Virus record (IMG/VR): IMGVR_UViG_3300037112_000094
Location: 1-64,000 of that record
From: an uncultured virus (IMG/VR IMGVR_UViG_3300037112_000094)
Lineage: Duplodnaviria > Heunggongvirae > Uroviricota > Caudoviricetes
Direction: 5' to 3' (one strand)
Length of the DNA: 64,000 nt
In this document: positions 1 through 64,000 of the stretch, piece after piece
Layout of the letters: each line of letters opens with the position of its first letter
How positions within the stretch are numbered: position 1 is the stretch's first letter
Notes under the pieces: generated by a model
Databases searched by the model: none
What the model saw: the letters and a program-made list of their open reading frames with translations, nothing else
Told to the model about the DNA's origin: nothing
Translations under genes and position numbers: made by a program

Positions 1-174
1 GAGCGTGATGATCTTCGAATCAGCGACCGGCTCACCGAGGTGCTTCGCCACTCTGTTGTCTAACTCGCGTAAGAAATCGAGTGCCTTCATCGTCGCGCTT
101 ACAAAATCGTCGGCCTCGATCAAGAACTCATCATCCAGCAGCGTGGTTTCTGCATTCACGTAAAACATGCCCAT
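1..174 (-). CDS. hypothetical protein, runs off the window edge
   Basis: GGAGG then ATG at 174; frame MGMFYVNAETTLLDDEF... stays open to base 1. Confidence 0.6.
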   Translation of the reverse strand, partial: MGMFYVNAETTLLDDEFLIEADDFVSATMKALDFLRELDNRVAKHLGEPVADSKIITL

Positions 175-216
175 CGGTCACCTCCCGTGAGCCCATTCTA
201 CCCGATACCAGCCCCA

Positions 217-675
217 CTAAAACTTTACACTCGTCAATCGCCTCTCCACCTCGGCCTGCGTCTTTGGGTGAAGCACGATCACATCTCGCTTTTCTTCGTA
301 CCACTGATCCGCGCGCCAGACTCCGAAGATCGCGCGTCCGGCTCCCCACCAATCGGCCAGCATCTCCCGAAGATAAATCTCTGGCATTTCCAGAACCGGT
401 GTGCTGCTCTCGTCCGAATACACCCAGTGGTTCCAGTGGTGCTTGTTCAGGTGGATGTGGTGCAGCCACGCTATCCTGAACGCATCCTTGACCACCTGTG
501 TCCGCTCGCCGTAAAAGAATTCCCGATACGCGATCCACTCGACGGGGAAAAATTTGGAGTAGTCGTGGATTATCAGTCTCCAAATTGGTACCCTAAATTT
601 TAGACCAGCTTGGAAAACAAATCGCTTATGGGCTAAAATATATTTCAGGTACCTCCAATCCTTGCTGCTAATCAT
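217..675 (-). CDS. DUF5662-like (HD-related) phage protein
   Basis: HK...HDYSK...AWLHH..NKHHW..W...EMLADW motif set; start placed at MISSKD after GGGGAGAG. Confidence 0.7.
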   Translation of the reverse strand: MISSKDWRYLKYILAHKRFVFQAGLKFRVPIWRLIIHDYSKFFPVEWIAYREFFYGERTQVVKDAFRIAWLHHIHLNKHHWNHWVYSDESSTPVLEMPEIYLREMLADWWGAGRAIFGVWRADQWYEEKRDVIVLHPKTQAEVERRLTSVKF

Positions 676-699
676 CTCTCCCCCATTGGGAATCTTAGC

Positions 700-1161
700 A
701 TGAAAACAAAAGTTTGCAACCAGTGCAAATCCCGTAAACGTATTACTTCTTTCCCAACGCGCACGTCGCATGGAATGCGCGTTCCAGATGGGAGATGTAA
801 GTTGTGTCACTCAGAATATATGAGTGGCTACTCAAAAGAATACAGAGAGCGCAACAAGGCTCGCCTTTCAACTCTCCACAAGGCGCGAAATCAAGGCAAA
901 CGGCTCCAGTGCCTTGTAGCTTACGGAGGTAATCACCCGAAGTGTGCGTGCTGCGGCGAAGATACTATCGAGTTTTTAGCCCTCGACCACATCAACGGAA
1001 ATGGTAGAAAACATCGACGCGAAGTAGGACACGGCACCCAATTGTATTATTGGCTGATCGCAAACAACTTTCCTCCGATATTCCAAGTTCTATGTCACAA
1101 TTGCAACGCAGCCAAACAGTTTTACGGTGGGTGTCCACACCAACGCAAAAAGCGCCGCTAA
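700..1161 (+). CDS. HNH-type endonuclease
   Basis: CxxC pairs; CACCGE...LALDHING...VLCHNCN. Confidence 0.8.
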   Translation: MKTKVCNQCKSRKRITSFPTRTSHGMRVPDGRCKLCHSEYMSGYSKEYRERNKARLSTLHKARNQGKRLQCLVAYGGNHPKCACCGEDTIEFLALDHINGNGRKHRREVGHGTQLYYWLIANNFPPIFQVLCHNCNAAKQFYGGCPHQRKKRR

Positions 1162-1164
1162 ATT

Positions 1165-1238
1165 TGGTGTACCTGCACGGATTTGAACCGCGATGACACG
1201 CTAATCGGGCGTGCGTCCTACCGTTGGACGACAGGTAC
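1165..1238 (-). tRNA. tRNA-Ile(GAT), atypical loop CC-GAT-TA
   Basis: cloverleaf; CACGC/GCGTG anticodon stem; TTCAAAT T-loop; encoded CCA. Confidence 0.8.
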
Positions 1239-1242
1239 AAAA

Positions 1243-1317
1243 TGGAGGCCAGAGTCGGAACTGCCCCGACAATTCTTGCTTACCGAGCAAGAGGTTTTCT
1301 CGTTAACCTATCCGGCC
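1243..1317 (-). tRNA. tRNA-Thr(GGT), non-canonical T-loop
   Basis: CTTGC-TCGGTAA-GCAAG; T-loop GGCAGTT; CCA. Confidence 0.8.
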
Positions 1318-1324
1318 CAAAATT

Positions 1325-1398
1325 TGGTGGGGGATGAAGGAGTCGAGCCCTCGTAGCCTGCTTGTAAGACAGGTGTTCTTCCGTTGAACTAATCCCCC
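1325..1398 (-). tRNA. tRNA-Val(TAC)
   Basis: CCTGT-CTTACAA-GCAGG; CCA. Confidence 0.9.
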
Positions 1399-1399
1399 A

Positions 1400-1474
1400 T
1401 GGTGCAAGCGCGCAGATTTGAACTGCGAATTGAGGTTCCGGAGACCTCTGTGATTTCCGTTTCACCACGCCTGC
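1400..1474 (-). tRNA. tRNA-Arg(CCG)
   Basis: GAGGT-CTCCGGA-ACCTC; CCA. Confidence 0.9.
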
Positions 1475-1481
1475 AAAACTT

Positions 1482-1557
1482 TGGTCAACCCGCTGGAACT
1501 CGAATCCAGAACTGAAACTTAGGAGGTTTCCGTGATCTCCATTTTCACCACGAGTTG
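1482..1557 (-). tRNA. tRNA-Arg(CCT)
   Basis: GAAAC-CTCCTAA-GTTTC; CCA. Confidence 0.9.
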
Positions 1558-1558
1558 A

Positions 1559-1633
1559 TGGAGAGCCCACTGAGAGTTCAACTCAGATTCTCGGTTTAGA
1601 AGACCGGCGTCTTATGCGTTAGACGATAGGCTC
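1559..1633 (-). tRNA. tRNA-Arg(TCT)
   Basis: CCGGT-CTTCTAA-ACCGA; CCA. Confidence 0.85.
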
Positions 1634-1634
1634 A

Positions 1635-1709
1635 TGGTGGGATGCCGGGGTAACCATCCCCGTTCTTCCGGTTAAAAGCCGGTTGCTTCAGCATTAAAGC
1701 TTGCATCCC
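1635..1709 (-). tRNA. tRNA-Lys(TTT), non-canonical T-loop
   Basis: CCGG-CTTTTAA-CCGG; T-loop ATGGTTA; CCA. Confidence 0.8.
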
Positions 1710-1715
1710 GTAACT

Positions 1716-1792
1716 TGGTCCCGACGAGAGGCCACGATCCTCCAACCTTCCGGTTAAGAGCCGGTTGCTCTGCCCATTTGAGCTACGTCGGG
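1716..1792 (-). tRNA. tRNA-Lys(CTT)
   Basis: CCGG-CTCTTAA-CCGG; T-loop ATCGTGG; CCA. Confidence 0.85.
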
Positions 1793-1793
1793 A

Positions 1794-1887
1794 TGGTAGG
1801 GGATCACGGAGTTGAACCGTGCCGTTGCGCTAATCTGGCGCTCTCCAGAGTTTATAAGGCTCCGCCGCACAGCCGATGCTATCCCCC
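1794..1887 (-). tRNA. tRNA with TAT anticodon (Ile, reads ATA); long variable arm, short D arm
   Basis: GGAGC-CTTATAA-ACTCT; variable arm GCGC-CAGATTA-GCGC; TTCAACT T-loop; CCA. Confidence 0.75.
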
Positions 1888-1896
1888 AACAACACT

Positions 1897-1970
1897 TGGT
1901 GCCGCGCGAGGGAAGCGAACCCTTACTCCGAACGCCTTATGAGAGCGTCGTCCCATCTCGGGTACGCGGC
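1897..1970 (-). tRNA. tRNA with CAT anticodon (Met or Ile2); reduced D arm
   Basis: ACGCT-CTCATAA-GGCGT; D arm CCC-GAGAT-GGG; CCA. Confidence 0.75.
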
Positions 1971-1975
1971 AAATA

Positions 1976-2051
1976 TGGCGGGGGCGGCAGGACTCGAACC
2001 TGCGAGTTCGGGTTTGGAATCCGACAGTTTAGCCGCTAAGCTTACGCCCCC
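1976..2051 (-). tRNA. tRNA-Trp(CCA)
   Basis: TCGGA-TTCCAAA-CCCGA; GCCA end. Confidence 0.9.
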
Positions 2052-2060
2052 GTATTGTCA

Positions 2061-2092
2061 AACAACAAAAACCCCCGGCCTGAGCCGAGGGT
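2061..2092 (-). terminator. attenuator terminator upstream of tRNA operon 1
   Basis: ACCCTCGGC-TCAG-GCCGGGGGT then TTTTGTTGTTT, just before tRNA-Trp. Confidence 0.85.
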
Positions 2093-2117
2093 CTGTGGAC
2101 TCGAATCTGATTGCAGA

Positions 2118-2207
2118 TTAGTCGTCCCAACCCTCGCGCACAACTCCCCAAATGACCCGCTTGGTCCCGGTCATGGAGGTTCTCACGGATTTGGACCTTA
2201 TCTGCAC
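2118..2207 (-). CDS. leader peptide 1, MQIRSKSVRTSMTGTKRVIWGVVREGWDD
   Basis: GTG 7 nt after the -10 box; has a codon for all 11 downstream tRNAs; 3' end overlaps the antiterminator arm. Confidence 0.85.
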   Translation of the reverse strand: MQIRSKSVRTSMTGTKRVIWGVVREGWDD

Positions 2208-2214
2208 GAAATTC

Positions 2215-2243
2215 AGCCTACACCTGTTTCGGATTCTTTGCAA
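2215..2243 (-). promoter_or_regulatory. sigma70-type promoter of tRNA operon 1
   Basis: TTGCAA-N17-TAGGCT. Confidence 0.75.
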
Positions 2244-2347
2244 GTAAAAAATTACCTGAGTTCAGCGAAAAGCCCCGTGCTTCAGCTCGGGGATGGATAG
2301 CTGGTCGTCAAGAGTTCAGCCCCTTTAGGGGTTGATACGAAAGGCGG

Positions 2348-2767
2348 CTACGCGGATTCTGGAGTGTTCTGTTGCTCTATGTATTGCTTGATGATACCTA
2401 ACGGTGCTCCTCCGCATGATGCAGCAAAGTAGCTTGGAGACCAGAGGACGCCTTTCCAATAGCGCTTCTGGATATCGGGACGTTCGAGTCTGAGCAGGCG
2501 ACTGGAGACGCCTTTGAGACTGTTGACCATAGCAGATACAGAGTGCTTTGGTGGGTAGTTGACCAAAAGATGAACGTGATCTTGCTCCCCGTCCATCTCG
2601 ACTAGATCGGCTTCAAAGTCTGTGGCAACGTTCTTGAATATAGTTCGCAAACTGTCAATGGCACTTTTGTCAAAGACTTTGCGCCTGTACTTGGTCACAA
2701 AGACCAAATGAACATGAATCTGGAAAACACAGTGTCTGCCGTGTCGGATTTCGCTTGCATCACTCAT
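2348..2767 (-). CDS. tnpA: Y1 HUH transposase TnpA
   Basis: HLVFVTKYRR, DHVHLL (HUH), LWSPSYFAAS, YIEQQ. Confidence 0.95.
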   Translation of the reverse strand: MSDASEIRHGRHCVFQIHVHLVFVTKYRRKVFDKSAIDSLRTIFKNVATDFEADLVEMDGEQDHVHLLVNYPPKHSVSAMVNSLKGVSSRLLRLERPDIQKRYWKGVLWSPSYFAASCGGAPLGIIKQYIEQQNTPESA

Positions 2768-2792
2768 AGACCAAGTGTATAGTGGAGACATC

Positions 2793-3917
2793 ATGTCAGT
2801 CAAGACTCACAAATATCGGCTAGTTCCCAACAAGGCACAGCGTGTGGCGCTGGACCAGACCTTGTTTCTGTGCCGATCTTTATACAACGATGCCCTGCAA
2901 GAGCGCATCGGGGCCTATAAACTCCACCAACGTGTTGGCAGATTCGATCAGGATAAGCAGTTGCCTGCAATCAAGGAAGCCGTCCCCGAGTACAAAACAG
3001 TCCATTCCCAGGTGCTACAGAACGTTCTAAAGAAGCTCGACGTTGCCTATCAGAACTTCTTTCGTCGCTGCAAACTTGGCGGTGCTCCTGGATTCCCTCG
3101 GTTCAAAGGCAGGGATCGTTTCAACTCCTTCGCGTTCAATAATACGGGCTGGTCTCTCCAGGGAAATCAACTATCGCTCTCCAAGATCGGGAACGTCAAG
3201 GTGCGGTTGTCTCGTCCGCTCCCGAATGATGCTGTGCTCAAGCTGTGTACAATCAAACGCGAAGCAGATGGATGGTACGCGACGATCACATTTGAGTTCG
3301 AGCCCGTGCCGTTGCCGTCCACTGGATTGCCGGTAGGCATAGACGTAGGCATCGCGTCGTTCGCCACATTCTCTGATGGTACGGCGATTCCAAACCCTCG
3401 AATCTACCAGAACGCTCAAGCAGAACTCCGCAGAGCACAGCGGAAAGTTGCTCGGCGCAAGAAGGGATCTAATCGTAGGCGCAAGGCAGTTATCCTGCTA
3501 AAGAAAGTCCACCAACGTGTTGCCAACAAGCGCGCGAACTTCCTCCATAAACTATCGACAGCAGTGATTCAGAAGTACGATGCTATCGCGGTAGAAGATT
3601 TAAACGTCTCTGGCATGTCCAAGGGCAACCTTGCCAAACATGTTCTAGACGTGAGTTGGGCAGAATGGTTTAGGCAACTATCCTACAAGGCAGAATGGGC
3701 CGGTAGGATGTTCGTTGCCGTAGACCCAAAGTACACATCCCAGACCTGTGCCAAGTGCGATCATGTATCCAAAGACAACAGGAAGACTCAGGAGCTATTC
3801 CTCTGCGTCTCCTGTGGACACACGGACCACGCGGACAGGAACGGGGCAGTAAACATATTAGCTCGGGCAGAGCTATCAGACGCTAACGTAAGCGGAGTAA
3901 CGCTATGCGTAGTCTGA
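2793..3917 (+). CDS. tnpB: RNA-guided endonuclease TnpB
   Basis: GIDVG (RuvC-I), VEDL (RuvC-II), TSQTCAKC..CVSCG zinc finger, ADRNGAVNI (RuvC-III). Confidence 0.95.
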   Translation: MSVKTHKYRLVPNKAQRVALDQTLFLCRSLYNDALQERIGAYKLHQRVGRFDQDKQLPAIKEAVPEYKTVHSQVLQNVLKKLDVAYQNFFRRCKLGGAPGFPRFKGRDRFNSFAFNNTGWSLQGNQLSLSKIGNVKVRLSRPLPNDAVLKLCTIKREADGWYATITFEFEPVPLPSTGLPVGIDVGIASFATFSDGTAIPNPRIYQNAQAELRRAQRKVARRKKGSNRRRKAVILLKKVHQRVANKRANFLHKLSTAVIQKYDAIAVEDLNVSGMSKGNLAKHVLDVSWAEWFRQLSYKAEWAGRMFVAVDPKYTSQTCAKCDHVSKDNRKTQELFLCVSCGHTDHADRNGAVNILARAELSDANVSGVTLCVV

Positions 3918-3984
3918 GCAGGCTGTTTTAGCCAATGGAGCCCGCGAGGGCTCTAGAATCTCCGTCCTTTAGGTCGGAGAGTCG

Positions 3985-4494
3985 TCAAGAGTCTGACTTT
4001 TGGGTTGCGGGGGCGGCGCGGCAGAAGAACGGCATGACGTAGAAGCCGTAACCTCCAGAGAACTTGATCCGCTTCTCGTTGAACAACTCGATGAATCGCG
4101 TCCTCTGCTCGTCGCTCAAATGCGGGAAATAAAATTTCGTCTCTGACGTTTCACGCGTCACCCAGTGAGTACACGCATCGGGACCGCCATCGCAACTGCT
4201 CACGAAGTATTCGTTGCCTCCGAATCCAGTCATCTTCTTGTCTTTCGGGCAATCCCGGAAGCTCTGCTTGAACGGAGCGCCACCGTTGTTCTCGACGTAG
4301 ACTTTGTAGTTTTTGTCCGTCGATCCCAACAGCACATCCCCAGCCTCAAGCCGCGCGATCAGGGTATCAGGATTGAGCGAGCCGCAGTACTGGCAAGTGT
4401 CATCCGAGGGGTCGTAGTCATTGTCGCGGGCGAACACTGGAGACGTTCCGATGTGACTCTCAGATCGGCGCGGACACTGGAAATTGTCGCTCAT
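3985..4494 (-). CDS. hypothetical protein with Cys motifs
   Basis: GGAGGAG SD before MSDNFQC; stop codon supplied by the IS end. Confidence 0.7.
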   Translation of the reverse strand: MSDNFQCPRRSESHIGTSPVFARDNDYDPSDDTCQYCGSLNPDTLIARLEAGDVLLGSTDKNYKVYVENNGGAPFKQSFRDCPKDKKMTGFGGNEYFVSSCDGGPDACTHWVTRETSETKFYFPHLSDEQRTRFIELFNEKRIKFSGGYGFYVMPFFCRAAPATQKSDS

Positions 4495-4688
4495 GGTGGC
4501 TCCTCCCGAATCAGGGTCGCACGGTGCAGAGTTAGAGCGCAAGTGCAAAAATTGGAAATTCTTGTCAAGTATTTTATTTTCACATCGTACTGTCAGTTAC
4601 TTACGAACGCTAGAAGTGGTGAATCGCCTGTATTCATGCATGTTTGAGAATGGTCAATGAGAAAATAGATATAGGAGGAAAGAAAAAC

Positions 4689-5045
4689 ATGGATGACCAA
4701 ATCAGCAAGTACGACAGGATTCGCGGCGGTCTACACGACGTGGCGATGTTCACCAAACCATCCACCATCAAAAATGTGCAATCGATCACCGGCAAGTCAG
4801 AAACCTACATTGTCGAGACGTGCCGCCACGAAGATCAGGGCGATCACATCTTCATCGAGGTCGCGGACGAGAATGGGCTCGTTCGCGTATGCCTCCCTCC
4901 GAAGGTTGCATCGCTGATCGCCTCACAGCGTGATGCGCTCACAGCCCGGAGACGCTCCAAGGCGTCGAAGCGCGTAGCTCAGGAGCGCAAGGATCGCGGC
5001 GAGCTTCCCGGATTCATGCGCGCGAAGAAGGGAGGGCGCAAGTGA
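4689..5045 (+). CDS. hypothetical protein
   Basis: AGGAGG SD; overlaps the next gene (GTGA). Confidence 0.7.
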   Translation: MDDQISKYDRIRGGLHDVAMFTKPSTIKNVQSITGKSETYIVETCRHEDQGDHIFIEVADENGLVRVCLPPKVASLIASQRDALTARRRSKASKRVAQERKDRGELPGFMRAKKGGRK

Positions 5046-5482
5046 AGTACGTCTACGATGATGGTGGGCGTGCGGCGGCAGGCTTCAAGGGTGACGCAGG
5101 CGACTGCGTTGCCCGAGCCGTTGCCATCGCGAGCGGCAAGCCATACGCCAAGGTCTACGCGGCCTTGGCTGAGGGGATGGGGAGCCAGAGGATAACCAAG
5201 CGCTCGAAGAAGCGGAGCGCCAGCGCACGCAACGGGGTCAGCGTGAAGCGGCTATGGTTCCTCGACTACATGCATGACCTCGGCTTCGAGTGGACGGCCA
5301 CGATGCTCATCGGCCAAGGATGCAAGGTGCATCTCAGGGACGGCGAGCTACCAATGGGGCGGCTGGTCGTCTCGGTCAGCAAGCACTGGACCGCAGTGAT
5401 CGACGGCGTCAACCGCGACACCTACGATCCGTCCCGCGATGGGACGCGGTGCGTGTACGGCTACTGGCAGAAAAAAAGGTAG
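5042..5482 (+). CDS. phage hypothetical protein
   Basis: DDGGR...GDCVARA...H..AVIDG...DTYD..RCVYGYW; coupled to the upstream gene. Confidence 0.7.
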   Translation: MKYVYDDGGRAAAGFKGDAGDCVARAVAIASGKPYAKVYAALAEGMGSQRITKRSKKRSASARNGVSVKRLWFLDYMHDLGFEWTATMLIGQGCKVHLRDGELPMGRLVVSVSKHWTAVIDGVNRDTYDPSRDGTRCVYGYWQKKR

Positions 5483-5484
5483 AC

Positions 5485-5513
5485 AAAAAAAGGGCACGGC
5501 TCGCACCGTGCCC
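5485..5513 (-). terminator. intrinsic terminator of the Ro-like operon
   Basis: GGGCACGG-TGCGAG-CCGTGCCC-TTTTTTT. Confidence 0.85.
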
Positions 5514-5541
5514 ACTGCCAAGTGTGGCAACCAAGAAAATG

Positions 5542-5841
5542 TTACGCGCCGACAGGCTCGCCAAGTGCGGCCAGTTCCTTGTCGATGGAATCGCGCTTCT
5601 CCTGCGCAGTCTTGAGACTGTCGCGCTGCGACTTCAACTCACGGATACGCGTTGCACGGCGGTCGGCCATGCGCGAGTCGATCTCGCGAGCGAGGGTGTT
5701 CAGGTTGTCCGAAACGTACTCGGGTACCGCAACCTTCTGGGCCTCGAACTCACCGCGAAGCTGCTTGCCAAACGCCGACAACGCAACAAGCTCGTCGATG
5801 GATGCAGCGTCCACATTGAAGTTCTTGAATTCCTGAAGCAT
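5542..5841 (-). CDS. small coiled-coil protein
   Basis: AGGAGG SD before MLQEFK; alternative start 5919. Confidence 0.7.
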   Translation of the reverse strand: MLQEFKNFNVDAASIDELVALSAFGKQLRGEFEAQKVAVPEYVSDNLNTLAREIDSRMADRRATRIRELKSQRDSLKTAQEKRDSIDKELAALGEPVGA

Positions 5842-5918
5842 AGGCTTCCTCCTTTCCGTCTTCTCCATACCGGGGTTGACAAAGATGTTCTTCCTCTTCA
5901 TTGGAATCTTCTTCGGCA

Positions 5919-7427
5919 TTACGCACCAACCAGTTCACCGATCTTGAGCACGTCGCTGAGCGACAAGAGCGGAGTTGTCAGAATCTCGTCCACCAAACTA
6001 TAGCGATTCGAACGCATTGACTGAACGAGGTTCGGCAGGGAATAGTAATCGATCTGGCTTCCACGAAGGTCAAACATCTGCGACTCGATCCCTGCGTTGT
6101 TCAGGTAGCCGCTGAACGTGTTGTTGTCGCCGCTCGTGCTGTAGAAGTAGACCGGCACTTCCTTGCCCACGAACTCCGAATACTTCTTGTAGACGTTGTG
6201 GAAGAACGGAGCCGTGTTCTCGCCGCCGTCTGAAACAACGGCGATGCCGTCGACCTCGATCTTCTCCTCCAGCATCCGGTTCAAACCGCATCCGATGGAA
6301 GTGCCTCCGTCTGCGCGAATGTGCCGCGTTGCCTTCTGGATTTGATCGAGCGAAAGCCCGGTCACGTCCACCGTCATCGGGACAACGTCGAAGAACACCA
6401 GCCACACCTTGCCCTTGACGAACTGAGCAAGCTGTGCCGAAACCTGCCGTGCGACCTCGATGGCCACCCTCATGCTTCCGCTCTTGTCGGCAAGCACAAG
6501 CCAGTTGCCCTCCGGTCCGCCAGCCGCAGCGATCTGCTGCTTCTGGAGCCCACGGAGCTTCTCCTTCAGCCCCTCGTCCTCGACGGCGTCGACGGCCTGA
6601 GTCGTCTTCAGCGTGTTCTTCTTCGACTTCGCAGCCTTCTCCATCGCCTTCTCGAACGCACCGCGAAGCGCTGGGTTGTTCTTCATGCCCAGCTTCTCCA
6701 GCATCTTCACGTTCGTCGTCAACTCGGTCGGCGACATGCGTTCGATCAGAGCAAGAACAAGATCAGTGTCCTTGGCCTTCTCCCCGAGCGCGCCCATGGC
6801 GATAAGGAACGGAATCCTGAACCTCAAGATCGCGCCAGCCGCCTCAACAGGAGACATGCTCTTCAGGTTGGCCACGGCCTCAAAGATCGATCCCTTTGGC
6901 AACGCCAGCTTGGTCACGACCATCGAGCCGTTGATGCTCTCCTTCCACTGGCCGGAGATCACAGCCGCGACGTGGCGGTTGCCCGGACCGGTGCGAGAAA
7001 GAGCGTAGAGCGCCTTGAGCACCTTGCGGTGCTGGATGGCAAGGTGATCCCAGCCCTTCTCCCCTTCCTTCTGGCGGAGGTAGGCGCGGATCATCCGATC
7101 CATCCGCGACATCTTTCCCTTCGGGCGCATCTCGCGCACGAAGTCGAACGCCTTGCGCATCTCACGCGGGCCGAGCAGCGCGAGGTGCGCGATGCTGTTG
7201 TCGAGAAGCTCAAAATCGCTTTCGTATGCCAGACCAAGAACCGGCAGCGCGATCTTCGCATCGCGAACCTGTGAATTCTTAAACGTCCATGCCACGAGAT
7301 GCTGATAGAACTCGCCTTCCTGCTCGATGGCTTGCTTGCCGATGGGGATGTAGTCGCTCAGCTTCCCGTGAGGGCTGCGTGCCAATTCGGCATAAATTCT
7401 TTGCTTCGTTAAACCAGATTCTGTCAT
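5919..7427 (-). CDS. Ro60/TROVE-like RNA-binding protein with C-terminal vWA domain
   Basis: helical N-terminal region; MIDAS DKSGS...GGTS...VSDGGEN; lies downstream of Y-RNA-like modules. Confidence 0.65.
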   Translation of the reverse strand: MTESGLTKQRIYAELARSPHGKLSDYIPIGKQAIEQEGEFYQHLVAWTFKNSQVRDAKIALPVLGLAYESDFELLDNSIAHLALLGPREMRKAFDFVREMRPKGKMSRMDRMIRAYLRQKEGEKGWDHLAIQHRKVLKALYALSRTGPGNRHVAAVISGQWKESINGSMVVTKLALPKGSIFEAVANLKSMSPVEAAGAILRFRIPFLIAMGALGEKAKDTDLVLALIERMSPTELTTNVKMLEKLGMKNNPALRGAFEKAMEKAAKSKKNTLKTTQAVDAVEDEGLKEKLRGLQKQQIAAAGGPEGNWLVLADKSGSMRVAIEVARQVSAQLAQFVKGKVWLVFFDVVPMTVDVTGLSLDQIQKATRHIRADGGTSIGCGLNRMLEEKIEVDGIAVVSDGGENTAPFFHNVYKKYSEFVGKEVPVYFYSTSGDNNTFSGYLNNAGIESQMFDLRGSQIDYYSLPNLVQSMRSNRYSLVDEILTTPLLSLSDVLKIGELVGA

Positions 7428-7440
7428 TTTCCTATTTCTC

Positions 7441-7992
7441 CTATTCCACATGCTGCCATGATTCACGATCAACCACGCGACGTATTGTTGCCGGGTCAAC
7501 CTCAAATATCCGAGCTAACTTCATGAACGAAAAATTGCACTGTTCGGCGAGGCTACGAATTGCTTGTACACGCTCCTCAGTTAAAACCGATAGTGCATGT
7601 CGCTCACCTTTTCCGGCCCTCTGGCGTCCGCGTTGAATCATATCGCGGATATTATCAAGTTGAGTCCCAACAATTAGATGGTCTGGGTTAACACAGCATC
7701 GTACATCGCACTTATGCCTCACAACCTGACCAAATTCGAGTGGCCCATGCTTTTTGACGTACATGAAACGGTGGACACGAATTACTATTCTTCCGCCATC
7801 CTGTAACGTCGCTCCGATATGTGCATAGCCCTTATCGTCCGATGAGCCGATCCAAAGCCAACAACCACTCATTGGCTCGTGGCTGATATTTTTCTCAATG
7901 CGGCCATAAAGAGATTGCCCAGAAGTTCTTCCAAGATAACTTACATAGTCGGCCATGCTCAGCTTTGTCACCGCATCGTTCATGCGACTCAT
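7441..7992 (-). CDS. HNH endonuclease with C-terminal HTH
   Basis: CWLWIG...RVHR...VRHKCDVRCCVNPDHL..GTQLDN. Confidence 0.85.
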   Translation of the reverse strand: MSRMNDAVTKLSMADYVSYLGRTSGQSLYGRIEKNISHEPMSGCWLWIGSSDDKGYAHIGATLQDGGRIVIRVHRFMYVKKHGPLEFGQVVRHKCDVRCCVNPDHLIVGTQLDNIRDMIQRGRQRAGKGERHALSVLTEERVQAIRSLAEQCNFSFMKLARIFEVDPATIRRVVDRESWQHVE

Positions 7993-8549
7993 GGAAGTTT
8001 TCTCTCTTTCAAATACTCGACATAGAAATCATAGTCAAGACCCTTGAGAGCGCACCAGTCACGCGGGTCCATGGCACCTTTATCCTTATTGCAGCGGCGG
8101 CACGCTGAAAGGTATCCAGACGGATCATTGACACCACCCTGCTCTAAAGGCCAGAAGTGGTCCACTGTGAGTTGCACCCGGCCCATAGGCTGCTTACAAT
8201 AAAGACACTTGCAGCCGTCAGCGACCCACACCTTCTGCTGGACGGTGCCAGAGATGTCGTAGCGGAGCTTGCGGTGGAACGCCTTCTCAAGCGATCCGTT
8301 CACCAGTATCTCGGGGTTGTCCGATCTCTGGAGCCAGTCAGACCACTGCTCGGCGGTCAGGGTTTTAACGTCAGCGCCATCCGGCCATTCTCCATCTCCC
8401 CACAGCACATAGCCGGGGAGCATGAAGATCGCCTGCGCACCTTCGCCGCCGACCACGATACCTTCGATTTTGAGGAGGGAGCCTACGTCGCCCATGAGAG
8501 CAGGGCGATGACGCAACTCAAGCTGATAGAAACGGTCGCCACTTGCCAT
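7989..8549 (-). CDS. HNH nuclease domain protein
   Basis: CLYC...LTVDHFWP..GG...SACRRCNKDK; GGGAGG SD before MASGDR. Confidence 0.8.
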   Translation of the reverse strand: MASGDRFYQLELRHRPALMGDVGSLLKIEGIVVGGEGAQAIFMLPGYVLWGDGEWPDGADVKTLTAEQWSDWLQRSDNPEILVNGSLEKAFHRKLRYDISGTVQQKVWVADGCKCLYCKQPMGRVQLTVDHFWPLEQGGVNDPSGYLSACRRCNKDKGAMDPRDWCALKGLDYDFYVEYLKERKLP

Positions 8550-8574
8550 GGTTCCCCTCCCGGAAGGAACTTTT

Positions 8575-8709
8575 GGGTTGTAGTCGATATGGTTTAGATT
8601 TTGCGGAGCCTTGCGGCTCGCGCCCCCCATATTGATGAAGCCGAATAAGGTGGTGGAGGGGGCCGGAGTTTCCCCCGGAACAAAGTCATGTATCCACTTC
8701 AGTCAACCC
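8575..8709 (-). ncRNA. Y-RNA-like module 7 (T arm, closed acceptor, D-like hairpin)
   Basis: GGGTTGACTG..GGATACATG ... CGACTACAACCC closing stem; internal CCCCCTCCACCA and GGGGGGC. Confidence 0.65.
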
Positions 8710-8714
8710 AAACT

Positions 8715-8824
8715 TGGCTGGGGGACTCGGTTACGAGCCGAGATTGGCTTGCGCCAAAAAGACATGTATCCGAATCAGTCAGCAGTATCGCTGTAGTCGT
8801 TCCGGAACCTCTTAGGTCCCCCAG
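8715..8824 (-). ncRNA. Y-RNA-like module 6 (tRNA-like ends, conserved stem inserted internally)
   Basis: CTGGGGGA/TCCCCCAG-CCA; internal CGACTACAGC-loop-GCTGACTG..TACATG. Confidence 0.65.
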
Positions 8825-8834
8825 TAAAACTTGA

Positions 8835-8961
8835 TGGTGGCGGGTGAAGGATTCGAACCTCCATACTGTTGTAACCAAATACAACCGTCTTTTCCATGTA
8901 TCCGACTCAGTCAGCGTCGCCGCTGTAGTCGACCCGGAAGTTAGCTTTTGACTAACCCGCC
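8835..8961 (-). ncRNA. Y-RNA-like module 5 (tRNA body, TGG loop, conserved stem inserted)
   Basis: GGCGGGT/ACCCGCC-ACCA; GGAGG-TTCGAAT-CCTTC; internal conserved stem. Confidence 0.7.
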
Positions 8962-8970
8962 ACAACTTAT

Positions 8971-9093
8971 TGGCCTGTAGTCGAAGTGCTACCCCTTGCG
9001 GGGTGGTACAGGTTGGATTTGAACCAACTACCGTCTGATTAAGAGTCAGATGCTCGACCAATTGAGCTTCATGTAAGCACTTCTGTCAGGCCA
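8971..9093 (-). ncRNA. Y-RNA-like module 4 enclosing Lys(CTT)-like D, anticodon and T arms
   Basis: TGGCCTGACAG..TACATG ... CGACTACAGGCCA; TCTGA-CTCTTAA-TCAGA; GTTGG-TTCAAAT-CCAAC. Confidence 0.7.
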
Positions 9094-9105
9094 AATTCAA
9101 AATCA

Positions 9106-9244
9106 TTGTGCTGTAGTCGATCTGCTATTTTACGCGCTCTACCGCTGAGCTAATCCCCCGTCAATTCTTTGATGGTGGAGGATGAAGGATTCGAACCTCC
9201 GACCTCGGTCTCCAAAGGACATGTAAGCAAGTCAGTCAGCACAA
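9106..9244 (-). ncRNA. Y-RNA-like module 3 (circularly permuted tRNA, YrlA-like order)
   Basis: conserved stem, T arm, ATCCTCCACCA, linker, GGGGGAT, D arm GCTCAGCGGTAGAGC, conserved stem. Confidence 0.75.
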
Positions 9245-9250
9245 ACTTTA

Positions 9251-9314
9251 TGGCTTGTAGTCGATCTGCATGGTGTTCCTGCTCTCAAAGCATGTATGCA
9301 AATCAGTCAAGCCA
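9251..9314 (-). ncRNA. Y-RNA-like module 2 (minimal)
   Basis: GGCTTGACTGATTTGCATACATG ... TGCAGATCGACTACAAGCC. Confidence 0.65.
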
Positions 9315-9325
9315 ATTTTTTTCTC

Positions 9326-9435
9326 CGCTGTAGTCGTCAGGCAACCCTTTCGGGACATCCGGGAATCGCACCCGGTTCGTTTCATCTCAATTGAAATGCC
9401 TCGCTTTGAGGCGCATGTAAGCCAAACAGTCAGCG
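9326..9435 (-). ncRNA. Y-RNA-like module 1
   Basis: CGCTGACTG..GCTTACATG ... CGACTACAGCG; T-arm-like CCGGG-TGCGATT-CCCGG. Confidence 0.65.
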
Positions 9436-9466
9436 AAAACTCAATCTCAAAAACGCAACGTCTCTA

Positions 9467-9495
9467 ACCTTACAACGGTTCCAAAAACGCGTCAA
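9467..9495 (-). promoter_or_regulatory. promoter of the Y-like RNA / HNH / Ro-like operon
   Basis: TTGACG-N17-TAAGGT. Confidence 0.7.
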
Positions 9496-9514
9496 GCAAA
9501 TTCTGCGCTTTTTA

Positions 9515-9591
9515 TGGAGGGCCTAGAGGGATTCGAACCCCCGTATAACAGATTCGTAGTCTGCCGCGTCATCCAACTACGCTATAGGCCC
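9515..9591 (-). tRNA. tRNA-Arg(ACG)
   Basis: GCAGA-CTACGAA-TCTGT; CCA. Confidence 0.9.
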
Positions 9592-9601
9592 TCATTCAAA
9601 A

Positions 9602-9678
9602 TGGTACGGGTGGAGGGATTTGAACCCCCGATCCCCTGCTCCCAAAGCAGGTGCGTTTCCAGACTTCGCTACACCCGT
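9602..9678 (-). tRNA. tRNA-Pro(TGG)
   Basis: CCTGC-TTTGGGA-GCAGG; CCA. Confidence 0.9.
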
Positions 9679-9691
9679 GTGACTTCCAAAA

Positions 9692-9768
9692 TGGTCGGGG
9701 AGATGGGATTCGAACCCATGACCTTCGGTACCCGAGACCGAAGCGCTACCTGACCGCGCCCCTCCCCG
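9692..9768 (-). tRNA. tRNA-Pro(CGG)
   Basis: TCGGT-CTCGGGT-ACCGA; CCA. Confidence 0.9.
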
Positions 9769-9769
9769 A

Positions 9770-9845
9770 TGGTGTCGACTCCCGGTGCTGCCCCGAGTTC
9801 TTCCGCTCTTCAGGCGGACGCTATGACTGCACTAGCTCAATCGAC
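9770..9845 (-). tRNA. tRNA-Phe(GAA), non-canonical T-loop
   Basis: TCCGC-CTGAAGA-GCGGA; T-loop GGCAGCA; CCA. Confidence 0.8.
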
Positions 9846-10080
9846 AAAACTCTTGCCAAACATCCTGCCGAAAGTTGCTCGGCCTGCGAATCATCTTCTT
9901 CGCGCGATATGCCTGCATCAGCTTCCGAGCGCGTCCACACCTCATGAGCATCCGCTGGAAAGGACTCTCAGCAAAGAAACAATCCGCGATCTTGCTTGCG
10001 AACTGCTTTCTCCTACGCAAATCTCCCTCATGTCTTCGCTGAGAAAAACCGCGCTCGGATCGCTTTATGAATTGACGCAT
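9832..10080 (-). CDS. small Arg-rich protein; stop lies inside tRNA-Phe
   Basis: AGGAG SD; 82 codons. Confidence 0.55.
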   Translation of the reverse strand: MRQFIKRSERGFSQRRHEGDLRRRKQFASKIADCFFAESPFQRMLMRCGRARKLMQAYRAKKMIRRPSNFRQDVWQEFCRLS

Positions 10081-10175
10081 ATTTCTCCTAAAAACTTAGC
10101 GGGCCTCTACCTTGCGACGTGCGACCCGTGACGCCTTCACCCTTACGTCGTTACAGGTGAGGCACCAGTCAAACT

Positions 10176-10251
10176 TGGTGGACCTAGTCGGCTCCGCCCC
10201 GACCGCCTCCGCATTGCAAGTGCGGCGCTCTCCTAAATGAGCTATAGGCCC
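10176..10251 (-). tRNA. tRNA-Ala(TGC), non-canonical T-loop
   Basis: CCGCA-CTTGCAA-TGCGG; G3:U70; T-loop GGCGGAG. Confidence 0.85.
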
Positions 10252-10260
10252 GTAAAACTT

Positions 10261-10339
10261 TGGGGCGGCGTATCGGATTCGAACCGATGTAATACGTGTG
10301 CCACAGACACGCGCAATAGACCGCTCTGCCAACACCGCC
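10261..10339 (-). tRNA. tRNA-His(GTG)
   Basis: CGTGT-CTGTGGC-ACACG; G-1:C73. Confidence 0.9.
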
Positions 10340-10422
10340 ATGAATCGCGCTACCGGGACACGTTATAGCTTGGTAGCACCCTCCCGCCCGTAAGCGGGAG
10401 ATTCCGCGTGTCCCAGTGAGCT

Positions 10423-10498
10423 TGGGGCCGAAGGGGATACTCGAAATCCCATCAGCGGTTCACAAAACCGCCGCTACTTCCTCTTGAGCTACTTCGGC
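10423..10498 (-). tRNA. tRNA-Thr(TGT)
   Basis: GCGGT-TTTGTGA-ACCGC; CCA. Confidence 0.85.
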
Positions 10499-11185
10499 AA
10501 ACTCTCTCGTCTTTCTTATCTTTCTTCTTCTTTCGCTCGCCTTCCTTTTGTTTCGATTACGAAACGTTGGAGTCAAAGCGTGGCAATTAGGACAGAGAAG
10601 TTGCAGGTTCTCATCTTTGTTATTCTCTGAATCCCCGTCCACATGGTGAAGTTCAAGCGGGATGGCTTTTCCCATCCACTGATCTAAACCGCATCCTTCG
10701 CATCTGTGTCCTCTTCTCCGAAGCACCAGACGCTTGACAGCCTTTGAATCGCTTACATCTTCAGTAGACTGAGCCATCTTGTAGATTTGGCTTTTGTTGC
10801 AGTCGTCGCAATACTTGTTCTGACCAGAACATGTGGAACCGCAGTACGCGCAAGCCTTTTCCCAATTCTCTCTTCTTTTTCGTCTGGCGATCTTCGCGCA
10901 TCTCACCGAGCACGATTTTGCTTTCAGATTCTTAACGAGAACAGGACCGCCGCAAATTACGCATCGACGCTCTTCTCTCTTACGTTGTATCTGATCCGAT
11001 TTGATTTTTGCTTTAGCATGAGCTTTCGCCAGCGCAACCACAGCATTCGCCCTGCTAATAGTCTTACGTTCCTCAACAGAAAGCAGCGGTACGTCAGGAA
11101 TTCGCGACTTCAACACCTTCTTGGATTTCCTGTTCCTGTAGTACCACCGCCTCCGAGCAGCTTTTCGCCTTTCTTCGTTTTTCAT
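10460..11185 (-). CDS. HNH endonuclease; stop lies in the anticodon loop of tRNA-Thr(TGT)
   Basis: CEGCG...LELHHVDGD..NN...LLCPNCH; TATACT 6 nt before ATG. Confidence 0.85.
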   Translation of the reverse strand: MKNEERRKAARRRWYYRNRKSKKVLKSRIPDVPLLSVEERKTISRANAVVALAKAHAKAKIKSDQIQRKREERRCVICGGPVLVKNLKAKSCSVRCAKIARRKRRENWEKACAYCGSTCSGQNKYCDDCNKSQIYKMAQSTEDVSDSKAVKRLVLRRRGHRCEGCGLDQWMGKAIPLELHHVDGDSENNKDENLQLLCPNCHALTPTFRNRNKRKASERRRKIRKTREFAEVAQEEVAAVL

Positions 11186-11229
11186 CTCCCGAGTATAGCA
11201 AAATTTGGAGACGATAACGAACATTTATG

Positions 11230-11952
11230 TTAGTTAACAAACTGGTATCTTGTGTCACCCGTGTTAAGCAAAGCACAAGTCGCAAGTCTCTTGGCTATGG
11301 ACTCCGGAGTTTTCCTCTTTCCACGCATACTCGCGGAAATCTTCGCCTTGTGCTCATCCGACATCGGCCTGCGTTTCCGGTAGCCGACTTTTACCCCCTT
11401 GTGCGACGCTGACATCTTCGCTCTCGATTCCTCTGCAACAGGGTGTCCTTTCAAGGTGGCCGAGATTCTGGCCCTCAACTCTGGCGAGCGCGTTACCGGT
11501 CCTCTATTTCTAGCAGCCTCGGCCATTCTCGCTCTTCCTTCTTCCGATACTTTGTGCCCCTTGGCATAAGAGTTTCCCTTATGGACATCTGAAAGTGTCG
11601 AGCTTCCCTTTTCTGTAAGAATCCTGATTCCGTCTCTGTTGAATCCGCTGTACCCTCCTGCCGTCCTGTTATAGCCGCGACCGCTTGTGATGTAGGTTTT
11701 GTAGAATTTGATGAAGTGCTTTTCGAGATCGTCGAGCAAAAGTGGATCACACGAGGCGACTTCGATAACTGTGAAGTTTTCAACTCCCCACTTTCTCATC
11801 GCCCTATGTATGGGCAGATTGCTTCCGCGCTTGACCTCGTATTTGTGCTGGTTGAACCTTATCCACACAGTTTGTTTCGTGGTCTGGCCGACGTACCCCT
11901 TGCCGTTCGCGAGATTACGAATTAAGTAAATTTTGCCGACGAGTTTGCGCAT
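11230..11952 (-). CDS. GIY-YIG homing endonuclease with NUMOD3-like repeats
   Basis: KIYLIRN..NGKGYVGQT...GYN; repeated SEExRAxMS. Confidence 0.9.
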   Translation of the reverse strand: MRKLVGKIYLIRNLANGKGYVGQTTKQTVWIRFNQHKYEVKRGSNLPIHRAMRKWGVENFTVIEVASCDPLLLDDLEKHFIKFYKTYITSGRGYNRTAGGYSGFNRDGIRILTEKGSSTLSDVHKGNSYAKGHKVSEEGRARMAEAARNRGPVTRSPELRARISATLKGHPVAEESRAKMSASHKGVKVGYRKRRPMSDEHKAKISASMRGKRKTPESIAKRLATCALLNTGDTRYQFVN

Positions 11953-11955
11953 CTT

Positions 11956-12501
11956 TTACCTAAATTGTAACCTCGTTTCGCCTTCGGAATCAGAAAAAAG
12001 GAACTTTCCCCATTCCTCAACTTCTCTGCCAAGCTGTTTCAAAATGAAGCGGCTTGTAAAGATATTCGCGGGCAGCGGCCTATGGATCAACTTCATTCCA
12101 GCCTCTTCCGGCGTCCGGTTGTTCTTACGTCTATTGCACGGGGAACAGGCAGCAACAAGGTTGTCCCATGACTGCTTACCACCTCTGCTTCTCGGGATCA
12201 CGTGCTCCAGTTCAAGCTCTGCCCCGTTGTTCTTCTTCGCGCCGCAGTACATGCACCTGAAACCGTCGCGAATGAAAATGTTCTTCCTCGAAACCTGCTG
12301 CATCCGGTGCGGGACGTTCCTGTAGTGCCGCAAACGGATGACGGAAGGAAGGTAGATTCCCTTGTGGACTTGGATGCTGGTTGGCACCTCCACCACGGCA
12401 ACGCCCTTGGTTATGAGCGTGAGCGCCTTTCGCGCGCTGACGATTCTCAGCGGCTCATACGACGCGTTAAGTTGTAGTACCGCTCTCCGTATGAGTGCCA
12501 T
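11956..12501 (-). CDS. HNH endonuclease (McrA-like)
   Basis: VLQLNASYEPL...RDGFRCMYCG...EHVIPRSRGG..WDNLVAACSPCNRRK. Confidence 0.9.
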   Translation of the reverse strand: MALIRRAVLQLNASYEPLRIVSARKALTLITKGVAVVEVPTSIQVHKGIYLPSVIRLRHYRNVPHRMQQVSRKNIFIRDGFRCMYCGAKKNNGAELELEHVIPRSRGGKQSWDNLVAACSPCNRRKNNRTPEEAGMKLIHRPLPANIFTSRFILKQLGREVEEWGKFLFSDSEGETRLQFR

Positions 12502-12516
12502 GGAATCCCCTTTCTT

Positions 12517-12672
12517 CTACCTCTCGTCAATCTGTGGAGCACCGTCCCGGAATCGAACCGGGGCTTCGACGTTACGAGGGTCGTGTTGTGCCGACTCAAC
12601 TAACGGTGCTCGAAATCCTTTCGCCAACCGTGCGAAAACATGCTGCATGTCGGCGTTCAAATCGATCTTCAT
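12517..12672 (-). CDS. small ORF reading through tRNA-Thr(CGT)
   Basis: GGAGG SD then MKIDLNADMQH...; no stop before the tRNA. Confidence 0.4.
   Translation of the reverse strand: MKIDLNADMQHVFARLAKGFRAPLVESAQHDPRNVEAPVRFRDGAPQIDER
12535..12609 (-). tRNA. tRNA-Thr(CGT)
   Basis: CGACC-CTCGTAA-CGTCG; CCA. Confidence 0.85.
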
Positions 12673-12688
12673 TCTTCTTCCTCCAAAG

Positions 12689-12762
12689 TGGAGCGGGGTA
12701 TCGGGTTCGAACCGATGCGCAAAGTGTGGCACACTTCGATGCTACCGCTACATCAACCCCGC
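12689..12762 (-). tRNA. tRNA-Gly(GCC)
   Basis: GAAGT-GTGCCAC-ACTTT; GCG acceptor, U73. Confidence 0.85.
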
Positions 12763-12763
12763 G

Positions 12764-12837
12764 TGGCACCCGGTGGGAGAATCGAACTCCCGTGTTGGGT
12801 TCCAAAGGCCCACGTCCTGCCACTGAACGAACCGGGA
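12764..12837 (-). tRNA. tRNA-Gln(TTG)
   Basis: TGGGC-CTTTGGA-ACCCA; GCCA end. Confidence 0.85.
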
Positions 12838-12849
12838 ACAACTCAAACT

Positions 12850-12925
12850 TGGCTGGCTCTCCGGGACTCGAACCCAGATCATTCGCTCCAGAGGCGAAGG
12901 TCCTCAACCATTGAACGAAGAGCCA
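12850..12925 (-). tRNA. tRNA-Gln(CTG)
   Basis: TTCGC-CTCTGGA-GCGAA; U1-A72. Confidence 0.9.
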
Positions 12926-12935
12926 ACTTCTAAAC

Positions 12936-13010
12936 TGGCTCAAGGGGTGGGAGTCGGACCCACAACGACACGGTTAACAGCCGTGGGCTCTACCATTGAG
13001 CTACCCTTGA
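12936..13010 (-). tRNA. tRNA-Asn(GTT)
   Basis: CACGG-CTGTTAA-CCGTG; U1-A72, G73. Confidence 0.9.
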
Positions 13011-13020
13011 ACATCCCCAC

Positions 13021-13059
13021 AAACGAGAACCCCCAGTTCCTTTCGGTTCTGGGGGTCTC
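13021..13059 (-). terminator. attenuator terminator upstream of tRNA operon 2
   Basis: GAGACCCCCAGAACC-GAAA-GGAACTGGGGGTTCTC-GTTT; U-tract is weak. Confidence 0.75.
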
Positions 13060-13101
13060 AAGTTTTTCCATCTGTGTTAGGAAAAAATCTGTCTGAGACC
13101 C

Positions 13102-13173
13102 CTAGTCCGCACCGCCGCTATTACCGGCTGGTTGCGTCGGCTGTGTCGCTGCGTTATGGAATCGGGTTCTCAC
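13102..13173 (-). CDS. leader peptide 2, MRTRFHNAATQPTQPAGNSGGAD
   Basis: GTG 7 nt after the -10 box; has a codon for all 12 downstream tRNAs. Confidence 0.88.
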   Translation of the reverse strand: MRTRFHNAATQPTQPAGNSGGAD

Positions 13174-13180
13174 GTTTTCC

Positions 13181-13209
13181 ACGATATAATCAATCAGGAA
13201 AACTGTCAA
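13181..13209 (-). promoter_or_regulatory. promoter of tRNA operon 2
   Basis: TTGACA-N17-TATCGT. Confidence 0.8.
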
Positions 13210-13225
13210 GAGGTTTTTGAAAAAA

Positions 13226-13930
13226 ATGGCCCGCGTTCACCTACTCGTCAAAGCAGCGGTTGAGCGTGGAAGCATTACAATCGCGCTCTTATGCGAAGAA
13301 TGTGGGGCACAGCGACGGCTTGTCGCCCACCACGACGATTATGCAAGACCACTAGATGTGCGTTGGCTTTGCTTATTTTGTCACAGCAAGTGGCACGTTG
13401 ATAATGGGCCGGGATTAAACAGAGAGTTGGCAGGATTCTACGATCTTGGGGCCTCCATACCACCCAAACCTGCCGATCCGCGCAGAGAGGAAATGAAAGT
13501 CCTCCGTAGGGATGGTTGGACACTGCAAAAAATTGGGAATAAATACGGTTTTACAAGAGAATATGTGCGCCAGATTGTCGGTTCATCTTCCGCTCGTCAA
13601 TCTAATTCAGAGAAGATTCGAGCCAACATCCTTGAAATAGAATCGCTGCGAAATGACGGGAAAACGGTGAGGCAAATAGCCGGATTGCTTGGCTTCTCTT
13701 GTGATGCTCTCTCGCGGGCATCCTTGCCTCCACGAGTAAAACCAAAGCCAATACATGGTGTCACCACGACCTATACCTATCACAGATGTAGATGCGATCT
13801 CTGTCGCGAAGCTAACGCCAAACGAACAAGCGAGCGAACTCGCGCCATTCGGATGAAAGGGCTGTGTGTCGCCTGCAAAAGCCCATCAACCACATGGCAT
13901 TGCGATGAATGTAATCTAAAGTACCTTTAA
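13226..13930 (+). CDS. zinc-binding / HTH DNA-binding protein with HNH-like N-terminus
   Basis: CEECG..HHDDY..PLDVRWLC..CH; TLQKIGNKYGFTREYVRQI; CRCDLC. Confidence 0.65.
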   Translation: MARVHLLVKAAVERGSITIALLCEECGAQRRLVAHHDDYARPLDVRWLCLFCHSKWHVDNGPGLNRELAGFYDLGASIPPKPADPRREEMKVLRRDGWTLQKIGNKYGFTREYVRQIVGSSSARQSNSEKIRANILEIESLRNDGKTVRQIAGLLGFSCDALSRASLPPRVKPKPIHGVTTTYTYHRCRCDLCREANAKRTSERTRAIRMKGLCVACKSPSTTWHCDECNLKYL

Positions 13931-13946
13931 TCACTTCATCGGTTTA

Positions 13947-14180
13947 TCACTTTTTTGGGATGCGCTTGCGGGCCACGGCCTTCTGCTCGCCGGGGCGCGG
14001 CGGCTGTTGCTTGCCGTAGTAGTACCACGAGGTCGCGAGGGGGGGCTTGCCCCTGCTGGTTTTCATGGTGGAGGATTTTCCGGGAACCGGAAGCTTATTG
14101 ATGAAATCCTCAGCGCCCTGCAACTTGTCAGACCAGCCCTTGACAAGGTCGATGATCGGCTGAAAGGCGGTACTTGCCAT
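13947..14180 (-). CDS. small hypothetical protein, leaderless
   Basis: TTGACT-N17-TACCGT-N6-ATG. Confidence 0.55.
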   Translation of the reverse strand: MASTAFQPIIDLVKGWSDKLQGAEDFINKLPVPGKSSTMKTSRGKPPLATSWYYYGKQQPPRPGEQKAVARKRIPKK

Positions 14181-14276
14181 ACCAGAACGGTAGCGCCTCG
14201 CGGGCCGGTAGTCAATAAATTCTTCATCTGCGGTGTCCTTCTTGACAAATACGCAAATCCGCGTATTCTCGAATTT

Positions 14277-14597
14277 ATGCACACGGTGACGAACATCGAT
14301 GGCCTCCTCGAAATCATGAAGACGCTTCAGGGCGAGAAAAGCCAGAAGGACTTTGCCCAGACATTGGGCGTGTCGCCGTCCTACCTCAATGACGTTTACA
14401 ATCGCCGCCGTGAACCGGGCAGGAGTATCACTGAATCTCTCGGGGTCAGCGCGACTATGACGTACACGGTCCCAGAAAACATTTCAACCACAGCCGCGAC
14501 GATCTCGCGAGGAGAAATCCATGGCCAAGTCCACAAAGAAAACCAAAAAAGAATCAAAGCCAAAGGGCAAAGAAAATCGCGGAAGCGTTCTGATTAA
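14277..14597 (+). CDS. XRE-family HTH regulator, leaderless
   Basis: SQKDFAQTLGVSPSYLNDVYNRRREPG; TTGACA-N16-TATTCT-N7-ATG. Confidence 0.8.
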   Translation: MHTVTNIDGLLEIMKTLQGEKSQKDFAQTLGVSPSYLNDVYNRRREPGRSITESLGVSATMTYTVPENISTTAATISRGEIHGQVHKENQKRIKAKGQRKSRKRSD

Positions 14598-14832
14598 CTT
14601 TGTTCTCGACAAATCTGGCTCAATGGGAAGTTGTGTCGACGACACCATCGGCGGCTTCAACACCTACATCAAGAAGCTCCGGGAAGACAAAAAGTCCACC
14701 TACAAGTTCAGCCTGACGTTGTTCGACACGCGGTTCGAAGAACGGTTCGTCTCGGTTGACCTTAAAGACGTTCCCGACCTCAACACAAAGAACTACGTTC
14801 CGGGCGGCGGAGGATTCACACCTCCTGCATAG
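14521..14832 (+). pseudogene. vWA-domain protein, C-terminally truncated
   Basis: FVLDKSGSM...TIGGFN...LTLFD...YVPGGG then stop; later MIDAS residues missing. Confidence 0.65.
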
Positions 14833-15268
14833 TCGAGCTATCCGCCCGTTGGTACGCGCCCAAGGATTCGAACCTCGGACCTCCGTCAGACTGCAACGGC
14901 GCTCTGACCACTGAGCTAGGCGCGTATGTCAAATTGTTTTCGTTCCAAAGCTTGTAGTTCTGGAGCACCGCGCGCTGATCCTCGTCGAGAGGAATCGTCG
15001 CGACCGCAGTGAGTCCCAGATCGTCATCGCTCTCGTGGAACTCCGAGAACTCGATGCGATTCAGCTTGAGCTTCTGGATTACCTTGTGAAGCGCTTTTTT
15101 GTCGGGAACGCCTATGAGCACGATGGAAGGCGTAGAAGGATCGGCGCTCTGGGTGAGCGTGTAAGCCATATCAAATGTCGCGTGGTTCGTCTGCACGATC
15201 TGTGCAGCGATGGGGAGGTCTTGCCGAACGAAGAGGTAAAAGTACGTCTTGGAATCGATCTACGTCAT
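14816..15268 (-). CDS. Pth2-like peptidyl-tRNA hydrolase with in-frame TAG at codon 3
   Basis: ATG ACG TAG then YLFVRQDL..AQIVQTNHA...TAVAT.PL...YKLW in the same frame. Confidence 0.65.
14850..14925 (-). tRNA. tRNA-like gene with aberrant anticodon loop GCAGTCT; identity undetermined
   Basis: clean acceptor, D and T arms and ACCA; loop lacks Y32, U33 and R37. Confidence 0.7.
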
Positions 15269-15275
15269 ATTCAGC

Positions 15276-15304
15276 ATAGTGAAGGAAAGCGCAGAATTTG
15301 TCAA
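15276..15304 (-). promoter_or_regulatory. promoter of the Pth2-like gene
   Basis: TTGACA-N17-CACTAT-N7-ATG. Confidence 0.65.
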
Positions 15305-15310
15305 GAGGTT

Positions 15311-15868
15311 TTACAGATTATTTTTTCCCTTTCGATATCTGCCGAACCCATCCCAGTCTCCAAAAGCCCCAGATTCTCGGATTTTTCTCACCTGTGGAAC
15401 CAGCATCATCCATGCCGCATAGGGCATATCTCTCCGGAGATAATTACAGCGCCCACAGCACGCTACGACGTTATTCTGAGAGTGGCCCAACGCATTGTCG
15501 ATGCGATCTAAGCCGACGCGTATTCTTATCTCCCCACAATAAGAGCAACCATCTTTTATGGATTCTTTCACGAACTCAATCGTGAGGTCACAAACAAATC
15601 CTTTTTTCTTATCTGATCGCCGACAGTCAACGACTATCACACGCGGTATCTGCTCTCGATCTGTTCTTTCGCGCCTTTGGCGAATCATCGCTGACAACCT
15701 TATCGTTTCTGTTCTTCCACGCGACCGCCGCCAAATTTGTTTACGTTTAGTATCACAGCTTCGACAAATATATTTCGGATACTGTCTCCCGCCTACGAGG
15801 CGCAGCGCAAATGTGACCTCTGGCTCAGACTTACCACATTTGTTGCAAATTGAGGAGTCACCGTTCAT
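15311..15868 (-). CDS. HNH-like endonuclease
   Basis: CSYCG...GLDRIDNALGHSQNNVVACCGRCN. Confidence 0.8.
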   Translation of the reverse strand: MNGDSSICNKCGKSEPEVTFALRLVGGRQYPKYICRSCDTKRKQIWRRSRGRTETIRLSAMIRQRRERTDREQIPRVIVVDCRRSDKKKGFVCDLTIEFVKESIKDGCSYCGEIRIRVGLDRIDNALGHSQNNVVACCGRCNYLRRDMPYAAWMMLVPQVRKIRESGAFGDWDGFGRYRKGKNNL

Positions 15869-15871
15869 ATA

Positions 15872-15951
15872 TGGTGGGGCAGACGGGATTCGAACCCGCG
15901 AACTCCTGAGTGAAAGTCAGGTGAAAGATTCCAGACACCTTCTACTACCCC
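15872..15951 (-). tRNA. tRNA-Glu(TTC)
   Basis: CCTGA-CTTTCAC-TCAGG; CCA. Confidence 0.85.
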
Positions 15952-15957
15952 ACAGCT

Positions 15958-16035
15958 TGGCGTCCCGTAGCGGATTTGAACCGCCGTTTTGACCTTGAGA
16001 GGGTCACGTCCTTGGCCAGACTAGACGAACAGGAC
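15958..16035 (-). tRNA. tRNA-Glu(CTC)
   Basis: TGACC-CTCTCAA-GGTCA; GCCA end. Confidence 0.9.
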
Positions 16036-16039
16036 AAGA

Positions 16040-16114
16040 TGGCGCGAGCGACGGGAGTTGAACCCGCTTGAACTGCATAGACAGTGCAGTACCTGACCGT
16101 TAGGATACGCCCGC
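16040..16114 (-). tRNA. tRNA-Asp(GTC)
   Basis: CTGCA-CTGTCTA-TGCAG; G73. Confidence 0.85.
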
Positions 16115-16120
16115 AAAAAA

Positions 16121-16197
16121 TGGTTGCGAGGGAGGGATTCGAACCCTCGATCTCCAGCTTATGAGGCTGGCGAGATAGACCGCTTCTCCACCACGCG
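16121..16197 (-). tRNA. tRNA-Met(CAT), initiator-like
   Basis: C1xA72 mismatch; CCAGC-CTCATAA-GCTGG, without the usual GGG/CCC anticodon-stem run. Confidence 0.8.
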
Positions 16198-16203
16198 CTA
16201 TTT

Positions 16204-16232
16204 ACAGTACCACGGAACCTGCGCGCGTGCAA
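16204..16232 (-). promoter_or_regulatory. promoter of tRNA operon 4, no leader
   Basis: TTGCAC-N17-TACTGT directly before the initiator-like tRNA. Confidence 0.65.
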
Positions 16233-16235
16233 GAA

Positions 16236-16721
16236 TTACTCTGACGGGCACTGTGGCAGGGTAGCCAGATCATCTGTCAATCGAGTGTGGACCCCGTACA
16301 TACTCAGATCGATGTGCGACGTCGGCCAGTCATTGAGAATCCGATTCAAAGCACCAACCCATGCCGCATCTTCCGTGTCATAGTAGTGCTTATTTTCACT
16401 CACAACAAGGGCGTGCTTATGTTGTGGGTTGCATGGTTCCCCGAGAATCACATGACCGACGTTGTTGAGCATGATCGCATGTGCAAGTGGGAAATCATCT
16501 CTGACCCGGCTGGCCGCAGACATGCCCTTGCGCTGGCGAACTAACTGCTGATCGCAAACGTGTGGGAACCACTCTGTGTTTGGGTAGATCGGACCTTCTG
16601 GGTTGGTGAACGCGTTTCCGCCCCACTCTGTTCCCATCTTGACGATGAAAACGCCGCAATTTTCGCATGTGTGGGGGCCATAGTAAACGATCTTCGAGTT
16701 ACGGAAGCTGATGGGGTTCAT
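16236..16721 (-). CDS. hypothetical protein
   Basis: AGGAG SD before MNPISF; CENC motif. Confidence 0.6.
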   Translation of the reverse strand: MNPISFRNSKIVYYGPHTCENCGVFIVKMGTEWGGNAFTNPEGPIYPNTEWFPHVCDQQLVRQRKGMSAASRVRDDFPLAHAIMLNNVGHVILGEPCNPQHKHALVVSENKHYYDTEDAAWVGALNRILNDWPTSHIDLSMYGVHTRLTDDLATLPQCPSE

Positions 16722-16781
16722 TGATTTTCTCCTGCGTAAGTATTTCCGTGTTGCCACGGAATGACAGGAGTGTAGCATAAA

Positions 16782-17165
16782 TCAAATTAGCTTTCTAAAT
16801 GCATCTGCGGCATAGAGGCGGTCGATCTCCTTCTTGAACCCATCTCCGTGACTGTGATCGTTGAAGTTCGCAATTCGATAAAGGTGCGCCATTTCATGCA
16901 GGAGGGTAATATGCGCAACACAGTAGATGAACGCCAATGGTGGAGAGACAACTATCTTGTAGCCTCTTCGAAGAGTATCAAGTTGGCCACACGGATGGTT
17001 CTGCCACACAGTTGTGTCACGTATGTGCCGGAAAACTGTTTTCACGTTCTCTGGAATCCAAAGGCCACGCTTTATCCAGTATTTCTTCCTCATTCTCACG
17101 AAGTTATTCTGGAGATCGTCATCGTCCATCGGGGACCACGTCGTCTGAAACCGATACGTTCGCAT
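16782..17165 (-). CDS. SprT-like zinc metalloprotease
   Basis: TLLHEMAH...HSHGDGF; TATACT-N7-ATG. Confidence 0.75.
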   Translation of the reverse strand: MRTYRFQTTWSPMDDDDLQNNFVRMRKKYWIKRGLWIPENVKTVFRHIRDTTVWQNHPCGQLDTLRRGYKIVVSPPLAFIYCVAHITLLHEMAHLYRIANFNDHSHGDGFKKEIDRLYAADAFRKLI

Positions 17166-17190
17166 GTGCCAGAGTATAGCGCAGAAATTC

Positions 17191-17281
17191 TGGTGCGTTG
17201 GGCAGGATTTGAACCTGCAGCGTCATCGAAGATGATCCAGATTTACAGTCTGGTAGAGTCCACCGTCTCTCCAGCCAACGC
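17191..17281 (-). tRNA. tRNA-Tyr(GTA)
   Basis: CCAGA-CTGTAAA-TCTGG; long variable arm. Confidence 0.9.
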
Positions 17282-17385
17282 ACGTGGTAAACTTCCGTTC
17301 AGGACGGCCTCATGATGCCGCCAAAGGGGGAGTCTGGTACTGCTTCACCGTTGTTGCACGACCTGTCAATCTCCCCCTTACAAAC

Positions 17386-17475
17386 TGGCGGATGGTGAGG
17401 GATTCGAACCCCCGAGACCCTTCGGTCTACTGGTACTCAAGGCCAGCGCGATCAACCAGACTCTGCCAACCATCC
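17386..17475 (-). tRNA. tRNA-Ser(TGA)
   Basis: CTGGC-CTTGAGT-ACCAG; long variable arm; G73. Confidence 0.85.
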
Positions 17476-17481
17476 AAAACT

Positions 17482-17569
17482 TGGCGGAAGCGGAGCGAGT
17501 CGAACGCTCAACACCCGAAGGTGTGTCCCGCTTCGAACGGGGTGGGCCTGCCAAATGCCCAACGCTTCC
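17482..17569 (-). tRNA. tRNA-Ser(CGA)
   Basis: CCCCG-TTCGAAG-CGGGA; long variable arm. Confidence 0.85.
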
Positions 17570-17574
17570 AAAAC

Positions 17575-17661
17575 TGGCGGAAGGGACAGGAGTCGAACCT
17601 GCACACGCTTTCACGTGACCCGGTTTCCAGCCGGGGGCGATACCGTTCCGCTCACCCTTCC
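17575..17661 (-). tRNA. tRNA-Ser(GGA)
   Basis: CCCGG-CTGGAAA-CCGGG; long variable arm. Confidence 0.9.
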
Positions 17662-17670
17662 GTAAAAATA

Positions 17671-17756
17671 TGGCGGAGCGCCAGTGAATCGAACACTGTC
17701 AACCTCGCGGTTGTGCGGCTTAGCAAGCCGTTGCATTACCATCCTGCCCGCGCTCC
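17671..17756 (-). tRNA. tRNA-Ser(GCT)
   Basis: CGGC-TTGCTAA-GCCG; long variable arm. Confidence 0.9.
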
Positions 17757-17764
17757 GTAAAACT

Positions 17765-17842
17765 TGGTGCGGATGATCGGCCTCGAACCGATAAGCCTGA
17801 AGGTTTGAGCTTCAGAGGTATTCCGTTTCCCTTCACATCCGC
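17765..17842 (-). tRNA. tRNA-Leu(CAA), short variable loop
   Basis: TGAAG-CTCAAAC-CTTCA; A73. Confidence 0.8.
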
Positions 17843-17847
17843 AAACT

Positions 17848-17933
17848 TGGTGCGCGTGGCGAGACTCGAACTCGCAATGGGTGTTACCCCTCCGGTGCCT
17901 AAAACCGGCGCTTTTCCGTTTTGCTACACGCGC
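17848..17933 (-). tRNA. tRNA-Leu(TAG)
   Basis: CCGGT-TTTAGGC-ACCGG; long variable arm. Confidence 0.9.
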
Positions 17934-18664
17934 ACATCCTTATTGCCACGACTCCTGCCGAAAACCTTGGGCATCTCCATGCCATATCGCCGAATCCACT
18001 TCCTAACAGCGTTGTCAGAGACTCCGAATTTTTCACCAATCTTTATCATCGGCAACGTTTGCAATAAGGATTGCAATTCTACAGGGCTCGGTCGGTCCAC
18101 TTTTCTCAAACGCGGCTTGTCCCTTGTTCTCCAGTAACCGTCCGAAGACGGGTGCCTGACCTCTCTCCCTTGCCTCTTTGGCCTGAGCTTAGGTGGGAGG
18201 AATTGCTTCGAATCCTTTCTGCGAGAAAATGTAAGAGTTTGGGAATGACAATTGGGGCAAATAAACTCTAGGTTTTCCTCTACATCGTTTTGGAAGTTTC
18301 CATCCTTGTGTTCTATCTCAAGAATCAGTTTCTTTCCACGCCACTCGCGAAGCCCACAAACATAACACTTATATGGCCGTCCAATGTCGAGCAGCGAACG
18401 CACAAGCACCTTTGCTCTCTGCCTTTTCAGGTCTGCATGGTAAACCAAATATGAATCGGCTTCCCTTCGATTCAAACTGGGCTTTCCTAAATGCCAACGC
18501 TTTCCGATGAAGTGGCTTGTGCTGATCCCATATTCCTTAATCCTCTTCGAAACATGGTGAGATGTTCCACCAGCCAGATTTGGTGCTCCGCATTTTCTCA
18601 ATACGTCTGCCATTGAAAAACTTTCTTTCACGGCCTGTTCGAGAATTTCCTTTGTGTACTTCAT
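17924..18664 (-). CDS. HNH endonuclease with HTH; stop lies inside tRNA-Leu(TAG)
   Basis: CYVCG...LEIEHKDGN..N...NLEFICPNCHSQT; TATAAT 9 nt before ATG. Confidence 0.85.
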   Translation of the reverse strand: MKYTKEILEQAVKESFSMADVLRKCGAPNLAGGTSHHVSKRIKEYGISTSHFIGKRWHLGKPSLNRREADSYLVYHADLKRQRAKVLVRSLLDIGRPYKCYVCGLREWRGKKLILEIEHKDGNFQNDVEENLEFICPNCHSQTLTFSRRKDSKQFLPPKLRPKRQGREVRHPSSDGYWRTRDKPRLRKVDRPSPVELQSLLQTLPMIKIGEKFGVSDNAVRKWIRRYGMEMPKVFGRSRGNKDVRV

Positions 18665-18698
18665 GATGGTTCAATTATACCATCATGGTTCAAATCTT

Positions 18699-18778
18699 TG
18701 GTGGGCAGAGTGGAATTCGAATCCACAAAATCACAGCCGTCTGAAGACTGCCGCTTTGCCAAATTTGCGTACCTGCCC
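18699..18778 (-). tRNA. tRNA-Leu(CAG), short variable loop
   Basis: CAGTC-TTCAGAC-GGCTG; A73. Confidence 0.8.
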
Positions 18779-18779
18779 G

Positions 18780-18856
18780 TGGTGCGCGAGGGGGAAATCG
18801 AATCCCCAAACACCAGACCCTCGATCTGGCGGCTTTGCCTGTTTGCCTACTCGCGC
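18780..18856 (-). tRNA. tRNA-Leu(GAG), short variable loop
   Basis: CCAGA-TCGAGGG-TCTGG; A73. Confidence 0.8.
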
Positions 18857-18864
18857 GTGAAACT

Positions 18865-18940
18865 TGGAGGACCGGGCCGGATTTTAACCAGCGATTAGCA
18901 AGGTTGCAGCTTGCCGCGTTTAACACTTCGCCACCGATCC
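18865..18940 (-). tRNA. tRNA-Cys(GCA)
   Basis: GCAAG-CTGCAAC-CTTGC; U73. Confidence 0.9.
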
Positions 18941-18941
18941 A

Positions 18942-19018
18942 TGGTGCCCGCAGGGGTACTCGAAACCCCATCCCGACCTTTTTAAGAAGTCGCGCTCTGC
19001 CATTTGGCGTACACGGGC
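18942..19018 (-). tRNA. tRNA-Leu(TAA), short variable loop
   Basis: GACTT-CTTAAAA-AGGTC; A73. Confidence 0.8.
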
Positions 19019-19020
19019 AC

Positions 19021-19050
19021 AAACTAAAAAGCCCCCGATTTCTCGGAGGC
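19021..19050 (-). terminator. attenuator terminator upstream of tRNA operon 3
   Basis: GCCTCCGA-GAAA-TCGGGGGC-TTTTTAGTTT. Confidence 0.85.
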
Positions 19051-19079
19051 CGCTGACTGAATTCCACTTTGGACTCAGT

Positions 19080-19148
19080 TCACGAACCCCCGCCACCGCT
19101 CAGTAATGAGCTATACGAGGAGAGCGAACTGAGGCACACTGTCTTCAT
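19080..19148 (-). CDS. leader peptide 3, MKTVCLSSLSSYSSLLSGGGGS
   Basis: 13 consecutive Cys/Leu/Ser/Tyr codons upstream of a Cys/Leu/Ser/Tyr tRNA operon. Confidence 0.88.
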   Translation of the reverse strand: MKTVCLSSLSSYSSLLSGGGGS

Positions 19149-19157
19149 AGCGAAACC

Positions 19158-19186
19158 ATCATTCCATGGAATTGGTGGGTTGTCAA
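19158..19186 (-). promoter_or_regulatory. promoter of tRNA operon 3
   Basis: TTGACA-N17-AATGAT, 9 nt before ATG. Confidence 0.65.
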
Positions 19187-19590
19187 CGTTTTTCTTCGTC
19201 CACCACGAATCGGCTCACTGGACAACGCAGACAGGCGATCTTCTTCCCATCGAAAGGCACATCACTTGGAACAAGCCGAACGTTGTGAACCCCGCAGATG
19301 GGGGGATTCGAATCGGGCTTCTGGAAACACTGCGCCGCCATGTGCTCAAAATGTTCAGTAGTGAACAGCCATCCATCGCAATCTTAGCATATAATCGGCT
19401 TGAGGTGAACTATGTCAACGATCCTGCTCGTTTTCGCTTTAGTTTTAGCGATCCTTGCGGCGCTCGGTGTTCCGAACCCTCCGCAGCGCTGGAGCCTCGG
19501 TTGGGCTGCATTTGCGTTCTTCGTGGCCTCCATCCTGTTCAACGGAATCCTGCCGCTTCACATCGGTCACTAACCTCATAGGAGGATGAT

Positions 19591-19764
19591 GTGCCAAAGA
19601 CGAAGAAGCCCAAGATCGTTGTCAAGAAACCTGTAGCCACAAAGAAAAACACAGCGGTCACAAAAATCATTGTTCAAAACCCCGCGCCGGTCGTCGAAGT
19701 CATTGTTCACGATCCGACTATTCTCGAACGCGTCACAGCGTGGATAAAAGAAAACTTCAGCTAG
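19591..19764 (+). CDS. small Lys-rich protein
   Basis: AGGAGG SD; MPKTKKPKIVVKK...IKENFS. Confidence 0.55.
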   Translation: MPKTKKPKIVVKKPVATKKNTAVTKIIVQNPAPVVEVIVHDPTILERVTAWIKENFS

Positions 19765-19774
19765 GAGGTTCGAA

Positions 19775-19927
19775 ATGCTTATCCTCGTTATCGTGTTGGT
19801 GTTGATTTTCGGTTTCGGCGGCGGCTACTGGGGTAATACACAGTGGGGTCCGGGCGGCGGCGCTGGCATTGGAATCGGCACCATCTTGGTCCTGCTCTTG
19901 ATCCTCTACTTGCTGCATGTCATTTAG
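19775..19927 (+). CDS. small membrane protein, DUF3309-like
   Basis: AGGAGG SD; MLILVIVLVLIFG...WG...GGGAGIGIGTILVLLLILYLL. Confidence 0.7.
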   Translation: MLILVIVLVLIFGFGGGYWGNTQWGPGGGAGIGIGTILVLLLILYLLHVI

Positions 19928-20697
19928 TACCTATCCTCTCTTTCGACCCGTGCCATCGCTAACGGGTTGTAGGTGTCCGGCTTCCTGCCGTAGTAGCCGT
20001 CTTCGTCCCGCAGTGCGCGAGATGTGATTGGTATCCGCGCGCCATGCGGCAATGTCCCAACCGCCGCCATGATGTTGAATCTGTCCGCGAGTGTTTCACG
20101 CGTCCGTTCGGAAAGATGCCACCATTCGTCCACCATCACATCTCGACTCAGCCCATCCAGCTTATGTAGTTCATCCTCACCAATGAACTCCAGCCTGTTG
20201 AATTGTCCCGGCGTCGCGTGCTCCAAGCGTCTCTTCACTGCTTCGGCCATGATGTAATCTTTGCGCGGTGCTACGATGGCAATCCTGCTGGATGTTGCCC
20301 GTGAAACCTCGTCGGCCTCGTCGAAGAGTGCTTGTGTCTTCCCGCTCCGGCGATCCGCGTTCACCACGTATCCTTGAGAGAACAGGCTACGCATATCGCC
20401 CTTTCTCATTTCCGCGAAGATCGGAGGCGGGCTCGTGCAGATCGACATGTGATCGTTCAGAGCTTGGCTCACGTTGCGATAGAATCCCTCCCAGTACGAA
20501 ACGTAATGGACGAACAGACGCCTAGCGTCTTCGACTGGAATAGCCGAAACCCCCATTCGGAGCGGAGGACGCCCATCACCCCTCTTTCCCTGCACGCTGT
20601 ACGCATACGATTCGACCATATTGTCGAAGGCTTGCTCTGGAGGAGTGCCTCGACGGTCAGTAGGGACGTACTGAAACGGATCGAACAGCCTCATCAC
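19924..20697 (-). CDS. protein with P-loop NTPase-like domain
   Basis: ADRRSGKT Walker A; VMVDE Walker B. Confidence 0.6.
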   Translation of the reverse strand: MMRLFDPFQYVPTDRRGTPPEQAFDNMVESYAYSVQGKRGDGRPPLRMGVSAIPVEDARRLFVHYVSYWEGFYRNVSQALNDHMSICTSPPPIFAEMRKGDMRSLFSQGYVVNADRRSGKTQALFDEADEVSRATSSRIAIVAPRKDYIMAEAVKRRLEHATPGQFNRLEFIGEDELHKLDGLSRDVMVDEWWHLSERTRETLADRFNIMAAVGTLPHGARIPITSRALRDEDGYYGRKPDTYNPLAMARVEREDRY

Positions 20698-21041
20698 ACG
20701 CCTACCGCCTTCCAGAACTCCTCGGCGCTGTCTGGATAGAGCACCACACCGCGCTCGGAGTGGAAGACGAGCATGTCGCCGCCGTTGCAGATGCGAACTT
20801 CGCGCCCGTCACCAATGGCCTTCTCCACGCGCTCCTTGGCTTCGGTGGCGGTGATTTCCTCGTCAGGGTACTTCATTGGTCCTTTGCGGAACCAGACTTT
20901 CCCGGTATGGAATCCGGCGCGCCCGTAGATGTACAGCGCCCAAGGACCATCGCCTGTCTCGGCGAACTGAAGTTCTGTCGGCGTGTGAACCTCAGCCGTT
21001 CCGTCCTCTTCCTGCTTCTTTGCCCACGCTTTCCAGTCCAT
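20694..21041 (-). CDS. hypothetical protein
   Basis: GGGAGG SD; coupled to the next gene. Confidence 0.65.
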   Translation of the reverse strand: MDWKAWAKKQEEDGTAEVHTPTELQFAETGDGPWALYIYGRAGFHTGKVWFRKGPMKYPDEEITATEAKERVEKAIGDGREVRICNGGDMLVFHSERGVVLYPDSAEEFWKAVGV

Positions 21042-21053
21042 TTGTCCCTCCCG

Positions 21054-21233
21054 TCACTTTTTCTCTTTGCCTATCAGCCATAGAAGTACCTTCGCCAGCG
21101 TGCCAGACTCGCACGGTTTGTCGTGCTCGATGCGGTTGAGAGTGGCTGAGGAGGTGCCGATTTCCTTGGCTACCTCGCGTACACTTTTCTCTTCCATCGC
21201 TCGCCACTTGCGAAGAACAGTTCCTAGTCTCAT
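21054..21233 (-). CDS. XRE-family HTH protein
   Basis: LRKWR...SVREVAKEIGTSSATLNRIE. Confidence 0.8.
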   Translation of the reverse strand: MRLGTVLRKWRAMEEKSVREVAKEIGTSSATLNRIEHDKPCESGTLAKVLLWLIGKEKK

Positions 21234-21323
21234 GGACGATACTGTTTCACAAAGCAGTTTTTGTGTCAATTGCGATCTTTTATTCACTTGACAGTGAACA
21301 GCATCCAAACTATCTTCAAGCGC

Positions 21324-22562
21324 ATGGCTGAGCAACCCACGCCGCTCCTCTTTATTTCCGATAGTCCGTCATCGTCGAGTGGCCTCGGCAGGATATGCCG
21401 AGACCTCACGACAAGGGCGCACGAGCATTTGACGGATGTCTACAGAGTCGGAGTCTTAGGCCACGGCGGACCGGGCTCCCGCAGATTCGGTTTCGTAAAT
21501 TATGTGATCGAGGGAATGCAGGAGTGGGCCATCCCAACACTTCCTGAAGTCTGGGAGGATTTTGCTGGGAACGAACCGGGTATCATCTGCACTATTTGGG
21601 ACCTATCGCGCTTAGATTGGATTGCGCAGCCAAAATACTCTGAAGCCGCCGTGCTCAAGAATCCGGAATTGCGCCAGTGGCTCGTCAAACGTCCGTTCAA
21701 GCTCTTTGGGTACGTGCCAATAGACGGCTCAGGCCCGAACGACAGGCTCTCGTTTCCCCTTATGCGGACGGCGCTGGGCTTCGACCGTCTGCTGGCCTAC
21801 GGTCCGTTTGGTGAAGGCGTCCTATGCAGAACCATCGGCGATAAGCAAGCGGCTGAGCGTCATCTGACAAATTTGCCACACGGCTTTGATGGCGATGTCT
21901 TTTACGAGAGAAACCGCGCTCTTTGCCGTCACATGTTCTTCCAGATCACGGGCGGGCAGCAGATTATGGAGGATCACGGCCCCATCACGGAAGATGAATG
22001 CCTGATTTCCATAGTCGCCACAAATCAGGATCGCAAAAATTGGGCGTTGGGTATCGAAACGGCGGCGATACTTGCCAGAAATCGCAAGGTCCGCCTTTGG
22101 GCGCACACAGATGCATTCGAGCGATTTTGGAGTATACCAGCGCTATTGTGCGACTACGGGATGATCGACAAAACGATAATCAGCTTGGGCCAAATTACCG
22201 ATCAAAAAATGGCAGAAGCACTATCCGCCTGCGACCTCATGCTCGGAATCGGACCCGAGGGTTTTGGACTCCCGTTAGCCGAAAGTCTCGCCTGCGGCAC
22301 TCCCGTGATCACTGGCTCTTACGCTGGCGCAGCGGATTTTGTCCCAAAGGAAATGCAAGTCGATCCGATGGTTGACGGTTCGGGAAGTGCAGCGTTTTAC
22401 CATGCGGGATCATTTGGCACCAAGCGCCCTGTTTACAACGCAGAAAATTGGGCGGCGAAGGCGAACGAATGGATCGGAAAGCGAACGCATCTCGATCCGC
22501 GCTACGAGTGGAAGAACAATTGGGTTGCGTGGGAGAAGTGGTTTCGGGACGCGGTGAAATGA
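21324..22562 (+). CDS. GT-B (GT4-like) glycosyltransferase
   Basis: SDSPSSSSGLGR; EGFGLPLAESLACGTPVI; TTGACA-N17-TATCTT-N7-ATG. Confidence 0.85.
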   Translation: MAEQPTPLLFISDSPSSSSGLGRICRDLTTRAHEHLTDVYRVGVLGHGGPGSRRFGFVNYVIEGMQEWAIPTLPEVWEDFAGNEPGIICTIWDLSRLDWIAQPKYSEAAVLKNPELRQWLVKRPFKLFGYVPIDGSGPNDRLSFPLMRTALGFDRLLAYGPFGEGVLCRTIGDKQAAERHLTNLPHGFDGDVFYERNRALCRHMFFQITGGQQIMEDHGPITEDECLISIVATNQDRKNWALGIETAAILARNRKVRLWAHTDAFERFWSIPALLCDYGMIDKTIISLGQITDQKMAEALSACDLMLGIGPEGFGLPLAESLACGTPVITGSYAGAADFVPKEMQVDPMVDGSGSAAFYHAGSFGTKRPVYNAENWAAKANEWIGKRTHLDPRYEWKNNWVAWEKWFRDAVK

Positions 22563-23182
22563 GTGTGTGGATCACCAATTTCAATAACCTAAATCGAGGG
22601 TTTAGCCGTCTTGTTGATTGGCTCATCGAGGCTGATGTTCCCTTCACTGTCATCGACAATGCATCGACATGGGAGCCGCTGCTTAGGTATTACGAGGCCG
22701 CGCATTTTCCCATAGTCCGTTGCGAGAAGAATCTTGGGCCTTATGCGTTTTGGGAACTTGGCTTTCATCAAGCAGCAAGAAGGTTCATCGTCACGGACCC
22801 AGATGTTGTTCCCTGCGCGAACTGTCCCAGAGACCTCCTTGAGCGTATGAGCCTAATGATGGACAGGGGATACAGTACGGTCGGGCCGTCACTTCGTATC
22901 GACAACCTTCCCGACTGTTACGATGCTAAAAATAGGGTTATCGCTTGGGAGCAGCAATGGTGGCAGCGTCCTGTAGATGGAGGGTTTGAGGCCAATCTCG
23001 ATACAACTTTCTCGATGTATGAGGAGGGAACGATGCCGCGCGCTTGGGATAATGGGCTCCAAGGTTGCAGATTGGCTCCGCCATATCAGTTCGAGCACCT
23101 TCCTTGGTACGAAGGTCCGGGACCTAATCCAGAGCGGGATTTCTATAACGCCACGAGGCGAAAGGAGTGGACAAATTGGTAA
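22559..23182 (+). CDS. GT-A (GT2-like) glycosyltransferase
   Basis: VIDNAST, NLG, VTDPD. Confidence 0.75.
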   Translation: MSVWITNFNNLNRGFSRLVDWLIEADVPFTVIDNASTWEPLLRYYEAAHFPIVRCEKNLGPYAFWELGFHQAARRFIVTDPDVVPCANCPRDLLERMSLMMDRGYSTVGPSLRIDNLPDCYDAKNRVIAWEQQWWQRPVDGGFEANLDTTFSMYEEGTMPRAWDNGLQGCRLAPPYQFEHLPWYEGPGPNPERDFYNATRRKEWTNW

Positions 23183-23676
23183 TCGTGAGCATGACGGAAG
23201 CTTCGGAAGCGTGGAAGCAGACGGCCTGTAACAATTGGGCTTCTCACCTCCCGCTGCTGAGAACCTGCGGCTGGGCGACGAGGGTTTTGGAACTTGGTAT
23301 GGGGAGATACTCTACGCCAACATTCCTCAACTCAGCCCTGTTTCCCTTTCTTGATACCTTAGTCTCAGTCGAAAGCGACCGTGGATGGATTCAGCAGTCA
23401 GAGGACGCGCGGCACAAAATTCATATCCATCCAGAGCCCATCGAACCATTTCTCGACGACTTTGATTTAGAGAATTTTGATTTGATTTTCGTCGACAATT
23501 CCGACAAAGCCGAACGGCGTATTGAAACGCTGAAGTACATCTCGTCCCGGCAACCAAGAAGAGCAAGCGTTCTCGTACACGACTGGGAGCGCTATCACGC
23601 TGCGGTTACAGGATTCAGGTTTGGCATCCTCGACGACAGACAGTTGCCGCACACGGCGTTAGTTTGGGGAAGATAA
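23167..23676 (+). CDS. class I SAM methyltransferase-like protein
   Basis: VLELGMGRYST; FDLIFVD; VHD. Confidence 0.65.
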   Translation: MDKLVIVSMTEASEAWKQTACNNWASHLPLLRTCGWATRVLELGMGRYSTPTFLNSALFPFLDTLVSVESDRGWIQQSEDARHKIHIHPEPIEPFLDDFDLENFDLIFVDNSDKAERRIETLKYISSRQPRRASVLVHDWERYHAAVTGFRFGILDDRQLPHTALVWGR

Positions 23677-24479
23677 TGAATCTTACCGTATCTAGCATGT
23701 TTCGCAACGATGCGCTCTATCTTCGCGAGTGGATCGAATTTCATCTGCTAATGGGTGTAGGGAGATTTTATCTCTACCATCAGGGAACCAGCACGCCGGA
23801 AGATGGCTGGAGGGAAGTTCTTCATCCGTATGTCGAGCGACGCATCGTTGATGTGAAAGAGTGGCCGTATAGGTGTCATCATAGCGGGGGCAGGAACGCC
23901 CAGATCGATGCGAATCAAGACTGCATCGACAGAATCAAAGGGCAAAAGGGATGGCTTGCCTTAATCGACAGCGATGAATTTCTTTTCTCGCCCCGCTACG
24001 AGACTGTTACCGAAGCGCTCGCTACTTTGCCGCAAACGTGCGGCGCTGTTGGGGTCCACTGGATGATGTTCGGATCGAGCGGGAAGCAGGAATGGGAAGA
24101 CGCTCCAGTGATCGAGCGATTTACTTGGAGGCCGAACGAAAGTCTTCCGTACAACCGCATGTACAAAAGCATCGTCAGACTGGACGATGCTGCCCTCTCA
24201 ACGCTTGGCAGTGAACACCATTTTCAGACCAGCGGTGGAACCATCAACGAAGATGGAACGCCTCTGCTCGACAGAGAGGCACCACCGCGCTCTTCCATCC
24301 TCCGGCTCAATCATTACTTTACAAAGTCGCGTAAAGAGTGGGAGCAACGGCATCCCATAGACACGAGCGGTGAGACTTGGGGGCGCGACGAAAATCGCTG
24401 GCTCTGGGTGCAGGCGATGGATGTAGACGACCGAACGATTCAACGATTTCTAGCAGCACTGAAAGAGAGACTGAAATGA
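23676..24479 (+). CDS. glycosyltransferase, GT92/GT2-like
   Basis: FRNDALYLREWIEFH..GV..FYLY; IDSDEF; LNHYFTKS. Confidence 0.85.
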   Translation: MNLTVSSMFRNDALYLREWIEFHLLMGVGRFYLYHQGTSTPEDGWREVLHPYVERRIVDVKEWPYRCHHSGGRNAQIDANQDCIDRIKGQKGWLALIDSDEFLFSPRYETVTEALATLPQTCGAVGVHWMMFGSSGKQEWEDAPVIERFTWRPNESLPYNRMYKSIVRLDDAALSTLGSEHHFQTSGGTINEDGTPLLDREAPPRSSILRLNHYFTKSRKEWEQRHPIDTSGETWGRDENRWLWVQAMDVDDRTIQRFLAALKERLK

Positions 24480-25000
24480 ATATCGCGCGAGCTTTGGCGA
24501 CGCCCGGTTGGATGAGCGAAGGGGAACTGTCTTACTTGGCCGAGGCTGCGAGTCGACGCCGTACCATCCTCGAAATTGGAAGCTGGGAAGGACGCAGCAC
24601 GATAGCTCTGGCTGAGAACACGAAAGGTGTCGTCTACGCTGTCGATAGCTGGACTGGAAGCATGGATCACAGGAGCGAACTGAGCGTGCAGGTATTGCCT
24701 GATTTTCTTCGCAATACTCAAGGCTTAAACAACATCCTTCCAGTTCCAATGGCATCACTGAGAGCGTGTGCGGTCCTTACGGAGTGCGTCGTTGACTTCG
24801 ATATGATCTTTATCGATGCTTCGCATGAATATCAGGACGTGAAGGCGGACATTCTTGCGTGGCGACAACTGTTGAGCCATGGTGGAATCCTGTGCGGCCA
24901 CGATTATGGAAACGAGTGGGCTGGGGTGAAGCAAGCCGTCGACGAACTGATTCCAAACTTTAGGCTGGTTGAAACCATTTGGACCACGGAGGAAGCATGA
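24476..25000 (+). CDS. class I SAM methyltransferase
   Basis: LEIGSWEGRST; FIDASHEY; GGILCGHDY. Confidence 0.85.
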   Translation: MNIARALATPGWMSEGELSYLAEAASRRRTILEIGSWEGRSTIALAENTKGVVYAVDSWTGSMDHRSELSVQVLPDFLRNTQGLNNILPVPMASLRACAVLTECVVDFDMIFIDASHEYQDVKADILAWRQLLSHGGILCGHDYGNEWAGVKQAVDELIPNFRLVETIWTTEEA

Positions 25001-25653
25001 GCGACTACCGCGTTTTTGTGCCGTTTGTAAACCGTCCCGACTTGCTCCACAACGCCGTCGAATCGCTGGCAGACGTGAAGCAGTACCTCGCCATCATCGA
25101 CAACTCGGTGGGAGATCAAAAATATCCATGGGATAACTTCGAGTCTCAGACCTTCAGACCTGTCGTTCCATACACGTTTTCGCAGACGATGAATCTGATC
25201 CTCAAGATCACGCGAGATACGGACGCAAAAATCTGCGTATTCATGCACTCGGACGCAGAGGCCGGTCCGGGTTCAGTGATGGCGCTGATATCTCAGGCAC
25301 GAAAGCTGACCGCCGAAGGCACGAAGTGGGGAGTGCTCTTCACAAATTACGATGCTCTCGCCGCGTTCAACGTGAACGCCTTCGAAGACATCGGCGGATG
25401 GGACACGAACCTTCCGCAATACTTCAGCGATAACGATACATATCGCCGCCTGAGACTCGCGGGCTGGGAGTGCATCGACACGGGCCTCCCAGTCAAGCAC
25501 GAACCATCACAGACGATCAAGAGCGATCCAAAGTTAAATTTCATCAACGGCGTGACCTTTCCACTCTACGGGTTCTATTACGAGCAGAAGCACGGAGGGC
25601 CTCCCGGAAAGGAAAGGTTCGACAAACCTTTTAATGGAGCGCTTGATCGATAA
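24997..25653 (+). CDS. GT2-like glycosyltransferase
   Basis: IIDNS; HSD; IGGWD...YFSDND..RR. Confidence 0.75.
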   Translation: MSDYRVFVPFVNRPDLLHNAVESLADVKQYLAIIDNSVGDQKYPWDNFESQTFRPVVPYTFSQTMNLILKITRDTDAKICVFMHSDAEAGPGSVMALISQARKLTAEGTKWGVLFTNYDALAAFNVNAFEDIGGWDTNLPQYFSDNDTYRRLRLAGWECIDTGLPVKHEPSQTIKSDPKLNFINGVTFPLYGFYYEQKHGGPPGKERFDKPFNGALDR

Positions 25654-25688
25654 CGGGGCGCTTGCACTTTTGCAAGCATAGTGCAAGA

Positions 25689-26318
25689 ATGGCAAGCACG
25701 AGGGAAAACATGGGCAGCGAAGGCGGCAAGGCACGCAATGCGAATCTCACTCCCGAGCGGCGCAAGGAAATAGCCAGAGAAGCCGGAAAAGCGCGATGGG
25801 CTAAGGTCAAAGCTGAGCAAGCGCAAGCTGATCCACCGGCCCCAGCACCAGAGCAGGAACCAGCACCGATAGTAACCCCCAAAAAGCCGCGCAAAACACA
25901 GCCAAAAGAGTTCGGCAAGGCGCACAACTACGCGGAGAAGCGCCTCGCGATGGCCCTCAAAGAGCGGGCTGAAGCCATGCAGCGTGTGGCGATGCTCAAC
26001 GTCGAGATTCCTTCGCTCGTCCAAGTAATCCGGGCGCTAGGCGGCACGGTGCATCCCCAAGCTCTCGTCGGCCCCACGCAGGGCTTCCCACCTCCGGATG
26101 GCGCGCAATTCGCCCAGCCACAGCCCATCTCCGAGCCGGTGCCGCTGCCGCCAGACGGAATCGATCAGGCGCTCTACCGGACCAACGCCGTGCCCATTCC
26201 GGGAATTTCAGGCCCGCCCGTGCCGCTGGTCCCGAACACGGCGGTCGGCGGAGCCATGGACCTCGACTACGTTCCGAGCGATGAGCCGCAGAGGCAGACA
26301 AAGGATGGTTGGCGATGA
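25689..26318 (+). CDS. hypothetical protein with basic N-terminal motif and Pro-rich tail
   Basis: GSEGGKARNANLTPERRKEIAREAGKARW. Confidence 0.65.
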   Translation: MASTRENMGSEGGKARNANLTPERRKEIAREAGKARWAKVKAEQAQADPPAPAPEQEPAPIVTPKKPRKTQPKEFGKAHNYAEKRLAMALKERAEAMQRVAMLNVEIPSLVQVIRALGGTVHPQALVGPTQGFPPPDGAQFAQPQPISEPVPLPPDGIDQALYRTNAVPIPGISGPPVPLVPNTAVGGAMDLDYVPSDEPQRQTKDGWR

Positions 26319-26518
26319 GCTATCACGACCTGAGCGAATGCACCTTGACGCCAGATGAACGTCTGGATGAGGCCAATCGAATCATCGAGATGCTCGAAGG
26401 CTTTGAATCCGAGATTCGCCCCAACGAGAAAGACATGATGGCGAAGGTTGAGGCTTTCGGCAACTGCTCCGTCAAGCAACTTTTCTGGCTGCGCGACATA
26501 AAAGACAGGGTTTTATGA
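26315..26518 (+). CDS. hypothetical protein
   Basis: ATGA overlap with the upstream gene. Confidence 0.6.
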   Translation: MSYHDLSECTLTPDERLDEANRIIEMLEGFESEIRPNEKDMMAKVEAFGNCSVKQLFWLRDIKDRVL

Positions 26519-26683
26519 GCGAAGACGAGGTTCGTGTCGATATTTCGTTCTACCGGGATCAGAATGGAGACCTGCGCGAGCGCCGCCGCGCGAACTTAGT
26601 GAGGAAGAGGCGCGTAAAATGCTTGAAGCTGGAGTCACCTATTGGCGCTTGATGTTCGCCGCGCTTGAGAAGGCCAAAGGGAG

Positions 26684-27625
26684 CTATCCAGAGGTGGATA
26701 AACTGGACACGGGCACAAAGCCGTAGCGCCCGCTGGGCTGGTTCCCCGAGTGGCAATTTGAGCGAAAACCGCACGGTTGGGGCCAATCACAGGTCGATAG
26801 CTGTTGATCCGGAAGTTCCTTCGTAGCCCATATTTCATCCAGCCTTCGCGCGGCGAGATCGAGGATTCTTTGTCGCGCCACCTTTTCTGGGACAGGAAGA
26901 TCAACTACAAGGAGCGCGTCCTGTAAAACTGAGTCGTCAAGCATGGCTTGCAACCAATCTTGGGTGCTAAACTCGCCATGATCCTCACGCCAAATTTGTC
27001 CCCAAGTGCTTTTGAAGCCTTCGCTTACGTTGTTTCTCCTTCTAAATCTTATCTGCCTGTTCACGGGATGACTGTAGGCTTTGGACCAGCAGCTATGGAA
27101 TTTTCCATCTTTGTGCGCCCCTAAAAGAACCACGCCTATCTGAAGCGGGAGATTATGGACGCAGACGCTTCCGAGACTGCCCCAAGACCGGCAAAGGCTA
27201 TAATGCCGGTCATCGTTCCATGAGGAAGCGAAAACGATACGGCGTAGACGGGCTCCAGAGGGGTCTAGGAGCACGTCCGATGACCACGCGTGGCCGTTTC
27301 CTATCTCGACCGTCTCAGGCGGCTTCCACGGGGCATCTTTGCGCAGGACGGTGGCCACGGCTTCGGCTATGGCTGAGAGATGGACGATTTCGTCGTGAAT
27401 GTTTAATTGTTTGCTCACCAGTCCATGGTTGGCACCCAATGAGTAGAGCGCCTCACCAGCCGCCAGACCCCAATCTTTCTTCGTTGGCTCCGTCAGACCG
27501 GTACGGACGCCGATCTGGAGCATCTGGGTCGCGGTGAGCTTCGTAGATTCCCACTCTCGCATCCAGAAGGCTTTGCGGCGGCACTCCTCGAAAGCGGTAA
27601 GGAGTTCGTCCGTCCCGGCGCTCAT
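26684..27625 (-). CDS. PD-(D/E)XK (Cas4/AddB-like) nuclease-family protein
   Basis: N-terminal FEECRRK and C-terminal CDWPQPCGFRSNC Cys set. Confidence 0.6.
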   Translation of the reverse strand: MSAGTDELLTAFEECRRKAFWMREWESTKLTATQMLQIGVRTGLTEPTKKDWGLAAGEALYSLGANHGLVSKQLNIHDEIVHLSAIAEAVATVLRKDAPWKPPETVEIGNGHAWSSDVLLDPSGARLRRIVFASSWNDDRHYSLCRSWGSLGSVCVHNLPLQIGVVLLGAHKDGKFHSCWSKAYSHPVNRQIRFRRRNNVSEGFKSTWGQIWREDHGEFSTQDWLQAMLDDSVLQDALLVVDLPVPEKVARQRILDLAARRLDEIWATKELPDQQLSTCDWPQPCGFRSNCHSGNQPSGRYGFVPVSSLSTSG

Positions 27626-28362
27626 TCTGTTCTCCCGTACTCGCCGTGGTAAACCCTCGACGCTTTACAGTAGGCCCGATGAGCCGCTTCTGGAGTCTCA
27701 AAATGCCCTAAAGAGGTAAGTTTGCCGTGAATTGTAATGCGGGCTCTGAATCGTCCAGTATGTTTGTCTACGCCGACACCTTTGAAACCGCTCACGCAAT
27801 CCTTGCGTACCCCGCAATTGAGCTTGCTCTGACGATGCGTAACGATTCTAAGATTTCCGCGCCCTCTAATCCTGCGCCGATTATCGAGCGTATTCCCATT
27901 TTCATGATCGACAACTCGCAAATCTTTCCGAGTGAGTCCAAGGATGAACCTGTGCATCCTAATTGTTTCCTGCTTTTTCCATTTTTCACGGTGGGTTCTG
28001 ATCGCGTAGAAACACTCATCCGCGCTGCTCCAAGCGGCCTGCCACCTCCACCTTGTTAGCCATTTATGGTCACGTTCGCATACGACTGCATACATGCCGA
28101 AGGTTAGGCCAATCAACTTGCAATATACGCCATCAATTTTGAAGGGTTTTGCGTCATTGAAATCGATTCGCTTGTGTGCTTGCGAGTGACCACTGATCCA
28201 CATTTTGGGCATTCCATTTACATGCCCACGTTTTGTGCTGGATTGTCGCGCGACAGCCGTCCTTATTCCGCATCCGCAGTGGCAATAGCCTAGCGGAACG
28301 TCGCAGTTTGGATCGCGGCAAATACAAAGATTTGGTGCTAATGTGAAACTATGGGCTGGCAT
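27622..28362 (-). CDS. HNH-AP2 homing endonuclease
   Basis: MHRFIL...VDHENGNTLDNR..NLR; SGFKGV...RARI...LGHF.TPEAAHRAY. Confidence 0.9.
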   Translation of the reverse strand: MPAHSFTLAPNLCICRDPNCDVPLGYCHCGCGIRTAVARQSSTKRGHVNGMPKMWISGHSQAHKRIDFNDAKPFKIDGVYCKLIGLTFGMYAVVCERDHKWLTRWRWQAAWSSADECFYAIRTHREKWKKQETIRMHRFILGLTRKDLRVVDHENGNTLDNRRRIRGRGNLRIVTHRQSKLNCGVRKDCVSGFKGVGVDKHTGRFRARITIHGKLTSLGHFETPEAAHRAYCKASRVYHGEYGRTE

Positions 28363-28426
28363 ATCGTCCTCCTTCGACGATTGGGCCGCAAGGCCGGTGC
28401 TCAAACACCGCTGGCCCTACTATAGC

Positions 28427-28666
28427 TCACTCTTCCTCGTCGTCCTCTTCCGGCTCCGCGTTCTTCTCTTCTTCCGGCTCTTCGCCATCTTTCTCGCGTT
28501 CGTCGTTGATCGCTTGAGCAACTTCCTCTGCTGGATAGTCCAACACGAGCCCCTCCTCCCCGGATTGACCGGTAAGCCACAACGCACAGCTTTTTTCGTC
28601 GATTTTCTTGATGGCGGTTACCGCCCAGATGTCCAGCCAAAGTTCGTCGAGAATCTGAATCAGCAT
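28427..28666 (-). CDS. small acidic protein
   Basis: 79-codon ORF; TAAATT 6 nt before ATG. Confidence 0.55.
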   Translation of the reverse strand: MLIQILDELWLDIWAVTAIKKIDEKSCALWLTGQSGEEGLVLDYPAEEVAQAINDEREKDGEEPEEEKNAEPEEDDEEE

Positions 28667-28682
28667 GGCTTCAATTTACCAC

Positions 28683-31600
28683 CTATTGTCCAAACTGTTG
28701 TCCGGGTTTCACCGAGCCAAAGCCGTGGAACTTCATCCACGCCCTTCCCATCGGAGTTTCGCCATCGGGAAACTTCTCAGCGTAGAACTTGCCGAATTCC
28801 TTGTTAGCCGCAGGCGTCGAATCGTGCATATGCTTCGTTGCCCACTCCGTCGCCTTCTGTGACAGGTCTGTTGGCGGCTTCAGCTTCTCCGCCGCCCTCT
28901 TCACGCTCTTGAGGATGTTGGGGTTCGAAGGATCGTGTGCGCCCTCATTTTTTACAGATTTTATCTGCTCGGGGTAAAAGGCGATATACGAGTCGGTGCC
29001 TTTGTCTTCAAACTCGTTCCGATAAACAATGCCGTCATAGCCTTCGCGCTTTGCTTTCGCAACAGCAGGAGCCCAATCGTCTTCCTGATCCTTTACGCGT
29101 TTTGGATTTTGAATTGAAAGATATGCTTCCGTGAGAGGCATATCTTCGTCAACTTCTTGCTCGGTTGCGCGTTGCTCAAGATCGCGTCTCGCTGCAGCCT
29201 CCGTTTCAAACCCCTCTTCGTCAAAGTCGTAAGATTCCTCACTCCCCGACGACCATCCCCATACCATCTTTCCGTCTTCGTTTTCGTATTGTTCGACCTT
29301 GCCCTCACGGATAAAGTCATCGACAAGCTTCCCGCCGTTCCTCGACTGAGCCGCATCTCGTGTTCCAAAATGAAATCCGTTTTCTCCGATGTCCGGAACG
29401 GGGTCCTCTTTTTCGTCGAACCATCCGGAGTGGAACACGGGCTTAGGCTTCCCACTTTCGTCGGTCACCTTCGATTCTTTGAACCACGTCTTGAATTCGG
29501 GAGTATCCGTCCTCGCAGCGGCAGGTTGCAGAGCCTCAGCTTCGCGCTTGACCTTTTCTAGGCCGACTCCTTCCGCTCCTCCGCGTTGCGCTGGCGGGCC
29601 AGTTCCCTCAGCCCCTTGAGGCCGTCCTTTTTGTACGCCTCCCATGCCTCTCGCATTTTCTTGGACTCCGGGGAATCGGTCTGTGGTCGAGAAGTAGACA
29701 TTTTTCACTTCCTTTGCTAATGCGGTGATGTGGAGAAGCTCGTTGAGCGCCTTGTCTCCGTGCTCTGCTTCGACAGCGTGGAAATACTGAAAGAGATATG
29801 CGGCCCACTCGTCGTCCGTCAAGCCCAAACTTCTTGGGGACTCAGAAAGCATCTTGGAAGACGCTTCAAGGACACGCCTGCGGTTCATCACTTCACTTCC
29901 GTCGTTCTTGATCTCTGGATAGTTGGTGCCGAGATAATCGCTCATCGTCTTCGGCATCGCGACGTTCAAATTCGCAAAGTGTTCCGGAGAAAGATGGTTT
30001 CCTGCTGCGTCCGCGAATCGCCTTTGCCAGCCATGGTTCAATTCCTCGCGCAATGTGGCGAGCGCCTCACTCAGACTCTCTCCCTTCCTCGGCATCATAG
30101 AGATTGTCAGGCCATTCTTGTCCATGCCCCTGAGCATCATCTGCGTCAGTTCGCCGTGGAGCAGTGGCTTCAGCAACGCGAGATTGTTTGTGATCGCCTT
30201 GATGTCTGAAACATCGAGCGAGAGTCCGCTGAGGCCGTAATTCTTCGGCGGCGGTCCACCCATCAAACCGTGGTAGAGAGCCTTAAGTCCGCCACGGTTC
30301 AGGTAGAGAACTCTGTTTCCATCGGGAAGCTTGCGAATCTCGCCGATTTCTTTGTTCTTCAGTTCCCCAATGCGTTGGGCGATCTCCTTGTACCGCTCAA
30401 GAGAGGGAGCCGCCTTCTGTGCCCACGCCTTATATTCAGCACCCCACTTCTCAATCTGCTCCGGCGTGCTTGTGGAGACAGGGTCCGCTGGCGGTGGAAT
30501 CTGATCAAGCATACGTTGCACTTCGTAGAGCGCCATTTCCTCTCTGGCGATCTCGACTTCGCTTGCGGGCTGCGGTTTGTAGAGCAGCTTGAACAACGCG
30601 AACGGCCTGTTATTTTTATCTTCGACGGATTCAGTTGGACCATTTTTCGCTATGATCTGTCCATGCCTGTTCAAAGATTCTGCGAGTTGTGCGGGGCTGA
30701 GTTCTGGAGATACCCGAGCCAGATCAACGCCGCCAAGAATTGGGGCCGATGGTGCTCCGTTTCCTGCGCCCAACTCGCCATTTCCCAAGACCCCGCCGCC
30801 AAGGCCAAGATCGCCGCTAAGATCAGTGCTGCTAACAAAGGGCGCAAAAGCCCCAAGGACGCTAGGGTTCGCCTTAACTGCGCGAACTGCGGCCAAGAAT
30901 TCCTTGTCTCTACCTGTAGGATTCGGAGGAAGTACCCCATCAAGTGCTGCTCTAAAGCGTGTGCCAGCCAATTGAAGAGCACTCGAAAGCCCTCTGGCTA
31001 CCGTCGCTCGGTCATCGACGGGAAGAGCGTTGCTGACCACATCATACTGGCTAAAAAGTTGTTTGGTAGTGAAGCCGTTCTTGGCAAGCACATCCACCAC
31101 ATCGACGGGGATCGACTGAATAACGATCCTAGAAACCTTATTGTTCTTACCGAGCGCCAGCATCGCAGTGTTCACAACTTCCAGTGGATGAATGGAATCC
31201 TGCTTACCGCCAATGACATGTTGCGTTTCTTCCCTGATGCCCTCTGGTGTGGCGCTCCGAATTTTCCCGCCGCCTAATTGCGGAAGAACTTGTTTTGTAA
31301 CGTCGATAGCGTGGTATCCATTCTCGTCCTTGCCGATCTTGAAAATGCGAGTGACCGCATCGAGCGAAGTTGGCTTGTTAGTTGCTATTTCCCCAGCGCC
31401 ATGTCCTGAAGTTTCTGGGACTTTCGATGCATCTAATTCAATCACATAGCCCCCGTCGTGAACGTAGCTCGTCGCGACATTCGGACGATCAGAGAAAAAT
31501 GTCAACCCTTGATGTCCGCTCTTTCCTAAGCGCGATGCCGTTTCAGAAGTGGAGGCTATGCTCTTCGACGCGAGTATATTTCCAAGTTCTTCTTCGCCAT

Positions 31601-32573
31601 TCGTGCCGCGATAGAGACGGTCCGGTGATTTGTTGGCGGAGAACACTACTTCCGCTGTTGACAAATCTGGTTCCTTGAACGAAGGCCGCTTTACCTCCGC
31701 TTCCTTCGGGCCGATTGTTTTCGGTGCAACCGCAAGCTTGTTTGCCTCAGCCTTCACTTCCGGCAGCGACGGAGGCTCGGCTCTCTTCATCTTCGCCATC
31801 GCGTCAACAACCGATCTGACTCCGGTCGATTGCGGAACGATTTCATGCTCTCCGGCGCGCTCAAACTCACCTTCGATGGTCTTCGGTCCCTCTGGGAAAA
31901 GCGCGCTTGTGTCGACCGCCGTTCCACGCACGGCGTGCGAGCCCGCGAGACCAGCCACTCCCAAACCGAGCAGCGATTGCGTAATGTACTGAGCCGCTTC
32001 TTTGTTCTTCCCTTCCTTAAAATCCTTTTCCGCTTCCTTCGCGTCGCGATACGATCCCCTCATGGCCTGCGTCGCGAAGAAGGCGCTCAGGAGCTTCGAT
32101 TCCGGAGCCGTGAGCATCAGCATGAGGTTCGCTGGCGTCAGCAGTCCCTCTGCAAAATTATGCGCGCCCATCATCGCGCCGCCAGTCAGCGGGAATGCTT
32201 TGTCGAACGCCTCGTTGGCTTTTCTGTTGCGCTCGTTGATTTCGGCTTCGGCTGGAGTGACGCCACCCGGAAATCCGAGCATCAGGTTGAATGCTTTGTT
32301 GATCCTGTCAGCCGTTTGTGGGATCGGCTGCGTAAGCCAATCCGGGATGGCGGAGCCTACAGGTTGCGCCGGGGCCAACTGGCGCGCGTGCTCCGACTCT
32401 TCCGTCATCACGCCAGCGGAAGATGGCAACGGAGACTGGCTCAGAGATTTGTCTTTTGTCGGCTTCGATTGCTTGAATTTTTTGATGACCGCAGCAACGT
32501 CTTCGTCGGGCAGAGTGGCCGGAAAGGCGATGATCGAATCGTCCACCTTGACGAGTTTGTGTTGTGCAGGCAC
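28683..32573 (-). CDS. large polyvalent protein with ADP-ribosyltransferase-like domains
   Basis: FKTWFKESKVTDESGKP..FH...YLSIQNP...GYDGIV...YIAFYPEQIKS; second LYRG...FFS motif; TATAAT-N6-GTG start. Confidence 0.7.
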   Translation of the reverse strand: MPAQHKLVKVDDSIIAFPATLPDEDVAAVIKKFKQSKPTKDKSLSQSPLPSSAGVMTEESEHARQLAPAQPVGSAIPDWLTQPIPQTADRINKAFNLMLGFPGGVTPAEAEINERNRKANEAFDKAFPLTGGAMMGAHNFAEGLLTPANLMLMLTAPESKLLSAFFATQAMRGSYRDAKEAEKDFKEGKNKEAAQYITQSLLGLGVAGLAGSHAVRGTAVDTSALFPEGPKTIEGEFERAGEHEIVPQSTGVRSVVDAMAKMKRAEPPSLPEVKAEANKLAVAPKTIGPKEAEVKRPSFKEPDLSTAEVVFSANKSPDRLYRGTNGEEELGNILASKSIASTSETASRLGKSGHQGLTFFSDRPNVATSYVHDGGYVIELDASKVPETSGHGAGEIATNKPTSLDAVTRIFKIGKDENGYHAIDVTKQVLPQLGGGKIRSATPEGIREETQHVIGGKQDSIHPLEVVNTAMLALGKNNKVSRIVIQSIPVDVVDVLAKNGFTTKQLFSQYDVVSNALPVDDRATVARGLSSALQLAGTRFRAALDGVLPPNPTGRDKEFLAAVRAVKANPSVLGAFAPFVSSTDLSGDLGLGGGVLGNGELGAGNGAPSAPILGGVDLARVSPELSPAQLAESLNRHGQIIAKNGPTESVEDKNNRPFALFKLLYKPQPASEVEIAREEMALYEVQRMLDQIPPPADPVSTSTPEQIEKWGAEYKAWAQKAAPSLERYKEIAQRIGELKNKEIGEIRKLPDGNRVLYLNRGGLKALYHGLMGGPPPKNYGLSGLSLDVSDIKAITNNLALLKPLLHGELTQMMLRGMDKNGLTISMMPRKGESLSEALATLREELNHGWQRRFADAAGNHLSPEHFANLNVAMPKTMSDYLGTNYPEIKNDGSEVMNRRRVLEASSKMLSESPRSLGLTDDEWAAYLFQYFHAVEAEHGDKALNELLHITALAKEVKNVYFSTTDRFPGVQENARGMGGVQKGRPQGAEGTGPPAQRGGAEGVGLEKVKREAEALQPAAARTDTPEFKTWFKESKVTDESGKPKPVFHSGWFDEKEDPVPDIGENGFHFGTRDAAQSRNGGKLVDDFIREGKVEQYENEDGKMVWGWSSGSEESYDFDEEGFETEAAARRDLEQRATEQEVDEDMPLTEAYLSIQNPKRVKDQEDDWAPAVAKAKREGYDGIVYRNEFEDKGTDSYIAFYPEQIKSVKNEGAHDPSNPNILKSVKRAAEKLKPPTDLSQKATEWATKHMHDSTPAANKEFGKFYAEKFPDGETPMGRAWMKFHGFGSVKPGQQFGQ
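30663..31277 (+). CDS. HNH endonuclease nested antisense inside the polyvalent protein gene
   Basis: two CxxC...CSxxC zinc motifs; IHHIDGDRLNNDPRNL...H...H; TATGAT-N6-ATG. Confidence 0.85.
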   Translation: MPVQRFCELCGAEFWRYPSQINAAKNWGRWCSVSCAQLAISQDPAAKAKIAAKISAANKGRKSPKDARVRLNCANCGQEFLVSTCRIRRKYPIKCCSKACASQLKSTRKPSGYRRSVIDGKSVADHIILAKKLFGSEAVLGKHIHHIDGDRLNNDPRNLIVLTERQHRSVHNFQWMNGILLTANDMLRFFPDALWCGAPNFPAA

Positions 32574-32670
32574 GGCACGATTATAGACGAAATTCAACGA
32601 TTTACGGAGTATAATCGGGGCGTCAGGTGTTTGCGCACCCGGCTCACGCCAACCGGAAAAGAGGTTTCCG

Positions 32671-33582
32671 ATGACACCCCACGAAGAAAATATACCAGAA
32701 AGCATAAAGCGGGTTTGCTGCAAATGCCGTATCCCGAAAATACTGGAGGAATTCCATGTTGATCGAGGAGAGCCGCATGGGCGAAAGTATAAATGCAAAA
32801 TATGCACGTACTCTGACAAGAAAGCAAGCTACAGAGAGAAGCATCCGAAACGCGAGATCGTCAGACCAGAATCAAAAATATGCTCTTCTTGCACCTGCTC
32901 ATTTAATGGGGTGCCTCAGCCGTTGGGCAACTATTCAAGATCAAAAAGCGGCCTCTACGGTCGTGCCTCGCGATGTAAGCAATGCGGGCGATCCTATCAG
33001 CAGAGGCAGTATGAGAAAGACGCCGATCACGTCAAGGAGATAAAAAGGAAATCAGAAAATAAAAATAGGGGACATAAGCGATTATGGCTGCTGAAAAAAT
33101 TGGAGGAAGACCCCGAATACAGAAAGCGTATATGTTCAAACTCTTATCTCAGAAATAAGGGGGCGATAGCCTCTAAAGCAAGGAGTAAAAGAATGAATAA
33201 TCAAGATGTTGCAACATGGGACAGAAAAAACAGACTGAAAAGTCGTGGAGTAGATTTAGAGTGGTACGAAAAGACCCTCGCCGCTCAAGGTGGAGTGTGC
33301 GCTATTTGCGGGTCGCCTGACAGTAGGTATCCAACCGGAAGATTTTCTATCGACCACGATCATAATTGCTGTAAACCCGGTCGGTCATGCGACAAATGCC
33401 GCCGTGGTTTGCTTTGTGTACTTTGCAATACGTGGATTGAGAGATTTGAGAAATACCCGAAGCTCGCGAGACGCGCGCTTGCATATCTAAACAGGCACAA
33501 GCGTTGCAGAGAAGATGATCTAGCAGACTTGCCGCTGTTTGAAGATCAAACGGGTATTATTCTCCCAAGCTCTTCGCTGTAG
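32671..33582 (+). CDS. endonuclease VII-like homing endonuclease
   Basis: QGGVCAICG...IDHDH..C...RGLLCVLCN. Confidence 0.85.
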   Translation: MTPHEENIPESIKRVCCKCRIPKILEEFHVDRGEPHGRKYKCKICTYSDKKASYREKHPKREIVRPESKICSSCTCSFNGVPQPLGNYSRSKSGLYGRASRCKQCGRSYQQRQYEKDADHVKEIKRKSENKNRGHKRLWLLKKLEEDPEYRKRICSNSYLRNKGAIASKARSKRMNNQDVATWDRKNRLKSRGVDLEWYEKTLAAQGGVCAICGSPDSRYPTGRFSIDHDHNCCKPGRSCDKCRRGLLCVLCNTWIERFEKYPKLARRALAYLNRHKRCREDDLADLPLFEDQTGIILPSSSL

Positions 33583-36092
33583 ACGTGGCTCCAAACGGGC
33601 TTCGGTCCGCCTCCGCCTTGGAGCGCCTGAGCCGATTCGATGATCTTTTGCAAATTAGCTGCCGCTACCGACGCCTGCGGTCCGGGTGGAGGCGGTGGCG
33701 CAGCCGGTGGGGCCGGAGGCGGGGCGGGTGGAGCTTGCAACTGTTCGCCCTGCTTCTTGACATCGAGTAGCGCTGGAGGTGTTTGCTGTGTCGCCTTTCC
33801 CCCGGCAAGCCACGCCGCCATTGCTGGAGCGATCTGCAAGCTATTTAGGCGCGGGTCTCTGAGCTTGTCCTCGTTGGCGAGAAGATTGAGCGATAGACGA
33901 AGCTTGTCCGCATCCTGTGGCGGAAGGCTCTCGATCATCTGCATGTCTTCGGCGCTCGGCCTTGCCAGCCATTCGAGGACGCTCGGCGAGCGCAAGGCTT
34001 TTGTCAGTAGCGTCACACCGACTTGTCCAACGAGCAATTCTCCACCGAACTCGCTCAAATTACCGTGTGCCAGCCTCGTGGTTAGTCCGCCAACGACAAT
34101 TCTCAATACCCAGCTTCCGACCTTGCCGTACTTGCGCAATCCACGGTCGATGTACTGTACGTTCTCCGCCTGAATGTTGGGAACCTCTGGATGCGGAGTG
34201 AGTGGTTTTGGCTCAAACTTCGATGCTGGTTCAAGCGGCGGCGGCGGAAGTGTGATCTGCTCGCGAAGAGGCTGATCCTTGGGAAGTGCCTTCAGTCCTG
34301 CTTGCAAGTTTTCGACGTGTTGCGCGAGCTTCGGAATCGAATGATCATATTGCCCGACCCTTCCAAGGTAGTCTTCCAGCTTCGCGTCCCTCGTGAAGCC
34401 CGGTGTGACCTTCGACCTGACGTAGTTCGCGGCGGTTCCCGGTGTCGTCTGCGTGTTCCGGAATGTGTCGACGTAGGGGCCATGGAGGGCGCGCGCTTTC
34501 TTCAACTCATCGTCGGCTCCGGCCTCTTTTGAAACATCCTCTTCAAGCTTTCGGACGACCTGAAGCACCTGTCCGATGGCGTACTTCACATTGCCAGTGC
34601 GGTCGGCGCGCACTGCATCTTCCAACTGAGTCTTCCACCCATGGAGACGGCTGGCGGAAATCTGTTTAAGACCGCGTCCGCCGCCCGTCGCGCCACCACC
34701 TTCACCACCAGTGGCTTCATCGGCTAGATCGCCCAAACCGATACGCTTTATTTGATCGTCAATGACCGCTTTTCTGTCGGGCGGAAGTTCTGCGTATGGT
34801 TTGTCGTAGCCTGCGTTCTTCGCGATAGAGTTTCTCGTCTGGTCAAGCTCGGACAAATCCTCTTCCGCTGGCGCTGTCTCGCGAAGGATTTCCTTGAACG
34901 TTGAAACTTGCTCCGGACTCATCTTGTCCGTTTGTGCCTTGATCGCGTCGACCACGGTCTGCATATCCACTTGGACATTGGCGACCTTGGCGCGCCATAC
35001 CTTCCACGCGGCATTGTTAGCGGCGTTCGCGTCCTTCTCGGCCTTAGCGATCTTGTCGTCGAGTTCCTTCGATGCGGTGTCCAACTTTTGTTGCGTGTCG
35101 ACGCGCTTCTGGCGGTCGCGCATGACCGCATCGTTGCGCTTCCGTACTTCGTCGGTTGCCTGCTGGTGCTTGGCCTCCTCTTCCTGCCGGTCCTTGATGG
35201 CCTTGATCTTGTCCTTTCGGTTCTGCTCAGTCTCATTGACGTTTTTCTTCCGCACATCCTCGGATTCCTTGCCGAACTTCTCAACCGTCCGCTCGGTGTT
35301 TTCGGATACGCCCAATGTATCCCTGATCCCAGTACGCAAATGCTCGGCTGGAACTATACTCGTCTTCGCGTAAACCTCCCCCACGGTTTTTGCCGCTCCG
35401 TGAGTGACGGCGGCGAGTATGCCCATACCCGCGATGCTCCCCAGCAAATTGTCGACAGCCAACTTTGGGTCCTTCTTCGCGTCCTCACGGAACTGTGTAC
35501 GCAATTGGTCCGGAACTTGCGTCGGATCGATCATGTTGAGGAGATTGTTCACATCCTGCGCGCCAGCACTCGGACGCACCGCCCCATAAAGAGCCACTGA
35601 CAAATCCTTCAAAAACTCCGGTGCGCTGTAAAGACTTCTGCCAGCCGCTTTCATAGCGTTAACATCGAATCCAGACGGAGCAATCGGCATCTGACCAATG
35701 CGCCCAGTGGATGGCTGCAAGAGATTTTGAATCTTGTCGTTCGCCCTTTCGAGAATGGTCGGTCCCTCGCCTTGATGCTCGAAGTCCCTTTGGTAGCGCG
35801 GTGCTTCGTCTGGATGAAGATGGAAACCGGCATCGATGGCCTTTTGCACGTTGCTGAAAGGAATCTGAACCTCATCCGATATATTTGTGAATCCCTGATC
35901 CGATGAGGGGAGCATCCGGTACAGCCCCTCGCCCTTCGGATTCGCGGTGAAGTCCGCTTGTGGAGCTTCGAGCCTTTGCCGAATTTGCTTCAGCGCATCT
36001 GGAGACATCTTTCCAAGGACAAGCCTCTGCTCGGGCTCTGAGAGTTTCCTGAGCTTCTCGATTGCCTGATCGTAAGTGAGATCGTTTGCCAT
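33546..36092 (-). CDS. putative internal virion / ejection protein
   Basis: 848-aa helical, coiled-coil ORF in the virion operon. Confidence 0.55.
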   Translation of the reverse strand: MANDLTYDQAIEKLRKLSEPEQRLVLGKMSPDALKQIRQRLEAPQADFTANPKGEGLYRMLPSSDQGFTNISDEVQIPFSNVQKAIDAGFHLHPDEAPRYQRDFEHQGEGPTILERANDKIQNLLQPSTGRIGQMPIAPSGFDVNAMKAAGRSLYSAPEFLKDLSVALYGAVRPSAGAQDVNNLLNMIDPTQVPDQLRTQFREDAKKDPKLAVDNLLGSIAGMGILAAVTHGAAKTVGEVYAKTSIVPAEHLRTGIRDTLGVSENTERTVEKFGKESEDVRKKNVNETEQNRKDKIKAIKDRQEEEAKHQQATDEVRKRNDAVMRDRQKRVDTQQKLDTASKELDDKIAKAEKDANAANNAAWKVWRAKVANVQVDMQTVVDAIKAQTDKMSPEQVSTFKEILRETAPAEEDLSELDQTRNSIAKNAGYDKPYAELPPDRKAVIDDQIKRIGLGDLADEATGGEGGGATGGGRGLKQISASRLHGWKTQLEDAVRADRTGNVKYAIGQVLQVVRKLEEDVSKEAGADDELKKARALHGPYVDTFRNTQTTPGTAANYVRSKVTPGFTRDAKLEDYLGRVGQYDHSIPKLAQHVENLQAGLKALPKDQPLREQITLPPPPLEPASKFEPKPLTPHPEVPNIQAENVQYIDRGLRKYGKVGSWVLRIVVGGLTTRLAHGNLSEFGGELLVGQVGVTLLTKALRSPSVLEWLARPSAEDMQMIESLPPQDADKLRLSLNLLANEDKLRDPRLNSLQIAPAMAAWLAGGKATQQTPPALLDVKKQGEQLQAPPAPPPAPPAAPPPPPGPQASVAAANLQKIIESAQALQGGGGPKPVWSHVYSEELGRIIPV

Positions 36093-36094
36093 TT

Positions 36095-37690
36095 TTACTG
36101 TGGCGGATGCGCAGGTGCGGTTTGCGATGGTCCGTTCTGTAGGGTTCTCATGATCGCATCTAGGTCGGGATTCGTGGACGACGGCGGTGTGGAACCTTCG
36201 GGCTCGCTTTCCGATGTGTTTATGTCGTCGAGAACTTGCTTCTTCGCCGTTTCGTTTTCATGCGCGCCGTCAATCAATTGGCGGAGAATATCGGCTGGCA
36301 AAGCACCGTGTGTCGGATTATTGACCCACTGCTGAATCGTGTTCCCCCATCCGGATGTGATGATGTAGTCGAGAGCCTGTGTCGTGAACCTTCCGGCGCT
36401 GACTTTCTCAAGAGCAACAGCAAGGCGCTTCTGGTTGATCGCATCGTCCGGATGCTGTGCCACCAGATCAGCAATTTTAGACAATCCCTTGGCAGTCTCG
36501 TAGTCCTTGTACGCTGCCGTGTACTCCGGTGTGCGGCCACGGAGAACCGCCTTGCCGACATGAGTTGCACCAGATGACGCGGTCGGTGAGCCAGCAGCCT
36601 GTGCCTTTTTCTTTACCCCGCCCAAATGCGTCGGTTGTCCCTCTCCGGGTTGAGCATTTTCATCTTCGCCCGGTAACGGCCCACGGGGTGGCTTCAGGAT
36701 TACCCCAAATCCGGGGACACGGCGATTCGTTTCCGTAACCGGCACATACCAGCCGTTTAAGTCCTGCTTCAGAGTGGTGGTGATGCTCTCGGAGGGGGCC
36801 GCACTCGATAGCGCCGTTTGCTGGTTGATGAACAGAATATCGGCCACAGTCAGAGGCTCCCCTTCAGGGATGTTGTAGTCGTGTCTGTATGCGGCCTCCG
36901 TTTCAGCGAACTTCGAATGACTCGCCTTTCCTGCTGGCTGCGTGTATCCGGGAACCTCTTCGCGGAAATCGGTGCCGTCCGGATTCAAGAAACGCTGGTA
37001 GAATTTTCCATCATTCGAGTCTTTGTAAGGCTGTCCTATCGCCTTCACGCCCTTCGTGAGAGGAACCTTGGCGAGGCTCGCCACCGCCTGATCGATTACC
37101 TCTTGTGGGGCATTATTCTTCTTGAGCCACTCAATCGTCGCTTGGTTAACAGCGTTTGTTCTTGTGATCTCCGTTTGCGCTGTTGCCTCTCCTTGCTCGG
37201 TTGGAGACGGCGGTCCTGCGGAGGCAAGCTGAGTAGCCTCGGCCTGTGCCTTAACTTGCTCCGGCGTTTGTGAACCCTGCTCGCGGATTTCGTAGGCTGG
37301 GCCTGCTGGAATTTTCTCTCCGTTCGCGTCAATCGTCGACTGTCCGTAGATCGGAGGCGGAGCGGGAGCCGATGCTGGCTTCTTAGGGAAACGGAGGTCC
37401 TTGCCCAACATCTTTCCGAATCTCATCAGCGCGTTCGGATGGGTCTGGCTTCCCCAATGCTCGTCGCGTGTCTGCAGAGCTTGCGCTAGTTGGTCGCGTG
37501 TTTGGAGATACTCCGTGCTGCTGGGATCGAGCGTCGAGAGTCTGGTCTGGAGGTTGTCCACCATCCCCTGAATTTCGTTGTGCTTTTCCTGAAACTCAGC
37601 GTCGGACAAAGCTTGCTTGTGAGCGCGCCGTTCTTGTCCGCGCTGTGCGCCAAGCTGCCAACCTTCTTGCCATGCACTCTCGTTCGCCAT
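36095..37690 (-). CDS. putative internal virion / ejection protein
   Basis: 531-aa Q/A/P-rich ORF, tightly packed with neighbours. Confidence 0.55.
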   Translation of the reverse strand: MANESAWQEGWQLGAQRGQERRAHKQALSDAEFQEKHNEIQGMVDNLQTRLSTLDPSSTEYLQTRDQLAQALQTRDEHWGSQTHPNALMRFGKMLGKDLRFPKKPASAPAPPPIYGQSTIDANGEKIPAGPAYEIREQGSQTPEQVKAQAEATQLASAGPPSPTEQGEATAQTEITRTNAVNQATIEWLKKNNAPQEVIDQAVASLAKVPLTKGVKAIGQPYKDSNDGKFYQRFLNPDGTDFREEVPGYTQPAGKASHSKFAETEAAYRHDYNIPEGEPLTVADILFINQQTALSSAAPSESITTTLKQDLNGWYVPVTETNRRVPGFGVILKPPRGPLPGEDENAQPGEGQPTHLGGVKKKAQAAGSPTASSGATHVGKAVLRGRTPEYTAAYKDYETAKGLSKIADLVAQHPDDAINQKRLAVALEKVSAGRFTTQALDYIITSGWGNTIQQWVNNPTHGALPADILRQLIDGAHENETAKKQVLDDINTSESEPEGSTPPSSTNPDLDAIMRTLQNGPSQTAPAHPPQ

Positions 37691-37694
37691 CTGG

Positions 37695-37961
37695 CTATGC
37701 CTTCCTCGCGACTCTCTTCCGCGCGGCCTTCTTCTTGCCGCCCTTACGGCGACCTTTGGCCTGCCCAGCGGTGAGAACCACCTCGTCCTTGTGGACGCGA
37801 GCGTACCCCGATTTCTTCACTTTTCCGCCCTTCTTGAAGGACTTCGGGCTCGCCATTTTGTCGGCGCTCGCTTGGACGAGAAATTTGCCTTTATTGTTCT
37901 TTTTGTCCTTGTGCTTTGAGGCAATATCCATTCCAGCTTGCCACGCTTCGTCGTTCGCCAT
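37695..37961 (-). CDS. small basic protein
   Basis: AAGGAG SD; FKKGGKVKKSG..VHKDEVVL. Confidence 0.65.
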   Translation of the reverse strand: MANDEAWQAGMDIASKHKDKKNNKGKFLVQASADKMASPKSFKKGGKVKKSGYARVHKDEVVLTAGQAKGRRKGGKKKAARKRVARKA

Positions 37962-37989
37962 TTTTGTCGTCTCCTTGTGATTTGTGACG

Positions 37990-38499
37990 CTACCCGCCAA
38001 GTGCAAATGCTTCCCCAGCCGCTGCACCAGTCGTGGTAGCGCGGCCAAGGATACTGTTGTTCCAGTTCTCATACCGTTGCTGGGACAGTTCGGCCTCCTG
38101 CCCGATGCCGGTCATGCCAGTCTTCAAGAGATCACCGCCAGTTGTCGCAAGACCACTCACAGAGCTTCCTGTGAGACTGCCGATGAGGTTCGTCATATAC
38201 TCGTGGAGCTTGTCCTTCGTCGCGGCGTTGGACGCGGCTGTACCTCCCGAGCGTGTGCCCAGTTCGGTAGCACTCTTGATGTCTTGTTGTGTGGATTTTT
38301 CGGCGGCGCTTCTTTCGGGAGCGATTGCCTGCGCCGTCTTCGTGGCATCGCCGCTCACGATGGAGTTCCACCAATCGGATGCAGCGGCTGTGTTCTTCTC
38401 GCCTCGCTGGGTAGCTTCGCCAGCGGCTTGGCTGGTTTGGCCGATGGCCGCGTTGAGACCTAGATTTTGACCGCCGAAAACCGATTCCCAGAAGCCCAT
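37990..38499 (-). CDS. G/A/T/S-rich pilot-like virion protein
   Basis: GGAGG SD; MGFWESVFGG N-terminus. Confidence 0.55.
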   Translation of the reverse strand: MGFWESVFGGQNLGLNAAIGQTSQAAGEATQRGEKNTAAASDWWNSIVSGDATKTAQAIAPERSAAEKSTQQDIKSATELGTRSGGTAASNAATKDKLHEYMTNLIGSLTGSSVSGLATTGGDLLKTGMTGIGQEAELSQQRYENWNNSILGRATTTGAAAGEAFALGG

Positions 38500-38596
38500 G
38501 GCACACCTCCAAACGCGAGGCGAGCACCGGCTCCCGGACCGCCGCTCAACACATCGCCATTCTACACCGATTACAAGATAAACGCCCTAAAAATCC

Positions 38597-39805
38597 TTAC
38601 GCGTGCATGAGCATGTACTCGTCCGCTCTTTTAACGCCGGTACCGTTGTCGCGCATTCGATCCACGATCTTTGGATCGACCAGATCGGGGTGAATCCACC
38701 AGTCTTCCATGCTATCGTATTTCCTCGGTGCAATATCACCAACGACTAGAAGGTAGCCATGTGATTCAAGATACCGTCTACTACGCTCCTTGACAGTGGG
38801 GTCAGGAGAGAGGTAGTCGTCGTGTTCAAATGTAATCACAGCGAATTTTCGAGTTTCAAACGGTAGCTGCAACAATACGTTGAAGGAGTTCGGGTCGGTG
38901 TCGATTTGCAGATAGTCGTAGTCTTTTGTGATTAGCGCATCGTAGTCCAATTTTACGGCATCACCAGTGATGACGGTGCTTTTTCGTTCCTTGGCGTACT
39001 TCGCTGTTATTGACGGTTTTATGTCGATGGACACACCGCTCCATCCCCACTCCTCAAGCAGTTTCGTATTGTTCGTGAAGGTGGGGTCTCCGCATCCGAG
39101 TTCAAAAAACGTACCATCGCGCTTCCCGTTGAGCATCGTCAACACGAACATATCTTGGTACATCTGCGAATAGTTGCGTTCGATGAATCGTGAACCGGGG
39201 AATTTGACCCGCAGTTGCTCGTACATCGAGCCATAGTAGATTAGTGGGTCAGTCCACAACGTGCCGTCGAGCCTCTGTAGATTATTCTGTACGGCCATAA
39301 TGTGTACTGGCAACATCGTGGGATTCTTCTTCAATTGTCTAAGGAGATGAAGGGATTCATCGAACAGACCAATCCACCATGCAGATACAGCTTGTTCAAA
39401 CACCAAGGCGTATCGCCCCGGATAGTCCACGTTCGTGCGTAACTTTGGGTGGTCTTCATGCAGCTTCTGACCCATAATCGAGAAGGTGTAGGATTCCTGC
39501 CAATCCTTGTTGACCTCGTACAAGCGGCTCAGAAGAAAATAGGCTTCTGGCCGGTCGGGCATCAGAGAGATGGCCCTGAGCAAAATGCCTTTGGTCGTGT
39601 AGACCCGACAGCCCTGCCGTGTAAAACAGTTGGCAAGTCGCAAAAGCGCCTCGTAGATGAGCAAGGCGTTCGTTGAGTATTCAGTTGTCCTGATGTAGAA
39701 CCCGGCTGCTGCGGCGGTGTGACCTTGGTTTTCATACCAGTTCCCCAGCGAAAAGTTATACTCCGCGTTCTCGGGGTCACTGACGTAATTCAGCAGTTCG
39801 CTCAT
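38597..39805 (-). CDS. TPR plus FkbM-like methyltransferase fusion
   Basis: PDRPEAYFLLSRLYE (TPR); YSQMYQD...FFELG..NNT...DYLQID...ITFEHD...EDWW. Confidence 0.8.
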   Translation of the reverse strand: MSELLNYVSDPENAEYNFSLGNWYENQGHTAAAAGFYIRTTEYSTNALLIYEALLRLANCFTRQGCRVYTTKGILLRAISLMPDRPEAYFLLSRLYEVNKDWQESYTFSIMGQKLHEDHPKLRTNVDYPGRYALVFEQAVSAWWIGLFDESLHLLRQLKKNPTMLPVHIMAVQNNLQRLDGTLWTDPLIYYGSMYEQLRVKFPGSRFIERNYSQMYQDMFVLTMLNGKRDGTFFELGCGDPTFTNNTKLLEEWGWSGVSIDIKPSITAKYAKERKSTVITGDAVKLDYDALITKDYDYLQIDTDPNSFNVLLQLPFETRKFAVITFEHDDYLSPDPTVKERSRRYLESHGYLLVVGDIAPRKYDSMEDWWIHPDLVDPKIVDRMRDNGTGVKRADEYMLMHA

Positions 39806-41628
39806 GCTGGAACTCCGTTTTCACAGGTCTTGCACAATACGAATGGCGTGCCATCCTTGGGAACGATTTCTTCAAAGGAATGCTTGTACAAATTGCCTAG
39901 TATGTGCTCCAAACCGTAATCCATGCAGCAGAGTGAGACATCGCCGTTTGGCAACAGAACACTATGATACAGCCGCTCTGGACAACCACAAGTTGTATCG
40001 CTATTTCTCATTTCCGTTGTGTTGAGACTAATCTGAATGAACTCAGTTTTCTTCACATTACCCGCCCGATTGTACATAGCAGGTCTGATTGTTTCAGGGA
40101 ACAGCCCTCGCAAAGCCGGTGATAGTGTCCCCATCGTCATGGAGCGGAAATTCTCGATATGACGTGATTCACGCTTAATCGCCGTTAACAGTTGCGTGTA
40201 TTTGTCTGAATGATGGGAAAAGTAACCCTCTACGTCGGGAAGGTGAAGGACGAACCCGCCCTGCACTCCTGTGAACGGTATCCCCTTAATCTGCTCGAAG
40301 TCGGCGAGGCTCATCCCCATCCCAGTTGTGAACAGGGAAACCTTGTGCCCCGTAGCGTGGGCATGGCATATCATCGCCGCGCAATTGGGGTTTAGAAAAG
40401 GCTCTGCGCAACCAGCGAAGGTAATCTGTATTTCTGGCGGCACCTTGTCGATAAGCTTTACATAATCCGGCAAAGACAGAATGCGTTCCCCGTTGTATAC
40501 CGCGACTAGTTTATCTTGTGGGCAGAACGCGCAATGCGGTGGGCATCCATTCTTTGGAATGGCGGTTGTTATTTCAAGTGTCGGGTAGGAAGTTGTGTGC
40601 CACTTATTTTTAACTCTTGGCTGCTGTGAGGTTTCATTCAGACCCAGCACCTTGGGAATCGCCCGTTCCGGCACCCGAAGAATGAAAGCGCAGTTATCTT
40701 GGAACCCGAAAGTTATCAGCAGGTCGTTTTGCCACTCCGTCAGTCCGCAGCAAAATTCTATCTCCCCATCCAAGAACGAAAATGGTTCACCGATTCTTAC
40801 GATTTTCCAGTTCTGGTCATAGACCACAAATCGGTGCATATACGTGGCGTCTTTCTGCCCGATGTTGTTCTTGAAAAGGTCGCAGTCGTGAACTACGCAG
40901 ACGTAGTAATCCTTCCAATGAATGACTTGGGAATTACCACGAAGAAATGGCATCCCTTCAATTTTATCGGCTTCATCCACTTCCCGCACGCGACACGATT
41001 TCAGCGTCGTTAGGTCAGCCTTGACCAGCACGGCAGGATTTGTCCACTGGATGAAGTGGTACGGCATATCGAGCACAGGCATCCAGTTCTTTTCGCAATA
41101 CCATTCAGGATTTGTGGGGTGCTCAATGCGGTAGCGACCAATTTCTTTTACAGATTTATCTGTCACTTCCAGTTCTGAAAATTCCATTCTGCTTTGCCCG
41201 TTGGTTGTGGTGTCTCGCCGACACCCAATGGCATAGAGATGTCCATCCCACCGAACGAGGCGTGCGTCCTCAAGCCCGACAAACTCCCATAGCGGCTCTT
41301 TATCGAGCATGCTTGTGTCAATCTTCCAATAGCGTTCGATTTCGAGGCTTGGAGCGAGTTTGCAAAGGAAATTCGTTGTCCGTAAATGCAGGTCGTTTTC
41401 GGGATTGAGATAGGCGAGAGGACCGAAGCGATTGTTGAACGTTTGCCCGTTCTCCGCATGGTAGAGTGTATAGTTGACGTTTCGCAGAATCATCCAGAGT
41501 TCGTCGCGGTCAACAAACACAGATGGATTACACAGTCCGAGACCACCGGAGTCTGTGGAAGCAATCATTAGTTGCTTGATTTCGCCGCCCTCTGCCAACA
41601 CCGAGCGGACGAAGTTCCTATTAGACAT
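39802..41628 (-). CDS. glycosidase-like beta-propeller plus radical SAM/SPASM fusion
   Basis: NPS, GLEDARL, EKNWMP, IEFCCG; CPPHCAFC; LPNGDVSLCCMD. Confidence 0.8.
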   Translation of the reverse strand: MSNRNFVRSVLAEGGEIKQLMIASTDSGGLGLCNPSVFVDRDELWMILRNVNYTLYHAENGQTFNNRFGPLAYLNPENDLHLRTTNFLCKLAPSLEIERYWKIDTSMLDKEPLWEFVGLEDARLVRWDGHLYAIGCRRDTTTNGQSRMEFSELEVTDKSVKEIGRYRIEHPTNPEWYCEKNWMPVLDMPYHFIQWTNPAVLVKADLTTLKSCRVREVDEADKIEGMPFLRGNSQVIHWKDYYVCVVHDCDLFKNNIGQKDATYMHRFVVYDQNWKIVRIGEPFSFLDGEIEFCCGLTEWQNDLLITFGFQDNCAFILRVPERAIPKVLGLNETSQQPRVKNKWHTTSYPTLEITTAIPKNGCPPHCAFCPQDKLVAVYNGERILSLPDYVKLIDKVPPEIQITFAGCAEPFLNPNCAAMICHAHATGHKVSLFTTGMGMSLADFEQIKGIPFTGVQGGFVLHLPDVEGYFSHHSDKYTQLLTAIKRESRHIENFRSMTMGTLSPALRGLFPETIRPAMYNRAGNVKKTEFIQISLNTTEMRNSDTTCGCPERLYHSVLLPNGDVSLCCMDYGLEHILGNLYKHSFEEIVPKDGTPFVLCKTCENGVPA

Positions 41629-41667
41629 CGCCTTCTAACTTTCTGACCGCTGAGCAGCACAGCATGG

Positions 41668-42447
41668 TCATTCGCCTTCTAACTTTTTGACTCTGAGAAG
41701 CAGATCATCCACTGTCGCAACGACTTCTTTTATGGCGTTCGTGTTTGCCATCACTAAAGGCGTCAAATCGTAATGCAGAATGTCGGAAGTTTCCTCATCT
41801 TCAGGGTGAAGCTTACCCTTGACCCCATAGACTGCTTGTGGTATGACGCCCTGCAACTCGTTAGCAATGATACCAACCTTGTCAATGCCATCGTCTGCGG
41901 TATCGTACAGGCCATTGTATTTGAAGATACAAGGCTTAATTCCTAATACTGTCTGCACGCCACCGGGATAGGGTCGAATATCTTTTTTCAACCGTATATC
42001 CGAAGTGGCACCCTGTCTGCCTTGTGCTCCCTGAGCACCAGTGGCTCCTTGAGGTCCAGTACCACCAGTTGCACCTTGCAACCCTTGTGCTGGCCCCTGA
42101 AGTCCTTGAGTTCCTTGAGGCCCAGTCCCTCCGGTTGCACCCTGTACTTGTGCTCCCTGTCTCCCCTGTGCTCCTTGTGTGCCTTGTAAACCAGTTCCTC
42201 CAGTATCTCCTTGCGTGCCAGTCGTGCCTTGAGTGCCAGTTCCAACCGTTCCTTGAACACCTTGGGTTCCCTGTACTCCCTGAGTTCCTTGAGTACCAGT
42301 AGTGCCGGTGGTGCCTTGCGAACCTGTCGGACCCTGTGTTCCCGTAGCACCTTGAGTGCCTGTGTTTCCCTGTACGCCAGCATTTCCCTGACTGCCGGTT
42401 GCGCCTTGGGGACCCTGAAATCCGGGAGGATAAGATTCGATGCTCAT
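41668..42447 (-). CDS. collagen-like tail fibre with C-terminal S74 chaperone domain
   Basis: long G-x-Q/G-x-T triplet run followed by SDIRLKKDI. Confidence 0.85.
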
Positions 42448-42770
42448 GAGTTTTCCTGACCGAACAAATTGAATGCACTTGTTCCATTTGCGGAAGTGAC
42501 TTTTATTACGTCCGTGTTCTCCATGGTGATGCCGACTGTCAGAGCAAGCACTCCATTTCCTCCAACAGTCGTTCCACTAAGAATCAATTGCTCGTTCGAA
42601 TCGCCAGCCCCCCCGACGCATATTCTCATAGTGATCGCGTCTGCGGTGGCACTGTTGTTGCAGATGGTAAGCGTGGAGATGACCGCTGATGTCGTCGCAC
42701 AGGTATAGAGAGTCGTCTCGACCGTGGCCGTGGGATATGCTTGTGCGAGAACTCTGATCGTAGTCGGCAT
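42444..42770 (-). CDS. small beta-rich virion protein
   Basis: TTLYT...ISTLTICN; coupled on both sides. Confidence 0.65.
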
Positions 42771-44087
42771 TTATGCACCCATCAACAAAAATATCTGAGC
42801 GAAACCAACACCGCCGCCTGCCGGTGGTCCGCCATCTGTGAGACCACCGCCTGCGTCAAAAATAGCCATGTTTCCGGCAGAACCTGTCCCATCGCTCATC
42901 TGCACATCAACATCACCGGCACCCGTTCCGTGATAACCTGTGACCTTAGCAGGAATAGCTATGTTACCACTTATGCCTATGTCTCCAATTACATCTAACT
43001 GGACAGCCGGAGAGGGGTTGTTAATACCAACATAGCCATGAGCAGATGGGTAGTCAGTATTATTAGCCGGTTGAACGTAGATCTGATTCGTGCCGCCAAT
43101 GTAAAAGGGCGTCTCAGCGAAGTTGTTATCAAAGAATGAAAGGAATCCATTAGAACCAGCAGTAGTGCCATCACAACTGACACCGAGGAAAGCTCCTGAC
43201 CAAAGTATAGTAGGTGAAACACCAGGTGCTGTTGACAACGACCCGAAGTACGAGGTACCTTCCGCAACAGCAAGAATCGGCACAATGTTGCCAAAGTTAC
43301 CAACAAGGTCGTTATACAAGTCAGTAGCTGATTGACCTGTCGCGCCGAAGACAGCACCACTACCACCAGATAAGACACCGGCAAAGTAAGATGGTGTAGT
43401 TGAAGTATCGCTACAAGTTAAAGGTTCACTTGATGTTATGATGCCAGTAGTCGTTACGCCATCGTCAAGATGACTGTCTCCTAAGGCAGTCGGTCCTGTA
43501 AAGACAGGGATGTAGCCGGTCGTTCCTGATCCGCTCACACCTGCGATTACGGTAGCTGCCCAGAAATTTGTCCCGTCGAAGTAGACCAGCGCCATAGCTT
43601 CGGCGATCACCGGCATGGAGGCCGCGCCAAGGTTTCCGGGATAGCTGATCGTCCCTGTAGCTGGAGTCAAAGTGGCGGTTCCCGATCCTAAATTGAGGAA
43701 GAATGTGTACCACGGAAGAGTGATTCCGGGAATCGATCCGGCAGATGTGAGGGTCACCGCGATAGGCGATGCGTCACTCAGAATGATCAGCGCACCCTCA
43801 TCGCTAGGCTGCGTCGCATAGATGGTCACTCCCTGTTGCGGGTTGACGAACCCAATGTTGTTTATGATGTTCGTGATGCTCTGTGAGGAGCCACTCGACG
43901 AAGAAGATGACGCAGTCACCGCCCCGACAGTAGTCACCAAAGAATCGATCTGAGATTTTAGTTTCGGAATCGCCTGTTGCAGGTCGGTAATCGCGTCGTC
44001 GTGGTATTGAATAGTCTCCACAACTTCGGGCTCGGCTTTTCCCTCGATTCCGATTGGCAATCGCATTGAGACTGGGTTTGTGCTCAT
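42771..44087 (-). CDS. tail fibre-like protein
   Basis: G/T/S-rich; VGINNPSP...LDVIG motif. Confidence 0.65.
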   Translation of the reverse strand: MSTNPVSMRLPIGIEGKAEPEVVETIQYHDDAITDLQQAIPKLKSQIDSLVTTVGAVTASSSSSSGSSQSITNIINNIGFVNPQQGVTIYATQPSDEGALIILSDASPIAVTLTSAGSIPGITLPWYTFFLNLGSGTATLTPATGTISYPGNLGAASMPVIAEAMALVYFDGTNFWAATVIAGVSGSGTTGYIPVFTGPTALGDSHLDDGVTTTGIITSSEPLTCSDTSTTPSYFAGVLSGGSGAVFGATGQSATDLYNDLVGNFGNIVPILAVAEGTSYFGSLSTAPGVSPTILWSGAFLGVSCDGTTAGSNGFLSFFDNNFAETPFYIGGTNQIYVQPANNTDYPSAHGYVGINNPSPAVQLDVIGDIGISGNIAIPAKVTGYHGTGAGDVDVQMSDGTGSAGNMAIFDAGGGLTDGGPPAGGGVGFAQIFLLMGA

Positions 44088-44241
44088 TTAACAGCCCTCT
44101 TCTGATTTACTTTTTGCCACTTCGTGCATTTGTCACACAGCCGATGCGTGTTTAGGTTGCGATGGGTATCAGTATCAGGCAACTGTGCATTGCTAACGGC
44201 TCCGCACCTACGACAGCGTCGAGATGTTATGCTTCCGAATT

Positions 44242-47200
44242 TCATGCTTGACCCCCTGTGCCTCCGGAAGGTGTGAACGGATTAACCGGGCGGTATGGTG
44301 CCGAGGAGCCCCAGTCATGGACGTTCAAGATACAGCCGTCAAGGTACACCGCCAAAGCGGGGTCCGTGGACTGGAACTGCATCTGCAGGAGCTTGTACTT
44401 GTTCGCACCAACCTTGAAGGTGTACTTCGTAGGTTCCTCCGTCGTCGCCGGGAGTGTGATTGGCGGAGGTCCATAACTTCCGTTGCCTTCATCGGCAACG
44501 ATGAACGTCAGTGTCACCGCCTGATTTGAAGTGTACTCGACCGTCGCTTCGTACATATTCTGCCATCCGACGCCGCCGAAAGCGGGGGTGAGAACCGTTC
44601 CAGTTACGGTTTCGGTTCCGGAGGAAGACATGAGGCGTACTGTGCCGTCCGAGCAACCGACAAGGATTCCCTGCTGGCTTTCACCTTCGTCTGCCGCGTG
44701 TATAGTTGGAATTGGGCCGATGTATTTATCCAGAATCCATCCCTCAGCGGCGGTGTCAAATACCAAGGTAGCGTTCCCTGTTTCCTCAACGGAAGCCTCG
44801 TAGAAAACAGTCAGAGACACTTCATTAAGATTCAACTGTGATCCTAGATTCAGACCTGAAGCGAAGTTCGCTCCCAAGTTGTTGGCCTGTGTGCCCGACA
44901 TTCCTCCCTGTCCCCATAGATCGCCGTTTCCGCCGAGGGTGTACGGCAAAGGCCACGATCCCGGATTGATTGCCTTAACATTTCCGACTGGAGTTCCACT
45001 TACTGTCAGTTGAATGGTCTCGTCGCTTGCGCCACCGAAAACCAATCCGCTTTCGAAATCGATCTCGATACCAGTTACCACAGCCCCCGGAGGAATCGAC
45101 AACCCGGTTCCTGTGAGTTCTAAGGTCTGTGATTGATTCGATGGCAGAGCACCGCTTGAAACCGTGTAGTAGACGGCAAGTGCGACGGAAGAGACATCAA
45201 CTCGACCCGGCCATGGTCCAGTTCGAGCCGTGAGGTTTAGATTGAGGTAAGCTCCAGTGATATCGGCAGCCAAACTTCCCAATGAATCTGCTGGTGAGGG
45301 AGCACTATATTGGCCGTCCGCTGTAACATACTCGCTCCACACCTCTGTGACACCAACACCACCCGATAGAACAAAATAAAAACCGCTGGCTGTTTCAAAA
45401 TTCGCCATGACTGCCACAGGATAGATTCTGGTGATGACAGCACCCACGGGGAGAGTGGGAACCGTGAAACCGCTCCATCCACAGTCCACGTCGGTGAGGA
45501 ATGGAGTGTCTGGAGTTCCGGTATTAGCCGTGCCACAGGCTCCGCCTGCAATCCAGCTTGCCGACGCGATTCCAGCCTTTGCTCCGGCGAACGTAGTGAA
45601 TCCGCTGTTTGGAGGTAGTGCAGCGGTTGGAAGAGAATAAGCTACATATTCTCCAGCGTCAGGAGTAAACGGAGGATTCGGAATCGAAAGAGACGCATAG
45701 TTAGGGATGGCTGGAGTGGCGTTTCCGGAATCAGCCGTCGCTCCCGTGTCTGGATAGGGGAAGACCGCCGAAAACTGCGTTGAACTCAAACCAGAAGATA
45801 TTACAACCAGCGGAATTCCGTTAAGAAATGAACCAGCCACCATGTCCGCAAAATTAACCGCTTCTCCAGCCACAAAATCGTTATCGGATATGAATGTCAT
45901 TACGCCGCCGCTTACCGACCAACTCGTGATCGTAGCGGATACTGGCGTTCCAGACAGCAGAGCGCCCGGTGGGTTCAACCACGCTATGCCGCTCCCAGCG
46001 CTCGCGGCATTCTCTGGAACAAAGCTGACATTCGTAACTATCGTTCCGCTGAAGTTGTAGCCGTAGTCGTAGTAGAGATACCCATTCTGGTAGGTGAATT
46101 GCTGGAATTGTGGATGGGTGTCGTCCGGAGGATAGATGATCACGCCATTTCTTGTGACTGGAGTTGGGATAGAACCTTCATGCGAGAAGAGAGGATAGAG
46201 AGTCTCATCTGTGATCGACTTCGATGACAAGCCAGCAACCGACACGTGGACTCCGTCATCGACGCGGAAGAACACGTTTCCTCCACCTGAAACGGCCACA
46301 CAACGCGGCATGAACAGACCACGATCAATCGGCGTGAGGCGTGTGCTCCAAGTCGATCCTGAAGTGCCAGTGGCCGTGGCGAGTGCATTGAAGAAGTTGG
46401 GAACGATGTTCCAGAACCTCTTGATCGAACCCAAGAGCACTTTTCCAGTCGTCATCACGAGGTTGATGAGAGTCTCCGATGGATCGGTGATGTCCTGCTG
46501 GTTAGTGTCAGGAGCCGAATCAAGATTGTTGCCTTTCGACCAGTAGTAGGTTGCTGGGCGTAACGGATCACCAACCCCGCAAGCGAACGGAATGTTGTCG
46601 GTAGGACCGGCAATGTAAGGCATCGGCTGCGCTGCCAGAATAGGTTCCGGAATCTCATACACGAGATTCGTTCCATCCGGGACATTGGGTATTTCTATCG
46701 TCGTCGTGGACGTTGGACGCGCGATGAAGATGTACGGGAGAGATGTCGGTGAACCAATCAGGATCACCGTTCCTCCGAGCCAACGGATGTTGAATCCAGT
46801 TGCCGAACCTCCTATCGCGCCACCTGAAACCCAAGTGATCACTCCACCTGAGACGCTGCAAGTTCCCTTCTGCGGAAGATCAATCGATGGGAATGGTTCA
46901 AAGTTGTCGTACTCCAAAAGCTGGGTGCCCAATTCTGTATCGGTAAGCGAGTCGGTGATCGGGGTGTTCGTTCCACCACCACCTAAGTCGTCGTTTGGCC
47001 CGGTCGCCACATAGGTAAAATTTGCCGTAGTAGAGTCGACGCGATAGTAATCCACCACATCGACTTGCGGATCGTTGGACCAGTACGAAGTGACAGTGTT
47101 CGCCGTGACCGGTACCGTCTCTGGCGCGGATTCTGGAGAGGGATTAGACAATGCCCCAGTCGTCGAGGAGCGATAGACATAGCGGTACTGTGTTTCCTGA

Positions 47201-49557
47201 CGAACACTGGCTGGGAGCGGCGGAACAAGTGTCGGCGCTCCACCAGCGGTAGCTGAGACATTGATGAGAAGAATGCGTCCTGAGTGGTACCAGAAGTCGT
47301 AATCGACCTCGATTGGATATACGCCAGCATTTGGGACGCTTACTACGACCGTAGCCTGCGACTCCACTCCTCCAAGCCCATGGCCCGAGAACAGCGCTGT
47401 GACGCGCGGAAGAAGCGGCAAACCGCTCACCACTGTGATCGACTGTCCGGCTTCAGATAGCGTAGTGGACCGAGAGGTGGTCGATGAGAGTGTCGGCGGG
47501 TTCCCGGATGCGTACTGAAAGCTTTCTCCAGACGCAGAGAACAAAGTTACGCCCCCTCCGATTCCCCAGATGATGTCGTCTTTGTACGTGAGGACAAAGG
47601 TGTAGTTTCCTGCCGATGGAAAGTAGATATTTCCTGTCAGACAGAAATTGAAGTTGTCGAAGCTCGTGTTGGTTGGATAAGTCTTTGTCAGCGGTGCCGG
47701 GAATACAGGAGCGCTTCCGAGTACAACACTTTCCGGAGAAATATCGAACCACTGCATCGGCACGGTAATGACAGATGGAGCGGTCGAGTATTCATCGAGG
47801 CTTGGAGGTCCGGGAATGCCTGTCGGTTGAGCGGGGACCGCCTGCGAACCGAAGTTGGCGTCGAAGATGAGCGAATTGCCTGTCGTGGTTCCGACAGCAT
47901 TGCTGATCGAGTGCGATGGGCCGGAGCCCGAAGGATCATCCGGATTCCTCCAGAGATACACCGCGACGCCTCCGCTCGTCGGGGAGTCGTCAAAATAACT
48001 GAGCGACAGGTTCCCAAGAAGAGCCGTGGTCGTGGGCAGTGCATTCGTTGTGACTGTAGCCACGAGTGCGAATGATCCAGAGTTAGAGGAGAACGTGTTG
48101 CCTGTCGAGTTGATGCCGATTTGAAACTGCTCCGCCCCGAAGGGAACTGGGATCGCAACGCCGATGTTGCCGCCCACGTCGACCACCGAAGTGATGTAGA
48201 GCGGAGCGAGGCCAAGTGGAAGAACGTTGCCAGCGCCGTCCGTGAACGCGCCGACGACCACCGACACTGAGCCCGGAACGACTCCGCCAACCTGCACGTA
48301 GCCACCGGGGTTTGTTGGTCCCGGAGCCGGACCAGCATCAGTAGGGACCTTCAAACCGCCATTGATTGTTGCTGTGCCGGTCAACGATGTGACCGTGACC
48401 GTCGATGCGTTTAGAACTTCGATGATGAACGGTGGCGTCCCGTCTGGCGTCGGGTCGGGCGGACCGTGCGATTCGCCGTAGTTGAAGGATGGATTTTGGC
48501 CGAGGTAGTTTGTCCACGGGATATCCGTGGCGAGCAGAGTACCTGTCGTGGTCACTGTCCCCGAAGAAGTCGAGACTACGGGCGCAAGTTGTGGCTCCTT
48601 GATGCCCATCTTGTAAGTCAGACCGTCAGATCGAATCTTCAACATCCCCGAGCAGACGAACCCGGATGCCGTGATCGTTACGTCTCCCTGCGGTGCCGAA
48701 TCTCCAACGTACATCCACGGCTGAACGGAAGCGTTCGGGCGGAACGGGACCAGCGACACAGGGTTTCCGGAGAGTCCGGAGGCGACCTCTGTGTTGTTGA
48801 CGTACATCTTCCCACCCGCGCCGATCACCAGAGCATAACCGGAAGACGGTCCATTAGGCGTTGAGTCGTTCAGACGACGAATGGTATAGGGAGCATCTGG
48901 AAGGGCGATGGGAATCTGGGTCGTGTAGTAGACCGTGACGACGAGTGCATTAAGACTTATGTTAGCGAAAAAGTGACCGCCTCCAGCCACGGCGCAAGTG
49001 ATTTGAAAACCAATTCCAGTTGCTCCATTGACGTTCGTAGGTGTCCACGCGAAGCCGAGAAGGTTACCCATCCCTCCACATAGAACCGGGTAGCCTATCG
49101 TTCCACCAAGAGTAGTCGGGACCGAAGGTCCAGCGGCGATGCCATTTGCTGTCGGCTGAAGCGTTGCATTTGCTGTCTGGAGAGAACCGGAGCCGCTGTA
49201 GAACAAGAACTCAACGCCGGTAACCGTCGCAGTAGCCGGTATCGCAAACCCCAACGCCGAAATGTTTAAGGTCTGCGAACTTGCGCCCGGAGCGATGCTT
49301 ACCTGCGCGGATGTGGCGCTCGTCGAGAAGATGTCAGATGGATTCGTCCATGCCGTTCCACCGCCAGTTTGCGACACCGTTCCGGTGCTCACCGATTCCG
49401 AACCAAGGCTCGCTGGACCAATTGGAGTCGTGAGCGGATTGCGCAACGTGAATCCGCCGTTGATGTAGGCACGAACGTTCGTAGCCAGCGTCGCGAAGCC
49501 AGCCGCGAGGCGGTTGATGGGGTGAACGAGATCGAAACCTCTGAAGCGGATCGCCAT
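44242..49557 (-). CDS. large virion structural (tail) protein
   Basis: 1771 aa, beta-rich; PA14-like segment GNYTFVLTYKDD...YPIEVDY. Confidence 0.65.
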   Translation of the reverse strand: MAIRFRGFDLVHPINRLAAGFATLATNVRAYINGGFTLRNPLTTPIGPASLGSESVSTGTVSQTGGGTAWTNPSDIFSTSATSAQVSIAPGASSQTLNISALGFAIPATATVTGVEFLFYSGSGSLQTANATLQPTANGIAAGPSVPTTLGGTIGYPVLCGGMGNLLGFAWTPTNVNGATGIGFQITCAVAGGGHFFANISLNALVVTVYYTTQIPIALPDAPYTIRRLNDSTPNGPSSGYALVIGAGGKMYVNNTEVASGLSGNPVSLVPFRPNASVQPWMYVGDSAPQGDVTITASGFVCSGMLKIRSDGLTYKMGIKEPQLAPVVSTSSGTVTTTGTLLATDIPWTNYLGQNPSFNYGESHGPPDPTPDGTPPFIIEVLNASTVTVTSLTGTATINGGLKVPTDAGPAPGPTNPGGYVQVGGVVPGSVSVVVGAFTDGAGNVLPLGLAPLYITSVVDVGGNIGVAIPVPFGAEQFQIGINSTGNTFSSNSGSFALVATVTTNALPTTTALLGNLSLSYFDDSPTSGGVAVYLWRNPDDPSGSGPSHSISNAVGTTTGNSLIFDANFGSQAVPAQPTGIPGPPSLDEYSTAPSVITVPMQWFDISPESVVLGSAPVFPAPLTKTYPTNTSFDNFNFCLTGNIYFPSAGNYTFVLTYKDDIIWGIGGGVTLFSASGESFQYASGNPPTLSSTTSRSTTLSEAGQSITVVSGLPLLPRVTALFSGHGLGGVESQATVVVSVPNAGVYPIEVDYDFWYHSGRILLINVSATAGGAPTLVPPLPASVRQETQYRYVYRSSTTGALSNPSPESAPETVPVTANTVTSYWSNDPQVDVVDYYRVDSTTANFTYVATGPNDDLGGGGTNTPITDSLTDTELGTQLLEYDNFEPFPSIDLPQKGTCSVSGGVITWVSGGAIGGSATGFNIRWLGGTVILIGSPTSLPYIFIARPTSTTTIEIPNVPDGTNLVYEIPEPILAAQPMPYIAGPTDNIPFACGVGDPLRPATYYWSKGNNLDSAPDTNQQDITDPSETLINLVMTTGKVLLGSIKRFWNIVPNFFNALATATGTSGSTWSTRLTPIDRGLFMPRCVAVSGGGNVFFRVDDGVHVSVAGLSSKSITDETLYPLFSHEGSIPTPVTRNGVIIYPPDDTHPQFQQFTYQNGYLYYDYGYNFSGTIVTNVSFVPENAASAGSGIAWLNPPGALLSGTPVSATITSWSVSGGVMTFISDNDFVAGEAVNFADMVAGSFLNGIPLVVISSGLSSTQFSAVFPYPDTGATADSGNATPAIPNYASLSIPNPPFTPDAGEYVAYSLPTAALPPNSGFTTFAGAKAGIASASWIAGGACGTANTGTPDTPFLTDVDCGWSGFTVPTLPVGAVITRIYPVAVMANFETASGFYFVLSGGVGVTEVWSEYVTADGQYSAPSPADSLGSLAADITGAYLNLNLTARTGPWPGRVDVSSVALAVYYTVSSGALPSNQSQTLELTGTGLSIPPGAVVTGIEIDFESGLVFGGASDETIQLTVSGTPVGNVKAINPGSWPLPYTLGGNGDLWGQGGMSGTQANNLGANFASGLNLGSQLNLNEVSLTVFYEASVEETGNATLVFDTAAEGWILDKYIGPIPTIHAADEGESQQGILVGCSDGTVRLMSSSGTETVTGTVLTPAFGGVGWQNMYEATVEYTSNQAVTLTFIVADEGNGSYGPPPITLPATTEEPTKYTFKVGANKYKLLQMQFQSTDPALAVYLDGCILNVHDWGSSAPYRPVNPFTPSGGTGGQA

Positions 49558-49559
49558 AG

Positions 49560-50888
49560 TTACCGGGTATTCTTCTTGTTAGCGGAGTTGTATCTGTTCA
49601 TGTCACGTTCCTGTGTCTGAGCGCGCTCCACGAGAATGTCGCTGAAGGCTCCCATACTCTGGAGCCTTGAGTTCTCGGCGGCGCACGCCTGAATCGCCCT
49701 CAGTTCAAGCTCCAGACCCGCCTTCCACTCGCCGCCCCCGAGCTTAAATAGGCACCGGCTCTGAGCAAGATCGAGCACCGTATCCCAGTCCGACCTCGAT
49801 ACCTGCACGTAGGTATTTGTCGAGTCGAGGTACGGCGCGTTTGCGAGGACGGTGACGCCGATTCCCGATCCCTGCGGAGCGGCGATGAAATCCACGCCAC
49901 CCGAGACGATCACGGGTCCGAATCCAGTCGGATTCGAATCCCACTCCGCAGAATAACGGTCCATCGATACGATTGAGTCGATTGTCACCGCTTCTCCGTT
50001 CACCTTTCCGAGTTCGATCCATGGCGTCTTCAAAAGCAATTGGAGCCCGTCTTGGTAGCGCTTCAAGGCATAGTCGGCTCGTTCCCTGTCTGTGGCCTCA
50101 GATTCGTGCCCCAAAAGGTCCGCTAGGGCTCCCCACTCCAATACCCACGCGAAGTCGTTGGGGATGCCAATGGGGGTCGCTGCGGGCGGATTGAACGCTG
50201 CTCCAGATTGCAGGACCACGGCTTCGTAGGTTCCGGCATTATCCGGAGCTACATCCACATCCCAAGTGAGCGGCGGTTCGGAGGACAGACTGAACGTCTG
50301 TGGCGTTCCCGGTGCCAGTTGGTAAAGAGGAGCCTCGTAGAATTCCTGCGCTACCGTGTCGTCACGGTACAGTGTGTTGGGCGTGCCTCCAGTTGGAAGG
50401 TAGCGCACCCTCTCCACGTCGATGACGGTATCCGGAAGTTGTGTTCTGGTCGTACCCGGCGTCAGCGCAATGCCAGAGAGCAGCGACTGGTTAGCATTGC
50501 TGACCTGAAGCATCTCGTCCCGGCGAGTCTGAAGAGCTTGCGATACTGTCGCGATTGAGAACTGATTTGTGCCCGTCCACGTCCCACCCGTTGGCGGCTC
50601 GAATAGCATGTACTCAAGCTCGGTGTAGCAGTAGACATCGGTGATCGTGCGGAGGCGAGGAGAGTTTGCCAGTTGCCCCAACGAGTTCCAGACATTGGTC
50701 GGGTCGCTGTAGGTGAAATCCTGTCTCCACATGTAGCTCAACACATTGAACTGCCGAAGGCTTTGCTGGAGGTAAACGATCAACTCGGCAGTTGTCCACG
50801 TCGACGTTGAAGACGGAGAGATATTCAGCCTCTGCCCCAGTTGTGAGATAGCGGTCGTTAGGCTCAGCCATTGGTACGTTCCTGCCAT
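49560..50888 (-). CDS. putative head-tail adaptor / virion protein
   Basis: 442-aa ORF in the structural operon; role inferred from position. Confidence 0.5.
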   Translation of the reverse strand: MAGTYQWLSLTTAISQLGQRLNISPSSTSTWTTAELIVYLQQSLRQFNVLSYMWRQDFTYSDPTNVWNSLGQLANSPRLRTITDVYCYTELEYMLFEPPTGGTWTGTNQFSIATVSQALQTRRDEMLQVSNANQSLLSGIALTPGTTRTQLPDTVIDVERVRYLPTGGTPNTLYRDDTVAQEFYEAPLYQLAPGTPQTFSLSSEPPLTWDVDVAPDNAGTYEAVVLQSGAAFNPPAATPIGIPNDFAWVLEWGALADLLGHESEATDRERADYALKRYQDGLQLLLKTPWIELGKVNGEAVTIDSIVSMDRYSAEWDSNPTGFGPVIVSGGVDFIAAPQGSGIGVTVLANAPYLDSTNTYVQVSRSDWDTVLDLAQSRCLFKLGGGEWKAGLELELRAIQACAAENSRLQSMGAFSDILVERAQTQERDMNRYNSANKKNTR

Positions 50889-50906
50889 TTCCCCTCGCGG
50901 GCTTCA

Positions 50907-51212
50907 TTACATTTTCTTCACTGAGACTTTTTTCTTGCCGCCCTTCTTGCCCTTTCCGCTGACTTTTTTCGCGAGGCCAGCGAAGCCCTGAGAGGCGATT
51001 CGCAGCGCAGTCGGGTGATCTGTGGCGACAAATTTCTTGCTCGTGTATTGGTGCTTCTTGCCCTTTCCAAGGCCCTCGCTGCTCACGCGGACGATGAAGC
51101 CATTCTCGGCCTCTTCGATCCCAGCATTGGCGCTCCGGTCCGGAGACGACATGGGCGCTGCACACGCCGTGTTCTCTGCTGACTTTTTGCTCTTCTTCCG
51201 CTTCTTCGCCAT
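50907..51212 (-). CDS. small Lys-rich protein
   Basis: GAGGTG SD; IEEAENGFIV core. Confidence 0.65.
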   Translation of the reverse strand: MAKKRKKSKKSAENTACAAPMSSPDRSANAGIEEAENGFIVRVSSEGLGKGKKHQYTSKKFVATDHPTALRIASQGFAGLAKKVSGKGKKGGKKKVSVKKM

Positions 51213-51216
51213 CACA

Positions 51217-51342
51217 TCACCTCTTCGTCACGATTTTCCTGCGTGTCCCCTTGCCTTTCTTTTTGCCTGAGAGCTTCGGAGCGCAGCAGGCCGACGCTTT
51301 TTTCACCGATTCCAAGTTTGTCGCCCCGACTTCGCTCCCCAT
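51217..51342 (-). CDS. tiny Lys-rich protein (41 aa)
   Basis: fills the gap between neighbours exactly; MGSEVGATN...RRKIVTKR. Confidence 0.55.
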   Translation of the reverse strand: MGSEVGATNLESVKKASACCAPKLSGKKKGKGTRRKIVTKR

Positions 51343-51345
51343 CGT

Positions 51346-51612
51346 TTACGCCTTCGAAGCGATGCGCTTGCCGTGGTGCTTTTTGCGGCCCTTGGCCTTC
51401 TTGATGTTGCCGTGCTTCGCCTTCCCCATGAACCGCAGCGCCAGACGACCACGCGCGGACTTGCTCTTGTCGGGCGAGGATGCTTCGGATTCAGCTTCCG
51501 CAGTGGTAGATTTTCCGTGAGCCTCTGCGGCTTTGGTCAAGCTCCCTTTGTGCTTAACCGCGCCCTGAATCCACTTCTTTGACTTCTTCGCGTGCTTCTT
51601 CTTATGCGGCAT
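51346..51612 (-). CDS. small Lys/His-rich protein
   Basis: AGGAG SD; KKWIQGAVKHKGSLT. Confidence 0.7.
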   Translation of the reverse strand: MPHKKKHAKKSKKWIQGAVKHKGSLTKAAEAHGKSTTAEAESEASSPDKSKSARGRLALRFMGKAKHGNIKKAKGRKKHHGKRIASKA

Positions 51613-52255
51613 ATCGAATCTCCTCCCACTTCTTTCCGCGCCATGAATCGTACTGGCATTTTCTGGAACAGAATTTCGATCCTGAAGCGTGACATTTTGG
51701 ACGATAAAACTTAGCTTTACAAAATCTGCATTCGAGGTAAACTCCCGATCTCTGGCGAGGAATCATGATCATTCCTGCAAGATGTGGGTGCTCTTTCGCG
51801 TGGCAATCGGCGCAGATGATTTCTATGTTTTCCTCAGCGTCTCGCTTTTCTGGGAAATCGGCGTATGGAAGCCTATGATGTCCCTGAAGATTCGCGGTCG
51901 ATCCACATCTTTCGCAGGCTTTTCTCTTGCGCTTCACGCGAGCGATTGCGGTCCTGCTCTTCCACTCGCGATCAGAAATTCCGCCCTTCCAGTTCGGATT
52001 GTTATCTTTCGATAGCATCATTCCGACCGCGACCCGTGAACACTTTCTCGTGCAGTAGCGACGATCTTTCGATACTGATTTGTAGCATTCAAAATCGACC
52101 CCGCACACGTAGCACACAAGCCAAACCTTCGGCCTCGGATGGTGAGTCTTAAAGGGTGCAGCGCAACTCCTGGAGCAGTATTTTTCGCCACGGCGCGGCT
52201 TCCCACAGGCGAGGCAGGTTCCCTTGAAGCGACGCTTTGAATACGGAAACGCCAA
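51602..52255 (-). CDS. HNH endonuclease with zinc fingers
   Basis: NPNWKGG; CERCG...HHRLP...N...CADCHAKEH; GGAGG before TTG. Confidence 0.85.
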   Translation of the reverse strand: MAFPYSKRRFKGTCLACGKPRRGEKYCSRSCAAPFKTHHPRPKVWLVCYVCGVDFECYKSVSKDRRYCTRKCSRVAVGMMLSKDNNPNWKGGISDREWKSRTAIARVKRKRKACERCGSTANLQGHHRLPYADFPEKRDAEENIEIICADCHAKEHPHLAGMIMIPRQRSGVYLECRFCKAKFYRPKCHASGSKFCSRKCQYDSWRGKKWEEIRYAA

Positions 52256-52264
52256 TGTTCCTCC

Positions 52265-52300
52265 AAACAAAAACGGCCCCGACTTTTACGTCGGAGCCGC
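52265..52300 (-). terminator. terminator hairpin directly upstream of the HNH gene
   Basis: GCGGCTCCGAC-GTAAAA-GTCGGGGCCGT-TTTTGTTT. Confidence 0.7.
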
Positions 52301-52391
52301 CGCTTGTTTCCCGAGCCGGTCAGGATGGGATCGGGAAGGCACGTTGCTCACTGCTGTTTATACCGCAATCGAGAGCCGCTGTCACTGAAAA

Positions 52392-52571
52392 TCAGCGCTT
52401 TCGCGATACTCTCTTCTTCTGCGCTTTCTTGCGCTTCTTGCCGTGCTGAACCTTGTGGCATCCTTTGCCTTTGATGCAAACCTTTTCGGCGTGCGTGGGA
52501 ATGCCGTGGATGTGCGTGTACGCGCGGCTCTCGCGGTAGGCTTCCTCGCTCTTGAACGTCTCGGTTGGCAT
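52392..52571 (-). CDS. small basic protein (59 aa)
   Basis: starts 1 nt after the upstream stop; MPTETFKS...KKRVSRKR. Confidence 0.55.
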   Translation of the reverse strand: MPTETFKSEEAYRESRAYTHIHGIPTHAEKVCIKGKGCHKVQHGKKRKKAQKKRVSRKR

Positions 52572-52572
52572 C

Positions 52573-53025
52573 CTACTTCTCCGTGAAAAATAACTGCCCA
52601 GCGATCTCGCACCGGTAAGTCACGACCGCAGGATTCCAGCCCTCCGGGAACGGCACCACGGTGCCACTTGGAAGTGTGAAGGTTGCCGTCGTCCGGATGC
52701 CTTTTGGGTTGTAGTAGAGGGTGCTGCCACCTGTGATATCTGGAAGCACCCCTGCGGAGATGTCAGCGGCCAGCGACAGGGAGGTGATGAAGGCACTCCA
52801 GTCTGGAGCGTTGAGCGCGTTTGGGCCGATTCCAAGTTCCTTATCGCCGGGTGTGGTCATGCTCGAAAACTGCTCAGGCCGCAACGCCTCCTCGTAGACG
52901 CTGCTCTTCGCTTTGGCCGCGCGGTTCACGAGCACGTTCAGGATCGAATGCATCCCTTGCGCGCCACCGCCGCGCGCTTCCTTCCATGCACAGATAGCAC
53001 CTACGACCTGATCCTGAAGAGTCAT
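52573..53025 (-). CDS. cell-wall hydrolase (SleB/Hydrolase_2-like), probable endolysin
   Basis: EARG...V..NR...QFS...DITGGSTLYYNP...IAGQLFF. Confidence 0.8.
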   Translation of the reverse strand: MTLQDQVVGAICAWKEARGGGAQGMHSILNVLVNRAAKAKSSVYEEALRPEQFSSMTTPGDKELGIGPNALNAPDWSAFITSLSLAADISAGVLPDITGGSTLYYNPKGIRTTATFTLPSGTVVPFPEGWNPAVVTYRCEIAGQLFFTEK

Positions 53026-53032
53026 CCGACAC

Positions 53033-53632
53033 CTACTTTATCCCTGCTGTCGCGGCCTTGATCATCGCCCTGTGCAAAATCATCCTTCGAAGCGCCATGC
53101 TCTTCGTTGCCTGCGGGTTGAAATAGTACGCGAGCCCGCTCGTCATCTCGATTGCGTTATTCGATCCGACACGCATGAAGTGTATGTCGAGCGTGGACCA
53201 CTGAAGATTCGGAGTGATCCGATAGGACGCTCCACCGCCGAAGAGTAAAGCGATTTGGTTATTCGCTGTGAATGTCGCCAGTCCGCCCGCTCCTTGGATG
53301 AAGATTTGGAACGAATCTGCGGGCAGGTTTGTCTTCGCGAATAACGCCGAGAGATCGGGCGAGTACCGAACACCTCCGAAGTATGCGTTGAATGGCGACG
53401 CCGTAATTTCGTGGCCTTCTACTGAAAGGCTGTTCCCTTTCTGTACTCCCCAATCGATCAGGTCAAGTGATTCTGTTGTATGCGTGGCGGCTGTCCATGA
53501 CTTCTGGTAGTCGAGAGCCGTAGCCTCGGCGGCACTCGAAAAAACGAGGCCGGATTGCGCGCTGGCGACTGTCGAAATTGCCAGCAACGCGATCCCGGCC
53601 CAAAGCATCTTGGTCATCAATCCTTGTTTCAT
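53033..53632 (-). CDS. exported protein, outer-membrane beta-barrel-like
   Basis: signal peptide ending ASA-Q; amphipathic strands, SGLAYYF. Confidence 0.55.
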   Translation of the reverse strand: MKQGLMTKMLWAGIALLAISTVASAQSGLVFSSAAEATALDYQKSWTAATHTTESLDLIDWGVQKGNSLSVEGHEITASPFNAYFGGVRYSPDLSALFAKTNLPADSFQIFIQGAGGLATFTANNQIALLFGGGASYRITPNLQWSTLDIHFMRVGSNNAIEMTSGLAYYFNPQATKSMALRRMILHRAMIKAATAGIK

Positions 53633-53646
53633 CGTTCGCCTCGATC

Positions 53647-54255
53647 TTATTGCAATTGGAATTTCTGGTATCCGTGAAGCCCGAGAACCGCGTTGAAGCT
53701 GGACTTCAAAGTGGCCGCATTAGGCGGTTCGACCTTGCCTGTCGCGACCGCTGCCACAGCCCTCGCCGTCACCACTGCTGGCGCTGCGCCGGGAATGAGC
53801 GCCTGAATGCTGGACAGAGTCAAGATGGCCGTTCCCAAAGCCGCTACGATCACGGCGACGATGGATGGCGATACTGATCCAGCCGGGAGAGTTGCGATGA
53901 CGCCCTGTACGTCGCTCTGTACCTTCGTCAGTGCCGCAATCAGCGCGTTTAGGTTGCCCTGCGACTTGTTCGCGTTGTAGGCGTTGGCCGCGTCTTGGAA
54001 CGCGTTGAGCGAGGCAATCGCAACGTTCATGGCCGTCGTGAGAGCCGCTGCGACGCTTGCAGGCAGGCCCCCATTGCTGGTTGCCTCAGCGATCACCGAC
54101 ACCACGCTGTTCACGATGTTGATTACGACCGGTATATCGTCGATGACCGTCGTGATCCACGCTGTCGAGCATCCAGTCGTCAGCAATACGGTCGGTGCCG
54201 CCACCGCGACCGCTGCACCGGTTCCTGAGAGTTGCAAAAACATTCTACGATTCAT
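53647..54255 (-). CDS. Tat-signal lipoprotein-like protein
   Basis: MNRRMFL twin-arginine motif; LTTGC lipobox-like site. Confidence 0.65.
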   Translation of the reverse strand: MNRRMFLQLSGTGAAVAVAAPTVLLTTGCSTAWITTVIDDIPVVINIVNSVVSVIAEATSNGGLPASVAAALTTAMNVAIASLNAFQDAANAYNANKSQGNLNALIAALTKVQSDVQGVIATLPAGSVSPSIVAVIVAALGTAILTLSSIQALIPGAAPAVVTARAVAAVATGKVEPPNAATLKSSFNAVLGLHGYQKFQLQ

Positions 54256-54263
54256 AATGCTCC

Positions 54264-55592
54264 TCAAAAAATCTGTGAAAGTTTCTTCCCGATTGGCACA
54301 CCCAGACCAGTGCATGGGCTCGGCTTCGGCCCAGCTTCGTACTGGCCGTTACCGCCCGTGGTAATGAGCGTGAAAGAGGGTGGATGATCCCAAAGCCTTG
54401 TCGAGATGAATCCAACCTTCCTACCCCACGCCGCGAACAGGCCAGCGTACAACGGTGCCACGGCGCTCGTTCCTCCAACAATCTGTTGCTGCCCCCCTTG
54501 AAAAATTAGGTACCCAGTATCGGGATCGGCGTTGGCGGCAAGATCGGGGACCATGCGGCCCAGACCTTTGGGCGCTGGAGGGATGTCTACTTGCCAAGCC
54601 TGAGCCGGGAAAATGGTGGAATATCCGCCGCCAGTTCCAGAGCCGTCCGTTTTGCCGGGGTTGTTATTCCAAACCGTCTCGCTGCTTGCTGTCTTCGACG
54701 TGCCGCCGCATCCCACCACGTGCGGGCATGACGCTGGGCAATCCACGTTGGCGGCATTGCGACCGCCGTCGCTTGAATCATTGTCTCCGGAAGCGGCAAA
54801 CACTACCATCCCGGCATCGGTCGCGGCCTTTGCTGCAGCATCCATTTGCTTGCAAGCTTCCGATCCCCATGCGGCTTCGTCAGCGCCCCACGAGATAGAG
54901 CAAACGGCGCAGCCATCCTTGGAAGCCTTGGCGACCGCCGAAGCAATGTCCTGTGACCAGTACACGCGAATGGTGGCTGGCTTGCCGGTGGCCACGAAGT
55001 AGGCGGCACCCGCGACCTCAATATCGAGAGCAACCTCCATATCATTGTCGTTACCCGGAGAATTCTTCGTTCCATCGACCGACACATCTGTCAGAGATGG
55101 CGATGGCTGGTCGATGGACTGGAAGTAGGCGTCAATGTCCGATTGCACCCACCCGCCGCCAAGCTCCACGATCCCGATGGTTCCTCCCCCTTTCAGACCG
55201 GTCGGCCACTCGTAGGCAGCGCAAAGGTCATCAACTTCCCACGCACCAGACGCGGTCGGGACTCCAGCGGCAAGGCGCTTCACGTATGGATGACAGTTGA
55301 ATCGCGGCGACAGCGGCTTCACGTTCGTCTGGTTCAACGGCGGCGCGAGTGGAGGCGGCGTGGTGCCCTTCCCGTAGCCGAGCACGCCAGCCAAGACGGA
55401 GAAAAACCCAGCGGCGCTTATGAGGTATGGTTGGTACTTGGCCGGAATCACCGAACTTGGAAGCGCCGCTAAAATGGCAGCGACGCCACCTATGATCCCT
55501 GTGATTGTCAGCAAGGTATTTGGTTTGGTTCCAAATGCGCGTTCAAGGATGCTGGCGACCAATTGAGCAAGTAGCTGAATCCAGTTTCCCAT
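54264..55592 (-). CDS. S53 (sedolisin/kumamolisin-like) peptidase with N-terminal membrane segments
   Basis: EVALD, SISWG, AASGD, GGTSAVAP, CTGLG. Confidence 0.9.
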   Translation of the reverse strand: MGNWIQLLAQLVASILERAFGTKPNTLLTITGIIGGVAAILAALPSSVIPAKYQPYLISAAGFFSVLAGVLGYGKGTTPPPLAPPLNQTNVKPLSPRFNCHPYVKRLAAGVPTASGAWEVDDLCAAYEWPTGLKGGGTIGIVELGGGWVQSDIDAYFQSIDQPSPSLTDVSVDGTKNSPGNDNDMEVALDIEVAGAAYFVATGKPATIRVYWSQDIASAVAKASKDGCAVCSISWGADEAAWGSEACKQMDAAAKAATDAGMVVFAASGDNDSSDGGRNAANVDCPASCPHVVGCGGTSKTASSETVWNNNPGKTDGSGTGGGYSTIFPAQAWQVDIPPAPKGLGRMVPDLAANADPDTGYLIFQGGQQQIVGGTSAVAPLYAGLFAAWGRKVGFISTRLWDHPPSFTLITTGGNGQYEAGPKPSPCTGLGVPIGKKLSQIF

Positions 55593-55606
55593 CTCTTTCA
55601 CCTTTC

Positions 55607-55945
55607 CTAACGGTCGGAAAACCCATCGTGCTTCGAAGGACTCGGAAGCGGAATCCTGCTTGTATGCTCATCATGCAGCAGTGTGATCACGATATTCTGC
55701 TCCTCGTTGATCGTATAAATCTGGTCCGAGAGCGCCGCATGTTGCTCCATGATTGCCTTCTCTCCGCTGTCGAGGCGATCCAGATGGTCGTTTATAGTGG
55801 TGAGCGTGGCTGACATATACCACGCTCCCAGAGCAGTCGTGGTGAGGGCTGAAACGAGCGCGGATATGCCCCACTTCATCCACTCAGCCATTCCTTCGCT
55901 ATTTGTTTTAGGTTCTGCCACGATTGCCTCGCTTGTCGTGCCCAC
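55607..55945 (-). CDS. single-TM coiled-coil protein, holin-like
   Basis: one hydrophobic helix then coiled coil; next to lysis genes. Confidence 0.45.
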   Translation of the reverse strand: MGTTSEAIVAEPKTNSEGMAEWMKWGISALVSALTTTALGAWYMSATLTTINDHLDRLDSGEKAIMEQHAALSDQIYTINEEQNIVITLLHDEHTSRIPLPSPSKHDGFSDR

Positions 55946-55986
55946 TTTCTTACCTTTCTCGAACGTAATTATAGATCGCGTTCAAC

Positions 55987-56523
55987 TTACAGACGTGGGT
56001 ATGAAATCTTAACTGTTGGACGTACCGCAACAGGAATCGAGTTGCTTGCGACTTGCTGTTCCGAAGCGTCTGGAAAAAGCGGAGGTGCAAGCTCGGCCAC
56101 AGATGTTACCGAAGGCTGTCCCGGCGTGCCCGGATAGAGCGCAATCAACACGGGTGCTGACGCAGGAGAAGGTGCTCCGGTTGCTGGTTGTCCTCCAGTT
56201 GGCGTCTCCACAAACTGTACCGTGTAGGCTTCGTATACTCCGGTCGGTGGCGCTGTGTCGGTGTACGTGTTTGTGGTGAGCGGGGAACTCGCCGTCTGTT
56301 TTGGCGTGTACGGTCCACTGCTGGATGGTGTTGGGCATACTGTGGCGCTCGTGCATGTGGCCGAACTGACGATGTAGCCGCAGCTATATCCAGTCGGGCA
56401 TGGGAGAGCAGTCCAATTTACAGTTGCCGATGGCGGTGGCGAGACCGGGGCCTGTGGCTTACAGCCAGCGGCTGCGAAAAGCAAAATCAGCAATGATGCG
56501 AACTTCAGATTTATCGACTTCAT
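55987..56523 (-). CDS. lipoprotein with FN3-like domain
   Basis: AAAGC lipobox; VNW..YTD...YTV. Confidence 0.65.
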   Translation of the reverse strand: MKSINLKFASLLILLFAAAGCKPQAPVSPPPSATVNWTALPCPTGYSCGYIVSSATCTSATVCPTPSSSGPYTPKQTASSPLTTNTYTDTAPPTGVYEAYTVQFVETPTGGQPATGAPSPASAPVLIALYPGTPGQPSVTSVAELAPPLFPDASEQQVASNSIPVAVRPTVKISYPRL

Positions 56524-56534
56524 AGAACTCCTCC

Positions 56535-56900
56535 CTACGGGTTGAACTTTACGGTTGGTTTAGACGGTGATGGCGGTAAGGCTGGAACTACGACACTAGC
56601 CACGTTCGAAGGCGCGCTTGTCACTCCACTCGCATCGACACTCTCGACAATGTAGTCGTAGGTAGATGCTTGAACTGTCAGATCGCTATAGGTAGTTGAC
56701 GTGATCGCTGTTGTATTGAGTTGCTGATATGAAGTTCCTCCGCTTGGAGCGCGGAAGGCGTCATAACTGGAAACGGGATCAGGAGAACTTAGCGGCGCAT
56801 CCCACGTCAGATTCACTTCGCACGTCGTCACCTTCGCCTGGCACACGGCAAGCGGGGCCGCAAGAGCCAGAACCGAGAGTGCCGCGAAAATGCGTTTCAT
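56535..56900 (-). CDS. exported FN3-domain protein
   Basis: signal peptide; LTWDAP...Y..FR...YSD...YDYIVESVD.SG..SAPSN. Confidence 0.8.
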   Translation of the reverse strand: MKRIFAALSVLALAAPLAVCQAKVTTCEVNLTWDAPLSSPDPVSSYDAFRAPSGGTSYQQLNTTAITSTTYSDLTVQASTYDYIVESVDASGVTSAPSNVASVVVPALPPSPSKPTVKFNP

Positions 56901-56915
56901 GTGTCTCCTTATTTG

Positions 56916-59900
56916 TCAGATGACGCTCGTGCTAAGCAGATTTATCTCTGCAATGGTCCCTAATCCGCTATAGAAAGCAATCCCCCCAAAATCAATTGTG
57001 CCGACTGTCTGAGTTCCTATCGTCTGATAGGTAGCGCCTCCGTCAGTCGAAACCAGATATGAGAGAATCGTCCCTGAAACAGACAGCTTCAAATGAATAC
57101 TTGATCCAAACCACTCCGCGCCCTGATAAACAACACTACTCACAAAAGATGGGGCAACCGATCCGGGGCAAGTGCTTGTACAGTTATATTCTCCGATTTG
57201 GAGCGTTGCTGTAGAGAGAGAGGCATTTCCCTGCTGCCAACTCAGTGACCACACTAACCCATTTGTGTTGTCGTGAATCCAGATTCCTCCATTGCAATTA
57301 TTCGTGCCAACAGCGGCGCACAGTTGCCTGAAATCAATATCGATAGAACTGCTCAATGAAATTTTCGACCAATAATTTGTAGTCGCCGCAGTAGAGCTAA
57401 GAACGACATTCCCGTTCGTTCCGTTTGTGCAAGTCGGCCCTGTGCCAATGAAAACCTGAGAAGCGCATATCACTGGTTTTGTCACAGCAAACATATCGGG
57501 GTCGTAGAATGTCGAGCCAATTTCGATGTATGGCGGCGCGGCTACTACAGTTGATCCTCCTCCAGCAGCCGCCGTATAGCAAGGATTCGGGGTGCTTGCG
57601 GTCGTGTACTGCAAATTCTGCCCCGTCGTCGGTGTAAAGCCGGTGCAGAAAGGGACGCCATTCAGTTGGTTTGCGCTGACTGTCCCCGTGCCGCTCGGAG
57701 CTAAGCTGGCTCCCGAACCAACGGCCATCGCAGCACTCGTATTGGTCCCGCTGGAGATGGCAGAAAAAGCAGTCGTCGTGGTGGCCGCAACGCCAACCTG
57801 CGCAGCCATAACCACAGTTGGCGTGCCAACGACGGTCCCGGTCGTGACAACTTGAATATCCAGCAAATCGAGCGATGCCGTCGTAAAGCTGTGCGTCGTG
57901 TCTGAGCATGAAGTAGCCGATGCTCCGCTGATCGTACAGGTGAGCGTTTGGCTCGAAGCATTCTTGCGCCAAGTGAAAGCAATCGAATTTCCAACGCCCG
58001 GGGCGGTGCTCAATTGCACCGTCATGTTCTGAATGGTGACCGCTGCCGGTGAATCGATATCCACATTCGTCTCGGTCGCACTCGACAAGCCGCCGCCGCC
58101 GATAGGGAAGTACAACGTCCCGGTAAAAGTCAGCGCCGGTCCCGAATAGGTGACGATGCCTGCGCCCGTCCCAGCCGCCGCAATAGCCGCCTGCACGAAA
58201 GCCGTGGTAGCAAGCTGCGTCGTGTTCGTGCCCCCCGTCGCAGTAGGGGCCGCTGGCGTTCCTGTGAAGGTCGGACTGGCCTTCGGAGCCAGCGATGAGA
58301 GGAGCGTGCTGCTATCCTGCTGTGTGCCAGCCGTGTCCACGTAGGTCACTACATCTCCTGCCACAGTTGCAGAAGTTGGTCCCGATGCCAGCCCCGCTCC
58401 AGTACCCGCAATAGCCTTGCTGCTGGTGATCGTGCTGGATGACCCAGCGACACCAACCTGAGTCGCTGTCATGCCCGAGAGGCCCGAGCTACCGCTAGCA
58501 CAGCCGCTGGTTGTCAACGCGCCGCCCGTTCCGTGTGGGCATATGGGGCTTGTCGAAGGAGAAAGCCCTTGAATGACAACATTTCCGTTGCCATCAATCG
58601 ATAAACCGTTTGCCCCATACAATCCGAAAATCGCATAGTTAGAAGCTGAGCCCGCACCGGCATAATAAAATTGCATTCTCAACACATCGTTCGTTGCATT
58701 ATCTCTTCCGAGGTCTTCCTTTATCGAATAGCCCGTTGGCATATTCGGGCCTAACACGCCAAAAATGGGGTAGTTAAAAGCCGTGCTCGAACTGCTAGGC
58801 TCCTGCACCGCCGCCGTAGAAGGATAATGATTTCCGCTGTTTTGACTAGTGCTGTTGAAGGTACTTGGAGAATCTGAATTGACAGTCAGGTGTTGGTAAC
58901 CGAATAGCGTTCCCAAAGACATGATCTGCGAGCCGAGAGTGCTTCCCGATGAAGCGGAAAACCACTGATAGGTGTAAACAGAATCGTAAGTGGGAATCTG
59001 CATGAAGCCGTTACCTACCCCCGCGACTCCGGGTGCCGAACCAAAATAGTCGCTCCGCTTGTCCAGTGGGTCACTCACGCCGGAGAGCAGCACATTCGCA
59101 ATCTTTGCCGCTGCCAGGTTCACGCCGCCTGGGCCGAATCCGCCGTTCCCGGCAACGAGCGATGAGTTTCCCGGATCGTTGACCACACGAGCCACATCAA
59201 CGAAACCATCCCAATACTGGCCGCTGGCCTGATTCGCCGCGCTCTTCCCTTGAAGAGGCAGCCATTGTTCCAGCGCGATCAGGGTCTGGTAGCCGGAGGA
59301 GCAGATTCCGAGGCCGGTCTGCCCGAGGTTGACGGCGTTCGTGCTCCAGACCACCACAGAGCTGCTGTCGGCATGTACCTGCGCCCATAGGGAGTTAAGC
59401 GCCGCCTCGATCGTTGCAGCCGAAGTGCAACCGTTCGCAAAGGCATCGTTTTCTAACTGCCCGAAGATGAAGTAGGTCGGCTGGCCGGTCACTGCCTCGC
59501 TCAGTGGGTGCAGGATTGTCGAGTAATAGGTGTTGAGCGCCTGCTCGGTGACAGGATTCGGGATCACCACATAGGGCGTCAGTTTGCCACTGAGCCCGGC
59601 CAGATTCGCCGTGTTGAAAGGCAGGTTATATGTGGCCTTGGCTGCGACGCCGCAGGTTGAGGCGCAGGTGCCGCTGCTGGCAAAACTAAACTCAAACTGC
59701 GTAGAACTTAAGCCGGATGAGAGTACCTTGAAAAGCGTGTATCCGGTCGAATAGCTGATGTCGGTCGGTGCTGAGAAGGTCGAAGTCCACGCGCTCGAGA
59801 AACGCATGTTGACCCAATCGCCAGCGGCCAGGTTGTTCGTCCCGCTGTTTGTCACCGTGCATGTGACGCCCGTGCAGGTGAATCCCGTCAAGGCGAACGT

Positions 59901-60914
59901 CGGCTCGATCACGTTGCCGTCGTCATCGTTGACGCTGTCTCCGGCAAAGATTCCATTAGCCGGTGTAAATCCTCCGCCACCGCCACTCGAATAGACCGGG
60001 ATGTTGAGCGCGCCGGTCACCGTGTTAAAGGCAGCCGCGCCACTCGACCCCGTAGTCGTCAGCGATGACACGCACGGCATATCCCCGAATACCGGCCCCG
60101 CGACGCCGCCGAGACAAAGGTTCAGTTGAGGGGGAAGGCCAGTAGGTGTATTCGTTCCGTTAGAAATCACTAAGTCTCCCGATGTAGGCCAAGTGACGCT
60201 GCTTCCACCAGTTGAGCTAATCGTGCAGTCAGTCGAATTATTTCCGGGATTATCCACGCAGCTTACCGTGGAGTTGGAACCGGACTTGAGATTCAGCCTA
60301 GCCTCTTGCGTGAGGGAAACGGTGTTCGCTTGGACGGTCTGGTAGAAGAAAGCGGAGGAGAGAATAGACGGCTGACAGTCAGAACTGCTGGTGCAATTGA
60401 TGGCGTAGAGACCCGCCGCTGGATTTCCGAGAATGTTGGCTTGTGCGGCTGGCGCTGAGGTTCCACCTGTGCATCCAGCGGAGATGATGTTCGGTGAGCA
60501 TGAGCCTCCGCTTCCGGTACCGCCACTCGCAAATACATCAACAGCCGCCACAACCGGGGATGGGAATACGAGAGGTGGATCACCGCCGCTCAATTGAACG
60601 TCGTACCCTTGTCCCTGCGCCGCATAGAAGAGCCAGTGCCCGGTCTGTGTCGAAGAGATGGTCGTTGCTTTGAACGGGTTCGTAAGCGGTGTGTTGCTTC
60701 CGTCCTTGTAGATCGTCGCGAGAGTCTGGGAGTCCGTGAGGTAAACGCTGACCAGACAGTGTGGAATCACCCCTTGAAGATAATTGGATGAGTTGAGTCC
60801 GGCGATTGTGGCTTGCCTTCCACCAAGGTCGCAGTATCCCTGAATCGATCCCGTGGCCTGAGCGAGCACCGAGACTGGAGCGAGCAACGTCAGTAGGAAA
60901 ATCAGGCGCTTCAT
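56916..60914 (-). CDS. large S/T/G-rich fibre-like protein with signal peptide and possible SGNH-like domain
   Basis: MKRLIFLLTLLAPVSVLA-Q; FAGDS; SPTFTGTPAAPT...NTTQLATTAFV fibre motif. Confidence 0.65.
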   Translation of the reverse strand: MKRLIFLLTLLAPVSVLAQATGSIQGYCDLGGRQATIAGLNSSNYLQGVIPHCLVSVYLTDSQTLATIYKDGSNTPLTNPFKATTISSTQTGHWLFYAAQGQGYDVQLSGGDPPLVFPSPVVAAVDVFASGGTGSGGSCSPNIISAGCTGGTSAPAAQANILGNPAAGLYAINCTSSSDCQPSILSSAFFYQTVQANTVSLTQEARLNLKSGSNSTVSCVDNPGNNSTDCTISSTGGSSVTWPTSGDLVISNGTNTPTGLPPQLNLCLGGVAGPVFGDMPCVSSLTTTGSSGAAAFNTVTGALNIPVYSSGGGGGFTPANGIFAGDSVNDDDGNVIEPTFALTGFTCTGVTCTVTNSGTNNLAAGDWVNMRFSSAWTSTFSAPTDISYSTGYTLFKVLSSGLSSTQFEFSFASSGTCASTCGVAAKATYNLPFNTANLAGLSGKLTPYVVIPNPVTEQALNTYYSTILHPLSEAVTGQPTYFIFGQLENDAFANGCTSAATIEAALNSLWAQVHADSSSVVVWSTNAVNLGQTGLGICSSGYQTLIALEQWLPLQGKSAANQASGQYWDGFVDVARVVNDPGNSSLVAGNGGFGPGGVNLAAAKIANVLLSGVSDPLDKRSDYFGSAPGVAGVGNGFMQIPTYDSVYTYQWFSASSGSTLGSQIMSLGTLFGYQHLTVNSDSPSTFNSTSQNSGNHYPSTAAVQEPSSSSTAFNYPIFGVLGPNMPTGYSIKEDLGRDNATNDVLRMQFYYAGAGSASNYAIFGLYGANGLSIDGNGNVVIQGLSPSTSPICPHGTGGALTTSGCASGSSGLSGMTATQVGVAGSSSTITSSKAIAGTGAGLASGPTSATVAGDVVTYVDTAGTQQDSSTLLSSLAPKASPTFTGTPAAPTATGGTNTTQLATTAFVQAAIAAAGTGAGIVTYSGPALTFTGTLYFPIGGGGLSSATETNVDIDSPAAVTIQNMTVQLSTAPGVGNSIAFTWRKNASSQTLTCTISGASATSCSDTTHSFTTASLDLLDIQVVTTGTVVGTPTVVMAAQVGVAATTTTAFSAISSGTNTSAAMAVGSGASLAPSGTGTVSANQLNGVPFCTGFTPTTGQNLQYTTASTPNPCYTAAAGGGSTVVAAPPYIEIGSTFYDPDMFAVTKPVICASQVFIGTGPTCTNGTNGNVVLSSTAATTNYWSKISLSSSIDIDFRQLCAAVGTNNCNGGIWIHDNTNGLVWSLSWQQGNASLSTATLQIGEYNCTSTCPGSVAPSFVSSVVYQGAEWFGSSIHLKLSVSGTILSYLVSTDGGATYQTIGTQTVGTIDFGGIAFYSGLGTIAEINLLSTSVI

Positions 60915-60982
60915 GTTACCTCCTTACGGTGAGTGTTACCAAAACAGCGTTCCCGATAGACTTCATCCACGCGGCCAATGTT

Positions 60983-61258
60983 CTAACTCAGGCCGATGTA
61001 GGTCAAGAAGATGGTGCAATTGTTGACATTACCCGGAGCAGAAGAGAACGTCACAACGACAATTGTTCCGGAAATGCTGACGGAACTGCCGCCAATACCG
61101 AGATCGTTTACCACCGCTACTGGAGGGTTGTCATTGAATACAAGATTGAATGGAGCCTTCTTGAGATCGAACGACATCGATGTGCTTGTGCCATCTCCAG
61201 CTATGTTCATGGTTATCGAGTTAACCGTTGATGTCACATTGTTAATGCCAATAGCCAT
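60983..61258 (-). CDS. small beta-rich protein
   Basis: AGGAGG SD; GDGTSTS. Confidence 0.6.
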   Translation of the reverse strand: MAIGINNVTSTVNSITMNIAGDGTSTSMSFDLKKAPFNLVFNDNPPVAVVNDLGIGGSSVSISGTIVVVTFSSAPGNVNNCTIFLTYIGLS

Positions 61259-61273
61259 TTGATTCCTCCTGTG

Positions 61274-61684
61274 TTACCTAGTTACCATCAGTGTTACGTT
61301 AACTGCATTGGTTAAGCTGGCCATCCACCCCGCGACATACTTTGGCCATAGATTGCTCGCCATGTCGTAGCGCCAGACAAATCCATTTGTTCCGGTTTGG
61401 CCAGTAGACCCCGTGCTCTTGATGCTTGCCAGTTGGATGTAGTTCGGTGCCGCGTCAATGTTGGCACCTAAAATATCTACTTCGAAGGTTCCGGGATTTG
61501 CTGAGAAGATCACTTCAAACGAAGCTCCCCACGGGTAGAAAGCATTGTCGAGACGTTCCAGCAAAAACCCCTGACTCAGCGAACCCGGAAAGGTCCCCGC
61601 AGGAACCGTTTCCACGTTCCACAAGAATCCTTGGCGGTTGACACGAAGAAGCGTTGCTAAACCGGGTCCGGGATATGTGGGCAC
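61274..61684 (-). CDS. virion-associated hypothetical protein
   Basis: AGGAGG SD before GTG. Confidence 0.65.
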   Translation of the reverse strand: MPTYPGPGLATLLRVNRQGFLWNVETVPAGTFPGSLSQGFLLERLDNAFYPWGASFEVIFSANPGTFEVDILGANIDAAPNYIQLASIKSTGSTGQTGTNGFVWRYDMASNLWPKYVAGWMASLTNAVNVTLMVTR

Positions 61685-61755
61685 TAAAAACCTCCTTCAA
61701 GCTGCGGTAGAATGGAAAAGCGGTCGAACACCGCAATTCCATTCGAGGTGGAATC

Positions 61756-62316
61756 ATGGCCAAGCGTCCCGCCAAATACTGCGTCCAGCGAGAGCCTGTT
61801 GTCCAACCGCACGATCAGTCTATCAAAATAATCGCGCTGACTAGAGGCAAGACAACCGTTGTCGATGCAACCGACTACGAAAGGTTGATGATAAAAAACT
61901 GGGTTGCTCTCTGGGACGATCACACGAAATGCTTTTATGCCAGAGGCACGCATGGTGGAACGGGAATGCACCGATACATTCTTGGCATAACCGATCCAAA
62001 TGTGCAGGTAGACCACTGGGATGGCGATACTCTTAACAACCGCAGAATCAATCTTCGTGTGACCAATCAAAACGGCAACCGCCAAAATCGCGGCGTCTAC
62101 AAGAACACAAACAGCGGCCACGCTGGAGTTTCTTGGCGCGAACGAGATCAGGTCTGGATTGTGTACATAAACACTAATGGTAAACGCACTTATCTTGGAC
62201 AGTATAAAGAAGATGACAAACAAAAAGCCATAGATCGGCGCGTCGAGGCCGAACGCGAACAGCATGGCGAATTTGCTTTTGCGAATCGTCATAAAATTAC
62301 CACATGCCCACGTTAG
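61756..62316 (+). CDS. HNH-AP2 homing endonuclease, antisense to the operon
   Basis: MHRYILG...VDHWDGDTLNNRRINLR; SGHAGVSW...YLGQY. Confidence 0.9.
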   Translation: MAKRPAKYCVQREPVVQPHDQSIKIIALTRGKTTVVDATDYERLMIKNWVALWDDHTKCFYARGTHGGTGMHRYILGITDPNVQVDHWDGDTLNNRRINLRVTNQNGNRQNRGVYKNTNSGHAGVSWRERDQVWIVYINTNGKRTYLGQYKEDDKQKAIDRRVEAEREQHGEFAFANRHKITTCPR

Positions 62317-63541
62317 CGCTGCCGTTTGTGTTCGTGAACGGCTCGCCTGCGTTGAACGGTACGCTCATTCCGGCCTTTGTGAAGTACAACTCCATCAAGT
62401 GCCGGTCCATAATCCTGATCTGTCTCAGCAAGTCCTTGTACTCCTCGTGATGAGCCTGAACAAGGAATTGCCAGTTTGCTCCGGAGCCGCGCTCCATGTC
62501 GTCGCCCTTCTGAGATTCCTTCCACAGCGACACCATCTCGTAAGCTCTCTCCTTCACAAGCTCTTCGGTGAGAGGGTACGGAAGAGTATCGGTAGGAGCC
62601 GTTAGCGCAGGCCAATTGGCTTGGCACGCGAACGTGTAAGGCAACTGGGTAATCGGATGCGGCCACAACTCGAAAAGCATCTGGCCGAGCGTCGGGCTCC
62701 CCGGCCTGTTGTCGATCTGAAACGGAACAACGTACTCAGGCTGGTCGAATATCTCGCGCTGTGGGTCCTCTTCCGAAAGATCAATCTGCGTGTAATCCCA
62801 CCAGTTCATCGCCTCGTCGTTGGTTGTGTCCCTAATGTTGAACCAGCGCTTAAAGTTCGGCGGCGCTGGATAGTAGGCTTGGTAGATCGCATACGGGCCG
62901 TTGAATTGCGGAGGCTCCATCCAAGGCCGGTCAATCGTGATCGTCGCGATCAGCGTGACCGAGAACGTGGCCGGAGTTCCTCCCTCGGCGAACGTGATCG
63001 ATGGGGTCTGGTAGTTGCTTCCCACAGCATTGACAATCGTCGGAAGCGTAACCGCCCCGCTCGCGTCGACGGTGATGATGACGGTCGCTGCCGCGCCGCC
63101 GCCGCTAAGGTCTGTGATCGGCACGGTGTAGGTTCCCGGCGTCTGTCCCGAGCCCGGAGTGAGCGTCGTGACGTATGCGACCGTCCCGTTGTTCCCCAAA
63201 GCGATGATGTTGTAGAGCGAGTAGTTTGGGCACCTGATCTGCTGCTGGGTGAGGAACGGAGGATAGGGGATTGGCGCGACCCACGCCATCGTCGCGGCCA
63301 CGTCGGCGGTGATGGTTGTGCTGAATGGATTGACCGTGATCGTGCCGGGGCTCAGGAACGAGTTTTGGGAGGTTGGTCCCCCGAGAAGATTAGCGGTTAA
63401 CCATCCTCCGGTGATGCACTGGAAGGAAAAAACGTTCTCATTTTGTATTTTCTGAAATGCCTCGTTAATCCTTGTCGCGGCAAGCCCGCGATTCATTCCC
63501 GGCACTCCAAGCATCTCTTGCACCATGTTCACGAAGGCCAT
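62297..63541 (-). CDS. virion structural protein
   Basis: 414-aa ORF with GGAGG SD in the structural operon. Confidence 0.6.
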   Translation of the reverse strand: MAFVNMVQEMLGVPGMNRGLAATRINEAFQKIQNENVFSFQCITGGWLTANLLGGPTSQNSFLSPGTITVNPFSTTITADVAATMAWVAPIPYPPFLTQQQIRCPNYSLYNIIALGNNGTVAYVTTLTPGSGQTPGTYTVPITDLSGGGAAATVIITVDASGAVTLPTIVNAVGSNYQTPSITFAEGGTPATFSVTLIATITIDRPWMEPPQFNGPYAIYQAYYPAPPNFKRWFNIRDTTNDEAMNWWDYTQIDLSEEDPQREIFDQPEYVVPFQIDNRPGSPTLGQMLFELWPHPITQLPYTFACQANWPALTAPTDTLPYPLTEELVKERAYEMVSLWKESQKGDDMERGSGANWQFLVQAHHEEYKDLLRQIRIMDRHLMELYFTKAGMSVPFNAGEPFTNTNGSANVGMW

Positions 63542-63616
63542 TTAACTGCCTCCGATCATGGTAAAATCAGAAATCAGTGCGGCTCTCTGCTGCACAATCT
63601 CTTTCACGGAGAGACT

Positions 63617-64000
63617 ATGGAGCCCAGAGTGAAACGTCACCCTGTTGAGCAGCCGCTCGATCAGTCTATCAAACTCATTCCCCTCACAAAAGGTAAAACG
63701 GCCAGAGTTGATGCCTCTGAGTACGAGAGAATTAGCGCTAATAATTGGATGGCGACTTGGAATAAGTACACACGTTCCTACTATGCCCGCCGCTACAGCA
63801 AAGTCAAGGATGGACCGCCAAGACGTATGATCGCCATGCAGAACGAAGTCATGAGCAATGGAAAGATAAATGACCATGCAGACCGCAATACTCTGAATAA
63901 CGTGAAGAGCAATTTGCGTCCATCCACAGTTTCCCAAAATGGCGGGAACTGTGAGAAGAGAAAACACAATACGTCTGGATATAAAGGTGTGGTTTGGAAC
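63617..64000 (+). CDS. HNH-AP2 homing endonuclease, partial; paralogue of 61756-62316
   Basis: own translation: MEPRVKRHPVEQPLDQSIKLIPLTKGK...DHADRNTLNNVKSNLR...SGYKGV. Confidence 0.85.
   Translation, partial: MEPRVKRHPVEQPLDQSIKLIPLTKGKTARVDASEYERISANNWMATWNKYTRSYYARRYSKVKDGPPRRMIAMQNEVMSNGKINDHADRNTLNNVKSNLRPSTVSQNGGNCEKRKHNTSGYKGVVWN

Follow-up and report, generated by a model that had tools for sequence, protein, structure and literature searches.

In enterobacteria, biosynthetic and synthetase genes are controlled by leader-peptide attenuators, including multivalent ones such as thrL (Thr, Ile) and the ilvGMEDA leader (Ile, Leu, Val), as well as trpL, hisL, leuL, pheL, and pheM, which lies ahead of pheST. 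These classical attenuators rely on codon runs. A T-box riboswitch has a conserved fold and recognizes a single uncharged tRNA by direct binding, with no ribosome involved. In mycobacteria, leaderless polycysteine short ORFs are described as Cys-responsive attenuators (bioRxiv 10.1101/834739), and cleavage of tRNA-Cys by VapC4 is described as causing stalling on them (PMC13096801).

Our analysis of a window of 64,000 nt, the whole stretch of peat phage DNA that was examined, identified three minus-strand units (2243-2070, 13209-13029 and 19186-19030, termed L1, L2 and L3), each of which heads one block of tRNA genes. We consider it likely, with a probability of roughly three in four, that L1-L3 are ribosome-mediated transcription attenuators that monitor decoding by many different tRNAs and act back on the genes encoding them. 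No description of the control of tRNA genes by such codon-matched attenuators was found in full-text literature searches.

As in the enterobacterial attenuators, the short ORF follows right after the promoter, the regulatory codons lie upstream of the zone in which the antiterminator/terminator decision is made, and the quantity sensed would be the speed of decoding by charged tRNA. The phage leaders differ from them in heading tRNA genes, in carrying nine to twelve codon species one to three times each instead of runs for one to three amino acids, in having a start that appears leaderless, and in showing no homology to them at the sequence level, since no Rfam leader family matched. With the mycobacterial polycysteine ORFs they would share a leaderless sensory short ORF in first position and remodeling of downstream RNA by codon-specific pausing, and toxin depletion of tRNA is a known input there. 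The mycobacterial ORFs are reported to sense one amino acid, to control cysteine metabolism genes and to act at the level of translation, where they expose a ribosome-binding site (bioRxiv 10.1101/834739), whereas the phage leaders would sense many tRNAs and their output would be transcription termination ahead of tRNA genes. Like T-box riboswitches, the phage leaders would monitor the tRNA pool in front of translation-related genes and form either a terminator or an antiterminator in response, but the phage element is an in-frame ORF and gave no T-box match in the Rfam scan.

Each unit contains, in order, a promoter, a start codon 7-9 nt past the -10 element, an ORF of 22-29 codons, an alternative helix and a terminator. 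The original prediction had described this threefold layout, and all of its parts were found in their places on the minus strand, which confirms the observation of three leader units ahead of tRNA blocks. The features are as follows.

2215..2243, minus strand: L1 promoter-like site, -35 at 2243-2238, 17-nt spacer, -10 at 2220-2215, 7 nt to the start codon
2118..2207, minus strand: leader ORF L1, GTG at 2207, 29 codons plus stop, predicted peptide VQIRSKSVRTSMTGTKRVIWGVVREGWDD
2082..2142, minus strand: predicted L1 antiterminator, 5' strand in codons 22-28, 3' strand including the terminator 5' arm
2070..2093, minus strand: L1 intrinsic terminator, 10-11 pairs and a U run, -18.6 kcal/mol (scanner: 11 pairs, 7 GC)
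1165..2051, minus strand: tRNA block O1, with Trp, Met, Ile-UAU, Lys-CUU, Lys-UUU, Arg-UCU, Arg-CCU, Arg-CCG, Val-UAC, Thr-GGU and Ile-GAU
13181..13209, minus strand: L2 promoter, TTGACA, 17 nt, TATCGT, 7 nt to the start codon, 10/12 in the consensus scan
13102..13173, minus strand: leader ORF L2, GTG at 13173, 23 codons plus stop, predicted peptide VRTRFHNAATQPTQPAGNSGGAD
13049..13105, minus strand: predicted L2 antiterminator, 5' strand from the stop codon, 3' strand overlapping the terminator 5' arm
13029..13056, minus strand: L2 terminator, hairpin of -17.6 kcal/mol with a weak U tract, tail UCUCGUUUGU
9515..13010, minus strand: tRNA block O2 (whole block), its first part with Asn, Gln-CUG, Gln-UUG, Gly-GCC and Thr-CGU
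12501-10460, minus strand: insert in O2, three homing-endonuclease ORFs after Thr-CGU
O2 after the insert, minus strand: Thr-UGU, His, Ala-UGC, an 82-aa ORF, putative Phe-GAA, Pro-CGG, Pro-UGG and Arg-ACG
19158..19186, minus strand: L3 promoter, TTGACA, 17 nt, AATGAT, TG before the -10, 9 nt to the ATG
19080..19148, minus strand: leader ORF L3, ATG at 19148, 22 codons plus stop, predicted peptide MKTVCLSSLSSYSSLLSGGGGS
19044..19092, minus strand: predicted L3 antiterminator, 5' strand formed by the Gly-codon tail of the ORF, 3' strand by the terminator 5' arm
19030..19051, minus strand: L3 intrinsic terminator, 9 pairs and a U run (scanner), -15.6 kcal/mol
17191..19018, minus strand: tRNA block O3 (whole block), its first part with Leu-UAA, Cys, Leu-GAG and Leu-CAG
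18664-17924, minus strand: insert in O3, an HNH ORF after Leu-CAG
O3 after the HNH ORF, minus strand: Leu-UAG, Leu-CAA, Ser-GCU, Ser-GGA, Ser-CGA, Ser-UGA and Tyr
14850..16197, minus strand: comparison block O4, without a leader, with Met, Asp, Glu-CUC, Glu-UUC, an endonuclease ORF and Thr-AGU

The consensus scanner independently recovered the L2 and L3 promoters, the latter also with 10/12 matches, and the L1 and L3 terminators. The L1 promoter (8/12 consensus matches, read by hand) was absent from the scanner output, and its geometry is conserved in the related contig G001; the L2 terminator, with its poor U tract, was also absent from the scanner output. tRNA was the sole family to reach the threshold in an Rfam scan of positions 1-22000, which returned no T-box, riboswitch or leader family. 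The promoter of O4 directly adjoins tRNA-Met, and a scan of short ORFs upstream of tRNAs in the contig found no leader-like ORF at this block. Contigs from peat RNA libraries matched the window free of mismatches over stretches that reach from within the leader ORF across the terminator to the tRNAs (X1, 2178-1796; X2, 13131-12903), and depth upstream of the L1 promoter was 0 in X1 and X3; these are assembled contigs that are silent on transcript ends and levels and may contain DNA.

tRNAs were called with ARAGORN at default and then at lowered thresholds, with Rfam as a second source. At the default setting the window yielded 35 tRNAs, every one of them minus-strand, and four of the 34 operon tRNAs of the original prediction required more than this setting. 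Thr-GGT and Lys-UUU were called at a lowered threshold, Thr-GGT also by Rfam; Ile-UAU needed a threshold lower still, and its homologue in a relative is called at the default one. The putative Phe-GAA (9846-9771), which has an unusual T loop, was recognized only by visual inspection and through its minimum-energy fold, a cloverleaf.

Codon matches between each leader and its block were scored with standard wobble. The claim that the leaders list the codons read by their own clusters was recovered in full for the first two operons, where leader codons cover 11/11 (L1) and 12/12 (L2) of the tRNAs. For L3, the reported absence of TTG and CTA was correct, and the coverage given as 9/11 becomes 10/11 with standard wobble. 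The codons that match the own block number 15/28 in L1, leaving 13/28 without a match, 17/22 in L2 and 14/21 in L3, and they include twelve consecutive matches in L2 (codons 4-15) and thirteen in L3 (codons 5-17). Matches depended on the reading frame (15 versus 3 and 3 in L1, 17 versus 11 and 6 in L2, 14 versus 4 and 4 in L3). The proposed check of own against other clusters showed that leader codons are specific to the own block, with only 1-4 matching codons in each comparison with the two other leader-headed blocks. Matched tRNAs reach 3.5 kb downstream of the leader, past the inserted homing-endonuclease genes, and each leader is therefore written for its whole block.

Among 300,000 ORFs per leader simulated from the phage's own codon usage, coverage was equaled in 115 (L1), 241 (L2) and 445 (L3), and the number of matched codons in 55, 16 and 2, respectively. 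Leaving out Ile-UAU and Phe-GAA, the least certain tRNAs, changed these values little: coverage was then equaled in 123, 503 and 456 ORFs and the number of matched codons in 116, 26 and 3. In an empirical control, each of 1384 six-frame short ORFs was set against all three blocks, which made 4152 comparisons; full coverage was reached in ten, of which four were L1 or L2 frames and six fell at four unrelated places. An unbiased scan of the 49 short ORFs upstream of tRNAs in the contig returned the three leader frames as its best eight rows. The match of a single leader thus has a chance probability of roughly 1e-3, and the three together are far beyond chance.

Five homologous leaders were identified in four other contigs: L1 and L3 homologues in G001, which has neither L2 nor the Asn-to-Ala block, L3-type leaders in L013 and L014, and an L2-type leader in L027. 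All five keep the codon set, in peptides of scrambled order. They cover 10/11, 11/11, 11/11, 11/11 and 12/12 species of the matching window block, values equaled in 480, 5, 27, 2 and 626 of 100,000 simulations, respectively, and showed no enrichment against non-matching blocks. Block O1 has the same 11 species in identical order in G001, and O3 is uninterrupted there, without the HNH ORF. The match is not strictly one codon per isoacceptor: in addition to the L3 exception, L1 of G001 lacks AGG though the Arg-CCU tRNA is present, and the L013 and L014 leaders retain CTC and CTG in contigs where neither a Leu-GAG nor a Leu-CAG tRNA was detected. No convincing leader was found in two unrelated tRNA-bearing phage regions, and the device is therefore not universal.

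The folding of each leader was modeled with a 29-nt ribosome mask whose A site was stepped along the ORF. The predicted L1 antiterminator remained intact with the A site up to about codon 20-21 and was lost from codon 22 to the stop; that of L2 was intact at codons 1-19 and lost at codons 21-24, and that of L3 persisted at codons 2-15 and disappeared from codon 17 onward. The L1 switch was reached in 1/150 dinucleotide shuffles, and the energy differences of L2 and L3 in 0/150. The same behavior was modeled in four leaders of relatives. Terminator and antiterminator sequences diverge between relatives with the pairing retained, and the L1 antiterminator of G001 shows compensatory changes. Across the eight leaders (three in the window and five in relatives, 150 shuffles each), the modeled switch, in which a ribosome at the stop melts the antiterminator and an upstream stall keeps it, stood above shuffles in seven; the energy lost with the ribosome at the stop was equaled in 13, 0, 0, 1, 0, 0 and 0 of 150 shuffles. 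The L027 leader showed no modeled switch (-0.07, reached in 132/150 shuffles). In a simple duplex test between the ORF end and the terminator 5' arm, no single leader was significant, with 43, 343, 128, 66, 264, 112, 330 and 125 of 1000 shuffles doing as well. Codon statistics, specificity for the frame and for the own block, ribosome-position folding with shuffles, and retention of the codon set in diverged relatives all uphold the originally predicted attenuator architecture in silico, and the original interpretation is supported in part.

That the codon match is chance or a compositional artifact of choosing ORFs after seeing the tRNAs is scarcely credible. A single leader reaches only about 1e-3, and full coverage also arose at the four unrelated places, but each of the three leaders occupies the gap between promoter and terminator in front of its own block, and the uncorrected joint probability is about 1e-9. 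The pattern recurs in five further leaders of relatives, whose scrambled order speaks against recent copying. In an unrelated tRNA-rich phage, none of 118 candidates was comparable. A translation-independent RNA sensor, resembling a T-box with many specifiers, that binds tRNAs by codon-anticodon pairing would also account for leader triplets that can pair with the anticodons of the tRNAs encoded downstream; we regard it as very improbable, since T-box and other riboswitch families all scored below threshold, the triplets share one frame that runs from a start codon 7-9 nt past the -10 element to a stop adjoining the antiterminator, and twelve or thirteen adjacent specifiers, for which we know of no precedent, could not be bound by tRNAs simultaneously. 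It is unlikely, though less so, that the ORFs and terminators are real and not tuned by tRNA supply, with the codon match as a by-product; variants of this explanation are a constitutive partial stop that sets tRNA dosage and translation that merely protects or times the transcript. The low copy number of each codon, the weak L2 terminator and L1 promoter, and the L027 leader without a modeled switch would fit it. It leaves unexplained the own-block and frame specificity, the same codon set in five scrambled homologous leaders, and the placement of matched codons upstream of the antiterminator-melting zone.

A further explanation accepts the attenuators and makes them specifically an inducible counter-defense, in which host anticodon nucleases or further defenses that deplete tRNAs cut them, ribosomes stall on the leader and the phage makes replacement tRNAs. 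It is the explanation that the original prediction put forward. This is a special case of attenuation by tRNA supply, not exclusive of it, and we hold it as a tentative possibility. Loss of any of 9-12 tRNA species per block would set off the circuit, and toxin-driven tRNA loss is known to stall ribosomes on leaderless attenuator ORFs in mycobacteria (PMC13096801). On the other hand, nothing in the window links the leaders to any defense system, and the same anatomy is explained if tRNA supply is simply adjusted to the codon demand of the phage itself. Each sensed codon is present only one to three times per leader and classical attenuators use runs, so that sensitivity to loss of one tRNA is uncertain; loss of any single listed tRNA may give read-through.

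Under attenuation by the supply of charged tRNA, transcription would start at the start codon or no more than 2 nt from it, where the promoter geometry places it, and the mRNA would therefore be leaderless or nearly so. A ribosome would translate the 22-29 codon ORF, in kinetic coupling with the RNA polymerase heading for the terminator. With fast decoding throughout, the ribosome would come to lie at the last codons or the stop and cover the 5' strand of the antiterminator, so that the terminator would form and the tRNA genes would stay off. Slow decoding at any of the 9-12 codon species of its own operon would instead hold the ribosome upstream, the antiterminator would capture the terminator 5' arm, and the whole tRNA block would be transcribed. 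Each block is thus probably made mainly when ribosomes read its codons slowly. The new tRNAs would relieve the stall and close a negative feedback loop, and a simple feedback of this kind between supply and demand accounts for the data no less well than counter-defense does.

The layout put forward in the original prediction, namely a promoter, a start codon, a short ORF, a terminator and a tRNA block, was borne out three times at the predicted positions. The three leader ORFs (L1, L2 and L3) comprise 29, 23 and 22 codons, respectively, start 7-9 nt after the -10 element, and head the tRNA blocks O1, O2 and O3:

2207-2118 (-), leader ORF L1, with terminator at 2093-2070; heads O1, 11 tRNAs, Trp to Ile-GAU
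13173-13102 (-), leader ORF L2, with terminator at 13056-13029; heads O2, 12 tRNAs, Asn to Arg-ACG
19148-19080 (-), leader ORF L3, with terminator at 19051-19030; heads O3, 11 tRNAs, Leu-UAA to Tyr

A fourth block, O4 (Met, Asp, Glu, Glu and then Thr-AGU), has its promoter immediately before the first tRNA, with no leader in between. A consensus scanner independently recovered the promoters of L2 and L3 and the terminators of L1 and L3; the L1 promoter, which is weak, and the L2 terminator, a hairpin of -17.6 kcal/mol with a weak U tract, were not reported. Judging from the 7-9 nt between the -10 element and the start codon, the leader transcripts are apparently leaderless; in a related leader ORF on metagenome contig L027, about 20 nt precede the start codon. 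Several other genes (among them 16782-17165 and 17924-18664) and the leaderless tRNA-Met block (16121-16197; -) likewise have a -10 hexamer whose end lies 7-9 nt from the start codon or tRNA 5' end, which suggests wide use of leaderless transcripts by the phage and its host.

The virus record is 71,219 bases long, positions 1-64000 of which form the window, and exact pieces of the window are present in peat RNA and DNA libraries. Besides tRNAs, the window encodes homing endonucleases, an IS200/IS605 element, and tail-fibre-like and polyvalent proteins. All of its tRNA genes lie on the minus strand within 19018-1165. ARAGORN with default settings identified 35 of them, and Thr-GGU, Lys-UUU, Ile-UAU and a second Lys-CUU were added via lowered thresholds, Rfam and a relative. 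A putative Phe-GAA tRNA at 9846-9771 (-), a cloverleaf with a non-canonical T loop that overlaps the 3' end of an 82-aa ORF, was missed by both ARAGORN and Rfam and was recognised only by eye and folding; the TTC codon of leader L2 drew attention to it. The leaders pointed to four tRNAs missed by default ARAGORN and, as an annotation aid, predict which tRNAs share one transcription unit. Homing-endonuclease genes of the HNH and GIY-YIG types are located within the tRNA operons at 17924-18664, 10460-12501 and 15311-15868, and at about 18815-19140 of L008, the coordinate system of the related virus record G001; should the attenuators work, the endonuclease genes would come under common control with the tRNAs.

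Codon content was compared with tRNA content under standard wobble rules, pairing G34 with C or U, U34 with A or G, C34 with G, and A34, taken as inosine, with U, C or A. The claim that each leader lists the codons of its own cluster held for coverage, which was 11/11, 12/12 and 10/11 tRNAs for L1, L2 and L3, although L3 lacks TTG and CTA. The numbers of leader codons matching the own block were 15/28, 17/22 and 14/21, whereas only 1-4 codons matched the two other leader-headed blocks. When 300,000 ORFs of the same length were drawn for each leader from the phage's own codon usage, the coverage was equalled in 115 (L1), 241 (L2) and 445 (L3) of them and the matched count in 55, 16 and 2, and these tails were little altered when the two least certain tRNAs were left out. 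The other two frames of the same DNA gave 3 and 3 matches for L1, 11 and 6 for L2, and 4 and 4 for L3. Unbroken runs of matched codons extend over codons 5-17 of L3 and codons 4-15 of L2. At the codon rather than the amino-acid level, a hand count of the Arg and Thr codons, which are split between O1 and O2, yielded small numbers: 6 codons of the own block against 1 of the other in L1, and 3 against 2 in L2.

An empirical control compared 1384 short ORFs from six frames with each of the three blocks. Full coverage occurred in ten rows, four of which were frames of L1 and L2 and six of which were at four unrelated places, placing each single leader at about 1e-3. A promoter-blind finder returned 49 candidates upstream of tRNAs, and the best eight corresponded to the three leader frames. 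L1 has codons for 5/5 tRNAs of O4, the block with no leader, as well; this was taken as chance, the responsible codons not being kept in G001. The leaders match tRNAs up to 3.5 kb downstream, past inserted homing-endonuclease genes, and the O3-type block of G001 is contiguous, which together indicate that the leaders describe the whole ancestral operon.

Relatives were reached via a 180-aa protein encoded inside the tRNA array, the copy of which in the 105-kb record G001 is 60% identical. The L1 homologue of G001 is 76% identical over 217 nt and heads the same 11 tRNA species plus Gly-UCC; an inserted HNH gene separates its terminator from the first tRNA. Its L3 homologue heads a Leu/Cys/Ser/Tyr block, and neither L2 nor an Asn-to-Ala block is present in G001. 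L3-type leaders are present on the metagenome contigs L013 and L014, and an L2-type leader precedes tRNA-Asn on L027, a contig that ends after that tRNA. The leader peptides of the relatives vary in order and length, indicating that the peptide itself is not conserved. Nevertheless, of the tRNA species in the window block that corresponds to each, these five leaders cover 10/11, 11/11, 11/11, 11/11 and 12/12, levels equalled in 480, 5, 27, 2 and 626 of 100,000 simulations, and no enrichment for the other window blocks was found. The terminator and antiterminator sequences diverge among the relatives while their pairing is maintained. The retention of the codon set in reordered leaders, together with the retained pairing, is the strongest argument that codon content and switch are probably under selection. 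The isoacceptor match is inexact: G001 L1 lacks AGG although G001 has Arg-CCU, and L013 and L014 retain CTC and CTG with no Leu-GAG or Leu-CAG tRNA detected there. Within the tRNA array of G001 there is also a permuted tmRNA gene (L008 11393-11682; RF04321, 101 bits), for which ARAGORN reports a tag peptide.

Equilibrium folding of the full-length leaders favoured the terminator every time. Since such folds are uninformative for a kinetic switch, the nascent transcript was folded as far as the terminator loop while 29 nt were kept single-stranded to represent the ribosome at each codon. In these models, a long helix in L1, L2 and L3 pairs the ORF end or the stop-codon region with the 5' arm of the terminator; it remains intact with the A site up to codon about 20 (L1), 19 (L2) or 15 (L3) and is lost once the ribosome reaches the final codons or the stop. 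The codons of the leader tails that match no tRNA of the block, the Gly run of L3 and GAG GGT TGG of L1, form the 5' strand of this helix, which explains their mismatch. The leaders of four relatives showed the same modelled behaviour. As a control, the stretch lying between sensing codons and terminator arm was shuffled 150 times for each of eight leaders. The energy loss with the ribosome at the stop was equalled in 13, 0, 0, 1, 0, 0 and 0 shuffles for seven leaders, and the change in terminator-arm pairing in 1, 14, 7, 8, 25, 32 and 10; the eighth, the L027 leader, displayed no modelled switch. A cruder test of duplex formation between the two strands only was weak, and single leaders were not significant. 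Taken together, the folding models make a good case for a predicted switch.

Peat metatranscriptomes yielded assembled contigs with exact matches to the window; transcript ends, strand and levels are not readable from such contigs, which may contain DNA. Two of them span from the leader ORF interior through the terminator into the tRNAs, at 2178-1796 (run X1) and 13131-12903 (run X2), and immediately upstream of the L1 promoter the depth in runs X1 and X3 is 0. These contigs are consistent with transcripts that arise at the leader promoters and in part read through the terminators, with DNA carry-over as a possible source. The deepest of the listed pieces in two RNA runs (55 in X1, 29.5 in X3) are exact contigs over 5572-6333, which covers the 3' end of a gene for a 528-aa protein and downstream sequence near a strong terminator at 5513-5492.

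Several neighbouring elements were observed. Downstream of O2, at 8650-9480 (-), and also at L008 13500-14100 (+), lies an array of tRNA-like pieces, with T arm, acceptor and D arm in permuted order and a repeated motif of ~40-50 nt between them. The window copy holds a Lys-CUU tRNA at 9076-9005, matches the Y-RNA-like family YrlA below threshold at 9209-9128 (27.9 bits, cut-off 69), and shows the highest RNA-library depth, 23-31 in X1. The nearby 528-aa protein (7505-5919) matches a PHROG annotated as RNA-binding protein, and a sequence search against solved structures returned nothing meaningful. The array, the YrlA-like match and this protein may constitute a phage Y-RNA-like module. The IS200/IS605 element (2348-3917), with TnpA at 2803-2348 (-) and TnpB at 2775-3917 (+), adjoins the L1 promoter upstream; one contig of run X6 joins 2255 to 3989, indicating that a variant without these 1733 bases exists. 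Further away, a 1378-aa protein with an ART-PolyVal ADP-ribosyltransferase domain and a 608-aa protein with radical-SAM and SPASM domains are encoded at 28683-32819 and 39802-41628 (-).

Further occurrences were sought with several probes. No match was obtained when 12400-19300 was compared by megablast with 50,697 phage records, and distant blastn matched single tRNA genes and nothing else. A conserved 29-nt L1 pattern was absent from the genome and metagenome contigs searched, and a 22-nt pattern at the L3/Leu-tRNA junction was found among viral contigs in the window's own phage and G001 only. The protein anchors at 19924-20697, 13217-13930 and 217-810 recovered only the same phage and one weak match, and alignment of the 180-aa array protein against genome contigs recovered no relative. 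Of two unrelated phages, the Atu_ph07 region has six dispersed tRNAs and no leader candidates, and in the tRNA region of Phass-1, with 32 tRNAs and 118 candidates, the same promoter-blind finder returned none comparable to the window leaders; its best candidate (p = 1.2e-4) covers only 5/9 tRNAs and was not convincing.

At the sequence level, the leaders appear to possess every feature of ribosome-mediated attenuators: a short ORF between promoter and genes, enrichment of reporting codons, a terminator between ORF and genes, and, by modelling, an antiterminator that is exclusive with the terminator and dependent on ribosome position, exceeding shuffles in 7/8 leaders. Rfam at the gathering score detected no family but tRNA in window positions 1-22000, and no His, Trp, Thr, Leu or Phe leader and no T-box, which argues that the leaders are not homologues of curated amino-acid leaders or T-boxes. 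They differ from the known ribosome-mediated attenuators in that tRNA genes would be controlled, in that about a dozen codon species are each present once to thrice rather than in runs, and in their apparently leaderless start. The nearest published analogues found are the leaderless polycysteine ORFs of mycobacteria (10.1101/834739) and the stalling of ribosomes on them when VapC4 destroys tRNA-Cys (PMC13096801). The mycobacterial ORFs are reported to sense one amino acid and unmask a downstream ribosome-binding site, whereas the phage leaders have many codon species and tRNAs downstream behind a terminator. In the full-text literature, with subscription journals mostly outside the scope, no account of leader-peptide control of tRNA genes was found.

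The reading that we favour, with a probability of roughly 0.75, is attenuation by ribosome position, through which each tRNA operon would be fed back by the decoding speed of its own codons. The original prediction also proposed tRNA resupply or counter-defence; a dedicated counter-defence role, nested within attenuation, is putative and in our estimate rather unlikely. Also rather unlikely, and offered tentatively, is the broader possibility that such leaders represent a widespread, undescribed class of decoding sensors by which phages, plasmids and bacterial tRNA arrays transcribe whole tRNA sets on demand, each reading the condition of about a dozen isoacceptors simultaneously, including their destruction by host anticodon nucleases, and thereby acting as both an inducible counter-defence and a general tRNA homeostat.

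tRNA genes are textbook cases of promoter-level control by growth rate and the stringent response. Attenuation by ribosome position would place them under a control logic not described for them and, if true, a ribosome that tests the product tRNAs on a mini-gene written for that purpose would introduce a new principle of regulation for the translation apparatus. It would also connect phage tRNA arrays, in a concrete and testable way, with host defences that target tRNAs. Such leaders would be compact natural sensors of decoding capacity for chosen codon sets, with possible use in synthetic biology, and would account for how large phages keep from producing 30-40 tRNAs while those of the host are sufficient.

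Follow-up and report, generated by a model that had tools for sequence, protein, structure and literature searches.

The reason why phages carry near-complete sets of tRNA genes is, to our knowledge, an open question, with compensation for codon usage and replacement of tRNAs destroyed by the host as the competing explanations. The DNA analyzed here (the window) comprises the first 64 kb of one 71.2-kb contig, which the tools used treat as a virus record. It contains 35 tRNA genes called by ARAGORN on the minus strand from 1165 to 19018, with several extra calls under relaxed settings and with HNH and GIY-YIG genes interspersed among them. The individual regulation of tRNA genes is described as largely unknown in the available text of PMC8421152. 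The question raised by the short open reading frame that precedes the first block of these genes is whether it controls their transcription, and what it would respond to. The answer that we hold with good confidence is that it is part of a ribosome-mediated transcription attenuator, which exerts block-specific feedback on tRNA supply.

The reading frame, here called leader 1, runs on the minus strand from GTG 2207 to TAA 2118 and comprises 29 codons plus the stop, with the codons exactly as the first-pass annotation had written them. That annotation had drawn the upper limit of the feature at 2243, where a TTG is found; this triplet coincides with a conserved -35 box and was therefore rejected as the likely start codon. 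The predicted sigma70-type promoter occupies 2215..2243 (minus), with the -35 box TTGCAA at 2243-2238, a spacing of 17 nt and the -10 box TAGGCT at 2220-2215. It was not listed by a generic promoter scan, and its support comes from conservation, given that TTG and TANNNT are kept at matching spacing in the relatives, as seen in an alignment of 17 of 24 leaders that left out the 7 with longer 5' inserts. The GTG begins 7 nt past the -10 box, which makes the leader mRNA probably leaderless, the position of the transcription start being read from this geometry. The start codon lies 6-8 nt past the -10 box, and the mRNA thus looks leaderless, in 14 of the 17 aligned leaders. Between promoter and leader, five relatives (L070 at 2440-2560, L010, L077, L079, and L086) carry a structured insert of about 90 nt with a GGCTAG motif, as well as an SD-like AAGGA; Rfam gave no match over the L070 insert. 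In the window, an IS200/IS605 element (approximately 2270-3990, with tnpA at 2348-2803 and tnpB at 2775-3917) is inserted just upstream of the leader-1 promoter.

Downstream of leader 1 lies tRNA block 1 (1165..2051, minus), with 11 tRNAs in the window: Trp CCA, Met CAT, Ile TAT, Lys CTT, Lys TTT, Arg TCT, Arg CCT, Arg CCG, Val TAC, Thr GGT, and Ile GAT, of which Ile TAT, Lys TTT, and Thr GGT were called only under relaxed ARAGORN settings. A twelfth, Gly(TCC), lies about 85 nt beyond window position 1 on a 121.7-kb IMG/VR contig that is identical to the window in its vWA protein and its block-1 region, and among relatives this tRNA is usually the last of block 1. The proposed match between codons and anticodons is borne out, with all 11 in-window tRNAs covered under standard wobble and 9 of them by exact pairing. 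Among the codons that had been listed as unmatched, CAG and the three TCC are indeed unread by the block, but GGA and GGG are matched because Gly(TCC) belongs to the block, just outside the window. GTC is likewise unread by block 1 under standard wobble. The sensing window of the leader, with limits taken from folding, comprises codons 2-21 (2204-2145, minus) and covers 12 of 12 block anticodons.

The extent of this match was compared with what chance would give. For all 28 internal codons, coverage of 11 out of 11 tRNAs has P = 5e-5 under genome codon usage and P = 6.6e-4 under nucleotide shuffles, while the other two frames of leader 1 cover 3 and 4 tRNAs and the antisense frame covers 1. 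For codons 2-21, full coverage of the 12 anticodons was reached by 0 of 300,000 random codon sets and, with the peptide fixed and the synonyms redrawn, by 1,083 of 100,000 (1.1%). Among the 82,974 stop-free 20-codon windows in the contig, a coverage of 12 is reached only by three overlapping windows of leader 1.

The same arrangement is found twice more in the window. Leader 3, with its antiterminator and terminator (13016..13173, minus; GTG 13173 to TAG 13102), covers 11 of the 11 ARAGORN-called tRNAs of block 3 (13010-9515, minus; Asn/Gln/Gln/Gly/Thr/Thr/His/Ala/(Phe)/Pro/Pro/Arg(ACG)). Leader 5, with the same two elements (19018..19148, minus; ATG 19148 to TGA 19080), covers 10 of the 11 tRNAs of block 5 (19018-17191, minus; Leu x5/Cys/Ser x4/Tyr). 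In a three-by-three test within the window, leaders 1, 3, and 5 cover 11/11, 11/11, and 10/11 of their own blocks and only 1-4 of 11 in the other two leader-bearing blocks. In footprint-masked folding, leaders 3 and 5 are predicted to switch just past their last block codons. From sequence, statistics, and conservation, the three leaders would thus split the elongator tRNAs of the phage into three separately sensed blocks. Near the site where relatives have tRNA-Phe, there is an atypical cloverleaf with a GAA anticodon (9770-9845, minus), missed by ARAGORN and Rfam, which would match the TTC of leader 3. A Met(CAT)/Asp/Glu/Glu block at 16197 (region 16260-15872, minus) has promoter-like sequence directly upstream and neither leader nor terminator.

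Relatives were gathered from loci around the neighboring vWA gene, giving 23 distinct relatives for leader 1, 8 for leader 3, and 7 for leader 5. The type-1 count set comprises 24 leaders including that of the window and, together with 10 held-out leaders, 34. A codon-blind picker supplied the leader for 18 of 25 block-1 targets, and the remaining 7 came from promoter-scored picks; anchor positions were set by hand in L007, L064, and L101, as was the window end for the block-3 leaders of L003, L009, and L086. Before counting, L001 and L002 (identical to the window), L080 (with the same reading frame as L077), and the block-3 pick of L119 (wrong reading frame) were excluded. A block-3 leader was not recovered in L064, L078, L081, and L119. 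Two further pattern scans gave 0 loci and 1 locus, the latter already in the set, and among GenBank phages there was only a single distant vWA match (30%). In the more distant L029, L035, L041, L057, and L098, no leader could be seen up to a distance of 280-330 nt from the arrays, an absence that is no proof, given that the second leader of L044 lies 560 nt upstream. The label of four of the six genome-bin relatives is Acidobacteria, and an acidobacterial host is proposed on this basis as a guess. In L004 (4436-4900; the same phage as L007), tRNA-Trp is apparently interrupted or duplicated by a 127-aa reading frame directly after the terminator, and in L145 (627-1038) there is a tmRNA call inside the tRNA region.

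In the 34 homologous leaders, the frame is open from start to stop in every case, and the order of the codons is shuffled while the set is retained. With a hand-defined block-1 set of 18 codons, 361 of the 453 sensing codons of the 24 type-1 leaders belong to the set versus 45 of 102 codons past the switch, and the sensing codons of types 3 and 5 fall in their own sets in 152 of 176 and 97 of 118 cases, respectively. ATA, AGA, ACC, and AAG are present in 24/24, with ATA at 9 different offsets and AGA at 8. ATA, which makes up 0.66% of long-ORF codons, is found in all 34 leaders at shifting positions. In the held-out leaders, half of which were found via a pattern in the 3' core, ATA, AAA, and ACC occur upstream of that core in 10/10. 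When each locus is compared with its own block, 216 of 235 called tRNAs are covered, and Arg(CCT) accounts for 11 of the 19 misses.

The choice among synonyms follows the block. The ratio of block-1 to block-3 codons is 58:9 in leader 1 and 2:11 in leader 3 for Arg, 83:10 and 8:25 for Thr, and 44:2 and 1:12 for Gly, although the leaders are related and pooled P values on these counts are not independent evidence. Since the synonyms follow the isoacceptors of their own block, the comparison of sequences points to the sensing of tRNA species rather than of amino acids. Rearrangements are followed as well. In L012, block 1 has gained Glu, Glu, and Asp tRNAs, and ahead of the switch its leader carries GAA and two GAT codons. 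In L044, Asn and Arg(ACG) lie within a Lys/Arg/Val/Ile block, whose leader has two AAC, one AAT, and two CGC and lacks TGG and GGA, these two codons being found instead in the leader of the block that now carries Trp and Gly(TCC). In L154, leader and block 1 have been relocated together beside the Leu/Ser block.

At a finer scale the tracking is incomplete. Across 22 loci, AGG is not associated with tRNA-Arg(CCT), being absent in 11 of 16 loci with this tRNA and present in 2 of 6 without it. ACC is retained in L012 and L019 although Thr(GGT) is not called in their block, GAA occurs in the leaders of L019 and L064 without a Glu tRNA in block 1, and CAG, a block-3 codon, is retained in 19 of 24 type-1 leaders. 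The failure of AGG and ACC to follow the loss of their tRNAs would be expected if the leader were a translated attenuator that responds to a general slow-down of elongation, caused by starvation, antibiotics, or a shortage of ribosomes, with a historical or loose codon match in which no single tRNA is decisive. Classical attenuation models require many regulatory codons for sensitivity to partial starvation, as set out in the available text of Elf and Ehrenberg (PMC1183508), and most block codons of the leader are single, so that only weak sensitivity to a partial shortage is expected, which also speaks for a general sensor. Against a sensor of that kind stand three leaders that partition the code in step with three blocks, synonyms split by block, the rare ATA kept in 34/34 leaders while its position shifts, and the two rearrangements (L012 and L044) mirrored in the leaders, and we consider it unlikely.

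How the position of a ribosome on leader 1 could be converted into a transcriptional output was explored by folding. An intrinsic terminator is predicted at 2060..2094 (minus), with a stem at 2094-2069 (-18.4 kcal/mol) followed by a U-rich tail. The first-pass annotation had the leader end pairing with the 5' arm of the terminator, and this agrees with a predicted antiterminator at 2084..2139 (minus; -26.3 kcal/mol), in which 2136-2124 pairs with 2086-2100, overlapping the terminator stem, around an inner 6-bp hairpin at 2119-2104; the reading frame of leader 1 stops within this domain. A further hairpin inside the reading frame (2142..2181, minus; -14.9 kcal/mol) is a candidate RNA polymerase pause hairpin or region 1:2 hairpin.

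The ribosome was represented in folding by a masked footprint of -15/+10, which is an assumed value. Of the two competing structures, the antiterminator wins on nascent RNA, but not clearly at equilibrium on the full transcript. On nascent RNA, the terminator 5' arm is predicted to be sequestered at 0.67-0.74 with the A site at codons 1-20, and the value drops to 0.04 by codon 25. At equilibrium, the full transcript has a terminator probability of about 0.4-0.8 at most stall positions; a clean leader-1 switch was obtained only from nascent-RNA folding and not from the equilibrium fold. Given that the terminator still forms at equilibrium, the switch must be kinetic. That the antiterminator is lost at the stop is a direct consequence of the footprint assumed, and the informative points of the model would be the existence of the helix and the fact that occlusion sets in just where the needed codons end, at approximately codon 21. 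In most of the 24 homologues, which are 21-32 codons long, the predicted switch falls at or beside TGG/GGA, and in the homologous leaders the stop codon always lies at a position from which a ribosome terminating there would occlude the antiterminator strand.

Both helices are co-adapted in the relatives. In the terminator, 92.8% of cells are paired and 6 of 8 pairs show two-sided change, a result reached by 0 of 500 shuffles, in an alignment that was fitted to the terminator structure and includes 3 weak non-orthologous hits. The antiterminator duplex is better than strand shuffles in 23 of 24 leaders, and strands paired with their own arm reach -18.9 kcal/mol versus -14.8 +/- 0.6 kcal/mol when swapped (0 of 20,000 permutations, with L091 left out as its 3' part is that of L070). 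Column covariation of the antiterminator is not significant in the terminator-fitted alignment, where the register differs between subtypes and 51 of 500 shuffles score as high. In 32 of the 34 homologous leaders, folding predicts a hairpin around the AAG codon, which may act in pausing; the elemental-pause motif is present in only 12 of 34. Since the 3' core (AAG CGG GTC ATT TGG GGA) forms this conserved hairpin, the conservation of the core is perhaps partly structural.

In another explanation, the reading frame encodes a functional small peptide, or is not translated at all, and an ordinary leaky terminator fixes the tRNA level. In its favor, the C-terminal half (TKRVIWG-like) is conserved, and the switching is itself a folding prediction. 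Against it stand residues in shuffled order, lengths from 21 to 32 codons, constrained synonymous choice, an antiterminator that co-evolves with the terminator arm, and a stop that is always placed for occlusion of the antiterminator strand by a terminating ribosome, making this explanation improbable.

Triplets that match anticodons next to an antiterminator would also be given by a T-box-like device that works without ribosomes, the leader triplets being paired directly by the anticodons of tRNAs. The triplets lie in one open frame in 34/34 homologues with the other frames mismatched, the GGTTGGGAC stretch is not conserved, and Rfam has no T-box match at gathering score or at E<=2, nor a match of any other known RNA family over the leader, so that neither a Stem I specifier loop nor an antiterminator bulge is recognized; such a device is very improbable. 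A chance match or an inactive relic, which gains something from the leader having been chosen after looking and from about one quarter of genome codons being read by the block, can hardly be upheld against the null models and the replication in two further leaders and 33 relatives.

With these explanations weighed, the reading implied by the first-pass annotation, namely that leader 1 is translated, that its codons sense the tRNAs encoded downstream, and that it switches an antiterminator, came through the computational tests run: codon match against null models, switching in masked folds, shuffled codon order, co-adapted helices, and tracking of rearrangements. From leader 1 it is seen that a leader reading frame between promoter and operon, cognate control codons, a terminator before the first gene, and a mutually exclusive antiterminator are all present as in an attenuator, together with an appropriate placement of the control codons, which depends on the assumed footprint. 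The classical pattern of repeated codons ahead of biosynthetic or synthetase genes is absent.

RNA data for this region come from peat metatranscriptomes, which are the RNA runs that contain the stretch. Contigs over much of tRNA block 1 were found in four RNA-library assemblies, and one contig spans 1796-2178, across the terminator. This is weak evidence, since such contigs carry no information on strand, start, or level and could include DNA, and it is compatible with read-through. No RNA-library contig covers 2215-2719 in the 4 runs, which alone proves nothing.

In the mechanism that we propose for attenuation by leader 1, host RNA polymerase would start at or next to the GTG, with a ribosome following. 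A ribosome that reaches the last codons or the stop is predicted by folding to cover 2136-2124, so that the terminator forms and transcription ends near 2060. A ribosome stalled at any of codons 2-21, where an aminoacyl-tRNA is scarce, cut, or uncharged, would leave 2136-2124 free to pair with the terminator 5' arm, and with the antiterminator formed, the 12 tRNA genes are predicted to be transcribed. Fresh tRNAs would relieve the stall and close a negative feedback loop. The phage would thus probably make the tRNAs of a block only when ribosomes stall for their lack.

The need for many codons in the classical models suggests that a leader with mostly single codons would either detect the severe loss of any single tRNA or sum over the whole block. 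One codon per tRNA would be better suited to the near-total loss of a tRNA, for example when a host anticodon nuclease cleaves it, than to a mild limitation of amino acids. The more specific proposal that the phage audits the host tRNA pool per isoacceptor, with the loss of one tRNA stalling a ribosome at a single codon and inducing only the block of its replacement, is tentative, and we place it somewhat below an even chance. If it is true, the leaders would provide an inducible counter-defence that limits itself, and the tRNA genes would be under closed-loop feedback.

Two further features of the tRNA region were observed in the window. At 15268-14820 (minus), promoter-like sequence is followed by ATG-ACG-TAG and an in-frame reading frame that weakly matches PTH2 (E 0.031, below cut-off), and the ATG-NNN-TAG start is retained in 5 of 5 distinct homologue contexts. 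This sequence suggests amber read-through control of a peptidyl-tRNA-hydrolase-like gene. There are calls of tRNAs with a CTA anticodon in L008 and L145, and an odd tRNA-like 'Thr AGT' (14850-14925) overlaps the 3' end of the PTH2-like reading frame. At 9470-8570 and 5919-7505 (minus), several tRNA-like repeats with a common GACTACA motif lie upstream of a vWA-type gene, which has a weak match to a PHROG 'RNA-binding protein'. One of the repeats has a weak match to YrlA (E 0.023, far below gathering). Repeats and gene are possibly a Ro/Y-RNA-like module.

A sensor composed of the codons that its own tRNA block reads indicates that decoding supply matters to the phage, and the question of the tRNA sets becomes testable with a 150-nt reporter. 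If the proposed mechanism is true, it carries classical attenuation over to tRNA genes and makes it a closed loop, may explain the sorting of phage tRNAs into fixed blocks, and provides a compact sensor of tRNA depletion that can be programmed by codon. The literature searched (CC-licensed PMC articles and bioRxiv) yielded no report of leader-peptide attenuation of tRNA genes.

In T-box riboswitches, the state of a tRNA chooses between antiterminator and terminator through one specifier loop. The phage leader is alike in this tRNA-state-dependent choice and differs in presenting many codons in an open frame. Besides the trp and his attenuators, the multivalent attenuators of thr and ilvGMEDA and that of pheST also operate through leader peptides.

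The trn L-array of Anabaena PCC 7120 is a tRNA array that has spread horizontally and is induced by translational stress, in which it resembles the phage blocks. In the available text of that study (PMC8421152), regulation is proposed to occur by promoter repression at direct repeats, and there is neither a codon-matched leader nor block-specific sensing, the words 'attenuat' and 'leader' being absent from the main text. The mycobacterial polycysteine attenuators are closer in form, given that, in the text available, they are leaderless short ORFs, placed as the first gene, that act as ribosome-stalling sensors, several of them giving operon-level control (bioRxiv 10.1101/834739). They differ in that a poly-Cys tract is used to unmask the ribosome-binding site of protein genes, according to the same source, whereas the phage leader combines mixed codons with an intrinsic terminator that precedes tRNA genes.

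The closest likeness is to the attenuators of amino-acid operons. Like trp and his, as described in the available text of PMC1183508, the phage leader has a short reading frame with control codons and a hairpin inside it, and mutually exclusive antiterminator and terminator structures for which the ribosome position would set the output. In contrast to trp, his, thr, and ilv, the phage leader would control tRNA genes and not enzymes, and where classical attenuators have runs of codons for 1-3 amino acids, it presents codons that mostly occur once, about 12 in all, which specify 8 amino acids and are chosen by isoacceptor. It also differs in being found in a phage, three times over and often leaderless, with a product that itself decodes the control codons.

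What the first reader, a model, noticed from the sequence alone, without database searches (positions are those of the whole stretch)
13021..13209. Leader 2 matches all 12 tRNAs of an operon spread over 3.5 kb
Codons CGA TTC CAT AAC GCA GCG ACA CAG CCG ACG CAA CCA (consecutive) plus GGT/GGC match Arg(ACG), Phe, His, Asn, Ala(TGC), Thr(TGT), Gln(CTG), Pro(CGG), Thr(CGT), Gln(TTG), Pro(TGG) and Gly(GCC). Both isoacceptors of Thr, Gln and Pro are listed separately, so the signal is in the codons, not just the amino acids. GGGGTCTCAG at the stop pairs with TTGAGACCCC of the terminator. The match predicts that 13010-9515 is one unit despite three inserted endonuclease genes.
Basis: partly seen in the sequence, partly recalled or inferred. 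Interest (0 to 1): 0.92.

Follow-up and report, generated by a model that had tools for sequence, protein, structure and literature searches.

The report
Codon-matched attenuator gating phage tRNA genes
A peat-soil phage places a tiny test gene, written in the codons that the next twelve tRNAs read and wired to a switchable transcription stop, in front of those tRNA genes, so it probably makes them only when ribosomes read those codons slowly.

Summary
On the minus strand, a sigma-70-like promoter (13209-13181) is followed 7 nt later by a 23-codon ORF (13173-13102).

Twelve consecutive codons of that ORF, plus GGT/GGC, are read by all 12 tRNAs of the operon at 13010-9515. That count includes a tRNA-Phe(GAA) at 9845-9770, which ARAGORN and Rfam both miss.

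Only 2 of about 142,000 15-codon windows in the 71-kb contig, counting all six frames, cover all 12 tRNAs. Both lie inside this ORF.

GGGGTCTCA at the stop codon pairs with TGAGACCCC. This is the 5' arm of a terminator hairpin just before tRNA-Asn, so the pairing is an antiterminator.

Two sister leaders in the window (19148-19080 and 2207-2118) match their own operons in the same way.

Six homologous leaders in five other viral or metagenome contigs keep the amino-acid set but scramble its order. They also keep complementarity between the ORF end and the terminator.

Best reading: a trp-style, probably leaderless, leader-peptide attenuator that senses supply of the operon's own tRNAs. The function is inferred, not shown.

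Seven literature searches found no paper describing this control for tRNA genes. This scan has noted the same design before on other DNA (at least 12 notes).

The parts
13181..13209 (-). Sigma-70-like promoter: TTGACA (13209-13204), 17-nt spacer, TATCGT (13186-13181)
   Evidence: scores it 10 of 12 matches. The same TTGACA-17-hexamer layout stands before the homologous leaders in L013 and L029.
13102..13173 (-). Leader ORF of 23 codons plus stop (VRTRFHNAATQPTQPAGNSGGAD*). The GTG start lies 7 nt after the -10 hexamer, so the mRNA is probably leaderless.
   Evidence: The start-to--10 distance is 7-10 nt in the 8 leaders read. The L029 copy instead has a 24-nt 5' UTR.
13129..13164 (-). Regulatory run of 12 consecutive codons: CGA TTC CAT AAC GCA GCG ACA CAG CCG ACG CAA CCA. 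GGT, AAT, GGC, GGT and GCG follow at 13125-13108.
   Evidence: This is the top-ranked window of the contig for the operon-B tRNA set.
13093..13102 (-). Antiterminator 5' strand GGGGTCTCAG. Its first G is the last base of the TAG stop codon.
   Evidence: It would be masked when a ribosome sits on the last 3 codons or the stop.
13049..13061 (-). Shared segment TTGAGACCCCCAG. It is the 3' strand of the antiterminator and also the 5' arm of the terminator.
13017..13059 (-). Terminator hairpin GAGACCCCCAG / 12-nt loop / CTGGGGGTTCTC (-21.2 kcal/mol), then GTTTGTGG. tRNA-Asn starts at 13010.
   Evidence: The simple terminator scan does not list it because the loop exceeds 8 nt and the U-tract is weak.
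12535..13010 (-). Proximal tRNAs: Asn GTT 12936-13010, Gln CTG 12850-12925, Gln TTG 12764-12837, Gly GCC 12689-12762, Thr CGT 12535-12609
10460..12501 (-). Three inserted homing-endonuclease ORFs: HNH 11956-12501, GIY-YIG/NUMOD3 11230-11952, HNH 10460-11224
   Evidence: L013 has only one HNH ORF at this place.
9515..10498 (-). Distal tRNAs: Thr TGT 10423-10498, His GTG 10261-10338, Ala TGC 10176-10251, Phe GAA 9770-9845, Pro CGG 9692-9768, Pro TGG 9602-9678, Arg ACG 9515-9591
19019..19186 (-). Sister element 'Leader 1'. Promoter at 19186-19158; ORF 19148-19080 (MKTVCLSSLSSYSSLLSGGGGS*); terminator 19051-19030. It stands before the tRNAs Leu x6, Cys, Ser x4 and Tyr.
   Evidence: It contains a 13 of 13 codon run, unique among 142,362 windows.
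2052..2243 (-). Sister element 'Leader 3'. TTGCAA-17-TAGGCT promoter (read by eye); ORF 2207-2118 (VQIRSKSVRTSMTGTKRVIWGVVREGWDD*); terminator 2094-2069. It stands before Trp, Met, a tRNA-like gene with UAU, Lys x2, Arg x3, Val, Thr GGT and Ile. Gly TCC lies beyond the window start.

Best explanation
Window 13209-13017 (minus strand) is a ribosome-mediated, leader-peptide transcription attenuator that gates a 12-gene phage tRNA operon (13010-9515).

Proposed sequence of events:
1. Host RNA polymerase starts at the TTGACA/TATCGT promoter. The transcript probably begins at or next to the GTG, giving a leaderless mRNA.
2. A ribosome translates the 23-codon ORF.
3. If every codon of the run is decoded quickly, the ribosome reaches the last codons and the stop. 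There it covers GGGGUCUCA. The downstream segment GAGACCCCCAG is then free to pair with CUGGGGGUUCUC, and transcription stops before tRNA-Asn.
4. If any tRNA sampled by the run is scarce or uncharged, the ribosome stalls upstream. GGGGUCUCA then pairs with UGAGACCCC as an antiterminator, the terminator cannot form, and the tRNA operon is transcribed.

The run samples one codon for each isoacceptor encoded downstream. The result would be negative feedback of the tRNA genes on their own functional product.

Shown here: the sequence anatomy, its statistical excess, its conservation, and the competing pairings.
Inferred: translation of the ORF, the transcription start, termination efficiency and the direction of control.
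For: (1) Codon match. 12 consecutive codons cover 11 tRNAs, and the whole ORF covers 12 of 12. The ORF scores 17 against its own operon and 1-3 against the other tRNA sets. It is the top window of about 142,000 in the contig.

(2) The same design occurs three times in the window, and each leader matches only its own operon. L1 scores 14 against set A, with a run of 13. L3 scores 16 against set C, with 11 of 11 tRNAs covered. Off-diagonal scores are 1-7.

(3) Homologous leaders keep the amino-acid composition but not the order.
- Leader 2: window VRTRFHNAATQPTQPAGN...; L013 MKTQRHDAPFTPATATPQGNRASG; L029 MTATFRTFTPAAAQQPTRGNH.... Each stands before a tRNA-Asn.
- Leader 1: four versions.
- Leader 3: two versions.

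(4) By hits in 15-codon windows, the leader is the unique best window of its locus in 5 of 8 cases. In the other three, 3, 7 and 4 outside windows tie or beat it.

(5) All 8 leaders analysed have a GC-rich hairpin 10-25 nt before the first tRNA, and 7 of 8 are followed by a U-rich tail.

(6) I folded each RNA up to the terminator loop while masking a ribosome footprint. The terminator 5' arm is sequestered with probability 0.6-0.9 when the A site is in the early or regulatory codons. This falls to 0.0-0.5 at the last codons or the stop, in 8 of 8 leaders. For Leader 2 the values are 0.8-0.9 and 0.2.

(7) The ORF end is more complementary to the terminator 5' arm than shuffles in 8 of 8 leaders. 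The fractions of shuffles doing as well are 0.143, 0.001 (Leader 2), 0.0075, 0.12, 0.055, 0.007, 0.10 and 0.038.

(8) The leader predicted a tRNA-Phe that two tRNA finders had missed, and it was then found.

(9) Contigs from two metatranscriptome runs join the leader ORF, terminator, tRNA-Asn and tRNA-Gln: X13 at 12888-13127 and X17 at 12903-13131. One more, X18 at 1796-2178, does the same at Leader 3.

(10) Leaderless leader peptides used for attenuation are documented in Deinococcus deserti (PMC4007540, passages read).
Against: - No experiment supports it. The transcription start, translation of a GTG-initiated ORF without a Shine-Dalgarno sequence, and termination are all inferred.
- The Leader 2 terminator has a 12-nt loop and a weak U-tract (UUCUCGUUUGU). 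The simple scan does not list it.
- The L013 homologue has almost no U-tract.
- In equilibrium folds of the complete leaders, the terminators of L1 and L3 dominate whatever the ribosome position: 0.64-0.97 for L1, and at least 0.5 for L3 except at two codons. The switch appears clearly only in the co-transcriptional (truncated-RNA) model.
- In some leaders, modelled stalls at the last regulatory codons also melt the antiterminator.
- Without any ribosome the model predicts read-through for Leader 2 (0.83-0.88), unlike trp.
- Exact Watson-Crick codons are not enriched over synonymous shuffles.
- The codon-level excess is modest: 0.021 for Leader 2 and 0.27 for L1.
- In L015 and L016 the CTC codons have no GAG tRNA that I could find.
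- RNA-library contigs cannot show strand, level or regulation, and may contain DNA.
- Host tRNAs would also read these codons, so what is sensed is the total pool.
Confidence: 0.75

Rival explanations
1. The short ORF is translated and the hairpin is real, but there is no stall-dependent switch. The hairpin would be a constitutive or bidirectional terminator or insulator, or a processing signal. The ORF would serve some other role, such as loading ribosomes to protect the 5' end or to block Rho.
For: The Leader 2 hairpin is preceded by an A-run and followed by a weak U-run, so it also reads as a terminator for the plus strand. Equilibrium folds favour the terminator in L1 and L3 whatever the ribosome position. 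RNA contigs show read-through.
Against: This does not explain why each of three ORFs is written in the codons of its own downstream tRNAs. It does not explain why that composition is kept while the order is scrambled in relatives. It does not explain why the ORF end stays complementary to the terminator 5' arm as both change.
Confidence: 0.1
2. The leader senses amino-acid supply, that is, charging of host plus phage tRNAs during starvation, rather than tRNA abundance. tRNA synthesis would then be tied to nutritional state, not to tRNA demand.
For: Classical attenuators respond to charged-tRNA levels (textbook knowledge, recalled; abstract of PMC1183508 seen in the listing). Nothing in the sequence separates charging from abundance.
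Against: The run samples isoacceptors individually (ACA and ACG, CAA and CAG, CCA and CCG). Its coverage of all encoded anticodons exceeds synonymous shuffles in 8 of 8 leaders, with fractions from 0.0033 to 0.27. That tuning is unnecessary for sensing nine amino acids. Making more tRNA would also not relieve an amino-acid shortage.
Confidence: 0.1
3. An untranslated RNA sensor: the row of codons pairs directly with tRNA anticodons, like a T-box with many specifiers, or guides tRNA processing.
For: Codon-anticodon complementarity is the only hard observation, and it does not by itself require a ribosome.
Against: All matched triplets lie in one frame. That frame is bounded by a start codon at a fixed 7-10 nt from the -10 hexamer in 8 leaders, and by an in-frame stop abutting or near the antiterminator strand. 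Rfam gives no T-box or other riboswitch hit at E up to 1 in window 1-22000. Wobble codons (CGA, CAT) are used as freely as Watson-Crick ones.
Confidence: 0.03
4. Chance resemblance, or a by-product of base composition.
For: G/A/P-rich protein-coding stretches also reach 12 of 12 decodable codons. Two other windows do so.
Against: Those two windows cover only 7 tRNAs. For each of the three operons, the best window of about 142,000 lies directly upstream of that operon, on the right strand. The feature recurs in five other contigs.
Confidence: 0.01

Closest known systems
Multivalent leader-peptide attenuators of enterobacterial amino-acid operons (thr leader with Thr and Ile codons; ilvGMEDA leader with Ile, Leu and Val). 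Recalled from textbooks, not taken from any call.
   Same: The layout is the same: promoter, short ORF with a run of regulatory codons for more than one amino acid, mutually exclusive antiterminator and terminator hairpins, and a stop codon next to the switch.
   Different: The regulated genes here are tRNAs, not biosynthetic enzymes. The run lists nine amino acids and twelve isoacceptors once or twice each, rather than repeating one to three amino acids. The mRNA is probably leaderless. Rfam's leader families give no hit.
Leaderless leader peptides upstream of aminoacyl-tRNA synthetase and amino-acid biosynthesis genes in Deinococcus deserti (PMC4007540; passages read)
   Same: The transcription start is at the AUG/GUG of a short leader ORF, and attenuation is predicted from residues matched to the downstream gene.
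   Different: Those leaders control protein genes (cysS, trpE and others) and are enriched in one amino acid. None is reported for tRNA genes in the passages I read.
pheST (pheM leader) attenuation in E. coli. Recalled, not taken from any call.
   Same: A component of the decoding machinery is controlled by translation of codons that depend on the cognate tRNA.
   Different: It uses a single amino acid, and the target is a synthetase rather than the tRNA genes.
T-box riboswitches
   Same: They couple tRNA status to transcription read-through through codon-anticodon recognition and a terminator/antiterminator choice.
   Different: A T-box binds one uncharged tRNA directly, without a ribosome, through Stem I and a conserved T-box sequence. 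No such hit was found. Here the triplets form an ORF.
Earlier notes of this scan on other phage and Ruminococcus DNA (e1-6056307, e1-3018832, e1-5944303, e1-5901616, e1-5682440, e1-5322940, e1-5993013)
   Same: The design is the same: a short ORF spelled in the codons of the tRNAs downstream, plus a switchable terminator. Two of the notes concern giant peat-soil phages.
   Different: They concern other genomes, and there is no sequence similarity to this leader (one search found no look-alike). They are unchecked AI notes. One note (e1-5997858) found a leader whose codons were not tuned.

Membership tests
Ribosome-mediated (leader-peptide) transcription attenuator | A short ORF with a start codon lies between the promoter and the first regulated gene | tested here: met
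   A 23-codon ORF at 13173-13102, with GTG 7 nt after the -10 hexamer. The ORF is kept in L013 and L029.
Ribosome-mediated (leader-peptide) transcription attenuator | A run of regulatory codons tied to the product of the regulated genes | tested here: met
   12 consecutive codons, with 12 of 12 tRNAs covered. It is the top window of about 142,000.
Ribosome-mediated (leader-peptide) transcription attenuator | An intrinsic terminator (GC-rich hairpin plus U-tract) between the ORF and the first gene | tested here: inconclusive
   The hairpin is present at -21.2 kcal/mol. The U-tract is weak (UUCUCGUUUGU) and the 12-nt loop keeps it out of the simple scan. The L1 and L3 terminators are listed by that scan.
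Ribosome-mediated (leader-peptide) transcription attenuator | An antiterminator that shares a strand with the terminator and is masked by a ribosome at the end of the ORF | tested here: met
   GGGGUCUCA:UGAGACCCC pairs at -18.0 kcal/mol, matched by only 0.001 of shuffles. Modelled sequestration is 0.8-0.9 with the ribosome upstream and 0.2 at the last three codons.
Ribosome-mediated (leader-peptide) transcription attenuator | Read-through rises when the regulatory codons are decoded slowly | not testable with these tools
   This needs in vitro or in vivo assays. RNA-library contigs show only that read-through molecules exist.
Rfam leader families (Thr, His, Leu, Trp leaders and similar) and T-box (RF00230) | A match to the curated covariance model | tested here: not met
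   No such family appears among the 41 matches at E up to 1 in window 1-22000.

The most novel reading that the evidence does not exclude
The phage splits its roughly 40 tRNA genes into modules. Each module sits behind a 'checksum' leader that lists every isoacceptor of that module. Loss of any single tRNA species, for example through host anticodon nucleases or host shut-off, would then switch on exactly the module that replaces it. This would be a demand-driven counter-defence circuit and a general rule of phage tRNA arrays. It would also let leaders be used to predict operon boundaries and the decoding identity of aberrant tRNAs.
Probability: 0.25. Interest if true: 0.9.

Novelty: new variant of a known kind. 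Interest (0 to 1): 0.85.

Why it matters
tRNA genes are usually thought to be controlled by promoter strength and growth-rate signals. Here the functional output of the tRNAs, decoding speed on a dedicated test ORF, would feed back on their own transcription, isoacceptor by isoacceptor.

That would explain how phages with large tRNA arrays avoid wasteful expression, and how they respond when host tRNAs are depleted.

It also has practical value for annotation. The leader correctly predicted a tRNA-Phe that two tRNA finders missed. It marks which tRNAs, separated by homing-endonuclease insertions, belong to one unit.

The design is testable with a cell-free coupled transcription-translation system and defined tRNA pools.

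Tried and rejected
- Megablast of 9000-20000 against GenBank phages found no match.
I used the search for related loci instead.
- The pattern scan with the conserved L1 terminator/tRNA-Leu junction found only the same phage and G001.
- The scan with the protein at 14926-15196 found only the same phage.
- The Ro-like protein gave L013, and the Ro alignment added L037. L037 starts inside operon B, so its leader is cut off.
- tRNA alignments showed no conserved exact block of 14 nt or more that could seed further pattern scans for Leader 2. Only three Leader 2 versions are therefore known.
- Equilibrium folding with a ribosome mask gave a clear switch only for Leader 2. I replaced it with a co-transcriptional model. 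My first automated hairpin picker chose wrong hairpins for 3 of 8 leaders, and I redid the analysis.
- Exact Watson-Crick codon enrichment was not significant.
- The tRNA-like gene at 1793-1896 does not fold into a clean cloverleaf and aligns poorly with G001's tRNA-Ile(TAT). Its assignment as the AUA reader is left open.
- RNA-library contigs leave parts of the region uncovered, for example 19009-19600 and 13420-14040. I draw no conclusion from the missing cover. No contig bridges Leader 1, and none spans the whole 13010-9515 unit.
- I considered and rejected a signal-peptide or lipoprotein reading of the L1 peptide, because L2 and L3 have quite different compositions that each match their own tRNAs.
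- Earlier-findings look-ups by place and by sequence returned nothing.
Full report
**Context**

The window is the first 64,000 nt of a single 71,219-nt virus record. The same phage also occurs as a 121,714-nt IMG/VR contig.

The proteins include tail-fibre-like hits, an ART-PolyVal polyvalent protein, an S74 chaperone domain and many HNH endonucleases. Megablast against GenBank phages finds nothing. Sequencing runs that hold the stretch are mostly peat and permafrost metagenomes.

ARAGORN finds 35 tRNA genes, all on the minus strand and all within 1165-19018.

**The observation**

On the minus strand, a promoter-like site TTGACA-17-TATCGT occupies 13209-13181 and scores 10 of 12. Seven bases later comes the ORF:

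GTG AGA ACC CGA TTC CAT AAC GCA GCG ACA CAG CCG ACG CAA CCA GCC GGT AAT AGC GGC GGT GCG GAC TAG (13173-13102).

The TTG at 13209 that opens the mechanical ORF list is the -35 box itself.

Downstream, ARAGORN lists 11 tRNAs between 13010 and 9515. They are interrupted by three endonuclease ORFs: HNH, GIY-YIG/NUMOD3 and HNH.

A script looking for anticodon stem-loops found it at 9845-9770, directly before tRNA-Pro(CGG). A structure-based scanner of my own recovers it as well. Its minimum-energy fold is a perfect cloverleaf with loop CUGAAGA. Its T-loop, GGCAGCA, is aberrant, which explains the misses. ARAGORN calls tRNA-Phe(GAA) at the same syntenic place in two relatives.

**More than chance**

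I used standard wobble rules: G34 reads C/U, U34 reads A/G, C34 reads G, and A34 (as inosine) reads U/C/A.

- 17 of the 24 codons of the ORF are decodable by operon-B tRNAs. The longest run is 12, and all 12 tRNAs are covered. Against the three other tRNA sets of the contig the ORF scores 1, 3 and 3.
- Over all six frames of the contig, 3 of 142,368 12-codon windows reach 12 of 12. The leader window covers 11 different tRNAs and the other two cover 7 each.
- Among 142,350 15-codon windows, only two cover all 12 tRNAs, and both lie in the leader. Of the nine windows that cover 10 or more, seven are in the leader.
- With the peptide held fixed and synonymous codons redrawn from the contig's usage, 12 of 12 coverage arises in 0.021 of 20,000 draws. 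Exact Watson-Crick codons are not enriched (0.51).

**Sister elements**

Two more clusters have the same layout.

Leader 1 has a promoter at 19186-19158, and its ATG lies 9 nt after the -10 hexamer. The ORF at 19148-19080 encodes MKTVCLSSLSSYSSLLSGGGGS. Its terminator is at 19051-19030. It precedes Leu x6, Cys, Ser x4 and Tyr. The 13 of 13 run is unique among 142,362 windows.

Leader 3 has the ORF 2207-2118 and the terminator 2094-2069. It precedes Trp, Met, a tRNA-like gene with UAU, Lys CTT, Lys TTT, Arg x3, Val, Thr GGT and Ile GAT. Lys TTT and Thr GGT were also missed by ARAGORN. Its 18-codon core covers 11 of 11 tRNAs, which is the best of 142,332 windows. The GGG and GGA codons of Leader 3 are matched by a tRNA-Gly(TCC) that lies just beyond the window start in the longer contig.

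The leader-by-operon matrix is sharply diagonal: 14, 17 and 16 on the diagonal against 1-7 off it.

As a rough inference, about 60 of 142,000 windows lie in each promoter-proximal region. The best window falling directly upstream of its own operon three times over has a chance of the order of 1e-10.

**Relatives**

I fetched relatives with a protein inside the array and with the neighbouring Ro-like protein.

G001 is a 105-kb IMG/VR contig whose marker protein is about 60% identical.
- Its Leader 1 homologue encodes MKTLSLSSCLYLSSSEGWVD.
- Its Leader 3 homologue encodes MLTITKSARTMTGTKRVIWGIVREGCGS.
- In both, the GTG lies 7 nt after the -10 hexamer.
- Three of its Ser tRNAs are not called by ARAGORN but can be read in the sequence.
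- It lacks most operon-B tRNAs, and I saw no Leader 2 at that place.

L015 and L016 are metagenome contigs. They carry MKNILCLSSLSSSYSLSLSVREAMG and MKTLLSCLSYLLSSDRRGN before Leu/Cys/Ser/Tyr arrays.

For Leader 2 itself there are two relatives.
- L013 (Ro-like protein 73% identical) has TTGACA-17-TACCGT, then ATG AAG ACC CAA CGC CAT GAC GCC CCT TTT ACA CCA GCG ACG GCA ACG CCG CAG GGT AAT CGC GCG TCT GGA TAG. A hairpin follows, then tRNA-Asn and an operon with the same tRNA order but only one HNH insertion.
- L029 (marker 45% identical) has a leadered version, MTATFRTFTPAAAQQPTRGNHVPGVRTSLD. The 20 residues after Met all belong to the operon-B amino-acid set. A clean terminator follows, then tRNA-Asn, and the contig ends there (read by eye; not included).

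The nine-amino-acid composition is conserved while the order is scrambled. That is the signature expected of regulatory codons, not of a functional peptide.

By a uniform 15-codon measure, the leader is the unique best window of its locus in 5 of 8 cases. In win_L3, L013_L2 and L016_L1, 3, 7 and 4 outside windows tie or beat it on hits.

The tuning is not perfect. CTC codons in L015 and L016 have no GAG tRNA that I could find. In L013 the tRNA at the Ala position has G3:U70 but the loop CCTACAA.

**The switch**

In Leader 2, GGGGUCUCA begins with the last base of the stop codon. It pairs with UGAGACCCC (13060-13052). That segment is also the 5' arm of the hairpin GAGACCCCCAG/CUGGGGGUUCUC (-21.2 kcal/mol), which ends 14 nt before tRNA-Asn.

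I folded the RNA as transcribed up to the terminator loop, with a 30-nt ribosome footprint masked. The 5' arm is sequestered with probability 0.8-0.9 for A-site codons 1-18, and 0.2 for the last three codons. In the full-length equilibrium model, terminator probability is 0.2-0.7 with upstream stalls and 0.9 at the last three codons.

The same profile holds in 8 of 8 leaders in the co-transcriptional model.

The ORF end is more complementary to its terminator arm than shuffles in 8 of 8 leaders. The fraction of shuffles doing as well is 0.001 for Leader 2 and 0.007 for L013. This holds even though the sequences of both partners differ between homologues.

The weak points are set out in the Against line. 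The main ones are the poor U-tract of Leader 2 and of L013, and the fact that the L1 and L3 terminators dominate at equilibrium.

**RNA data**

Four metatranscriptome runs from four studies, available only as contigs, hold parts of the region.

- Contigs X13:12888-13127 and X17:12903-13131 each join the leader ORF, the terminator, tRNA-Asn and part of tRNA-Gln.
- X18:1796-2178 does the same for Leader 3.
- Other contigs join tRNA-Gly and tRNA-Thr to the start of the first HNH ORF (X17:12435-12748), and the GIY-YIG ORF to the HNH ORF (X17:11846-12224, X18:11836-12228).

These show that read-through molecules and some tRNA-endonuclease co-transcripts exist in RNA libraries. They do not show strand, level or regulation, and none spans the whole unit.

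**One unit?**

The simple scan finds no promoter-like or terminator-like site on the minus strand between 13010 and 9515. The next terminator-like site is at 9412-9398.

Relatives keep the order Asn, Gln, Gln, Gly, Thr, Thr, His, (Ala), Phe, Pro, (Pro), Arg, with insertions at different places.

In the two versions with a known operon, the leader samples the distal tRNAs as fully as the proximal ones.

**Comparison with what is known**

The mechanism proposed is classical ribosome-mediated attenuation. Leaderless leader peptides are documented for synthetase and biosynthesis genes in Deinococcus deserti (PMC4007540, passages read).

What differs is the target, tRNA genes, which are the very molecules being sensed. 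The form of the sensor also differs: one or two codons for each of twelve isoacceptors.

No Rfam leader or T-box model matches.

Seven full-text searches, and passages of PMC3082878 and PMC2965389, gave no description of leader-peptide attenuation of tRNA genes. Subscription-only literature was not searchable.

This scan has recorded the same design at least 12 times on other DNA, including giant peat-soil phages. Those are unchecked AI notes and I do not count them as support. One of them reports a leader that is not codon-tuned.

**Verdict**

The most likely function is demand-controlled expression of a 12-tRNA phage operon (confidence 0.75). I classify it as a new variant of a known kind of control, of high interest.

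Noticed in passing
window 8690-9500 (minus) and 5919-7505 (minus): About seven tandem units are flanked by the repeats CGACTACAG and (C/T)TGACTGA-N6-7-TACATG. One unit (9098-9250) folds into a long bulged terminal stem plus a tRNA-like module with a T-arm, a closed acceptor stem and a D-arm. This looks like YrlA-type Y RNAs. Rfam gives only weak YrlA hits: E 0.027 here, and 0.012 and 0.023 in G001. The neighbouring 528-aa ORF has a VWA-like C-terminus and a PHROG 'RNA-binding protein' hit, so it may be Ro-like. RNA-library contigs cover 8592-9582 in three runs.
   Followed up: partly
window 9770-9845, 1635-1709, 1243-1317, 10176-10251, 1793-1896 (minus): Several phage tRNAs have aberrant T-loops: Phe GGCAGCA, Lys(TTT) ATGGTTA, Thr(GGT) GGCAGTT and Ala GGCGGAG. 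ARAGORN misses the first three, and Rfam misses Phe and scores Lys(TTT) below its threshold. The 104-nt element at 1793-1896 has acceptor and T arms and a possible UAU loop, but no clean cloverleaf.
   Followed up: partly
L013 3245-3320: The tRNA at the position of tRNA-Ala carries G3:U70, recalled as the alanine identity pair. Its anticodon loop reads CCTACAA (UAC, a Val anticodon, with C33). The leader upstream has four Ala codons and no Val codon.
   Followed up: no
L008 11361-11773 and 18760-19222: The relative G001 carries a permuted tmRNA inside its tRNA array (Rfam 101 bits). It also has an HNH ORF sitting between a tRNA-Trp-like 5' half at about 18760-18800 and a complete tRNA-Trp at 19149.
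   Followed up: no
window 15305-15255 (minus); L008 12836-12880: A TTGACA-17-TATGCT promoter is followed 4 nt later by a two-codon mini-ORF, ATG ACG TAG. It lies upstream of the ORF 15196-14816, which runs into tRNA-Thr(AGT). G001 keeps the layout with ATG CAT TAG.
   Followed up: no
window 2348-3917: There is an IS200/IS605-type pair directly upstream of the Leader 3 promoter. A 151-aa ORF lies on the minus strand; I recognised a TnpA-like C-terminus by eye (recall). A 380-aa transposase lies on the plus strand (phrog_506, E 2e-113).
   Followed up: no
window 10339-10422 (minus): An 84-nt spacer between tRNA-Thr(TGT) and tRNA-His forms a long hairpin, GGGACACG...CGTGTCCC. Its role is unknown.
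   Followed up: no
window 13099: One RNA-library contig (X19, depth 15.9) lacks one G of the GGGG run right after the leader stop. This gives TAGGGTCTC, as in L013. Another X19 contig diverges from the window below 13075, which suggests a strain with different sequence downstream.
   Followed up: no
window 13025-13070: The Leader 2 terminator hairpin is preceded by an A-run, and the L013 one by AAAAAAA. On the plus strand it therefore reads as a good intrinsic terminator too. It may block antisense transcription coming out of the tRNA operon.
   Followed up: no
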